A stretch of DNA of 35,501 nucleotides from Candidatus Iainarchaeum sp. (GTDB lineage Archaea > Iainarchaeota > Iainarchaeia > Iainarchaeales > JAFCCJ01). Positions 1 through 35,501 of this stretch are shown here, in pieces (the stretch's first letter is position 1; every line of letters begins with the position of its first letter). The notes beneath the pieces were generated by a model, which made no database searches, was not told the origin of the DNA, and worked only from the letters and a program-made list of their open reading frames with translations. A program made the translations under genes and the position numbers. The stretch lies in the NCBI GenBank assembly GCA_043816965.1, contig JBDRHK010000022.1, positions 1 through 35,501 on the forward strand, given 5' to 3'.

Positions 1-459
1 AGTGATTCACGGCCTGAGGAAAAGGCCCACGAAATGCTTGATTATTATGTGAATGACAGGGTTGAGCATCTGGGCCTGGAAATAATCCCTGCCATGAACA
101 AGGGAAAAATCGTTTTATGCGACCGTTACAAATACTCAACAATAGTTTATCAATTTGCACAGGGCCTTCCCCTGGTTAAACTAATTCGCCTGCATGAAAA
201 GATGCTAATCCCTGACCTGGTGCTTATTTTTGATGTCCCCTCAGAAATCGCGCTGGAAAGGATAGTGAAGGACAAGAAAAGGGATTTGATTGAGAAATTC
301 GAGAAAAAGGATTTCTTGGATAGGGTGAGAAACAAATTCCTGGATTTGCCCAATTTCCTGCTCGGCGAAAACATAAAAATAATTGACGCCTCAAAATCAA
401 TTGATGAGGTCTTTGAGGAAACCAAAAACGAGATTGACAAACTACTGAAACTGCCATAG
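1..459 (+). CDS. tmk: Thymidylate (dTMP) kinase, 5'-truncated by window edge
   Basis: Frame is open from base 1. Motifs DRxEH, IVLCDRYxxSTxVYQ, PDLVLIFDV, FEKKDFL and IIDA match the dTMP kinase C-terminal two-thirds. Confidence 0.92.
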   Translation, partial: SDSRPEEKAHEMLDYYVNDRVEHLGLEIIPAMNKGKIVLCDRYKYSTIVYQFAQGLPLVKLIRLHEKMLIPDLVLIFDVPSEIALERIVKDKKRDLIEKFEKKDFLDRVRNKFLDLPNFLLGENIKIIDASKSIDEVFEETKNEIDKLLKLP

Positions 460-1064
460 TGAAAAAGATGAAAAAATCAAATCTGGCCAGAGAAAAACCC
501 GGGTGCAGAATATCCCGAAAGTGGGCGTATAACCGATTTGGAGAATACAAGACCCCCCACAAAGTCATTGTCCATTCCGTAATTATGGCAAGACTTGCAA
601 GGAATCTAGCACGACAGGCTCAGAAATCAAAAGGATTAAAATCAGAAATAACCCCGACGCATTTCCACAGGGCAGGATTACTGCATGATGTGACAAAAAA
701 AGCTAATGAGTCCAACCCAGGACATCCTTGGGTTAGTGGGAAGGAATTTTTTGAGAAAGATGCCGAAGTTGCAAAATTAATATGCTATCACGACTATAAA
801 AATATTGGCCGTGATGACCTTACATTCGACCAGAAATTATTCATTTATTGTGATTTGCGTGTTCTCGGTGGAAATTTGGTTCCTCTTGAAGAAAGATTTG
901 AAAAAATCAAGGAAAGCACACTGGCACGGGGACGAGAAAATGATGCTAATATCGAATACATCAAACGTAGTTTGCGTGAAACAGACGAAGCCTTTGAAGC
1001 GGCAAGAAAATTTGAGGAATTGCTTGTAAAGAACGGAATTAACATTAGCCCCAGATTTCATTGA
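459..1064 (+). CDS. HD-domain (HDIG-like) metal-dependent phosphohydrolase
   Basis: HS...AGLLHDVTK...H...YHD...YCDLR pattern. GTG start overlaps the tmk stop. Basic N-terminus. Confidence 0.75.
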   Translation: MKKMKKSNLAREKPGCRISRKWAYNRFGEYKTPHKVIVHSVIMARLARNLARQAQKSKGLKSEITPTHFHRAGLLHDVTKKANESNPGHPWVSGKEFFEKDAEVAKLICYHDYKNIGRDDLTFDQKLFIYCDLRVLGGNLVPLEERFEKIKESTLARGRENDANIEYIKRSLRETDEAFEAARKFEELLVKNGINISPRFH

Positions 1065-1069
1065 TTTTC

Positions 1070-1101
1070 CGCACCGGAAACGCACTCCCGAAACTATTAA
1101 T
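1070..1101 (+). promoter_or_regulatory. CGCACCGGAAAC motif copy 1 plus BRE/TATA-like element
   Basis: 12-mer at 1070-1081, then CCCGAAA and TATTAAT (1095-1101). ATG 56 bp after motif start. Confidence 0.75.
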
Positions 1102-1125
1102 CAACCCCTAATTTCTATTATTTGA

Positions 1126-2112
1126 ATGACTGAAAATTTATTTCTCTCTCTAAAAAAAGGAGAACAGAAAAAGATATTAAGATTTTTAAAAAATAAACTT
1201 GGATTAAGCTGGGATAAAATCGCCGATAATTTGAATGTCAACAGAAGCATGGTCTTCTTTTATTTACGTGAAACTTGTAGGTTGCCCTATTCAAAATATT
1301 TGTTTCTTTGCAATCAGGCAAATGTTCCGCCAAAAGACTTTTTGAATGGAGAAATCGTAGAGATAAAAGGCGGCATAAATAAAGCCAAGAAGCCCCGCAA
1401 TAGTAAAAGATTCTTTGAATTTTTAGGCGCCATGTATGGGGACGGATGTTTAACTTCAGGTTATTGTGTAGCTTTAACCTGTAATGCAATTTCAGATAAG
1501 AAATATGTATTAGACAATTTTTCCAGGAATTTTTCAAAATTATTTGGGATGGAACTGGCAATAAGGATCCAACATAATGCGATACATTGCAGAACTTACT
1601 CAAAAGATATATTTCATTATCTTTCAAAATCTGGTTTCCCAATAGGCAAGAAGAAAAATAGAATGAGGATCCCGTCGATAGTTAAGTCTAATCGAGAGTA
1701 TTCAAAAACTTTCTTGAGAGGGCTTTTTGACACTGATGGCGGATTTCACAGACACAATCCAAAATCAGCAAAAGTTGAATTTACAAGTTATAGTAAAGAA
1801 TTTTTGAAGGATGTTCAAGATCTTCTCGGTTCTCTGGGATTCACGCCGGTAAAAATTGGAAATTGTTGTTATATAATGTCTAAACAAGGGATAGGCCAAT
1901 TTTTTAATGAAATTAAGCCTAATAACCCAAAACATAATTATAAGTACAAAAAATACAAAGAGGAAGGTCAAGTGCCAAGGCACAGGGATATAGACTATGA
2001 AAACATAGATTTTTTCAGAATAATCTGTGAGGATGATGCGACCGTCGGGACTCGAACCCGAAACAGAAGCTTGGGAAGCTCCGATGTTGCCATTACACCA
2101 CGATCGCCATAA
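1126..2112 (+). CDS. Free-standing two-motif LAGLIDADG endonuclease-like protein with N-terminal HTH
   Basis: FFEFLGAMYGDG and FLRGLFDTDG motifs. HTH-like LSWDKIADNLNVNRSMV. Last ~25 codons run antisense through tRNA-Gly. Confidence 0.85.
   Translation: MTENLFLSLKKGEQKKILRFLKNKLGLSWDKIADNLNVNRSMVFFYLRETCRLPYSKYLFLCNQANVPPKDFLNGEIVEIKGGINKAKKPRNSKRFFEFLGAMYGDGCLTSGYCVALTCNAISDKKYVLDNFSRNFSKLFGMELAIRIQHNAIHCRTYSKDIFHYLSKSGFPIGKKKNRMRIPSIVKSNREYSKTFLRGLFDTDGGFHRHNPKSAKVEFTSYSKEFLKDVQDLLGSLGFTPVKIGNCCYIMSKQGIGQFFNEIKPNNPKHNYKYKKYKEEGQVPRHRDIDYENIDFFRIICEDDATVGTRTRNRSLGSSDVAITPRSP
2037..2107 (-). tRNA. tRNA-Gly(CCC)
   Basis: Reverse complement GCGATCGTGGTGTAATGGCAACATCGGAGCTTCCCAAGCTTCTGTTTCGGGTTCGAGTCCCGACGGTCGCA folds as a cloverleaf. 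Anticodon CCC, no encoded CCA. Confidence 0.95.
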
Positions 2113-2143
2113 TGAACCACTACACTACGGCTGCATCATAAAA

Positions 2144-2157
2144 CTTTCGCGCGAAAG
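2144..2157. promoter_or_regulatory. Perfect palindrome CTTTCGCGCGAAAG, probably back-to-back BREs of divergent promoters
   Basis: 14-bp palindrome flanked by TTTTATGA (minus, toward the tRNA) and TTTAATT (plus, toward ORF 2189). Confidence 0.5.
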
Positions 2158-2188
2158 CCATTTAATTGTTTTACCCCCTCAATTTTGA

Positions 2189-2599
2189 ATGGTGGAAGCA
2201 TCTATTGAAAAGAAGGCTCTTGCCCTGAGAAAAGAAATGCTCAGGACAAGGATGCCCGCACCTCGAGCGAAATATGTCCTTTTCTGTCTGAAAAATAGTG
2301 TAGAGGTTGTTGTTAGTAATAATAAGCCAAATGTAATTGATTTGAGCCCTGGGAAAAGAGAAAGAATTACTCTTGGTCGAGAAGATATTCTGACTGGCTT
2401 ACTGAAATTGCAACGTAAGGGCGAAGCAGATGCTGGATTAAAGTATGCTGAACAGGTGCTTAAGCACGGCTTTATGCTCAACGCTTTTGGATATCTGGCT
2501 AATCTCTCAAAAAGCCAAGAACTTTCCTTTAACAGGCTGACCCAGAAAAATCGGAAAAGACAGGGCGGAAGGCCGGGCATACACAAGAGGCCCCTGTAG
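2189..2599 (+). CDS. Hypothetical basic protein
   Basis: 136-aa ORF with TATA-like element upstream. No recognised motif. Confidence 0.55.
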   Translation: MVEASIEKKALALRKEMLRTRMPAPRAKYVLFCLKNSVEVVVSNNKPNVIDLSPGKRERITLGREDILTGLLKLQRKGEADAGLKYAEQVLKHGFMLNAFGYLANLSKSQELSFNRLTQKNRKRQGGRPGIHKRPL

Positions 2600-2655
2600 A
2601 AAAATACCGAATACAATTTAGCTGAATTTTTAAGCTTTAATCACCCAATTATCCA

Positions 2656-3786
2656 ATGGACGAGCTAAAACTGATTTACCTGATTAATTTCCTCAGGAGA
2701 GTTTTTATATTCTCCACCCAATTCTACCTCCCCTTCTATTTTCTTGAGCTAGGTTTTAACGGTCTGGAAGTGGGTGTGCTTTTTGCATTTTTTGCAATCC
2801 CCTCCCTGCTTACAACCCTCCCCACAGGCCTTTTAAACGACAGGTTCACGGTTAAAAAACTGATTTTTTTCGGCCTTCTTATGCTAATGGTACATTACAT
2901 AGGCCTTGCATTAACCAATTCCTTTTTCCTGATGGCAATAATTCTTTTCATAGGGGGACTGGGGAACAACATCTCTGAAACCTCGATAAGCTCATTTGTC
3001 CTGAAAAAGGTAAAAGGCGAAAAGGGGAAGGAATTCAGCATCTACACTTCGGCAAATTTTCTTGGTGTTGCATCAGGCTTTCTCATTGGGGGGATCCTCC
3101 TACAGTTCCTCCCGTTCACAACAGTTTTCTGGATTCTTGCCGCACTTTATTTCCTGCTCCTGTTCCTTACAATTCCCCTCTCTGAAACAATCTTCCACCG
3201 CGAGGAATTGGGAAAATATAAGTCAGACCTGATGAACCGCAATGTCCTTGTTTTTGCCCTGATACTTTTCCTTTTCTCCTTGCACTGGGGCGCGGAAAGG
3301 GTTTCTTATTCCCCGTTCTTAAGGGAAGTTTTAAATCTAAACTTTTTTGAATCCGCAATTTATATGACAATCCCCTTGATTGCCCTTGCTGCAGTAGTGC
3401 TTATTCTTGGGAGGAAAATCGATAAAGTAAAAAGTGTGAGAAAATATTTCTTTGCAGCAATCCTCCTCAGCGGTCTTGGGCACATCGCAATGACAATTCC
3501 CGACCTTGGTATCTCATTCATTTTCAGAGTAGTCCATGAAATTGGCGATGGAGTTCTTGACCTTGTTGTGCTGATAGGAATTGCAAAACTTTTCAAAGAT
3601 GCAAGAATAGGCGGCAATTCCTCATTTATTTTCCTTATGGCAACAGTTGGCCTGTTCATTGGCTCCCTAATCTTCGGGCCAATAGCTGAAATCTACGGCC
3701 ATTCAGCACCCTTAGTAATTTCAGGAATTATTTCGTTAGTTGCGTTAGTGATCGCATTCTTTGGAATGGACTGGATAAAGAAATAA
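2656..3786 (+). CDS. MFS transporter
   Basis: About 12 hydrophobic segments. GLLNDRFTVKK resembles MFS motif A. Confidence 0.88.
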   Translation: MDELKLIYLINFLRRVFIFSTQFYLPFYFLELGFNGLEVGVLFAFFAIPSLLTTLPTGLLNDRFTVKKLIFFGLLMLMVHYIGLALTNSFFLMAIILFIGGLGNNISETSISSFVLKKVKGEKGKEFSIYTSANFLGVASGFLIGGILLQFLPFTTVFWILAALYFLLLFLTIPLSETIFHREELGKYKSDLMNRNVLVFALILFLFSLHWGAERVSYSPFLREVLNLNFFESAIYMTIPLIALAAVVLILGRKIDKVKSVRKYFFAAILLSGLGHIAMTIPDLGISFIFRVVHEIGDGVLDLVVLIGIAKLFKDARIGGNSSFIFLMATVGLFIGSLIFGPIAEIYGHSAPLVISGIISLVALVIAFFGMDWIKK

Positions 3787-3789
3787 ATT

Positions 3790-3855
3790 GGCGAGGCCGA
3801 AAGCCGAGCATGGCCTCCCGAAGGGGGCCGTTCCGTCAACCCGAATAGGGGTTGA
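3790..3855. repeat. GC-rich triple-hairpin element (REP-like or bidirectional terminator)
   Basis: GC-GA-GGC-CGAAA-GCC-GA-GC, GGCCTCC-CGAA-GGGGGCC and TCAACCC-GAATAG-GGGTTGA lie between the convergent MFS and tRNA genes. Related to 19661-19718. Confidence 0.6.
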
Positions 3856-3856
3856 A

Positions 3857-3927
3857 TGCGACCGCCGGGGGTCGAACCCGGGTCAGAACCTTGGCAAGGT
3901 CCTATCCTACCACTAGACTACGATCGC
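3857..3927 (-). tRNA. tRNA-Gly(GCC)
   Basis: Reverse complement GCGATCGTAGTCTAGTGGTAGGATAGGACCTTGCCAAGGTTCTGACCCGGGTTCGACCCCCGGCGGTCGCA. Anticodon GCC. Confidence 0.96.
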
Positions 3928-3985
3928 TCTAATTAGATAAAAAAGCAATAATATTTTTCTGAAAGGAAAGCCTTTAAAACAAATT

Positions 3986-5701
3986 TCAGGTTCTTTTCCT
4001 CATAAAAAAGAGTTGTTGTACTATTGCCATGGCAATTATTCCCACTACAACCCCAATTCCTATGAATGTAGGCCACTGCCGCCCAAGCAATTCCTCAATC
4101 AGGTTTTTTGGCTCGGGTTTTGGCGGCATTTCCCCATTTTTGAAAACCGCGAGGGAATTATCCTCCCCAATATCAATCCTGTAAATCTCCGGGGGCTTTG
4201 CGCCTATTTTAACGTAGAGTGTTCCTGGGACAAAATCCTTGAAAGAATAGGAAAATGTTTGCCTTCTTTTCCCGGGAATCGTCTCCTCATACTCTGTAAA
4301 CGCCCCTGAATAATTCAGTTCAATTGGAATCCTGCCCTCATTCAGGCCACTGTTATAGAATGTAATCTTAATGGTTAAGCCCTCAGCGTCAATAGTAGGA
4401 ACAACACTCTCAATCTCCATTAATGCCTCCACCTGCTCCCCAGCATAATAGGGATAAACATCAATGCCCCCTGAAAAATTCTGGTCCATTCCCTGCAAAC
4501 TGAAGGAATAGCGTTTCTTGAAACCATCATCCCCGTTTAGTGGGGCATAAATTTCCCAGGAAATTGTTTTGGTTTCCTGCGGTTTCAGCCAAACCAGCCT
4601 CTTTTCATCACCGAACTCAAAATCCTCGTGCATTGAGAGGCTTAAAGGATAGATAATGTGTTTTTCTGTTTTGTTTTCAATAACTGCATTGATGTCAAAG
4701 AGCTGGTTCAGGTAAAGGAAATCAGGCGCAGAAACTTCCATAGAGGTAATCCCCTCAAAGAATTCAACCGAATTTATCTCGACCTCCGGCTCCAGGAGCT
4801 GGGTTGAGACAGTTATCGGCCTTCTGCTTCTCAGGGTAACAATCAGGTTTACCATTGCATTTGCATCGGCCTCTTTTGCGAGTGAAATATGGGTTCCATC
4901 AAGATAGCCAGATTCCCCATATGTGGAATCAACCCCGGCCCAAGTATCTCCTGCCAGTGCCTCAATCCAGCCATGGTTGCCGAATTTCTCCCCGTCAAAA
5001 CTAATTCCTGAGACATATCTTGCAGGAATTCCCTTAATCCTCAGGAACGCCCCGCTGAGATTTGCGAATTCATCACAAACCCCTTTCCTGCTTAGATAGG
5101 TTTCTTTCGCACTCCATGTCCCCCCATAGTAATCATAATCATATTCGATGTTCCTGTTTACCCATTCAGCAATATCTCGCATCGCCAGAATTCCTGATTC
5201 AGATGCAAATTCCAGCTCTGCCTTTTGAATAAGCTCTGAGTCATTGGATTCAATATTTTCGGTATTCCAGATGAATTTCTGCAGGGCGGGAGTAATCTTG
5301 ACAGGGAGGCTGAAATCCCCCACCATTCCTGGCAAGGATTCAGTAACTATGTCGGCATTTATCTCAACCGTAAAGTCCCTGCTGTTTTTGAATCTCTGCA
5401 AATCGCTCACATCAAATGAGGCATACTTGTTACCGTTGTCAATCTCATACCTTGGCCTGAAAACCTCATCGCCAATAAGCAGTTTCTCATCAATACCGGT
5501 TATCTTGTGGTCCAATGTGTCTGAAAAGGTGAGCATGCTCACAATCATTAAGTCACCATCGCCAATATTGCCCTCAATAGTCCCTGTGGCACGCAATTTC
5601 ACGGAAACATCAAGGGATTTTACTTTGTTAGGCGCAAATGCATTTGTGTTTGCTGAAAGTGCCAGAAGCAAAATCAGGATAATGGCAATTGATTTCTTCA
5701 T
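3986..5701 (-). CDS. Secreted, membrane-anchored transglutaminase-like (Cys protease fold) protein
   Basis: Signal peptide MKKSIAIILILLL (ATG at 5701 overlaps the upstream stop). GVCDEF / HGWIE / VDST Cys-His-Asp triad. Ig-like region and C-terminal TM. Confidence 0.85.
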   Translation of the reverse strand: MKKSIAIILILLLALSANTNAFAPNKVKSLDVSVKLRATGTIEGNIGDGDLMIVSMLTFSDTLDHKITGIDEKLLIGDEVFRPRYEIDNGNKYASFDVSDLQRFKNSRDFTVEINADIVTESLPGMVGDFSLPVKITPALQKFIWNTENIESNDSELIQKAELEFASESGILAMRDIAEWVNRNIEYDYDYYGGTWSAKETYLSRKGVCDEFANLSGAFLRIKGIPARYVSGISFDGEKFGNHGWIEALAGDTWAGVDSTYGESGYLDGTHISLAKEADANAMVNLIVTLRSRRPITVSTQLLEPEVEINSVEFFEGITSMEVSAPDFLYLNQLFDINAVIENKTEKHIIYPLSLSMHEDFEFGDEKRLVWLKPQETKTISWEIYAPLNGDDGFKKRYSFSLQGMDQNFSGGIDVYPYYAGEQVEALMEIESVVPTIDAEGLTIKITFYNSGLNEGRIPIELNYSGAFTEYEETIPGKRRQTFSYSFKDFVPGTLYVKIGAKPPEIYRIDIGEDNSLAVFKNGEMPPKPEPKNLIEELLGRQWPTFIGIGVVVGIIAMAIVQQLFFMRKRT

Positions 5702-8700
5702 TTTGACACGCCTTTCTTGAGTAAAGCCCTCATCCATGTCCTAAGGTTACTTCCCAAAAAGCCAAGCACAAGGAGTATGGCGATCTGAATTATCAGGACA
5801 GATACTGATGCAATTGACCCCATAAACACATACAAAAGTGCAGGAATAGCGCCGAAAAGTATTGAAAATACAATCCTGCCCCCGAACCTCAAGATTCTCA
5901 ATGGCATGTTTTTCATGTCCGTTACTGCGGGAATGAAATAACTTGTTTCAATAAATGCAAGGACTGTAATTAGTATATACGCCATTATGAAAAGCAGAAC
6001 AAAGAGCATATTTTGCCTAACCAGATCCTCATCCAGGATAATTATTGCCTGGTTTGGCAGCACGAAAACAGTTTCAGATTCCTTGCGCCCGCGGAACGTT
6101 TTCTCCAGAGTATATTTCCCTACATGGACATTAATCAGTATCTGGCCGGTCTCCCTCACCTGGAATGCTAATTCCCCCTTTTCATCTGATTCCATTTCCT
6201 GTTTCTTTCCTGATGCATAAATAACTTTGGCCCTGAAAGGGACGGTTTTGCCGCTTTTTTCGTTAAACAAAACAATGTGCTGGTCATCGCCGATTTTAAC
6301 AGTTGAGCTGTAGTCGATACGCCAGTTGTTGCTCTGTGCATCCAATGGGTCTGTTCCTTCCTCAACCTCATCATAATCATTTACCAAATCCCCGTCAGTA
6401 TCCGCAAGATAGAGGTCAGTCCCTGCCTGTAACTCGTCCCAATCGCTTAAGCCATCTCCGTCACTGTCCAGCTGTCTCAGCATTTCCTCATCCAACTTAT
6501 CTGTTGCAATGCACCTGCCACCAACACAATGGGTGCCTTTATTGCACACTTTAATGGCTTTTTCCTTGTCATTGCAGTCCCTGTCCTTTGGAACCCCGTC
6601 GCCGTCCTCATCGTTTGGATCCTTTTCTCCACCCCCTCCTGGTGAGCCTGAATACTGTTCTGGTGGCCTGCAGCCAGGTATTGGTGTGTGTTGGCAGTAT
6701 GCTGCTGGCAATCCCTGGTTGAAGCATTCATCTATTGTACAATCGCTGCTATCAGCACAGCTCCCCGCACTAAAGCATGCGGGGCTTATGCAGGTTCCAG
6801 TGCTGCAAACTTCCAGAACACCACACGTAACATCACCTGGGCAGGTTGAGCAATCCTCTCCGGAATCAACAGAACCATTGCCGCAGTTTGCCGCACAATC
6901 AGGGTCCTCACCCGAGGTACATCCTGACGGGCATGCACCATCGTCATCACCACAAATAGCGGCAACATTTTCGCACAATGCCGCACAGCTCGAGGGGTTT
7001 AAACAGGTATCAATTGTTGCCGGATTTCCATCATCACATGCGGCATCATCCCCGCAAGGGATTCTATGCACAGCAGAACAGCAGAAACCATCCACATATG
7101 CGGTTCCCCCACAATCACATCTTGAGCTAATTTCCCCATCAGGACATATGGCGCAGGCAAGATCCCCATCAGCACAATCCTGGTCAATCCCATCCAGGCA
7201 AATTTCAGTTGTTGGCTCAATCGAACCAGAGCACTCCCCCCATAATCCGGCATTGCATGTTTCTGTTCCGGCAATGCATGCACCAACATCAGTCCCACAA
7301 ATCCTGGTAACTTCATTATCTATAGTTTCGTCACAGTCATTATCGAGATTGTCACAGATTTCATCAATCGGGCTAACACTCCCTTCGCATGGCCCCCAGA
7401 CAGCACTTGAACAGGTCTGGATTCCGGTGCTGCATTCTCCAAGATCACTCCCGCAGGTTCTGGTGGTGCCGTTAACACAGCTGCAGCCCTCATCAGTTAT
7501 CCCGTCACAGTCATTGTCCAGGTTGTCGCAGTAGGCCGGTGAGGTTTCATCTAGGGCATAATCCGAGCCATAATCACACGGGCTCCAGCCAGTTGTGCCC
7601 TGGCACACCCTGTCTGAGCTTGCCCCGACACACACTCCCTGGTTCAATGGGCAACTTGGCGGTGTCAGGCTTTCATCTGTAGAACCATCACAGTCATTGT
7701 CCAAACCATCGCAGGTTTCGGTTGAAGGCAAAATCTGCCCGATGCAGTTTGACCACTGGCCAGAAACGCAGATTCTTTCTCCTTGCTCACAAACCCCGAC
7801 ATCGCTTCCGCACGCCTGCCTCGTGCCGTTAACACAGCTGCAGCCCTCATCAGTTATCCCGTCACAGTCATTGTCCAGGTTGTCGCAGTAGGCTGTTGTC
7901 TCAATCGCCACATAACTTGCCCCGTAATTTGTTGCCGTGCATGTCAGCCATCCCTGCGAGCCACCGCAGGTTCTTGTTGCCCCGGCACAAACCCCCTGAA
8001 TAAGCGAGCAGGAAGGCGCAATAAGTCCCTCATCAATGGAAGCATCACAGTCATTGTCCAAACCATCGCAGATTTCTGTTGAGGGCAGAATTGCCGAGCA
8101 CGAGCCCCAGCTTCCCTGGATGCAGGTCCTTGTTCCCATTGCGCATTGCCCGACATCAGTGACTCCGCAGGCTTGCGAGATCCCGGTGATGCATTCACAT
8201 TCCTCATCAACAGAGCCGTCACAGTCATTGTCCAGGTTGTCGCAGTATAAATTGGTCTCAACAGCAACATAACTTGCCCCGTAATTTGTTGCCGTACATG
8301 TCAGCCAGCCGCTTGTGCCCCCGCAGGTCCTTATTGAGCCGGCACAAACCCCCTGTTGTCTGGAACAAAAAGGCGCAGTAAGTCCCTCATCAGTAGAAGC
8401 ATCACAGTCATTGTCCAAACCATCGCAGATTTCGGTTAATGGGGGAATCTCCCCTATACATTCCGTGCCCCAGTCCCCATCTTCACACAAATAGTATCCC
8501 GCCTGGCACAGGCCGGCATCTGTTCCACAAATATCTGTTGTTCCATCAATGCAATTACATCCGGGGTCTGTGATATTGTCACAATTGTTGTCAATCCCGT
8601 CACAAACTTCGGTAGCCCCAGGGTTTATTCCAACCCCTGTTATTGGGGTATCGTCGCAGTCTGCTGAGGAAAATGAGCATATTGCTGAAGCAGGAAAACC

Positions 8701-9294
8701 ATAACCATCCCCGTCGTTATCATAACAAATCTCTGTTGACACAGAGCCGCCGATTACTGTCACTGAAATCCGCTGTGAATTGGGGTCGCCCACAATCACA
8801 TTTAAGAAGCTCAAGGCGCTTGTCCCTGGCGTATCTGCGTAGAACCTGATGGTTGCAAGCACACCATTGCCCGTAACACCGTTAGGAATATTCCTTGTGC
8901 ATGAAATTTTACCGATAGAGCCTGTCCCCATTACCCACTGGCTTGAGGAATTGCAGTACTGCTCCCCGGCAGTTCTGGATCCCAAAACAGTGTCGGAAAA
9001 AGTTATGCTCTGAAAGTTGAGCCTTGAATCATTGTAAAGTAAATCAAACTGATAGCCATAAATGTTTGGGACATTATCAACCCTTATATTAACATTAAAG
9101 CTATTCCCTACTTCAATGGTTTGTGTTTGCGGGGAAATTGAAAAAGTGGGGGTTCCCTGGAAAATAAGCGTAAAGAAGCCCTGGTTTAAGCCCGGGGAAA
9201 CAGAGATGAGAAGAATAAAAATTGCCAAAATAGCCGCTAAAAAAACCGCGAAATAAGTAAGTTTTGAATAACTCTCCGGCATGTCATAGCCCAC
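5698..9294 (-). CDS. Large surface protein: cohesin domain, Cys-rich EICDGLDNDCD repeats, TSP3-like Ca repeats and C-terminal TMs
   Basis: N-terminal TM. Cohesin-like VGNSFNVNIRVDNVPNIYGYQFDLLYN. About 9 MopE-like CDxxDNxCD repeats, DSDGDGLSDWDE and 3-4 terminal TM helices. Start is 9294 (GTG) or 9282 (ATG). Confidence 0.8.
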   Translation of the reverse strand: MGYDMPESYSKLTYFAVFLAAILAIFILLISVSPGLNQGFFTLIFQGTPTFSISPQTQTIEVGNSFNVNIRVDNVPNIYGYQFDLLYNDSRLNFQSITFSDTVLGSRTAGEQYCNSSSQWVMGTGSIGKISCTRNIPNGVTGNGVLATIRFYADTPGTSALSFLNVIVGDPNSQRISVTVIGGSVSTEICYDNDGDGYGFPASAICSFSSADCDDTPITGVGINPGATEVCDGIDNNCDNITDPGCNCIDGTTDICGTDAGLCQAGYYLCEDGDWGTECIGEIPPLTEICDGLDNDCDASTDEGLTAPFCSRQQGVCAGSIRTCGGTSGWLTCTATNYGASYVAVETNLYCDNLDNDCDGSVDEECECITGISQACGVTDVGQCAMGTRTCIQGSWGSCSAILPSTEICDGLDNDCDASIDEGLIAPSCSLIQGVCAGATRTCGGSQGWLTCTATNYGASYVAIETTAYCDNLDNDCDGITDEGCSCVNGTRQACGSDVGVCEQGERICVSGQWSNCIGQILPSTETCDGLDNDCDGSTDESLTPPSCPLNQGVCVGASSDRVCQGTTGWSPCDYGSDYALDETSPAYCDNLDNDCDGITDEGCSCVNGTTRTCGSDLGECSTGIQTCSSAVWGPCEGSVSPIDEICDNLDNDCDETIDNEVTRICGTDVGACIAGTETCNAGLWGECSGSIEPTTEICLDGIDQDCADGDLACAICPDGEISSRCDCGGTAYVDGFCCSAVHRIPCGDDAACDDGNPATIDTCLNPSSCAALCENVAAICGDDDGACPSGCTSGEDPDCAANCGNGSVDSGEDCSTCPGDVTCGVLEVCSTGTCISPACFSAGSCADSSDCTIDECFNQGLPAAYCQHTPIPGCRPPEQYSGSPGGGGEKDPNDEDGDGVPKDRDCNDKEKAIKVCNKGTHCVGGRCIATDKLDEEMLRQLDSDGDGLSDWDELQAGTDLYLADTDGDLVNDYDEVEEGTDPLDAQSNNWRIDYSSTVKIGDDQHIVLFNEKSGKTVPFRAKVIYASGKKQEMESDEKGELAFQVRETGQILINVHVGKYTLEKTFRGRKESETVFVLPNQAIIILDEDLVRQNMLFVLLFIMAYILITVLAFIETSYFIPAVTDMKNMPLRILRFGGRIVFSILFGAIPALLYVFMGSIASVSVLIIQIAILLVLGFLGSNLRTWMRALLKKGVSK
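7466..8310 (-). repeat. 357-bp-period intragenic tandem repeat
   Basis: 7466-7536 is identical to 7823-7893 (71 nt). The block starting at 7911 recurs at 8268. Both offsets are 357 nt (119 aa). Confidence 0.85.
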
Positions 9295-9297
9295 ACT

Positions 9298-9840
9298 TTA
9301 TTTTTTGATTACTAAAAAATATGCAGCTGCTGCAACAATAATCAGAACCACGACAACAATAACTACAAGGGTTAAATCAAGGCCTGCTCCGCCGGTTCCG
9401 GTATTGGTAGGGTTAACAGTTGGGGTGGACTGTACTGCATTAGGATTCCCAAGCTTCACGCCGCTTACCGATAAGCCCTTGTCCCCGTCACCAATTTCCT
9501 TGAAATTAATTTTAAGCAAAATTCCGTCACCGTTTACTCCTGGAACTTTACCGGTTTTTGTGACCACAAAATTTTTCAGAAGACCAGGGGTATCGGTGTT
9601 GGCTGTTTTGAAATAGACTCCTGCAGAATCTCCTCCTGAAATAAGTCCACCTTCTTCCGCATTCACAAATTCAAGTGCAGCGGAATTGTAATTAACATTC
9701 AGTTGGAAACCATAAAGATCTTCAGCTCCTGAAACAGAAATTGTAAGTACCCCATTTGAATAGTCCGAACTTACCTCAGACGCAGAAACTGCCGAAAGCA
9801 GGAAAAAAATCGAAACAATAATCAAAAGTCTTTTCATCAT
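9298..9840 (-). CDS. Membrane-anchored single cohesin-domain protein
   Basis: Signal peptide. LYGFQLNVNYNSAALEFVNAEEG...GDGILLKINFK is cohesin-like. Thr/Pro linker and C-terminal TM ending KK. Confidence 0.78.
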   Translation of the reverse strand: MMKRLLIIVSIFFLLSAVSASEVSSDYSNGVLTISVSGAEDLYGFQLNVNYNSAALEFVNAEEGGLISGGDSAGVYFKTANTDTPGLLKNFVVTKTGKVPGVNGDGILLKINFKEIGDGDKGLSVSGVKLGNPNAVQSTPTVNPTNTGTGGAGLDLTLVVIVVVVLIIVAAAAYFLVIKK

Positions 9841-9845
9841 ATCAC

Positions 9846-10361
9846 CTAGGTATAGTTATTTGCTACAAGTATCACATCACTAATATCAACAACACCATCA
9901 CAATTGGCGTCCCCTGTTGCGTCATAATAAGCCAAATCCCCCCTGGTAGCTGCCATAATCAAATCCAAAACATTAACTTCCCCGTCGCCTGTCAAGTCAT
10001 TTGTCTCAACACAGGCTGCTGTGCATGTCCCTGCCTGGCATGTCCCGGTGCAGCAGTATTCCCCCGAACTGCAAGTATCTGATCCGCAGCTGCAGGACAC
10101 TGTTGCCTGTGCCTGGTCAGTACAAGTTGGAAGGGTACAAGACGAAGTCTGATATCCTGCGGCACAGCAGTAGCCGCTTGTATAAGTAGAACCATTACAA
10201 ACACATTCCGCGGTAATTTGCGTCCCTATTGTACAGGCCGGAGTTCCGGAAGGGGTTATTGTCACCCTGTAGGTGTCAGCTGCCCCGTATGCGATAATAG
10301 ATATTAATAAAATCCCGACAATAAATTTTCTAAACATCATAATTCTATACATCTTTCTCAT
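9846..10361 (-). CDS. Secreted Cys-rich protein with C-terminal dockerin
   Basis: Duplicated Ca-binding segments DLTGDGEVNVLDL and GDANCDGVVDISDVILV. Signal peptide and two CxC..YCC modules. Start uncertain (several Met). Confidence 0.78.
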   Translation of the reverse strand: MRKMYRIMMFRKFIVGILLISIIAYGAADTYRVTITPSGTPACTIGTQITAECVCNGSTYTSGYCCAAGYQTSSCTLPTCTDQAQATVSCSCGSDTCSSGEYCCTGTCQAGTCTAACVETNDLTGDGEVNVLDLIMAATRGDLAYYDATGDANCDGVVDISDVILVANNYT

Positions 10362-10446
10362 TTATATAATTATCTATTACCTCCGGAATTTTAGCCAAAA
10401 AATGCCCAAGAAAAACTTTAAATACAAGGTAATCCTATTTGTTTAG

Positions 10447-10869
10447 GTGATTTTGTTGAGAAGAATAATGTTTTTCAGAGTTGCGGGAAAGAATGTCCAT
10501 CTCCCCAGGCTTATAGGCGCATTTATTTTGGTTGCGGCTGTGCTTATGTTTGTTAAGGCAAGTGCAGTAATGATTGAGTCCTGGGACACAATGAAATTTA
10601 TAAATGAGGATTGCCTCTCAACGGCGGACAAGTATTCCTTTGATGACTGCGGCAATATTGCGGCCTCAATGGAGGTAACTCTCAGGCCTGACCAGGCAGA
10701 ATTAACGCAAAAACAGATATGGAGCGCGTTGCTCGGCCCTATTGCGTCAATGTTCTTTTGGGTAGCTATTCTTGCCCTTGGCCTGGTTATCTACAAAACC
10801 GGGGAATTGGTAATACCTATAGAGGAAACCGTGAAGGAAATTCCTGAAAAAAAGAAGAAAAAAGGGTAA
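10447..10869 (+). CDS. Hypothetical two-TM membrane protein
   Basis: Two hydrophobic segments around a loop with 2 Cys. Lys-rich tail. Start may be 10468. Confidence 0.65.
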   Translation: MILLRRIMFFRVAGKNVHLPRLIGAFILVAAVLMFVKASAVMIESWDTMKFINEDCLSTADKYSFDDCGNIAASMEVTLRPDQAELTQKQIWSALLGPIASMFFWVAILALGLVIYKTGELVIPIEETVKEIPEKKKKKG

Positions 10870-10871
10870 GA

Positions 10872-12338
10872 TTAAGCGGCAATTGTAATTGCCTTTACCT
10901 TACCATTTTCAACTTTTGCCCTTTTCATCCCAACAAGGTATTCTACCTTATTTTTGTCGGCAGCTTCGATAAGCCTTTTGGTTATTATGCCGTCGAACAC
11001 AACTGAATTTACTCCCTTGGCTTCGCCCAGGGCCTTTACCAAGCTCCTTACAGGCACCTCTTTCAGTTCCTTCATCTTCTTGTCAAAGAGCTTTGCCTTG
11101 AGTTTGCCGTTTACGGTTTTCAGTATTGGCGAAAACATTTCCCGTTCCTCAATGCTTGGTTTCAGTTCCTTGAACTTCTCGCCAACCTCATCCTCAAAAG
11201 GATTCCTGCCCCCAAATGCAGAGCCTTCTTGAGAATCACTAAATGCCGGCACTCTTGGAGCGCGTCTCTCAAATGGCGGCCTTAAAGCGCTTCTTCCAAA
11301 TGGTGCTCTTGGGCCGCTATCCCTGAAACCAGAGTAGGGTCTGCTGTCCCTTGGTCCGGAATATGGCGTCCTATCTCCTGAATCGGAGTATGGTCTGCTA
11401 TCCCTAGATCCTGAGTATGGCCTACTATCTCCAGAGCCAGAGTATGGCGCCCTTGTGCCAGGAGTTCTCGGACGAGAGTAACTTCTTTCGCCGTAAGGCC
11501 TTTCCACTCTCTTGTAATCAGATCTCATTGGTTTAGAATCTTTTCTCCTCAGCGAAAGAATTATTTCCTTCCTGGTTAGTTCTTCAACCTCTTTTCCGTC
11601 AGGGGCTACAGCAACAAAATCAACCTTTACCATCTGCTGAAGTTTCCTTGCGTTTAATTCTCCCCCTCTGTCACCGTCAACAAATGCGGTGACTTCCTTG
11701 CCTTTGCAAAGCTTCACAATGTCCTGGGAAATGTTGGAACCGTTCATCCCAACAACATTGTTTATGTTATTCTTGAGAAGGTTAAGTACATCAGCCCTTC
11801 CCTCAACAATAATCAGTTCCTGCTGCCTCTCAATATCAGGCCCGCAAGGAATCTTGTCTTTGCCATAGCTTCTTATGTCTGCCGCGCGCGCATTCTCCCT
11901 GACAGATTCTGCCATTTGAGTACTGTCCGGCATCTGCGTTGACATTAAATTCTTCAGCAAATCCTTTGCCCTTAGGGCAATTGCATCCCTCTTTGCGGAA
12001 CGTACGTCGTCCAAACCTTTAATTTCAAATTTAGCTGCGCAAGGCCCGACCTTATCCACGGTTTCAATAGTTGCCGCCAGCATGCTGGTCTCTGCCATGT
12101 CCATGGAACTTGGGACTGTAAGTGTTCCCTTGGTTTTTCCCATCGCGGATTTGGTCGTAATTTCAATCCTTCCAATTTTACCATTTCTTTGGAGTTCCTT
12201 AAGGTCCATCTCTTCACCGAGAAGGCCTTCACTCTGCCCAAAAATCGCGCCAATAATATCTGGCTTGTCAACTATCCCGTCAATTTCAAAATCTTCTGTA
12301 ATTAAGTATTTGGCGGTATTTACATATGTTTTTGCCAT
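10872..12338 (-). CDS. dnaG: Archaeal DnaG (TOPRIM, exosome-associated)
   Basis: VDKPDIIGAIFGQSEGLLG, IIVEGRADVLNL, AFVDGDRGG, APDGKEVEEL and VFDGIIT. Confidence 0.96.
   Translation of the reverse strand: MAKTYVNTAKYLITEDFEIDGIVDKPDIIGAIFGQSEGLLGEEMDLKELQRNGKIGRIEITTKSAMGKTKGTLTVPSSMDMAETSMLAATIETVDKVGPCAAKFEIKGLDDVRSAKRDAIALRAKDLLKNLMSTQMPDSTQMAESVRENARAADIRSYGKDKIPCGPDIERQQELIIVEGRADVLNLLKNNINNVVGMNGSNISQDIVKLCKGKEVTAFVDGDRGGELNARKLQQMVKVDFVAVAPDGKEVEELTRKEIILSLRRKDSKPMRSDYKRVERPYGERSYSRPRTPGTRAPYSGSGDSRPYSGSRDSRPYSDSGDRTPYSGPRDSRPYSGFRDSGPRAPFGRSALRPPFERRAPRVPAFSDSQEGSAFGGRNPFEDEVGEKFKELKPSIEEREMFSPILKTVNGKLKAKLFDKKMKELKEVPVRSLVKALGEAKGVNSVVFDGIITKRLIEAADKNKVEYLVGMKRAKVENGKVKAITIAA
11313..11447 (-). 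repeat. 5 x 27-nt tandem repeat in dnaG (PYSGxRDSR-like)
   Basis: PYSGSGDSR/PYSGSRDSR/PYSDSGDRT/PYSGPRDSR/PYSGFRDSG. Confidence 0.88.
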
Positions 12339-12366
12339 TCAAAACCACTTCCTGCATTTCTTAGAA

Positions 12367-12666
12367 TCAGAGCCTGCTCAAGAGGCCAAGTTTTTCCAGG
12401 ATTTCTTTTTTGGTTAGTTTTACCAAAACTTTTTTGTGCCTGCTCTTTTCGCCTGAAACAATTCTTGTTTCGGCCTTGAACAGTTTTTTGAGTTCTTTCT
12501 GAACTTCCTTATTGGCCCTTCCTTCGAGGGCCTTTTCCCGGCACCGGATTTTCAGTTCCTGGCTCCATTCATCTGTTCCGGAAATTTCAAATTTCCCGGA
12601 GTTTGGAACCACTGAAATGCTTAAAACAGTGCCGTCCTCAATTTCCTTTAATTTTGGTTTAATCAT
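12367..12666 (-). CDS. DUF167 (YggU-like) protein
   Basis: ISVVPNS...ALEGRANKE...IVSGEKSRHK. Likely start MIKPK. Confidence 0.88.
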   Translation of the reverse strand: MIKPKLKEIEDGTVLSISVVPNSGKFEISGTDEWSQELKIRCREKALEGRANKEVQKELKKLFKAETRIVSGEKSRHKKVLVKLTKKEILEKLGLLSRL

Positions 12667-12806
12667 GAACTTTAAATTCAAAATAAATCCTTTTAAACCT
12701 GTAAACCTGTTAAAAAAGCATTAAAATGCTCTAATTCTATACATAATAACCGCCGCAAAGGTATATTAATATAACCCTTTAAACAGGATTTTCATTGGGT
12801 ATCGGA

Positions 12807-13211
12807 ATGGCGAATTATAATAAGGGGGCAAATGCAGAAAGGGAATTAATTCACAAATTATGGGATAAGGGCTTTGCAGTTACCAGAACTGCCGGAAGTG
12901 GCTCCACACCCCTTCCTGCGCCTGATTTGGTTGCCTTGGGAAAAACCAAAAAACTCGCCTTTGAATGCAAGGCATGGAAATCCTCTTACCTCTCATTAGA
13001 TATTGCCCAAATGGAGGAGCAAATGGAATGGTGCGAAAGGGGGGATGCTGAACTCTACATCGCCTGGAAAGTGCCCAGAGAAGGATGGCTATTTCTGCAC
13101 CCTAAACACTTCAACAAAACTCCGAAATTCTATTATATTTCCCGCAAAACCGCAGACAAAAATGCGGTGAAATTAGAGGTAATTTTGGGGCAGCAGGCGA
13201 CGCTGAAATAG
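12807..13211 (+). CDS. hjc: Holliday junction resolvase Hjc
   Basis: KGANAERELI, RTAGSG, PDLVA, FECK. ATG at 12807. Confidence 0.93.
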   Translation: MANYNKGANAERELIHKLWDKGFAVTRTAGSGSTPLPAPDLVALGKTKKLAFECKAWKSSYLSLDIAQMEEQMEWCERGDAELYIAWKVPREGWLFLHPKHFNKTPKFYYISRKTADKNAVKLEVILGQQATLK

Positions 13212-13265
13212 GTTGGGAAAAACCTTAATAAAGCTCCAGCACATAATACTAATGGAGAGGGAAAA

Positions 13266-13397
13266 ATGATCGAATTGGAAGTTATAATTAACGAAATTAA
13301 CAGGCTTTATGAGAATGAGAAGGGCTTAAGGAACAGAATCCACCTTGAGCAGTCGCTTGACGCCCTCAAGAAATATGAGCAATTAAGGCAGATTTAA
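13266..13397 (+). CDS. Small hypothetical protein (43 aa), below ORF-track cutoff
   Basis: MIELEVIINEINRLYENEKGLRNRIHLEQSLDALKKYEQLRQI. Preceded by GGAGAGG and an AT-rich promoter-like tract. Fills the intergenic gap. Confidence 0.5.
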   Translation: MIELEVIINEINRLYENEKGLRNRIHLEQSLDALKKYEQLRQI

Positions 13398-13398
13398 A

Positions 13399-14148
13399 CT
13401 ATTTTTTCCTTGCAACAAGGATGATGAAACCAAGTTTGGCTACATCCTGCCTTTGAGGATATTTTTCAGCATTATGGTGTGGTGTTAAATGTTCGATCTC
13501 GAATCCATTTTTATTATCTAGAAATTCTATGAGCTCAGAATTCTCTTTCACGCCCCTTTCAGAAAACCGCTCACTAATTCCCCGCCCAGGTTTATTCAGG
13601 ATTATAATTCTTCCTCCTGGTTTGAGATATTTTGAGAGACTAGAAACAACTGTCCTAAAATCAATATAATTAAGAATATCTGAAAAAAGTATGGAATCAA
13701 CAGGAGCAGCTTTTTTCTTTGGATCCAAACCCAAAAACTCGGCTATAAGAGCCATTCGTTTCTTTTGGTCAGGTGAATCAAGCTCAAGCCGTTCAATATC
13801 TGCCTGAATCTCCATTATTTCTTCCGACAGCTTTCGAGAACTGGGTGCAGCTACATCAACCCGAATTATTTTCTTCCCTTTAGTAGGATAATAAATTACA
13901 CTTTTGGGATTCTCGGATTTTCCCCTTTCGAGTGCAGCACTTCCAACGTCAATAATAACTTTCCCTAGGCGATTGCAGGAATCCAATTTTTTTAGAAACG
14001 GAATAATGTCATATTTTGTAAAAAAAGAATCATGTTCATTTCGAAAATCAGGCCCCCAAATTTTTCTTCTATTCCGATGGGCAATAACTTTTTTCCTCCT
14101 TAAGATAGCCTGTTTCATCCTTTCATTATTACCCTTCTTTTTGAGCAT
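13399..14148 (-). CDS. Class I SAM-dependent methyltransferase-like protein
   Basis: IIDVGS, IIRVD, QADIE, DILNYID, YLKPGGRIII, LVARK. Confidence 0.72.
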   Translation of the reverse strand: MLKKKGNNERMKQAILRRKKVIAHRNRRKIWGPDFRNEHDSFFTKYDIIPFLKKLDSCNRLGKVIIDVGSAALERGKSENPKSVIYYPTKGKKIIRVDVAAPSSRKLSEEIMEIQADIERLELDSPDQKKRMALIAEFLGLDPKKKAAPVDSILFSDILNYIDFRTVVSSLSKYLKPGGRIIILNKPGRGISERFSERGVKENSELIEFLDNKNGFEIEHLTPHHNAEKYPQRQDVAKLGFIILVARKK

Positions 14149-14187
14149 AGAAAGAGTAAATAACTAAAAAATTAAATATTGGACCAT

Positions 14188-14841
14188 TCAAATAACAGTC
14201 GCCACAAACAGGAAAGTGACGCCAATAAACGCCACCAACACCATCATTATTACAGAATCGATTGCAATTTCGCCTGAAAATGTGGTGAAGAAAAAGTAAA
14301 AGTCAAGAAGGCAGAATGCCAGCCCGAGAACAAGGAGAGTGTAGCTTGCAATCTTGTTCCTCTGCCCGATTCCCTTCAGCTTAACCTCATCCATATCTGC
14401 CTGAGTCTGCCCAACGGCCTCGCCCAGTTCATTAAGCTTTCCCCTGACCCTGTCACTTAGTTCCGCCACCCTTCTCACAGTATCGTTTATCTGGTCCTGG
14501 AAGGTCTGGCTTTGGCCAGTTATGTCGCGCTCATATTTTTTGACATCCTCCATTATTGCGGACTCAATTAAATCCTTGCTTTTCATTGCCTGGCTCCTTG
14601 CCTCGGTTTCAATGAATTTCTGGAGGTTTATTTTCTCCTTTCCCAGGTCTTCAGTAACAATCTTGGAAATCTCATTCTTAAGCAGGGCAAAGGTATCTGC
14701 CTGCCCCAATAAAAGCAGCCTTTTCGCCTTTGCAGGCTCAACACCCAAATCCGTAAGGCTGTGGATTATCTCCTGCTCATCGGCACCCTCAGAGACCATC
14801 TTCTGGATTATTTCAATAATGCTTGTTTCAGTCTTAGCCAT
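14188..14841 (-). CDS. Coiled-coil protein with two C-terminal TM helices
   Basis: Helical, charged N-terminal region and hydrophobic C-terminus. Coupled to the upstream ORF. Confidence 0.7.
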   Translation of the reverse strand: MAKTETSIIEIIQKMVSEGADEQEIIHSLTDLGVEPAKAKRLLLLGQADTFALLKNEISKIVTEDLGKEKINLQKFIETEARSQAMKSKDLIESAIMEDVKKYERDITGQSQTFQDQINDTVRRVAELSDRVRGKLNELGEAVGQTQADMDEVKLKGIGQRNKIASYTLLVLGLAFCLLDFYFFFTTFSGEIAIDSVIMMVLVAFIGVTFLFVATVI

Positions 14842-15536
14842 TACTCTATTACCTCGATAGTTATAGGAGTAAGATTATCCTCGAATAATTCATTAAAATG
14901 TTGAACCTTCACATTAAAATAAATTGTGGTTGCCCCTATCTGCGTAGGAGTTAGGGTATAAATGATATTTTCACAATCCTCCGCCTTTAAGTCAATCACA
15001 TCTATCCTGTCCCTTTCAAGGAAATATGCTTCAGAATGGCTTTCAGTGACCGTAATGTTGTTGAGGTCTATGGACCTGTTGCAAAGGCTGAGGCTCATGG
15101 TAAAATTTCTGCCGACAAATGCCCTGTCAGGTGAACTTAATGTGGGCTCAAAATCAATTTCTTTTCCCTGCACCCCAAAAGCCCTTGACACTGTTTGGTG
15201 AAAAGGGGCATCAAGAATCACCTTGATGTTTTTAACGCCAATAGGTGGAAAATAATTCACATAGAAATTCCCATCCGGCTTAAGGACCGCTATTTTATCC
15301 AGCTCCTTCACAACTCCCTTTTCCTCAACCTTTATTGAAATATCCTTTATAATGTGCAGGGATTGGTTTTCAACATATATCCTGTATGACTGTTCTGCCT
15401 CATTGTATTTGAGGCCGGCCTCCATGCCAAAATTCCCAAACAGCAGATATAACAGGAAAATTCCGAAGATAACATAGATTACCATAAAGATTGTGAAAAT
15501 CCTTTTCTTTGCCTGAGGAATCATAATATCCGCCAC
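14841..15536 (-). CDS. Membrane-anchored protein with Ig-like beta domains
   Basis: N-terminal TM and a beta-rich extracellular part. Confidence 0.65.
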   Translation of the reverse strand: MADIMIPQAKKRIFTIFMVIYVIFGIFLLYLLFGNFGMEAGLKYNEAEQSYRIYVENQSLHIIKDISIKVEEKGVVKELDKIAVLKPDGNFYVNYFPPIGVKNIKVILDAPFHQTVSRAFGVQGKEIDFEPTLSSPDRAFVGRNFTMSLSLCNRSIDLNNITVTESHSEAYFLERDRIDVIDLKAEDCENIIYTLTPTQIGATTIYFNVKVQHFNELFEDNLTPITIEVIE

Positions 15537-15557
15537 AAATTATTGTTTTCATACTAT

Positions 15558-16313
15558 TTAAATCTTCAATTTTCCCTTTTGCCAGTCGTTAAGGAAAAGC
15601 CTTGCCGCAACCTCGGAATCCGGAATTCCTCCCCTAAGGAGCCTTTTCTTTTTCACAGCAATTCCCTCAAGAACTTCCTCTGCAGTAACACCTTCCACGC
15701 CATAAAATTCCTTAAGAACTTCCGGATTCTCGTGCAGGATAAACCTAAGCACATATTCCGCAGCCCCAACCACATTCTTGAGCTGGTTTGCATTTCTTGA
15801 GCCAATCAATGTTAGTTTCCTTTCATCAACCTCATCATAAGGAATAACCCCCGGAGAATCCATGAGCATAATTTTTTCGCTTATTTTAACCATCTGTTCC
15901 CCCTTTGTAAAGCCCGCGCTGCTTGAGGTTTTCGCCGCCTTCTTTCCCTTTAGATAATTTATCACACTGCTTTTTCCTGTGTTTGGGTAGCCAACAACAC
16001 CGACCTTGACCTTCCCACTCCCGCTTTTCTTCCCTATAAATTCCCTAAGCTTCCCGCTCCCGATTCTTTCCTTTGTGGAAACAAAAACACAGGGAAACTC
16101 TTTAGAAATTTCCTTCTTCAATTTCCCAGCCCTTGCAACAGAAACAAGGTCGCTCTTGTTCAGCACAATCACCAGTTCCTTTCCTGCGCCCCTGACCATT
16201 TGCTCCAGCTGCCTGTTCCTGGTTTCCTCAGGAAACCTTGCGTCAACAATTTCCAGAATCAGGTTGGAGTTTCCGATAATGCCCCTCACCCTCTGCCAAA
16301 ACCCCTTTTTCAT
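15558..16313 (-). CDS. Circularly permuted ribosome-biogenesis GTPase (RbgA/YlqF family)
   Basis: DARFP, NKSD, GYPNTGKSS, T, DSPG in G4-G1-G2-G3 order. Confidence 0.93.
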   Translation of the reverse strand: MKKGFWQRVRGIIGNSNLILEIVDARFPEETRNRQLEQMVRGAGKELVIVLNKSDLVSVARAGKLKKEISKEFPCVFVSTKERIGSGKLREFIGKKSGSGKVKVGVVGYPNTGKSSVINYLKGKKAAKTSSSAGFTKGEQMVKISEKIMLMDSPGVIPYDEVDERKLTLIGSRNANQLKNVVGAAEYVLRFILHENPEVLKEFYGVEGVTAEEVLEGIAVKKKRLLRGGIPDSEVAARLFLNDWQKGKLKI

Positions 16314-16552
16314 AAACTCACCTTAAAAAAATTCCTCAGCAGTGTGAATCCAATCTTCCCCAGATAAAGCCCGCCAAGAATCAAAGCAGCAAAAATCCCC
16401 AAAATCCCGAAGGGATTGTATTCAGTCAGCAAATCAGGAACCAAAAGTATTTCCTGAAAGCTGACAAACATCCCCAGCAACAAAAACCCAAACAGGAATA
16501 TCGCTGCAGCAACCAAAACATAAAGGAATTTATTAATCCATTCCAGATTCAT
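16310..16552 (-). CDS. Small two-TM membrane protein
   Basis: Two hydrophobic helices. ATGA overlap with the GTPase. Confidence 0.65.
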   Translation of the reverse strand: MNLEWINKFLYVLVAAAIFLFGFLLLGMFVSFQEILLVPDLLTEYNPFGILGIFAALILGGLYLGKIGFTLLRNFFKVSL

Positions 16553-16600
16553 CTAAATCAGATAGATAAGGGAATAAGGGAATTTAAGGGTTTGTAAAAC

Positions 16601-17128
16601 CTATTTCTTATTTTTTTTCTTTGGTTTTTTTCTTCGGTTTTTCCAGGCAATTCCTCCGCCTGCGCCAAACCCTATAAGCCCGCCAGGTTTAACTCCCGTT
16701 GGCCAAGTTTCTTTAGCGCCCCTCTTTGCCGCCCCTCCTGCTTTTTTTTTCAATCCTGCCCTGAGTTCGGCTTTTTGAGCCTGTAATTTTTTTACTTGTT
16801 CCAAGGTTCTTGCCCTAACATCATGAAGATTATCAGCAGCTTTGGGATCAGGCCCAAAAGGAGTCCTTCCTCTGAGTTTTGTTTCTTCTCTTAAAGATGT
16901 ATCTGCAAATCTTTGTTTTTCACGAATATCTTGAGATCTTGAACTGATTTCCACTCTTGTTTGGCGAACTACTCTTCCGCCTTCCAGTGCAGCTCCTTTT
17001 GCTCCTGCAATACCTGCACCTATTGCGGCACCTGCAATTGTTACACCCGTAATCGTAAGTGCTGCCTTTGTTTTTGGTCCAAATCTACTCTTCTTCTTTG
17101 TAGACATCCCTGCCGGTTTTCTTGCCAT
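16601..17128 (-). CDS. Hypothetical basic protein with glycine-zipper segments
   Basis: GAAIGAGIAG and GGLIGFGAGGG flank a coiled-coil-like stretch. K/R-rich termini. Confidence 0.6.
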   Translation of the reverse strand: MARKPAGMSTKKKSRFGPKTKAALTITGVTIAGAAIGAGIAGAKGAALEGGRVVRQTRVEISSRSQDIREKQRFADTSLREETKLRGRTPFGPDPKAADNLHDVRARTLEQVKKLQAQKAELRAGLKKKAGGAAKRGAKETWPTGVKPGGLIGFGAGGGIAWKNRRKKPKKKNKK

Positions 17129-17192
17129 TCAATCACACCCCGTAAATGTAATATATTACTTAAGTGCGCCCTGATATATAAATTTAATCAAA

Positions 17193-17543
17193 TCACAATA
17201 ATTTCAATTCCGAGGTAAATTTGTCGATTTCAGGCTCAGGAGCTGGCCCGACACCAACACATGTCGCCTCTCCAGGGGCAATCTGCGTCCTCCCCGCATC
17301 CTTAATCAGCGCAGCAGGAAACAGCTTTTTCAGCTTCTCAAACCATTCAAATAATTCCTTTTTACTGGAAACTTTAAGAACAACTTTCTCCTGGCCGGAA
17401 TTCCTCCATTCCTCAACCCAGCCAGGCTCCTTTTTCAGGGCCTTCTCCAAAGCTGAAACAGAGGCATGCGCAACCTGTGCCGAAGTTTTACCAGGGCTCA
17501 TCTTCAAATCAGTCCTTACTATAATAATCTGCTTGAAATCCAT
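17193..17543 (-). CDS. pth2: Peptidyl-tRNA hydrolase Pth2
   Basis: KQIIIVRTDLKMSPGK..AQVAHA, DAGRTQI, GVGP. Confidence 0.97.
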   Translation of the reverse strand: MDFKQIIIVRTDLKMSPGKTSAQVAHASVSALEKALKKEPGWVEEWRNSGQEKVVLKVSSKKELFEWFEKLKKLFPAALIKDAGRTQIAPGEATCVGVGPAPEPEIDKFTSELKLL

Positions 17544-17569
17544 AGAAATTAATTAGTTGCAGGAACTAT

Positions 17570-18019
17570 TTAAGCGTTTTCCGACGGGATAATTGTCGGA
17601 GTTTCCAATTCTTTCCGAATAATCGGGGTTTCAACTTTTTCATGAATTATAGGGATATCCTCGATCTGGCTTGGGGCCGGCTCCTTAACTTTCACAGGGC
17701 CAAAACCCTTGAACTTCAGTTTCTTCGTAATTCCCTTATCGCCCCACAAAAAGGTAAAGCTAACCGCCTCTCCCAAATTGACCCAAATCTGCTTATTCTG
17801 GGGGTGCTCATAATTTTTCAAAGTGAACTGGTGATGGTATTGGATTAGTGCCCTGTTGCCAGCAATCTTTATCAACCTAAAAACATCCCCATCCAAAGTG
17901 CTCAATGAATCAAAGGACTGGTTTTCATTCACGCCAAATTCCCGTCGTTCGGATTTTTTGCCAAATGGCGGCCTCCAATCAGAGACAATATTATGAACCT
18001 CAAAAAGTGCTTCCATCAA
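17570..18019 (-). CDS. Hypothetical protein
   Basis: 149-aa ORF in line with the minus-strand neighbours. Short C-terminal repeat (ETPII x2). Start uncertain (ATG at 18016). Confidence 0.6.
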   Translation of the reverse strand: MMEALFEVHNIVSDWRPPFGKKSERREFGVNENQSFDSLSTLDGDVFRLIKIAGNRALIQYHHQFTLKNYEHPQNKQIWVNLGEAVSFTFLWGDKGITKKLKFKGFGPVKVKEPAPSQIEDIPIIHEKVETPIIRKELETPTIIPSENA

Positions 18020-18153
18020 AAAGATAAGCCTTAGATGTATTTAAATCTTTCCAAGTGCGAAGGTAATAATCGTTGTTGCCCCCTGCGGAAGGATGACAGC
18101 CGATGCCTGAAACCGACAGATAAATTTATATCTACTCATGGGCCAATCCATTT

Positions 18154-18798
18154 ATGTTCCGGAATAAAATTGTCGAAATTGGTTCGAAAATGAGGAGGCG
18201 CCGTGGCGATAAGCGTTCAGCAGCCGGCAAGATCCGGGCAGGTGAATTGGACATAAAAGAAATGACCGGGCGGAATGTTATCCCCTCGAGAAAAGCCCGG
18301 GAGGAGCTGATGGTGCATCTTGAAGAAAAGCTAAAATATGAGAATTTTTTCGAGAGCCTCCCACTAACCACCTCGCTAAATGTAAAAAAATTTGAATTTA
18401 ACGGGATTCCGATTGCAATAAAAAATACCGAAAACAAGAATTATCAAGGTGCCAACCACAGGGAATTTAAGGCCGCATTCATAGAATACCGCAGGGCGCT
18501 CAAGGAAGGAACCTTAAGTGCAAAGCACCACATACTCCTCTCCCCGGTTGTTTACGGCAAGATTGGGCCATATCTAATTATGGAGTATGTGGAAGATAAG
18601 TACCCGTTATCCTCCCCCGAACTTTCAAAATACTGGAAAGCCGACGGGGAAATCACCTCGAATTTTATGAAGTTGCTTTCCGATAAAAAAATAAATGCCG
18701 CGCCCCAGATGCTTCACCTGATGACTTTGAAAAACACAAACCCAAAAAACCCACGGAAAGGTAAATGGGTGGGCTTCCATCCTTATGATTATGAATGA
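18154..18798 (+). CDS. Hypothetical protein, possible degenerate protein-kinase-like fold
   Basis: IAIK and PVVYG...YLIMEYVE resemble kinase N-lobe/hinge. No HxD or DFG seen. Confidence 0.5.
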   Translation: MFRNKIVEIGSKMRRRRGDKRSAAGKIRAGELDIKEMTGRNVIPSRKAREELMVHLEEKLKYENFFESLPLTTSLNVKKFEFNGIPIAIKNTENKNYQGANHREFKAAFIEYRRALKEGTLSAKHHILLSPVVYGKIGPYLIMEYVEDKYPLSSPELSKYWKADGEITSNFMKLLSDKKINAAPQMLHLMTLKNTNPKNPRKGKWVGFHPYDYE

Positions 18799-18847
18799 TT
18801 TCTCCCGTAAACCCGGCCCTTAGGTTCTCCGTGAGGGATAGCAGTTC

Positions 18848-18881
18848 CGCACCGGAAACCCGCTCCCGAAATGATTTAAGA
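18848..18881 (+). promoter_or_regulatory. CGCACCGGAAAC motif copy 2 plus BRE/TATA-like element
   Basis: 12-mer at 18848-18859, CCCGAAA, TTTAAGA. ATG 56 bp after motif start. Confidence 0.75.
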
Positions 18882-18903
18882 ACCGGTTAAATCCAATTCA
18901 CCT

Positions 18904-19323
18904 ATGAAACTGATTTATCTGGATACGAACATATGGATTGATTTTTGGGAGAACAGAAGCGATGGCTTAAGGCCATTGGGGGAGTTTGCTTTCAATGTTC
19001 TGAAAAGGGCATATAACTGTGAATTCAAAGTAGTTGTCTCATCAATACTTATGGCTGAATTGAAATTTAATTATGGGGCGGAAACAGTAATGGAAATGCT
19101 AAAGGATCTCCGAAGAAGCAAAAAACACATTTACATTTATGCTGATAAAGAACACAATAAATCCGCATTAGAGTATTCCAAAAAAACAGGAATTGGTTTC
19201 AATGATTGCCTGCACGCAGTACTTGCCAAAGCAAGGGGATGTGATTGTCTCGTTACACAAAATATGAAGCATTTTGAGAGATTAGAGTTCCTCATCAAAC
19301 CCAAATTCCCTGGTGATCTCTAG
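18904..19323 (+). CDS. PIN-domain ribonuclease (VapC-like toxin)
   Basis: IYLDTNIWID, E, DCLH, LVTQNMKHF. Confidence 0.9.
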   Translation: MKLIYLDTNIWIDFWENRSDGLRPLGEFAFNVLKRAYNCEFKVVVSSILMAELKFNYGAETVMEMLKDLRRSKKHIYIYADKEHNKSALEYSKKTGIGFNDCLHAVLAKARGCDCLVTQNMKHFERLEFLIKPKFPGDL

Positions 19324-19578
19324 GGCCCTTTCCGGGGTATGTTCTCTTGCAATTATTTCCCTGTCTGCCTGGGTCAATCCTTTCCCCTTCCCTTTCAACG
19401 CGCTCAATTGTTTTGGGAGGTTTGCAATAGCAACCCGTCTATAGTACTCCAGTATGACTCTTCTTGTCCCTTCCCTAATAAGCTCTGCCTGATTGGAAAA
19501 CCAGCCGGATTTAACCACTTCATTTACCTCTTTCTTCAGCTGCTTTCCTAAACGCACATGAACTAATGTATCCGCCAT
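19282..19578 (-). CDS. Ribbon-helix-helix (CopG-like) antitoxin/regulator
   Basis: MADTLVHVRL...VKSGWFSNQAELIREGTRR. ATG at 19578 with TTTATATA upstream. Convergent with the PIN gene. Confidence 0.8.
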   Translation of the reverse strand: MADTLVHVRLGKQLKKEVNEVVKSGWFSNQAELIREGTRRVILEYYRRVAIANLPKQLSALKGKGKGLTQADREIIAREHTPERALEITREFGFDEEL

Positions 19579-19660
19579 ATTATGCACTATATCTAAAGAG
19601 TATATAAATGATACTGTTGAAATTTGCCTAAAAAGGAGTTGTGTGAAGGCAGACAATATT

Positions 19661-19718
19661 TGGCGAACGAAGTGAGCCATGTCTCCCCGAAGAGGAGGCA
19701 GTCGTGTACACGGAGACA
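19661..19718. repeat. GC-rich hairpin element related to 3790-3830
   Basis: TGGC-GA-AC-GAA-GT-GA-GCCA then TGTCTCC-CCGAAGA-GGAGGCA (alternative partner GGAGACA). Confidence 0.55.
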
Positions 19719-19725
19719 GCCGTTT

Positions 19726-19760
19726 CGCACCGGAAACCCGCCCCCGAAATCATTTATAAA
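19726..19760 (+). promoter_or_regulatory. CGCACCGGAAAC motif copy 3 plus BRE/TATA
   Basis: 12-mer at 19726-19737, CCCGAAA, TTTATAAA at 19753-19760. ATG 58 bp after motif start. Confidence 0.78.
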
Positions 19761-19783
19761 TGACTTTGCATTTTCCTATTTCT

Positions 19784-20881
19784 ATGAAACTTGATTCTGT
19801 GATAAAAGAGGCAGTGGAATTCATTAATTCCGGGGAGAAGAACAAGAAATTAGTTGCCGAAAAACTCTCCCCTCTGAAAAACGCTAAAATGGGTGAATTT
19901 TCCAGCAATGACCTGCTTGAGGATAATTTCGTTTTTCCTGTTGAGAGAAAGCCATTGAATGCCCTGATTGCAGGAGTTGACTCCGGCTTTGTCGCGAAAA
20001 ATTTAGCCTCATTGGATTTAGTTCTCATTCGTGCAGTGGGTGCGGTGTTCAATTACAAAGAGGGAAAAGTTACTGAAAGCAACTACCATCCAAACTATTT
20101 CCATTTTCCAATGCCACACCTTTCCAACAGCGCCCTGGAAAAGCATGAGGCTAATTGCTCAATGAGCCTAAAGAGGCTGATGGAGGAAATCAAATGCACG
20201 AAAGAAGTTATTGAGAAATTTTCCCCTGATTTCTGTTTCATCGATGGAAGTGTTGTTCCCCAGTATGCGGACAAGCCCCCCAAAGATTCAAAGGTCGTTA
20301 ACCATTATGAAAAAATTCTCGCCGATTTCCAGGATTTATATTCGGTTGCGGAAAAAAACAATTGCTCCCTGATAGGGTGCGTTGAGGACAGCAGGGGAAG
20401 CAGGTTCAGGAGCATTGTGCAGGAGGAAATTCTTACGAAAAAAAATTTAATTGAAAAGGAAAAGCTGGAGAATATGTTTGACTCATCCATGCTGGATTAT
20501 CTCCTCTCTGAAAGGGAAAGAACCTGCACATTCACCTACACAAAGTCTACTGGAAAGCACCCGATTTTGATGGATTTTGATGAAAAGTGGAGCAGTTCGA
20601 TTTACGGCTTTTACCTGCGCCCATCCTCCTTTGACAGGGTTTTAAGGGTGGAATTTATTTATTCTGGAAAGGAGATTACTGATTACAGCAACAAAATCGC
20701 CTCAGTTGTTAACGAACTTTCCTGCATGCACAGGGAGTATGCATACCCGAGCATTCTCATCGAGGCAGACATGAGGGCAAAGCTAAAGCCAGAGGAAATC
20801 AATATTGTGTTCAATAAAATTATGGATAAGTTGGGGAAGAACATAAAACTCAGAATGAGAAGGGAGAAAAGGCCGTTTTAA
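19784..20881 (+). CDS. nurA: DNA double-strand break repair nuclease NurA
   Basis: IAGVDSG, FIDGS, LRVEF, YAYPSILIEADMRAK. herA nearby. Start set at MKLDS, downstream of the TATA box. Confidence 0.9.
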   Translation: MKLDSVIKEAVEFINSGEKNKKLVAEKLSPLKNAKMGEFSSNDLLEDNFVFPVERKPLNALIAGVDSGFVAKNLASLDLVLIRAVGAVFNYKEGKVTESNYHPNYFHFPMPHLSNSALEKHEANCSMSLKRLMEEIKCTKEVIEKFSPDFCFIDGSVVPQYADKPPKDSKVVNHYEKILADFQDLYSVAEKNNCSLIGCVEDSRGSRFRSIVQEEILTKKNLIEKEKLENMFDSSMLDYLLSERERTCTFTYTKSTGKHPILMDFDEKWSSSIYGFYLRPSSFDRVLRVEFIYSGKEITDYSNKIASVVNELSCMHREYAYPSILIEADMRAKLKPEEINIVFNKIMDKLGKNIKLRMRREKRPF

Positions 20882-20940
20882 GAGTTGAATTAGGTAAGAT
20901 TTATATACTAAAAAGTAAGAAATATATGTGGTGATGTAAG

Positions 20941-21192
20941 ATGTATGAAACCGTACTTTCCTCGAAAGGCCAGATTGTTCTCCCGGCGAAGATAAGAAAG
21001 GATGAGAAGTGGAAAAAAGGGGAAAAATTTGTTGTAAAAAGAACTCCCTTTGGGGTCATGATAATCAACATCCCCAAAAATCCCATTAAAGCCTTGAGGG
21101 GAATAGCAAAACATATGAATATTTCCGACAAAGAGATCAAAGAGATGAGGAAGAAAAATGAACAGCACGACATTGCAGAAAAAAATATTTGA
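20941..21192 (+). CDS. AbrB/MazE-type antitoxin
   Basis: VLSSKGQIVLPAKIR. Overlaps the downstream PIN gene. Confidence 0.9.
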   Translation: MYETVLSSKGQIVLPAKIRKDEKWKKGEKFVVKRTPFGVMIINIPKNPIKALRGIAKHMNISDKEIKEMRKKNEQHDIAEKNI

Positions 21193-21571
21193 CACTTCTG
21201 CCCTTAAGAGGTTTCTAAGTGATGAAAAGGGCAGCGACGAAATGGCTAAAATGTTGGAGGATGGCTTAAAGAAAAATGAGAATCTTCTGGTAAGCACTTT
21301 AAGCGTATATGAACTAGCTCTGATAATGGGGCGGAGAAATGTTGAAGAGGCAGTGGTGGCAATTTCATTCATTGAAAAAATATGCAGATTCATTTCACCA
21401 AACACTGAAATTTCGCAGAATGCCGCCTTACTAAAAATCAAGCACCCTAAGGCCGATATTTCAATGGCCGACGCAATAATACTCCAGACAGGAATTAAAG
21501 AAAGAGCAGAAATAATAACTGCTGATAAGGAATGGAAAAAAATTGTGGAGGCTGATGTAAAAATTATTTGA
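21158..21571 (+). CDS. PIN-domain toxin (VapC)
   Basis: IFDTSAL, VYEL, ISMADAII, IITADKEW. Confidence 0.9.
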   Translation: MNSTTLQKKIFDTSALKRFLSDEKGSDEMAKMLEDGLKKNENLLVSTLSVYELALIMGRRNVEEAVVAISFIEKICRFISPNTEISQNAALLKIKHPKADISMADAIILQTGIKERAEIITADKEWKKIVEADVKII

Positions 21572-21717
21572 GGGTGGCAGAATAGTTAATTAATTGTTTT
21601 GAGGTAAATATTTGGGTGATGGGATGAAGCCAGGTAGATTGGAAAAAAGAACCAAGAACCGTGAAGATCCCCGGTACGAAAAAACAAAATTCGGGAGAAA
21701 AAGCAACAGGTGATACT

Positions 21718-21840
21718 ATGAAGATGTTTTGCCCGCAGTGCGGAAGAAAGGAGATGGAACCGGATTACGCAGGCAAGGGCATGCAGTTCACATGCGCAAA
21801 GTGCGGTTATACAGGCCCGGCAATGCAGGGTGATGTTTAA
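21718..21840 (+). CDS. Small Zn-ribbon protein (40 aa), absent from ORF track
   Basis: MKMFCPQCGRKEMEPDYAGKGMQFTCAKCGYTGPAMQGDV. AGGTGA SD. Stop overlaps the next ATG. Confidence 0.75.
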   Translation: MKMFCPQCGRKEMEPDYAGKGMQFTCAKCGYTGPAMQGDV

Positions 21841-22034
21841 TGGATGAAAAGGAAATGATTTTCAAGTTCTGTCCAAAGTGCGGGTCAAAAGAGCTTAAGA
21901 CATGGGTTAATGCCCCTGACTCAATATCTGCCAAAATGGTCTGCAACTTTTGCAATACTATAAATCTGCCATTTGAGGGAACAGCAAAATTTATCTCAAA
22001 ATTTAAAAAAAGGATTGAAAGTGAAAAAAAATGA
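21840..22034 (+). CDS. Small Zn-ribbon protein
   Basis: CPKCGS...CNFC. Translationally coupled to herA (ATGA overlap). Confidence 0.75.
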   Translation: MDEKEMIFKFCPKCGSKELKTWVNAPDSISAKMVCNFCNTINLPFEGTAKFISKFKKRIESEKK

Positions 22035-23566
22035 GCAATAAGGAAATCGGAACAGTAGTTTCCACCCTGGACGGGCCATCCCCATCCTTTTTGGATTTTG
22101 TTGTCAACGAAGGGACAATCCACAGGGGCCAGTTTGTTGAGATGGATTACTCTGAGGGAACCATGATTGCACTGGTTCAGGATGTGATTAAAACAAACCG
22201 CTATTTTGAGAGGGCGGAAGCCGTTAAGGAATTCGAATCATCTGGGAGGAAATTATTTGAGCAGTTCCCCACAACTGAGTGGGAGTATCTCCTTGCAAAA
22301 ACCCGCCCAATGGGAGTTTACAGCAAGGGGATGATAAAGCGTTCCTCATTCCCTCCCTCGCCAGGAACAAGGGTAAGAATAGCATCAGCTGAAAACCTTA
22401 AAAAATTTCTCGGTTTTGATGAGGATGGCCTGCATTTGGGGGAAGTTGAATATCATTCACTTCCGGTGAAATTAAACATGACTAAATTACTTTCAAAACA
22501 TCTTGCTGTTTTGGCAATGTCCGGAGCTGGAAAAAGCGTTGCAACCAGGGTGATGATGGAGGAACTCCTTACAAGGGAAAAGGAAAAGGGGCGAATGGCA
22601 ATTGTCGTTATGGACACACACGGAGAATACACTTCTTTTGCAGAACCAGTAACCGATAAGGAGCACAAGGATTATTCCTCAAAGACAAAAGTCATAAAGG
22701 CAAGGGACATAAAAATCGGCGTGCCGAAACTCACAATAGGAATCCTTTCAGGAATGATTCCTGGTTTAAGTGCAGCGCAGAGGAGGGATCTGGGAAGGAT
22801 TTTAGAAAGAATGAAAAAGGAAATGAAGGATGGATTGGGGCCATTTGATTTGGGCGCGCTGAGGACTGAGCTTGCAAAAGATTCTGAACTAAAAGACAAT
22901 ACAAGAAAGGCCCTTATGGGATGGATAGCTACCCTTGACCAATTAAAACTTTTCTCTAAAATAGATTCTCCCAGCATTTCTGATCTGATAAAACCCGGCC
23001 AATTGACAATTGTTGATTTAAGTGATTTAATCAACATGAAAAAGAAGCAGATGATTGTCAGTTACTTCGCCCAGAAACTTTTCTACGAAAGGAGAAACCA
23101 CAAAATCCCGCCTTTTCTTTTGGTACTTGAGGAAGCCCACCAATTAGTTCCTGAAGGAACATCAAAAGAGGGCGCAATTTCGAGGCCGATAATTGAAACA
23201 ATCGCAAGGGAGGGGAGAAAATTCAATGCCTCGCTTTGCCTGATTTCCCAGAGGCCGATTCAGCTTTCCACAACAGCTCTCTCCCAGTGCAACACACACT
23301 TAATATTGCGTGTAACTAATCCATATGATTTGGACCACATAGGAAAAGGTTCTGAAGGGTTAGACAGGAGAAGCTTGGACATGATAACTTCCCTCAGGGT
23401 GGGAGAGGGCCTGCTTGTGGGGGAAGCAGTTAATTATCCTGTTTTTTTCAAGGTGAGAAAGAACAATTCCCTGGAATCAAAGCATGAAATTCCCCTTGAA
23501 GAGGCCGCAATAAACTTTGAGAAAAAGAAAGAGGAAATCCGCGAAGAGGCAGAGGAATTTTTGTGA
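22031..23566 (+). CDS. herA: HerA bipolar helicase/ATPase
   Basis: HAS-barrel-like N-terminus, HLAVLAMSGAGKS, DTHGEY, LEEAH, REGRKF, SQRP. Confidence 0.92.
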   Translation: MSNKEIGTVVSTLDGPSPSFLDFVVNEGTIHRGQFVEMDYSEGTMIALVQDVIKTNRYFERAEAVKEFESSGRKLFEQFPTTEWEYLLAKTRPMGVYSKGMIKRSSFPPSPGTRVRIASAENLKKFLGFDEDGLHLGEVEYHSLPVKLNMTKLLSKHLAVLAMSGAGKSVATRVMMEELLTREKEKGRMAIVVMDTHGEYTSFAEPVTDKEHKDYSSKTKVIKARDIKIGVPKLTIGILSGMIPGLSAAQRRDLGRILERMKKEMKDGLGPFDLGALRTELAKDSELKDNTRKALMGWIATLDQLKLFSKIDSPSISDLIKPGQLTIVDLSDLINMKKKQMIVSYFAQKLFYERRNHKIPPFLLVLEEAHQLVPEGTSKEGAISRPIIETIAREGRKFNASLCLISQRPIQLSTTALSQCNTHLILRVTNPYDLDHIGKGSEGLDRRSLDMITSLRVGEGLLVGEAVNYPVFFKVRKNNSLESKHEIPLEEAAINFEKKKEEIREEAEEFL

Positions 23567-23612
23567 ATCCAAACCAATATATAAAAGTTAGGATTTAAAC
23601 AATAAGAGCCAT

Positions 23613-24281
23613 ATGAAAAAAATAGTTTTAATTGCAGTCTTCTTTCTGTTAATTTTTGTTTTGGCACAGATAGTAATTGCCTGTCAACCCTGTTCATCCC
23701 ATCTGAATTTGGAAGAAGCTATTAATAGCTCTGATTTAATTATACTTGGGCAAAGAGCGGATTACAATGCTGAGGAATATTTTGATTGGGGGGGACCCGA
23801 AAATATAAACGTGGAAATCATAAATTTTCTAAAGGGCCATATCCAAGGCAAACAAATTACAGTTAATAGCTGGGATGGCATGTGCCCTTATGGAATAATT
23901 GTTGATGATGGCACCTATATTATGCTCTTAGAATTGGAAGACCATGAGTTTCCCTATGATGACCCTAATTTTCCTTTTTATGACCCCTACCAATATGATG
24001 CAGTTAATTCTGGCTGCGCACCAAATCAATTCTTAGTGGATGGAGAAATAGTTGCCCTTTATGATGAAAATATATCTTTTGATGATTTTTATGAAAGAAC
24101 CGGTCTCGAAATAGGATGTTTTAATAATTGCCAACCCGGAGATGAAGAACCACCGCCAAAGGATGAAGAACCACCACAAGACAATAATTTTTATTATATT
24201 GTTGGATTATTGACCATTATTGTGGCCATAATCTTAATATCTATTTTAGTTGTAAAATATAAGAAAAAAATAAGTGGTTAG
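23613..24281 (+). CDS. Secreted acidic protein with C-terminal TM, TIMP/NTR-like N-terminus
   Basis: Signal peptide, then CQPC...LEEAINSSDLIILG. Pro-rich linker and TM plus KKK. Visibly AT-rich. Confidence 0.6.
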   Translation: MKKIVLIAVFFLLIFVLAQIVIACQPCSSHLNLEEAINSSDLIILGQRADYNAEEYFDWGGPENINVEIINFLKGHIQGKQITVNSWDGMCPYGIIVDDGTYIMLLELEDHEFPYDDPNFPFYDPYQYDAVNSGCAPNQFLVDGEIVALYDENISFDDFYERTGLEIGCFNNCQPGDEEPPPKDEEPPQDNNFYYIVGLLTIIVAIILISILVVKYKKKISG

Positions 24282-24324
24282 ATAATCCAAACTTTTATTA
24301 ATTCCCCTACTGATTTATTATAGA

Positions 24325-25476
24325 ATGGTTGAAATAATGCTTCTTGGAACCGGGCTTCTGGCATTTATTGCCGGCCTTTTTGTACTTGTTTTCGGCAGCG
24401 ATAAGCTTGTTGAGTCAGCCGTGAACATTGCAAAAATGCTGAGCATATCGACATTCATAATCGGCCTAACTTTAGTCGGAATAGGAACATCCCTCCCTGA
24501 ACTTGCCTTTGCGATAATTGCAACCATGAATGACAGCGCAGGATTTGTTTTGGGGGATGTGATTGGCTCAAACATAGCAAATATTGGCCTTGTGCTTGCA
24601 CTTGCAGTTTTGTATGGAGGAACAATAAAAATTAAGAGGCGAATCCTGAACATTGATGGCATAATCCTTCTCGGAATAACAGTTCTCTTTTTGCTCCTGA
24701 TGATCGATGGGGCAATCTCCTTCTCAGATGCTTTGATACTGCTGCTTGTTTACCTCTTCTACCTGCTCTTCCTGTTTGAATCCCTTTCAAGCCTTATGAA
24801 GGTTCTCGATATAAGCAAGATGATGGGTGCCTTGTTCCATGTTGGGGGCAGCATATGGAACCTTCATACACTTTTCCAAATGAAGGAAAAGGGCCTTACT
24901 GTAAAAACATATGAAAACATTGTTGATGCAAAATTGGATGGTAAGGATGCAAAGGAGATGATTGAAAACAAGCGCAAGGGAAAGGATTTCATAACAATAT
25001 TTCGTGAAATTCTTTTTGCCGAAATATTCAAAAATTTCGGGGTATTAATTGCCTCGATTTTCATAATATTCATTGGCGCACTTTTAATGGTTGAGGGGTC
25101 TGTGAGGCTTGCGACATTTTTTGGCGTCTCTGATGACCTGATAGGCCTGACAATTGTCGCAATAGGGACCTCCCTCCCTGAAATGGCGGTTTCATTTGCG
25201 GCAATCAAGAAAAAAACAGGCAATATACTGATTGGAAACATTTTGGGCAGCAACATATCAAACATACTCCTAATAATCGGGCTATCCGCAGTCATAAACC
25301 CGATAATAGTCCCCTCCTCAGTTATCATCCCCGCCATCATGATGCTGGTTATTACTGCCCTCTTATTGCAGGCCATTGTCAAGGAATATGATATTACTAA
25401 AAAAGAGGCATTGTTCCTGCTGGTATTTTACATAGTATTCGTTGTTTCCCTGCCTTTTATCACTTCTGTAGGATAG
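24325..25476 (+). CDS. Ca2+/Na+ antiporter (YrbG/NCX family)
   Basis: Two alpha repeats GTSLPE...GSNI. Confidence 0.94.
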   Translation: MVEIMLLGTGLLAFIAGLFVLVFGSDKLVESAVNIAKMLSISTFIIGLTLVGIGTSLPELAFAIIATMNDSAGFVLGDVIGSNIANIGLVLALAVLYGGTIKIKRRILNIDGIILLGITVLFLLLMIDGAISFSDALILLLVYLFYLLFLFESLSSLMKVLDISKMMGALFHVGGSIWNLHTLFQMKEKGLTVKTYENIVDAKLDGKDAKEMIENKRKGKDFITIFREILFAEIFKNFGVLIASIFIIFIGALLMVEGSVRLATFFGVSDDLIGLTIVAIGTSLPEMAVSFAAIKKKTGNILIGNILGSNISNILLIIGLSAVINPIIVPSSVIIPAIMMLVITALLLQAIVKEYDITKKEALFLLVFYIVFVVSLPFITSVG

Positions 25477-25503
25477 CACAGGAAATAACTCTAAAGGTAA
25501 ATC

Positions 25504-25542
25504 CGCACCGGAAACCTACCCTCTCCTGAAATCCTATTTAAA
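25504..25542 (+). promoter_or_regulatory. CGCACCGGAAAC motif copy 4 plus BRE/TATA
   Basis: 12-mer at 25504-25515, CCTGAAA, TATTTAAA at 25535-25542. ATG 61 bp after motif start. Confidence 0.75.
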
Positions 25543-25564
25543 GCCCTGAAACAATCCTTATGGT

Positions 25565-27088
25565 ATGAAGACTCCCAATAGCATCTTCTGGCTAGCAACT
25601 GCAAGATATCTTCCTGAAAAAAGGGAAATGGTTGTTGAATTCTCCAATTCATTAAGCAAGGTTGTGGAGAGGTTCAAATTTTTCCCCTCCTTTTATGTTG
25701 AGGGAATTAACAGTGAAAGATTAAATGCCGCGATTAAAAAGGAAGAGCTGAAGCGGTTCCAGTTCCTTGAGGAAGGGGAAGGCTGGAAAGTTGTTGGGGC
25801 GACATTTACTGATTTACTTAATCTTTCTGATGAACTGCATAAAAAAGGGCTGACGCCATTGCTTCTTGGGCCGGAAAGGCAGTTCTTGCTTGAAAGGGAA
25901 TGGAGCTATTTTGACTGCTTCAGTATTGAATCAGGAAATATAATTAAACTTTCAAATTTTCTGGTGCCCAACACCTCACTTAACTTTTTGCCGACAAATC
26001 TGGGCATGGCTTTGGAGGAGATTAATGGGGTAGGGGGGGAGGCTGCGGGAGGTTTTGCCAAAAGAATTGCGGTCTCCAATCTCCTCTCAATTCCTTTGGA
26101 ACACGCAATTCCTGATGCAGTAAAGAATGCGGAGGCCTTTATCGAGAACATTTATTTCAGGAAAAACATTTCACTGCAAAAAGGAACACCCAATAACATA
26201 GCAACCAAACCAAAAGTGAAGGGAAGGTTTGAGGATGTTGCCGAACTGAATTTCTCAAAGCTATGGGGCATGCTCCTGACTTTTCCGTTTTTTAATCTGG
26301 GCGCTGAAACAATCAACTGCAAATGCTGCAAGCCAGAGAACCTAAGCGCGGCAAACCTTTTGCCCAATTCACTTGTAAGGGTAAAATTCAATTCCAATGG
26401 ATTTTATTTCCAGTCCTGCAGCAACTCATGGGCAGAGGAGTTTCACGGCAAAAATCCGGGAAAAAGCGAAAGGATAAGCCACATGAAAGAGTGGTCGCTT
26501 GATTCAATTCCTGCCGGCCCGTTTTTCGAGGGCGATATTGAGCCAATTCCGCTGGCAGATTACAGGGAACTTTCGGAAAATGGAACACTTTCCCTACTCT
26601 CTGGAAATTATGCCCTGAAATGGTTCTGCAGGAAAAGGGAATCATCCCTCTCCATCGCAGTAAACGGCCTGAATAGGCAGCTTATTGCAGTAAAAACTGA
26701 AACTGAAAAAAAACAGAGGGAGCTTATAAGGCAGTCAAATCTCCTGGCATATCAGGAAATTACCTCAGAATCAAGGCAGATTTACCTTGGCTCCTATGCA
26801 CTTTTAATAGGGGAAATAATTGAAAAAATCCCCGAACTTGCCGCTTCTAATTCTAGTCTGTTCTCAAGAGAGATGATTGAGGGCATTGAATGTATCAAGT
26901 CCTCAGTCCTTGGCAAATTCAGGGGGTTTGCAGCCATAAATGGCGTAAAATGCATCCCCCTGGATTCCAGCCGGGCATATATTGATTCAGACTCTGCGCT
27001 GAAATTTCTGGAGAATTTCTCGGAAAAATTCAGCATTCCCCGCCCTGAAATCCTTTCCCACAGGAAATACGTGTCCCTCAACATATAA
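25565..27088 (+). CDS. Degenerate family-B DNA polymerase-like protein (PolB2-like, probably inactive)
   Basis: FFPSFYV N-domain. ELNFSKLW...NLGAETINCKCC aligns by eye with PolB2 motif A (xDFxSxYP...NIS.ET..C.CC) with Asp replaced. WFC follows. No DTD motif. Confidence 0.6.
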   Translation: MKTPNSIFWLATARYLPEKREMVVEFSNSLSKVVERFKFFPSFYVEGINSERLNAAIKKEELKRFQFLEEGEGWKVVGATFTDLLNLSDELHKKGLTPLLLGPERQFLLEREWSYFDCFSIESGNIIKLSNFLVPNTSLNFLPTNLGMALEEINGVGGEAAGGFAKRIAVSNLLSIPLEHAIPDAVKNAEAFIENIYFRKNISLQKGTPNNIATKPKVKGRFEDVAELNFSKLWGMLLTFPFFNLGAETINCKCCKPENLSAANLLPNSLVRVKFNSNGFYFQSCSNSWAEEFHGKNPGKSERISHMKEWSLDSIPAGPFFEGDIEPIPLADYRELSENGTLSLLSGNYALKWFCRKRESSLSIAVNGLNRQLIAVKTETEKKQRELIRQSNLLAYQEITSESRQIYLGSYALLIGEIIEKIPELAASNSSLFSREMIEGIECIKSSVLGKFRGFAAINGVKCIPLDSSRAYIDSDSALKFLENFSEKFSIPRPEILSHRKYVSLNI

Positions 27089-27152
27089 TTAGTTTTTTAA
27101 TTCTTTGCATAGGGAACTTAATATCACATAATATCCTATTTTTGGTGTTTTT

Positions 27153-27359
27153 ATGGATGTATTGACCAGATTCGAACGTACCCGCCTTATTAGCGCAAGG
27201 GCATTGCAGATATCCCTAGGCGCCCCTTTGATGATTAAGGAAGTAAAGGGTGCATCGATAAACGATTTGGCCAAAATGGAACTTGAGCTAAAGGCAATCC
27301 CACTTGCAATTCTTAGGGAATTCCCAAATGGCGATGTAAAGAGAGTAGAGGTTATGTAA
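27153..27359 (+). CDS. rpoK: RNA polymerase subunit K (Rpo6)
   Basis: LTRFERTRLISARALQISLGAP. Confidence 0.96.
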   Translation: MDVLTRFERTRLISARALQISLGAPLMIKEVKGASINDLAKMELELKAIPLAILREFPNGDVKRVEVM

Positions 27360-27548
27360 ATGGGCAAGGCAGTTCCTAGGAACATAAAGCAAAGAGCTAA
27401 TCAATTGATTGAAGAATTCCCGGAGGAAACCACCTCTGATTTTGAGAAGAACAAGGCATTCATTAATTCAATGGAGATGCCATTTCCCAAGAAAACCCGC
27501 AATTTAATGGCTGGTTTCATAACAAGGCAGAAGAAGCAGAAAGCGTAA
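27360..27548 (+). CDS. rps17e: 30S ribosomal protein S17e
   Basis: MGK...DFEKNK...KKTRNLMAGFITR. Confidence 0.95.
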   Translation: MGKAVPRNIKQRANQLIEEFPEETTSDFEKNKAFINSMEMPFPKKTRNLMAGFITRQKKQKA

Positions 27549-29609
27549 CTATTTCAGCGGTTCAACAACCACTTGTGTTGCACCATCCTCATTTTTATCC
27601 CTCTCCAGAAAGTAAAGGCCTGAGGAGGATGCCCTCTCCATCTCTTTGTCATGGGTTATCACAAAAATCTGCTCAACTAATGTAGGAAGATGCTCCCTCA
27701 GTATTTCACTTAGTTTGGCAACGGTTTCAGCATCCAGATTATGGGTTGGCTCATCAAGAATCAGCCAGCTTAAATTCTGGGTCAGCACAAGTGAAATTGC
27801 AATTCTCAGGGTTATTGCTGCAGCACTCCTTTCCCCCCCGCTTAGGATTCCGTCAACTCTCACCCATTGTCCATTTCTGCCCCTGACCATGACCTCATAG
27901 CCCTTTTCATTGACAACCAGCTTTGCGCTTGAGAAATCACCATAGGGATAGAGCCTGGCCCAAATATCATCCATTGCGGCATTAATATTATCCACGAGCA
28001 TTTCCCTCATATCCCCTTGAGTAGCTTTCAGCGCATTTATGAAGAATGAAATCTTCTCCCCGGCATCCCCCATTCCGGCAATTTCTATTTCAAGTTTTTT
28101 CATCTTATCCAAATCTTCCTTAAGCCTTGCCCCTGACTTCTCCAGCTCCTTTTGCATCTCCCTATTCGCGGAGATATCCCTTTCCATGGAACTTATTTTA
28201 ACTTTCAGTTCCCCCAATCTCTCCCGCCCTTTTTTTAATTCATCTTCCTTAAATCCAAGTTTATCCAGGCTGGCTTTTGCCTTTTCCATTTCCTCCATAA
28301 GATTAGAAAGATGCTTTTTTTTCTCCCCAATCTCCTTTGCCCTTTCCAGCAGTTCCTCAAAATCATTCTTCTTTCCGGCAAGTTCTTCCAGATCCCTTTC
28401 CTTCTCCCTGATATTTTTCCCCAGTTCCCCCCTCTCTTTATCCAGGCGCGACTTTTTCCCCTCAGTTTCATTTAACATTGCGCTGAATTTTTTGTGTTCA
28501 GACCCAAACCCTAACTCAAGCTCTTTCCTGCCCTTAGCATCCAGCTCCCTTTTGCAGGTCGGGCACTTTCCCCTTATGGACTCTATTTCCCTTAAGGAGT
28601 CATCGGCATTCCTCAAATCACTCCTTATGCCGCCAATTTCGCCAACCAGTAAATCCATTTTCTTTTGCAACTCCTCTTCTTGCTCTCCAAGTTTCCCCTT
28701 GTCTTCCCTGAGGGATTTAATATTTTCAATTAATTCGCCCAATTCCTTTTGGATTTCCTGCGGAGTTTTCCCCCCAAGCCGTTTCTCAACATATTTCAGT
28801 GAATTCCCAATCTCCTCTTCCTTGCCCCTGGATTTCGAGAGAAGATCCCTGAAGAAAAGGGCCTCTTTCTCCCGCTCCTCAAGTTTCTTCACCGCACTTT
28901 CAATTGCATCCAGGGATTTCCTCTCCAAGATAATTTTGCCCTGCAGTTCCCCCTCCATCTTTTTCCTATCGCTAATTTTCCCCTCAAGTTCCCCCAGTTC
29001 TTTCCCAAGATTTTTCCCCTGGCTCTCCTTCAGCCATTTCCCCCTCTCCTCGGCAAGGACCCTGATTTTATTCTGCAAAGTCACTGCCCTTGCCCTGACA
29101 TCCTCATACTTATTCAGCTGCAGCAAATCATCAAATTGCTCCTTCCTTTTTGCAGGATTAAGCCTCAAAAAATAGTCAATCTGGTTCTGCTCGGAATAAA
29201 CCGCCCTTGAAAACAAATCAAAATTAACATCGGTGATTTCCTCAATTTTTTTCGTCACATCGGTTGTTTTCGGCCCGGCAATCAGCCGCCCCCCGGATTT
29301 CAACTTCCCCTCATTGATTCCTTTCCTGCGAATCACCCTCTCGACAGCATATTCCTTCCCGCCATATGCGAAGTCCAGTTCAATCCTGGCCTCATCCATC
29401 TCATTTGGCCTGTTCATAATCACCTCATCAAGTGTCAGCTGCCTGTTCTGGAGCGCGGGAAATGTCCCGAAAAGGGCAAAGCAAATGGCATCCATTACCG
29501 AAGTTTTGCCTGCACCAATTACCCCGACCAATACATTAGTTCCTTTCCCAAATTCGAGTTCGGTCTTTTTATGGGAACGGAAATTCTCAAGCAGAACTCT
29601 TTTAAGCAT
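27549..29609 (-). CDS. rad50: Rad50 (SMC-like ATPase)
   Basis: LENFRSH, GVIGAGKT, coiled coils, CPTC zinc hook, LSGGE, ILDEPT, ITHD. Confidence 0.92.
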   Translation of the reverse strand: MLKRVLLENFRSHKKTELEFGKGTNVLVGVIGAGKTSVMDAICFALFGTFPALQNRQLTLDEVIMNRPNEMDEARIELDFAYGGKEYAVERVIRRKGINEGKLKSGGRLIAGPKTTDVTKKIEEITDVNFDLFSRAVYSEQNQIDYFLRLNPAKRKEQFDDLLQLNKYEDVRARAVTLQNKIRVLAEERGKWLKESQGKNLGKELGELEGKISDRKKMEGELQGKIILERKSLDAIESAVKKLEEREKEALFFRDLLSKSRGKEEEIGNSLKYVEKRLGGKTPQEIQKELGELIENIKSLREDKGKLGEQEEELQKKMDLLVGEIGGIRSDLRNADDSLREIESIRGKCPTCKRELDAKGRKELELGFGSEHKKFSAMLNETEGKKSRLDKERGELGKNIREKERDLEELAGKKNDFEELLERAKEIGEKKKHLSNLMEEMEKAKASLDKLGFKEDELKKGRERLGELKVKISSMERDISANREMQKELEKSGARLKEDLDKMKKLEIEIAGMGDAGEKISFFINALKATQGDMREMLVDNINAAMDDIWARLYPYGDFSSAKLVVNEKGYEVMVRGRNGQWVRVDGILSGGERSAAAITLRIAISLVLTQNLSWLILDEPTHNLDAETVAKLSEILREHLPTLVEQIFVITHDKEMERASSSGLYFLERDKNEDGATQVVVEPLK

Positions 29610-29668
29610 CTGATAATTAGGCCTGGAATTGTTTAAAGCCCTAATGCTTTCACAGAAAAATAGACATT

Positions 29669-29929
29669 CTAAAGAAGGGTCATTCCCTCTAATTCTGCCT
29701 CTTCAACAGACTCAAGGGAATTCAATTCAGCAGTAACTGCCTCGATTGCGCCCTCTTGCTTTTCCTCAACAAGGATTCCTGCCTTAATCATCTCAACCCC
29801 GAAACCAATCGGGTCCCTCTGGACATCCTTTACTTCGCCGGATTTAACGCCCCTAATCTCCTTCTCGCATTCCTCAAGCTTTTCCATGTCCTTAGCTTTA
29901 ACCCTGTAAATCAGAAAGGTCTTCCCCAT
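29669..29929 (-). CDS. ef1b: Elongation factor 1-beta
   Basis: DPIGFG motif. Lies downstream of the Zn-ribbon gene, as in the conserved archaeal pair. Confidence 0.88.
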   Translation of the reverse strand: MGKTFLIYRVKAKDMEKLEECEKEIRGVKSGEVKDVQRDPIGFGVEMIKAGILVEEKQEGAIEAVTAELNSLESVEEAELEGMTLL

Positions 29930-29940
29930 AGAACCACCAA

Positions 29941-30093
29941 TTATGGCCCTTCAAAGCCGCAGCTGCATTGATAGGTCTTAGATGTCGACCTGCAATGGCC
30001 GCACCTTATGATAATTTCCTTATCGCATTTCGGGCACTTGAATTCCACATAATCGCCTGTTACTTCTTTATTGCAGGTAGTGCATATTTTCAT
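29941..30093 (-). CDS. Zn-ribbon RNA-binding protein (DUF1610-like, 50 aa), absent from ORF track
   Basis: MKICTTCNKEVTGDYVEFKCPKCDKEIIIRCGHCRSTSKTYQCSCGFEGP. Conserved neighbour of EF-1beta. Confidence 0.9.
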   Translation of the reverse strand: MKICTTCNKEVTGDYVEFKCPKCDKEIIIRCGHCRSTSKTYQCSCGFEGP

Positions 30094-30198
30094 TCTAATC
30101 CCCCAAAAATCATTTACAAAAGCTTAAAATAAGCAGTATTAAGTAATTCTATTGTAATAGCTTTAAAAAGCTTATATTGGGCCAATCTGCTAATTGTT

Positions 30199-30233
30199 CG
30201 CACCGGAAACCTACTCTCAAAACCATATACAAA
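30199..30233 (+). promoter_or_regulatory. CGCACCGGAAAC motif copy 5
   Basis: 12-mer at 30199-30210, weaker TATACAAA at 30226-30233. ATG 56 bp after motif start. Confidence 0.7.
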
Positions 30234-30254
30234 CAAATAAAATTTTATTATTCT

Positions 30255-31097
30255 ATGGAAATTGAAATATCTCCTGATCTTGCCGAAATTTGTGGAATTC
30301 ATGCAGGTGACGGGTATTTAAGAGACGACGGCAAAAGAAGGGAACTGGATATTAGCGGAGGAATTGAAGAGCAAGACTATTATAATAACCATGTTGTACC
30401 TTTGTTTGAGAGAGTTTTTAATATTAAAATCCAGCCAAGGTTCTTCCCACACAGAAATACCTATGGTTTTGTGATTAGAGATAGGGAAGTAATTAAATTC
30501 ATGCATTCTCTGGGATTTCCTTATGGGAAAAAGACCTTGATGGTTGATGTGCCTGAGTATGTTCTTAGCTCACGTAATCTTGATATTATTTATAGATTTA
30601 TTAGGGGCGTTTTTGATACAGACGGTTGTATTTCTTTTAGAAAACGAGAGGGATCAGGTTATTCAAAAGTTTATCTAAAGAGACACACTTATCCAATAAT
30701 AAACCTCACCACCTGTTCCAAAAATTTGTGGGAAGGCACCTGCAAACTTTTAATGAAAACAGGTTTTCATCCTACGGTTTCTTATACTAAGGCAAAATAT
30801 AATGCCCATAAGAAATATAGGATATTCCTGAGAGGCGATGCCAATATAATAAATTGGATTAACAACATTGGTTTTAAAAATCCAATAAAACTTAACCGAT
30901 TCGTAATATGGAAAAAGTTTGGCTTTATGCCGCCAGGATTAAGCTACAAAGACCAAATAAAGATTCTGAACGGAGATATAGACCCAAATGATTACTATTC
31001 TGACAATCTGCAAATGGAGGAAAACCTGCTTCCCCTCCTTGTTAAAAGAAGACTAAAGGTCATGAAAAACCTCGAATCATTTATTCCTAAAGATTAA
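30255..31097 (+). CDS. Free-standing two-motif LAGLIDADG endonuclease-like protein
   Basis: LAEICGIHAGDG and FIRGVFDTDG. Start set at MEIEIS (ATG 30255). Ends 26 bp before tRNA-Arg. Confidence 0.87.
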   Translation: MEIEISPDLAEICGIHAGDGYLRDDGKRRELDISGGIEEQDYYNNHVVPLFERVFNIKIQPRFFPHRNTYGFVIRDREVIKFMHSLGFPYGKKTLMVDVPEYVLSSRNLDIIYRFIRGVFDTDGCISFRKREGSGYSKVYLKRHTYPIINLTTCSKNLWEGTCKLLMKTGFHPTVSYTKAKYNAHKKYRIFLRGDANIINWINNIGFKNPIKLNRFVIWKKFGFMPPGLSYKDQIKILNGDIDPNDYYSDNLQMEENLLPLLVKRRLKVMKNLESFIPKD

Positions 31098-31123
31098 AAA
31101 CACAAATATACATAGATTCTTTC

Positions 31124-31217
31124 GGACCCGTAGCCTAGTCTGGATTTGGGCACTCCGCTTCGGATTCTTCAAAAAGGAGTTACGGAGAGGTCGAGGGTTC
31201 GAATCCCTCCGGGTCCA
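31124..31217 (+). tRNA. tRNA-Arg(TCG) with 18-nt intron at 37/38 (31164-31181)
   Basis: Acceptor GGACCCG/CGGGTCC, anticodon stem CTCCG/CGGAG, T-loop GTTCGAAT. BHB: CTTC/GGAG helix with bulges GGA and TTA. Confidence 0.92.
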
Positions 31218-31220
31218 CTT

Positions 31221-31838
31221 ATGAAAATACCTAAATTTACTGGAACTGACAAACAAAAAGTGAACGCAATTGCTAAATGGCTGTATACGGAATTTAAGCG
31301 TGTTCGCGTAACGCCTGAACAAATGAGTAATGATTTATTCAACAGGACGGTGAATAAGGTAATTGAGGAAAAAAAGCTGTGCTATAATGTGCCATGTGCT
31401 GACAGTGCGGGAGTTGCTGCTGAAGCACTTTTAGAGAATGGAATTCCTGCATGGATTGTTCTTGAGAAGAAAATTCATAAGAATGGGGAAGAATCATTCC
31501 ATCTCTCCACAGAGTTTATTGTTGATGGTAAGCCCAATCATTTAAAGGTAACAAGGTCCGAGGTAAGTATCGTGTCGGGGAATAGGACGACAACCTCCTA
31601 TCGCCCGGTAGTAAAAAAGGTTGAGATTGTTCAACCAATAGGTGCAAGATCAGTATTGAGTCTTTTTGGTGTAAATTCAAGAGACGATATGGCGAAGGTC
31701 TTGAATGGGTTTGACTGGAAAAAAATGGACAGAAACTTTAAAAAACAAAAGTCAAGATTGCATTTCAGAATGACTGCTGCTAGGAGGTTTTTTTGGCAAA
31801 AATATGCGGGAATTTTTAGCAGATGGAGAAGAAAATAA
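31221..31838 (+). CDS. Hypothetical basic protein, transglutaminase-like core possible
   Basis: ATG 3 nt after the tRNA. CADSA...LLENGIPAWIV...FHLSTEF resembles the Cys/His core. Confidence 0.55.
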   Translation: MKIPKFTGTDKQKVNAIAKWLYTEFKRVRVTPEQMSNDLFNRTVNKVIEEKKLCYNVPCADSAGVAAEALLENGIPAWIVLEKKIHKNGEESFHLSTEFIVDGKPNHLKVTRSEVSIVSGNRTTTSYRPVVKKVEIVQPIGARSVLSLFGVNSRDDMAKVLNGFDWKKMDRNFKKQKSRLHFRMTAARRFFWQKYAGIFSRWRRK

Positions 31839-31839
31839 C

Positions 31840-33219
31840 CTATTCAAACTCTTCCTTGCCCCTAAGGTAAACAGTCAAGAATTCCCGGAAGCCCCTATTT
31901 TTCTTGTATAGTTCAATAATCCCCTTTTCATCCAGCACAACCGCCCTTTTCCGAAGTGCCTTTCTCACATTTTCCTTCTCTGCCTTTTTCAGTTTTTTCA
32001 GGTAATCTGAAATGAAATTTCTCGCATCCCCATATTTCCTCTCAACTTCCAAAACCCATCTGCCCTTCTCTATCCTAGGCCCTGCCACAACTTTTTTATG
32101 GGCACCCAAAAACCTCTCACTGTTATCTTTGTCAGTGACCTCAGGCCCCACTTTCACAGCAGCCCTTTGCAGAATTAGGGATTCCAACTCAATCACAATC
32201 AGCATCCTCTTTCCTTCCTCCAGCCATTCATCACTTCTTATAACTTTGAAATCAAATTCCTCCAATTGATTCACCATCTTTTTTCCCAGCCGCCTAATTT
32301 GCCCCCATAAAATATCCTCCAGAACTTTTGGATAGCCAATCTCAACAGCCAGTAATTCCTTCTTCCCCAAAATCTCCTTTACCTTTTTAACGCTCCATGG
32401 CTTTTCCTTCCGCGGGAAAAAGAATTTTTCAGAGGGCTTCTCCAAAAAGGCGCGCGAGGCGGCAACAATCCTGCTGAACTGATTCAAAGAAAGGGCGGCC
32501 GCGACATTCCTGTTCCTGTCCACTGGGTCAATAACAATCAGCGGGGAATCAAACTTCTTTATTGCCTCGGTCTTTACCAAATAATTCTCCAAATCAATTA
32601 CCTCATTCCTGCCCCAATTTGAAATTCCTTTCAGTGCCTTCTCAAAGGAACCATATTTTATAATCAGCAATTCCACAACATAACCCGGAACACTGCCCAT
32701 CCTCAAATCCGCGCCATAGGCCCTGATTCCTTTCAGGAACTGCCTCAACAGCCTCACTTCCCCCTTTTGTTTCTCCTTCAATTTCCCCTTAACATACGCC
32801 GCATGGAACGGGCTTCTGTCCACTGAACTCTTAAGCAATTCCGCCTTTTCCACCCTGTAGCTGGGAACTATCTCAACATTAAAGCCATTAATAATCCCCC
32901 GAATATAGGGGTGCTCAGAATATGCCTTCTCCCATTTGTGCCCGCGGAAAACCCGTTTACCAATTCTCAGGCCTTCCCTCTCAAAATCCTTTCTCCCTAA
33001 TTTTTCAGGAAAGAGAACAAAGATGTCAATATCCCTGTCCCCTTTAAGGTGGGTATCTCTCGACAAACTTCCTGCAAGGACAACATCGGCATGCTCCCCC
33101 TCAAATGATTTGATTTTTTCAATAAGTGAATTGGCAAAAGATATCTCTCCCTCAATTTCCTTCTTTCCAGGGCTTATTTTTTTCAGGATTTTCGAAAGTA
33201 TCTGCTTTATGGAAAACAC
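31840..33219 (-). CDS. cca: CCA-adding enzyme (class I)
   Basis: GS..RDTHL.GDRDIDIF, YSEHPY, SVDRSPFH, DPVDRNRNVAAALS. Confidence 0.97.
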   Translation of the reverse strand: MFSIKQILSKILKKISPGKKEIEGEISFANSLIEKIKSFEGEHADVVLAGSLSRDTHLKGDRDIDIFVLFPEKLGRKDFEREGLRIGKRVFRGHKWEKAYSEHPYIRGIINGFNVEIVPSYRVEKAELLKSSVDRSPFHAAYVKGKLKEKQKGEVRLLRQFLKGIRAYGADLRMGSVPGYVVELLIIKYGSFEKALKGISNWGRNEVIDLENYLVKTEAIKKFDSPLIVIDPVDRNRNVAAALSLNQFSRIVAASRAFLEKPSEKFFFPRKEKPWSVKKVKEILGKKELLAVEIGYPKVLEDILWGQIRRLGKKMVNQLEEFDFKVIRSDEWLEEGKRMLIVIELESLILQRAAVKVGPEVTDKDNSERFLGAHKKVVAGPRIEKGRWVLEVERKYGDARNFISDYLKKLKKAEKENVRKALRKRAVVLDEKGIIELYKKNRGFREFLTVYLRGKEEFE

Positions 33220-33276
33220 CCTATAGTTTATATATCATTTAACTATAAATATATAGTCAAATTTCAAGTTGAGATT

Positions 33277-34848
33277 ATGCACGAATTCAGGGAACAGAAA
33301 GGGGAAAAAATAGACTCCTATGATGTTGTGGATATCTACGAGGGATTCCCCTACTTCTTCTATGATGTAATGGATGCCGAGCTCACCGAAAAAGAGAGGG
33401 TATTTGTCAAAATACTTGAAAAAATAATCCATGGCAGGGGGTCACTTGAGGAAATCAAAACCCAGTTCCCGAAAATAAGCAAGCAATTCATAGAGGAATT
33501 CTCAGATAAGATTGCCTCCCCAATAGGGCCAAGCGACATAACTGTAAAGATTCCGGAGATGGAAATATTCAACGCCCTTAAGATAAATCTCATTGCACTG
33601 TTCAAGGAATTTGTCCCCTTTGTGGAGAACCATGCGGGCCTTGCAAATGCAGTCCTTGACAAATCTGTAGGTTTGGGAATCCTTGCCCCGTTAATAAGGG
33701 ACCATGAGCTGGAAGAGATTATGGTAAATGGCTGCAAAAGGCCGATTTTTGTTTTCCATAAGCGATATGGCATGTGCAAGACCAATCTATTTTTTGATGA
33801 GGCCAAGGATATGGACTACTTAATTACGAAGATTGCCAATACTGTCGGAAAGCAGTTTTCCACAGAATACCCGCTTCTTGATGCAAGGGTGAGCGGCGGC
33901 AACAGGGCAAACGCAACACATAATCTGGTTACCCCTTATGGCTCAACGCTTACTATCAGAAAATTCACAAAGGTTCCGCTTTCAATAGTCAATTTGGTTG
34001 AAAACAACACCATATCTAGCGAGGTTGCGGCATTCCTTTGGGTCATGGTTGAGGGCATGAACATTGAGCCAATGAACTTGATAATTACAGGCGGGGCAGG
34101 CTCAGGAAAAACAACAACACTGAATGTATTGAGCACATTTATACCCTATCAAGAGAGGGTAATAACCCTTGAGGATACGTTGGAGCTTGATTTGGGCAGC
34201 AGGCAGAACTGGATACAGATGGAATCCAAGCCTGAAACAATGGGCTCCAAAGGGGTTTCAATGGACAGCCTGCTTAAAAATGCATTAAGGATGCGCCCTA
34301 ACAGGTTGATTGTGGGTGAAGTAAGGGGCCCTGAGGCACAAACCCTTTTTGTTGCGATGGACATAGGCCACAGGGGCTGTTTGGGGACCCTGCATTCAAA
34401 TACCGCAAGAGAGATGCTACTAAGGCTGAAGGCAGAACCAATGGGGGTTCCTGACGCAATGATCCCTTTGCTTGACCTGATTGTTGTTCAGTACAAGATG
34501 TATGTCAGGGGAAAGGGGGTGATGAGGAGAATCGCCCATATTTCGGAGATTAGCTCAATGCAGAAAACCGCCCTCCTTGCCAATGTTTATGAATGGAAGA
34601 GGGACAAGGACGAACTTGTCAGGACAGATGTCCCCTCCCACATAATAGAGATACTTGCCGAGAAAACAATGCGCTCAAAAAATGAGGTCAGAAAAGAAAT
34701 GGGGATCAGGCAGAACATAATTGAATGGATGCTCAAGAACAACATAAGGGCAAACCCTGATGTGGAAACAATAATCCAGCGCTACTACTATGACCCGGAA
34801 ACTGTGCTGAAAGAGGTAATGAAGGATTTGGGAAAGGACTTAGACTAG
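33277..34848 (+). CDS. Type II/IV secretion (pilus assembly) ATPase, CpaF/TadA-like
   Basis: EEIMVNG, TIRKF, GGAGSGKTT, LEDTLEL, LRMRP.RLIVGEVRG, GH.G..GTLH. Confidence 0.94.
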   Translation: MHEFREQKGEKIDSYDVVDIYEGFPYFFYDVMDAELTEKERVFVKILEKIIHGRGSLEEIKTQFPKISKQFIEEFSDKIASPIGPSDITVKIPEMEIFNALKINLIALFKEFVPFVENHAGLANAVLDKSVGLGILAPLIRDHELEEIMVNGCKRPIFVFHKRYGMCKTNLFFDEAKDMDYLITKIANTVGKQFSTEYPLLDARVSGGNRANATHNLVTPYGSTLTIRKFTKVPLSIVNLVENNTISSEVAAFLWVMVEGMNIEPMNLIITGGAGSGKTTTLNVLSTFIPYQERVITLEDTLELDLGSRQNWIQMESKPETMGSKGVSMDSLLKNALRMRPNRLIVGEVRGPEAQTLFVAMDIGHRGCLGTLHSNTAREMLLRLKAEPMGVPDAMIPLLDLIVVQYKMYVRGKGVMRRIAHISEISSMQKTALLANVYEWKRDKDELVRTDVPSHIIEILAEKTMRSKNEVRKEMGIRQNIIEWMLKNNIRANPDVETIIQRYYYDPETVLKEVMKDLGKDLD

Positions 34849-35361
34849 TTCCTTCCTAAATAGCATCTCATATTTCGGGCCTTTATCGGAAAGATGCGAT
34901 TCCATAAGATCAAATGAACCAACATCAAACGCCTCACTAAATTCCTTCTTGTTCAGGTTCTCAATTATGCCATCTAATTCCTTTTTTTCCAGAAACTTAT
35001 TCCTTGCAATTGTCACATGCGGATGAAACCTTTCTTCCTGAGTTGAAAGTGCCCTGTTCACCTCATCTGAAAGTTTTTCCATTTCCGCCCCTCCCTCATC
35101 AACACCAACCCATAGGGCCCTGTTTCCAAAAGAGCCAATGCCTTTCAGGACTGCGCGGAATTTTGGGAATTCAATTGAGGAAACTTTTTCCCTCAATTCC
35201 CCAACCCCATCCTCACTAATATAACCTAAGAATTTGAGTGTGATATGGAGATTCTCTTCCGCAACCGGCTTACACCCTTTTGGAAGCGTTGAGGAAAACC
35301 CGGAATAAATCTTTTCCCTGATTTCCTCAGGAATGATTATCGCGAAAAAAACTCTCTTACC
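34840..35361 (-). pseudogene. thpR: RNA 2',3'-cyclic phosphodiesterase (2H family) with start codon separated by IS insertion
   Basis: Frame reads GKRVFFAII...HITLKFLG...HVTIAR. No in-frame start lies between the IS end and the first 2H motif. An in-frame TAG lies inside the IS. Confidence 0.75.
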
Positions 35362-35501
35362 GGCTTCATTGAAAGTCTCACCCTAGCCTGATGTTGTCTG
35401 CTATCATGCGCAGCAGTACCTCTTTTCGTTGCTGTATTGTGGTGCGGGAGTATAGGTGTGCTCCGTAGCGTTGTTTGAGTCTGCCTATGGCAGACTCTAT
35501 G
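35362..35501 (-). mobile_element. Right end of an IS5-family (IS903-like) element, truncated by window edge
   Basis: Terminus GGCTTCATTGAAAGTCTC (35362-35379) resembles the IS903-type IR GGCTTTGTTGAA. The transposase stop overlaps it. Confidence 0.72.
35378..35500 (-). CDS. DDE transposase C-terminus (partial)
   Basis: IESAIGRLKQRYGAHLYSRTTIQQRKEVLLRMIADNIRLG: E-x6-K signature and the IS5-like SR...Q..E...NI tail. Confidence 0.75.
   Translation of the reverse strand: MESAIGRLKQRYGAHLYSRTTIQQRKEVLLRMIADNIRLG

Follow-up and report, generated by a model that had tools for sequence, protein, structure and literature searches.

A Conserved Promoter Element Common to Genome-Maintenance and Selfish Nuclease Genes in Iainarchaeales-Type DPANN Archaea: A Putative Regulon

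In an Iainarchaeales-type DPANN archaeon, the 12-mer CGCACCGGAAAC (hereafter the box) occurs at a fixed promoter position ahead of genome-maintenance genes and selfish nuclease genes. It is the invariant core of a longer element that is conserved in relatives and whose variants co-vary between unlinked promoters across the order. A single sequence-specific DNA-binding protein probably recognizes the element and co-regulates genome-maintenance genes through it, and selfish nucleases have probably captured the site. The putative protein would bind between about −56 and −33 of the start, beside or overlapping the BRE, and control transcription from there. To our knowledge, no archaeal regulon of replication and repair genes has been defined outside Sulfolobales, and we know of no DPANN archaea that are yet genetically tractable. 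With its 12+12 bp, its ∼33 targets per genome, and variants that co-vary across the order, the element provides a concrete handle on the system and is usable as bait for the regulator. Literature searches returned no description of the motif, and the literal 12-mer surfaced, judged from titles and abstracts, only in papers on antibiotic-resistance genes that are unrelated to archaeal promoters.

The Promoter Element in the Window

The window, the whole stretch of 35,501 nt that was analyzed, contains five exact matches to CGCACCGGAAAC, at 1070, 18848, 19726, 25504, and 30199, all on the + strand. No match arose in any of 100 dinucleotide shuffles of the window. A search allowing up to two mismatches adds just two sites, at 2053 (+) and 7420 (−), with 1.18 expected, and the promoter layout is absent at both. 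The distance from box start to ATG is 56, 56, 58, 61, and 56 nt; a TATA-like hexamer starts 27, 28, 27, 33, and 27 nt past the box start, after a C-rich stretch, and lies 28–31 nt before the ATG in all five copies. The original prediction had claimed five exact coding-strand copies far above chance at these spacings, and both the positions and the distances were reproduced. Its layout of a C-rich spacer followed by a TATA box also stands, with the correction that the TATA, which it had called weak in copy 5 (TATACA), is weak in copy 1 (TTAATC) too.

The first promoter module (1067..1102, +) consists of the box at 1070–1081, a C-rich extension at 1082–1093, and the TATA-like TTAATC at 1097–1102, upstream of a free-standing LAGLIDADG_3 gene of 328 aa (1126..2112, +). 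The 3′ end of this frame overlaps a tRNA-Gly(CCC) on the opposite strand, at 2037–2107. In the second module (18845..18881, +), the box at 18848–18859, the extension at 18860–18871, and the TATA-like TTAAGA at 18876–18881 precede a PIN-domain gene of 139 aa (18904..19323, +). The third (19723..19760, +) combines the box at 19726–19737, the extension at 19738–19749, and the TATA box TTTATAAA at 19753–19760 ahead of nurA (365 aa, 19784..20881, +), for which the ATG at 19784 is the likelier start because the alternative in-frame ATG at 19760 falls within the TATA box. The genes that follow nurA on the same strand, a PIN gene (21158–21571), two small zinc-ribbon-like ORFs, and herA (22031–23566), each lack a box of their own. 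The fourth module (25475..25542, +) has a double box, with the distal variant AGCACAGGAAAT at 25475–25486, the exact proximal copy at 25504–25515, and the TATA box TTTAAA at 25537–25542, and lies upstream of a gene for a 507-aa protein (25565..27088, +). The fifth (30196..30231, +), with its box at 30199–30210, extension at 30211–30222, and weak TATA-like TATACA at 30226–30231, precedes a second free-standing LAGLIDADG_3 gene, of 280 aa from the ATG at 30255 (30255..31097, +).

Pfam searches bear out the names first proposed for the two LAGLIDADG genes, the PIN gene, and nurA. Searches of Pfam, NCBIfam, and PDB sequences returned no match for the 507-aa protein labeled ‘PolB2-like’, and its AlphaFold model (pLDDT 86) resembles family-B DNA polymerases (Foldseek, best E 5.8e-12). 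The further claim that no copy stands ahead of housekeeping genes holds within the window. A scan with up to two mismatches also finds no box before the repair genes rad50 and hjc, before a Toprim primase-like gene, or directly before herA in the window.

Genome-Wide Sites and Target Genes

The genome is an Iainarchaeales-type DPANN MAG (G000), 86% complete, with 109 contigs and 1.34 Mb, in which genes were called by a crude ORF rule. It holds 17 exact copies of CGCACCGGAAAC, and the reversed-pattern control none. All 17 have promoter position and orientation, and mcm, radA, nurA, ssb-like, PolB-fold, and nuclease genes are enriched downstream, as the original prediction of a regulon anticipated for a genome-wide scan. 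A regular expression on box positions 1–12 gave 40 matches, of which eight were dropped by eye and 32 kept with a TATA in place. In a position weight matrix (PWM) scan all 32 sites score at least 28.0 bits, against 14.1 for the next best match in the 1.34 Mb; two matches exceed 12 in the reversed genome. Box positions 13–24, which were unused in site selection, carry 0.7–1.8 bits each over the 32 sites. The TATA starts 26–33 nt after the box start at every site, and the genes are mostly leaderless. The resulting consensus, TTY-CGCACCGGAAAC-CYACYCCC(GAAA), is asymmetric, spans ∼24 bp, and ends 2–8 bp short of the TATA box. Conservation over all 32 sites is confined to −3..+35, with unconserved flanks beyond. 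The sites are scattered through the genome, each promoter having one or two; in several promoters a second box lies 26–29 nt upstream.

Among 160 other leaderless-type promoters of the genome used for comparison, there is no conservation upstream of the TATA box; CYCC occurs in 10 and CGAAA in 3. The (C)CYGAAA stretch, which had been read as a generic BRE, is therefore specific to boxed promoters. This bears on a rival reading in which another basal factor (a second TFB or TBP, like TFB3 in Sulfolobales) would recognize the box plus CCCGAAA as an extended BRE: the conserved stretch reaches the TATA box and so covers the BRE position, and the ordinary promoters of the genome show no BRE-like conservation. 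Such a factor is nonetheless very unlikely. The 86%-complete assembly yielded a single TFB gene, with both cyclin repeats in one frame, and a single full TBP gene, the sole further TBP trace being a weak sub-threshold half (E 3e-4), which speaks against the alternative-TFB site that had been suggested. The archaeal BRE directly abuts the TATA box, whereas the invariant core lies 15–26 bp upstream of it, beyond the BRE; moreover, other families keep the core but not the GAAA part.

Target identities were drawn from Pfam and NCBIfam searches, with RadA assigned separately and the PolB fold by Foldseek. Host-type targets are MCM, RadA, NurA, an SSB-like OB protein, the PolB-fold protein, a radical-SAM+HhH enzyme, and a conserved 84-aa protein. 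Fourteen of the 32 sites precede LAGLIDADG-type genes. Module-type targets comprise two PIN genes, MazE, a DUF2204 nucleotidyltransferase, and DUF7718, and the remaining six are small ORFs that match no family. Among additional PWM matches, the best one with promoter layout, a weaker 33rd site, precedes a DHH/DHH-CID/DHHA1 (GAN/Cdc45-like) gene. Roughly one target in three is a toxin-antitoxin-type or unknown small gene that has no obvious connection to DNA maintenance. The sites show the general pattern of a transcription-factor regulon, the same box at a fixed promoter geometry ahead of functionally related, unlinked genes. Membership in this set predicts a genome-maintenance role for uncharacterized genes, namely those of the 84-aa protein, the PolB-fold protein, and several small ORFs. 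The 84-aa protein has no Pfam or PDB sequence match, and a fold search returned no row below E 0.3. PC4 and Pur-alpha chains appear only among the weak rows of that search, which leaves the label ‘PC4-like’ a guess.

Conservation Across the Order and the Selfish Genes

The original prediction of a regulon hinged on non-random placement of the copies in the genome, as found above, and on conservation before the nurA and polB2 orthologs of relatives. The box is present at both gene types in relatives, and the regulon reading thus stands on both counts. The same-genus genome G001 carries 11 exact copies, before the orthologous nurA, PolB-like, MCM, RadA, PIN, and 83-aa genes and the SSB locus, and in all seven orthologous pairs the 12 letters are identical between G000 and G001. 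Downstream of the box these two genomes are ∼90% identical, too close for informative footprinting there. In G014, which belongs to another family, the box precedes genes for MCM, NreA, a Hel308-like helicase, TnpB, and LAGLIDADG; in G026, those for NreA and an ortholog of the 84-aa protein; in G040, those for a helicase, a PD-(D/E)XK nuclease, and a PolB-like protein; and in G017, a PolB-like gene. G016, G026, and G027 have a single exact match each, and two exact matches in G035 lack the promoter layout.

The exact long-form motif is present in 22 of the 196 genomes of the order. Presence throughout the order rests on degenerate variants, among them CACCGGAAA, CAGCGGAAA, CACCGGCAA, and AGTGGAAAT, chosen as the best PWM hits, a choice that favors finding something. 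Spacing and permutation controls oppose a chance origin of these variants. Of 27 MCM promoters from other genera, 19 have a best box-like match more than 3 bits above its shuffles, and 18 have a TATA box 26–32 nt downstream. The best TATA-linked match in 28 RadA promoters is mostly a recognizable box variant, 26–30 nt before the TATA box. Within 21 genomes, the boxes of MCM and RadA have 8.67 of 12 letters in common, against 6.84 ± 0.26 after shuffling of pairs (0 of 10,000 permutations), a likeness to which compositional differences between genomes could contribute slightly. At box positions 1–2, which lie outside the PWM, 1.14 letters are common to a pair against 0.57 (2 of 10,000 permutations). 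Judged from these sequences, MCM and RadA promoters carry lineage-specific box variants at equal spacing across the order. Conservation ahead of orthologs, together with variants that co-vary between promoters of one genome, likewise matches the general pattern of a transcription-factor regulon.

The observations on flanks and paralogs bear on whether the element is instead a portable promoter, a cassette spread by duplication or mobility with selfish genes, with no common regulator and with host genes boxed by chance insertion. The 14 sites before LAGLIDADG-type genes fit such spread, as do two cassette sub-families with long common flanks and box variants of their own. The four cassettes of one sub-family have a 42-aa upstream ORF and CGCATCGG; in the other sub-family, a small ORF with a hydrophobic tail lies upstream in all three cassettes, two of which carry the GGCACC variant. 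In addition, 8 of the 32 sites abut a repeated structured unit of ∼70 nt (‘class A’) with two covarying hairpins, which in the window abuts box 3 (19654..19725, +) and, in a long form, lies directly upstream of box 2 (∼18797–18847). An Rfam scan found no family for the box region or this unit, and only tRNAs scored above the gathering threshold.

Flanks in common are nevertheless found only within sub-families (the two types of cassette, and the class A unit), whereas a mobile promoter or MITE would have repeated flanks, terminal repeats, or target duplications around every copy. Elsewhere the flanking sequences are unrelated, yet the box differs by no more than 0–2 changes. The structured unit is also separable from the box, as it occurs boxless beside tRNA genes. 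The 14 boxed LAGLIDADG proteins are just 24–37% identical where they can be aligned at all, and the box is kept in all 14. Since divergence of that depth would have randomized unselected promoter DNA, retention of the box points to selection rather than recent copying. Finally, single-copy mcm and radA keep a box-like element order-wide, at equal spacing and with variants that co-vary within genomes. The portable promoter raised in the original prediction thus accounts for the flank-sharing LAGLIDADG sub-families and leaves the host genes unexplained; as an account of the whole set, it is improbable.

A reader derived from the LAGLIDADG proteins themselves would be either a domesticated HTH-LAGLIDADG regulator, comparable with bacterial WhiA, or a nuclease for which the box is a recognition or homing site. 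LAGLIDADG recognition sites are comparable in length and asymmetry to the ∼24-bp element, several of the 14 boxed paralogs have N-terminal HTH domains, and nearly every free-standing copy is boxed (11 of 14 PF14528-positive short frames). This origin is given very little probability. The box-like element precedes mcm and radA order-wide, while no single LAGLIDADG paralog is known to share that conservation, and the site is intact before the endonuclease genes, whereas insertion would split a homing target. Seven of the 14 boxed proteins have a G-D-G/A-type motif with its acidic residue, which fits active nucleases better than domesticated binders.

Candidate Readers and Known Systems

Under the preferred reading of the box as the site of a common regulator, one factor would co-regulate the genes for MCM, the GAN/Cdc45-like nuclease, RadA, NurA, the SSB-like protein, and the PolB-fold protein in Iainarchaeales-type DPANN archaea, and probably HerA together with NurA. 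In relatives, NreA and Hel308-like helicases would join the regulon. The LAGLIDADG genes, the PIN and antitoxin-first modules, and a relative's TnpB would be under the same control through the same site, so that these selfish or accessory genes would be co-expressed with the host recombination machinery. This suggests that homing endonucleases and toxin-antitoxin modules may plug into a host recombination program, a testable idea on the timing of selfish nucleases. The position of the invariant core, upstream of the BRE, tips the balance slightly toward activation or recruitment as the putative direction of regulation. Cell-cycle or replication control is as likely a signal as damage control, since the set holds replication genes (MCM, GAN-like).

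A paralog of Orc1/Cdc6 is the first candidate for the reader, a possible though doubtful one. The genome has two such genes, at C15:43316–44566 and, cut by a contig end, at C3:3–764. The fuller proposal, in which the 24-bp element is ORB-derived and read by one of these two paralogs, the initiator family would directly switch helicase, recombinase, SSB, PolB-like, and end-resection genes on or off, and selfish genes have captured the site, is rather unlikely. If it were true, homing-endonuclease, toxin-antitoxin, and transposon nucleases would be made exactly when the recombination machinery is up, an archaeal counterpart to the eukaryotic G1/S program and to the bacterial SOS-controlled mobilome. 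An Orc1-2-type regulator was rejected: both paralogs score far better against the Orc1-1-type 2qby_A (E 3e-58 and 1e-57) than against Aeropyrum pernix ORC2 1w5s (E 3e-13 and 2e-14), which we take to stand for the Orc1-2 clade, and thus look Orc1-1 type in this 86%-complete genome. An E2F/DP-type winged helix (PF02319) has no match in the genome, and a 99-aa winged-helix-looking box target of G040 has no homolog in G000; both were set aside as regulators.

Archaeal origin recognition boxes (ORBs) are bound by Orc1/Cdc6, examples being the Pyrococcus ORB oligonucleotides and the 13-bp mini-ORB TTCCAGTGGAAAT (PMC1904270). Compared with these sites, the box has similar length and polarity, a TTCC...GGAAAY core with partial dyad symmetry, and a homopolymeric G:C run after a few bases, and the relatives' mcm/radA variants AGTGGAAAT (G021) and CGCAGTGGAAAT (G014) are closer still to the mini-ORB core. 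The likeness is partial. The dyad is spaced TTCCG-CAC-CGGAA in the box and TTCCA-G-TGGAA in the mini-ORB; on the opposite strand of the box, 5 or 6 bases separate TTCC from the next GAA, depending on the base preceding the box, against 4 in the mini-ORB; and the run is C-rich in the box and G-rich in the ORB on the same strand. Box sites are single or double, dispersed, and at a fixed TATA distance, whereas ORB arrays form clusters of often inverted repeats at an AT-rich unwinding element beside orc1/cdc6. No clusters of box or ORB-like repeats were seen next to orc1 genes in G000, G014, G016, and G017. The one box near an orc1 gene (C15:44592) lies downstream of it, in the promoter of the next gene.

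PMC6061795 describes the damage regulon of Sulfolobales, in which Orc1-2 binds the DDRE 5′-ANTTTC-3′, between −23 and −55 from the ATG, in the promoters of tfb3, ups, ced, dpo2, and recombination genes. Both systems are archaeal and place a short promoter element before PolB2-type polymerase and recombination-repair genes, and the regulator there is an Orc1/Cdc6-family protein. The Sulfolobales targets, Dpo2/PolB2 and homologous recombination, have counterparts here in the boxed PolB-fold gene, radA, and nurA. The GAAAC of the box is the reverse complement of GTTTC in the 20-bp Sulfolobus consensus reported in the same source. However, ANTTTC itself is matched in neither orientation, as the opposite strand reads GGTTTC or CGTTTC (with the following base) and lacks the leading A, and the coding strand contains no TTTC. 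The box element is also much longer (12 invariant and ∼12 semi-conserved letters), and its core sits at −56 to −45, upstream of the TATA box. Replication genes are apparent co-members of the box set, whereas the replication initiators of Sulfolobus are repressed, and both Orc1 paralogs here are Orc1-1 type rather than Orc1-2.

Upstream activating sites of other archaea, such as those of Ptr2 and GvpE, adjoin the BRE/TATA and serve small operon sets with known regulators. Like them, the box lies directly upstream of the BRE/TATA at a fixed distance and is sometimes doubled; unlike their small operon sets, its targets form a putative genome-maintenance regulon conserved across an order. In the bacterial SOS response, the LexA operator is common to recombinase, ssb, specialized polymerase, and nuclease genes, and has been captured by mobile elements and toxin-antitoxin modules. 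The box resembles it in placing one site over recombinase, ssb, polymerase, and nuclease genes and in its probable capture by mobile and toxin-antitoxin genes, but belongs to another domain of life, with TATA/TFB-type promoters, and is asymmetric where the LexA box is palindromic.

A promoter box in the window and across the genome

The 12-mer CGCACCGGAAAC (the box) occurs exactly five times in the window, always on the forward strand (1070, 18848, 19726, 25504, and 30199), while none of 100 dinucleotide shuffles of the window contains any match. The distance from box start to ATG is 56 nt at a LAGLIDADG gene, 56 at a PIN gene, 58 at nurA, 61 at a gene for a 507-aa protein (25565..27088, + strand), and 56 at a second LAGLIDADG gene. 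In the same order, 27, 28, 27, 33, and 27 nt separate the start of the box from that of a TATA-like hexamer, with the ATG 28–31 nt downstream of the hexamer in all five. The copy number, positions, strand, and ATG distances of the original prediction were right in all details checked by the window search. Tolerating up to two mismatches adds just two sites in the window (2053 and 7420), both without promoter features, where 1.18 matches are expected.

The assembly of this genome (G000; 1.34 Mb in 109 contigs, the window being C22; 86% complete, 1.4% contaminated) harbors 17 exact copies of the box and none of a reversed-pattern control; copies with one mismatch number 17 versus 6 in the control. 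The regular expression [CG]GCA[CT]CGGAA[AG]N gave 40 matches, of which the 32 with a TATA behind were kept and eight were dropped (contig:position C33:3694, C37:7046, C44:4399, C50:15111, C103:19190, C103:19928, C109:152, and C50:19381, the last being the distal member of a double box). Across the 32 sites the TATA starts at +26 to +33, positions −3 to −1 are TTY, and positions 13–24, which were unused in site choice, read CYACYCCCGAAA at 0.7–1.8 bits each. Scored with a position weight matrix (PWM, −3 to +21), all 32 sites reach at least 28.0 bits, the next best match in the genome reaches 14.1, and the reversed genome has two matches above 12; by this score the box sites are one sharply separated class. 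Several promoters carry a second, weaker box 26–29 nt upstream (window 25475–25486, C50:19381, two sites on contig C28, and sites in relatives).

By our own ORF calls, the start codon lies 53–63 nt after the site in 20 of 32 cases, and most of the remaining sites have a longer leader with a Shine–Dalgarno-like word. Over ~1,100 ORFs called crudely in the genome for promoter statistics, Shine–Dalgarno-like words peak at −14 to −9 from the ATG and TATA-like hexamers at −32 to −27, the latter indicating that leaderless transcripts are common; the constant box–ATG distance follows from the constant box–TATA distance. Among 160 other leaderless-type promoters of the genome there is no conservation upstream of TATA, and CGAAA is present in 3 and CYCC in 10. 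The C-rich/GAAA stretch is thus specific to the box promoter class and is not the usual BRE of the organism, as which its (C)CYGAAA-like part had been read.

Genes preceded by the box

Target annotation relies mainly on Pfam and NCBIfam profile searches. The host targets are MCM, with an intein; RadA (region C50:9026–9154, − strand), with the box ~130 nt before the ATG and a 61-codon ORF in the leader; NurA, followed on the same strand by a PIN gene, two small zinc-ribbon-like ORFs, and herA, none with its own box; an SSB-like OB-fold protein, with a double box 209 nt upstream and a 31-codon ORF between; the 507-aa protein; a radical-SAM enzyme with a helix-hairpin-helix tail; and a conserved 84-aa protein (region C21:3670–3921). 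The accessory targets comprise 14 LAGLIDADG-type genes, two PIN genes, a MazE-type antitoxin, a DUF2204 nucleotidyltransferase, DUF7718, and six small ORFs without a family, some of which look like HicB-type or AbrB-type antitoxins. A single new PWM match, C31:3245 (12.2 bits), has the full promoter layout, and the protein encoded behind it combines DHH, DHH-CID, and DHHA1 domains. Archaeal GAN/Cdc45-RecJ nuclease has this domain set, which marks the protein as putatively GAN-like. In the window search, rad50, hjc, and the Toprim gene have no box, so the target set is not 'all repair genes'; the proposed regulon of nucleases and DNA-repair genes is partly supported by the NurA, RadA, SSB-like, LAGLIDADG, and PIN targets.

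The gene for the 84-aa protein carries the box in three genomes, which belong to two families (locus L009 in G000, L030 in the same-genus relative G001, and L065 in G026 of the same order). The predicted topology of this protein consists of four strands and a long helix, with a weak, non-significant likeness to the PC4/Pur-alpha ssDNA-binding folds. The 507-aa protein has no match in Pfam, NCBIfam, or PDB sequences and ten relatives, 29–86% identical, in a large protein collection. The best Foldseek matches of its AlphaFold model (mean pLDDT 86, from a 12-sequence alignment) are archaeal family-B DNA polymerases (E 5.8e-12, probability 1.0, query TM 0.49–0.58), than which it is ~250 residues shorter, and no DTD-type motif C was seen by eye in the alignment consensus. 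On these grounds the model supports a PolB-like protein at the fold level, and catalytic competence appears doubtful; the earlier 'PolB2-like' label is supported as far as a family-B fold.

Twelve of the 14 LAGLIDADG-type targets match PF14528, one of them reading through into an Obg-like GTPase gene; the other two were recognized, respectively, via an intein-containing NCBIfam model only and a G-D-G motif only. The box is present at 11 of the 14 short frames with a PF14528 match in G000, the other three appearing operon-internal, and at none of ten other intein-bearing long genes. The original prediction had offered a portable promoter that travels with accessory genes as an alternative to a regulon, and two LAGLIDADG sub-families with long common flanks and a private box variant conform to it. 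The first consists of four cassettes with CGCATCGG and a conserved 42-codon upstream ORF of the pattern MNF.N.QLPT...PENLTDRELWILKE..GDF; these four paralogous ORFs (C5:8478-8609, C25:6567-6698, C15:57867-57998, and C86:7869-8000) are each immediately followed by a LAGLIDADG gene with the box, and the pair is a repeated two-gene cassette. The second consists of three cassettes with a small upstream ORF bearing a hydrophobic tail, two of the three with the GGCACC variant. Within these two sub-families the promoter travels with the cassette. Against copying as the general explanation, the 14 LAGLIDADG proteins are 24–37% identical where BLASTP gives any alignment, and the box is within 0–2 changes in all 14, which suggests that it is kept by selection, and not by mere copying, across the diverged genes.

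The first LAGLIDADG gene in the window (1126–2112, +) has an open frame that crosses an opposite-strand tRNA-Gly(CCC) (2037–2107, −), and tRNA genes often adjoin free-standing LAGLIDADG genes in G000 (a further example is at C81:9279). A tRNA 27 nt past the second LAGLIDADG gene (31124–31217, +; Rfam 53 bits) is not reported by ARAGORN and, given its 94-nt span, presumably contains an intron. Unrelated to the box, the window also encodes a large, secreted-looking protein with cohesin, MopE-type metal-binding, and TSP3 repeats (5698–9294, −), adjoined by a second cohesin-domain gene (9298–9840, −).

Directly 5′ of the box in 8 of the 32 sites lies a ~70-nt unit, GCGAG-hairpin-CGAGCAA-hairpin-GUCGUGUAAAC-hairpin, with conserved, single-stranded linkers and 22 copies in G000 at E < 1e-3. 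Copies in the window lie at 3786–3854, 19654–19725, and about 18797–18847 (a long form), and those elsewhere include C5:7965-8120, C21:4679-4815, C50:9166-9236, C57:1862-1931, C96:4099-4169, C25:4485-4553, and C63:4671-4814. The 3′ end of the unit adjoins either a promoter box or the 5′ or 3′ end of a tRNA gene; at least eight copies adjoin tRNA genes and not the box, such as 3786–3854 by tRNA-Gly (3857–3927), and the unit is separable from the box. Two hairpins display clear covariation, with two to four pair types per position in ten copies, and orthologous copies in G000 and G001 show compensatory changes. Rfam has no match to the unit, for which a small RNA, an insulator or terminator, and a mobile repeat are candidate identities.

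Conservation and co-variation across the order

As anticipated for a regulon, the box precedes orthologous nurA and PolB-like genes in G001, which has 11 exact copies; its other targets there include the orthologues of MCM, RadA, a PIN gene, the small 83/84-aa gene, and the SSB locus, as well as a LAGLIDADG gene and antitoxin-type genes. The 12-mer is identical in all seven orthologous promoter pairs between G000 and G001, whose sequences downstream of the box are too similar for a real footprint. Another family is represented by G014, with five exact copies before MCM, NreA, a Hel308-like helicase, a TnpB-type gene, and a LAGLIDADG gene. A degenerate pattern in G014, G040, and G026 yields 18 sites versus 1 in the control, with TATA in place in ~14; the targets include NreA again, a DEAD/ResIII helicase, a PD-(D/E)XK nuclease, DUF488, HEPN, and Bro-N proteins, a 439-aa gene that by eye fits the PolB-like alignment consensus, and an orthologue of the 84-aa protein (53% identical). 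The PolB-like orthologue of G017 lies behind a double box, and in an uncultured-archaeon record a 30%-identical orthologue is preceded by a GGCACCGGCAAA variant, 27 nt upstream of a TTTATAAA. Of 196 genomes of the order, 22 have a long exact form of the motif and two have its control.

Loci of mcm and radA were collected from 46 genomes spread evenly over the order. Of 27 mcm promoters from genera outside those behind the PWM, 19 have a best box-core match more than 3 bits above the shuffle mean; a TATA-like hexamer lies 26–32 nt after the box start in 18, at 26–27 nt in 13 of these. For 28 radA promoters, the best box-like match with a TATA-like hexamer 24–38 nt after its start was taken; all 28 fall 26–30 nt before the TATA, and most are recognizable box variants. 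In 18 of these 28 promoters (loci L109–L138), 120–152 nt separate the radA box from the ATG, which implies a leader of roughly 65–95 nt.

The box variants are lineage-specific (CACCGGAAA, CAGCGGAAA, CACCGGCAA, GACCGGAAA, AGTGGAAAT, and AGGGGAAA). In 21 genomes with both promoters, the mcm and radA variants of the same genome share 8.67 of 12 letters versus 6.84 ± 0.26 in shuffled pairings, a value reached by none of 10,000 permutations; at positions 1–2, which lie outside the PWM, 1.14 letters are shared versus 0.57, as many as in just two of 10,000 permutations. Such joint drift of unlinked, non-homologous promoters would be expected from a single, co-evolving reader common to both. We regard this co-variation as the strongest evidence short of experiment.

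A second conserved word, (A/T)CTCCCAATAC-like, is seen by eye tens of bases upstream of the mcm box in many genomes of the order (L082–L108). Two tandem copies 15 nt apart precede mcm in G000 (C5:8161 and 8176, − strand), and matches elsewhere in that genome have, by eye, no tandem or promoter layout. The word may be an mcm-specific or origin-related site.

Candidate readers and known systems

Measured from the start, the invariant core occupies ~−56 to −45. This is upstream of the BRE position, which the semi-conserved extension covers. Archaeal activators usually sit upstream of the BRE position, and by analogy the core is where an activator would usually be found; the extension over the BRE position and the mostly near-consensus TATA boxes would also suit a repressor. 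Because MCM and the GAN-like gene join RadA, NurA, and SSB in the set, the program could be replication-coupled or cell-cycle-coupled instead of damage-induced. The proposal that the box is read by an alternative basal factor (a second TFB or TBP) is unlikely, given one TFB, one TBP, and one weak half-domain match in the 86%-complete assembly.

Two Orc1/Cdc6 genes are present in G000, one of them cut by the contig end (C3:3-764, −) with just a poor box-like word (ATTACCGGAAGA) upstream. Both paralogues are far more like Orc1-1-type initiators than like ORC2 chain 1w5s, which we take to represent the Orc1-2 clade. No box or ORB-like cluster was seen beside the orc1 genes of four genomes (G000, G014, G016, and G017), and no E2F/DP-type domain was found in G000. 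An Orc1 paralogue would be the first candidate reader, at a probability we consider low, because the Orc1-family protein Orc1-2 of Sulfolobales regulates dpo2 and recombination genes via a short promoter motif (PMC6061795). In outline, the box resembles origin recognition boxes, as represented by the Pyrococcus oligonucleotides in PMC1904270: its TTCC...GGAAAY core is partly dyad-symmetric and has a G:C run behind it, and some variants in relatives are even nearer to the mini-ORB core. The box differs in its internal spacing and in the dispersal of its sites at promoters.

By the sequence comparisons taken together, the box is a real, functional-looking, and conserved feature. It probably serves as a promoter-proximal regulatory site and, as such, marks out a genome-maintenance regulon, shared with selfish nucleases, in this uncultivated order of archaea. 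No published description of the element in DPANN or other archaea was found in the literature. The nearest described system is the Orc1-2/DDRE regulon of Sulfolobales, from which the box system differs in motif, position, and regulator clade. The best functional analogue of the box set is the bacterial SOS regulon, mobile-element capture included.
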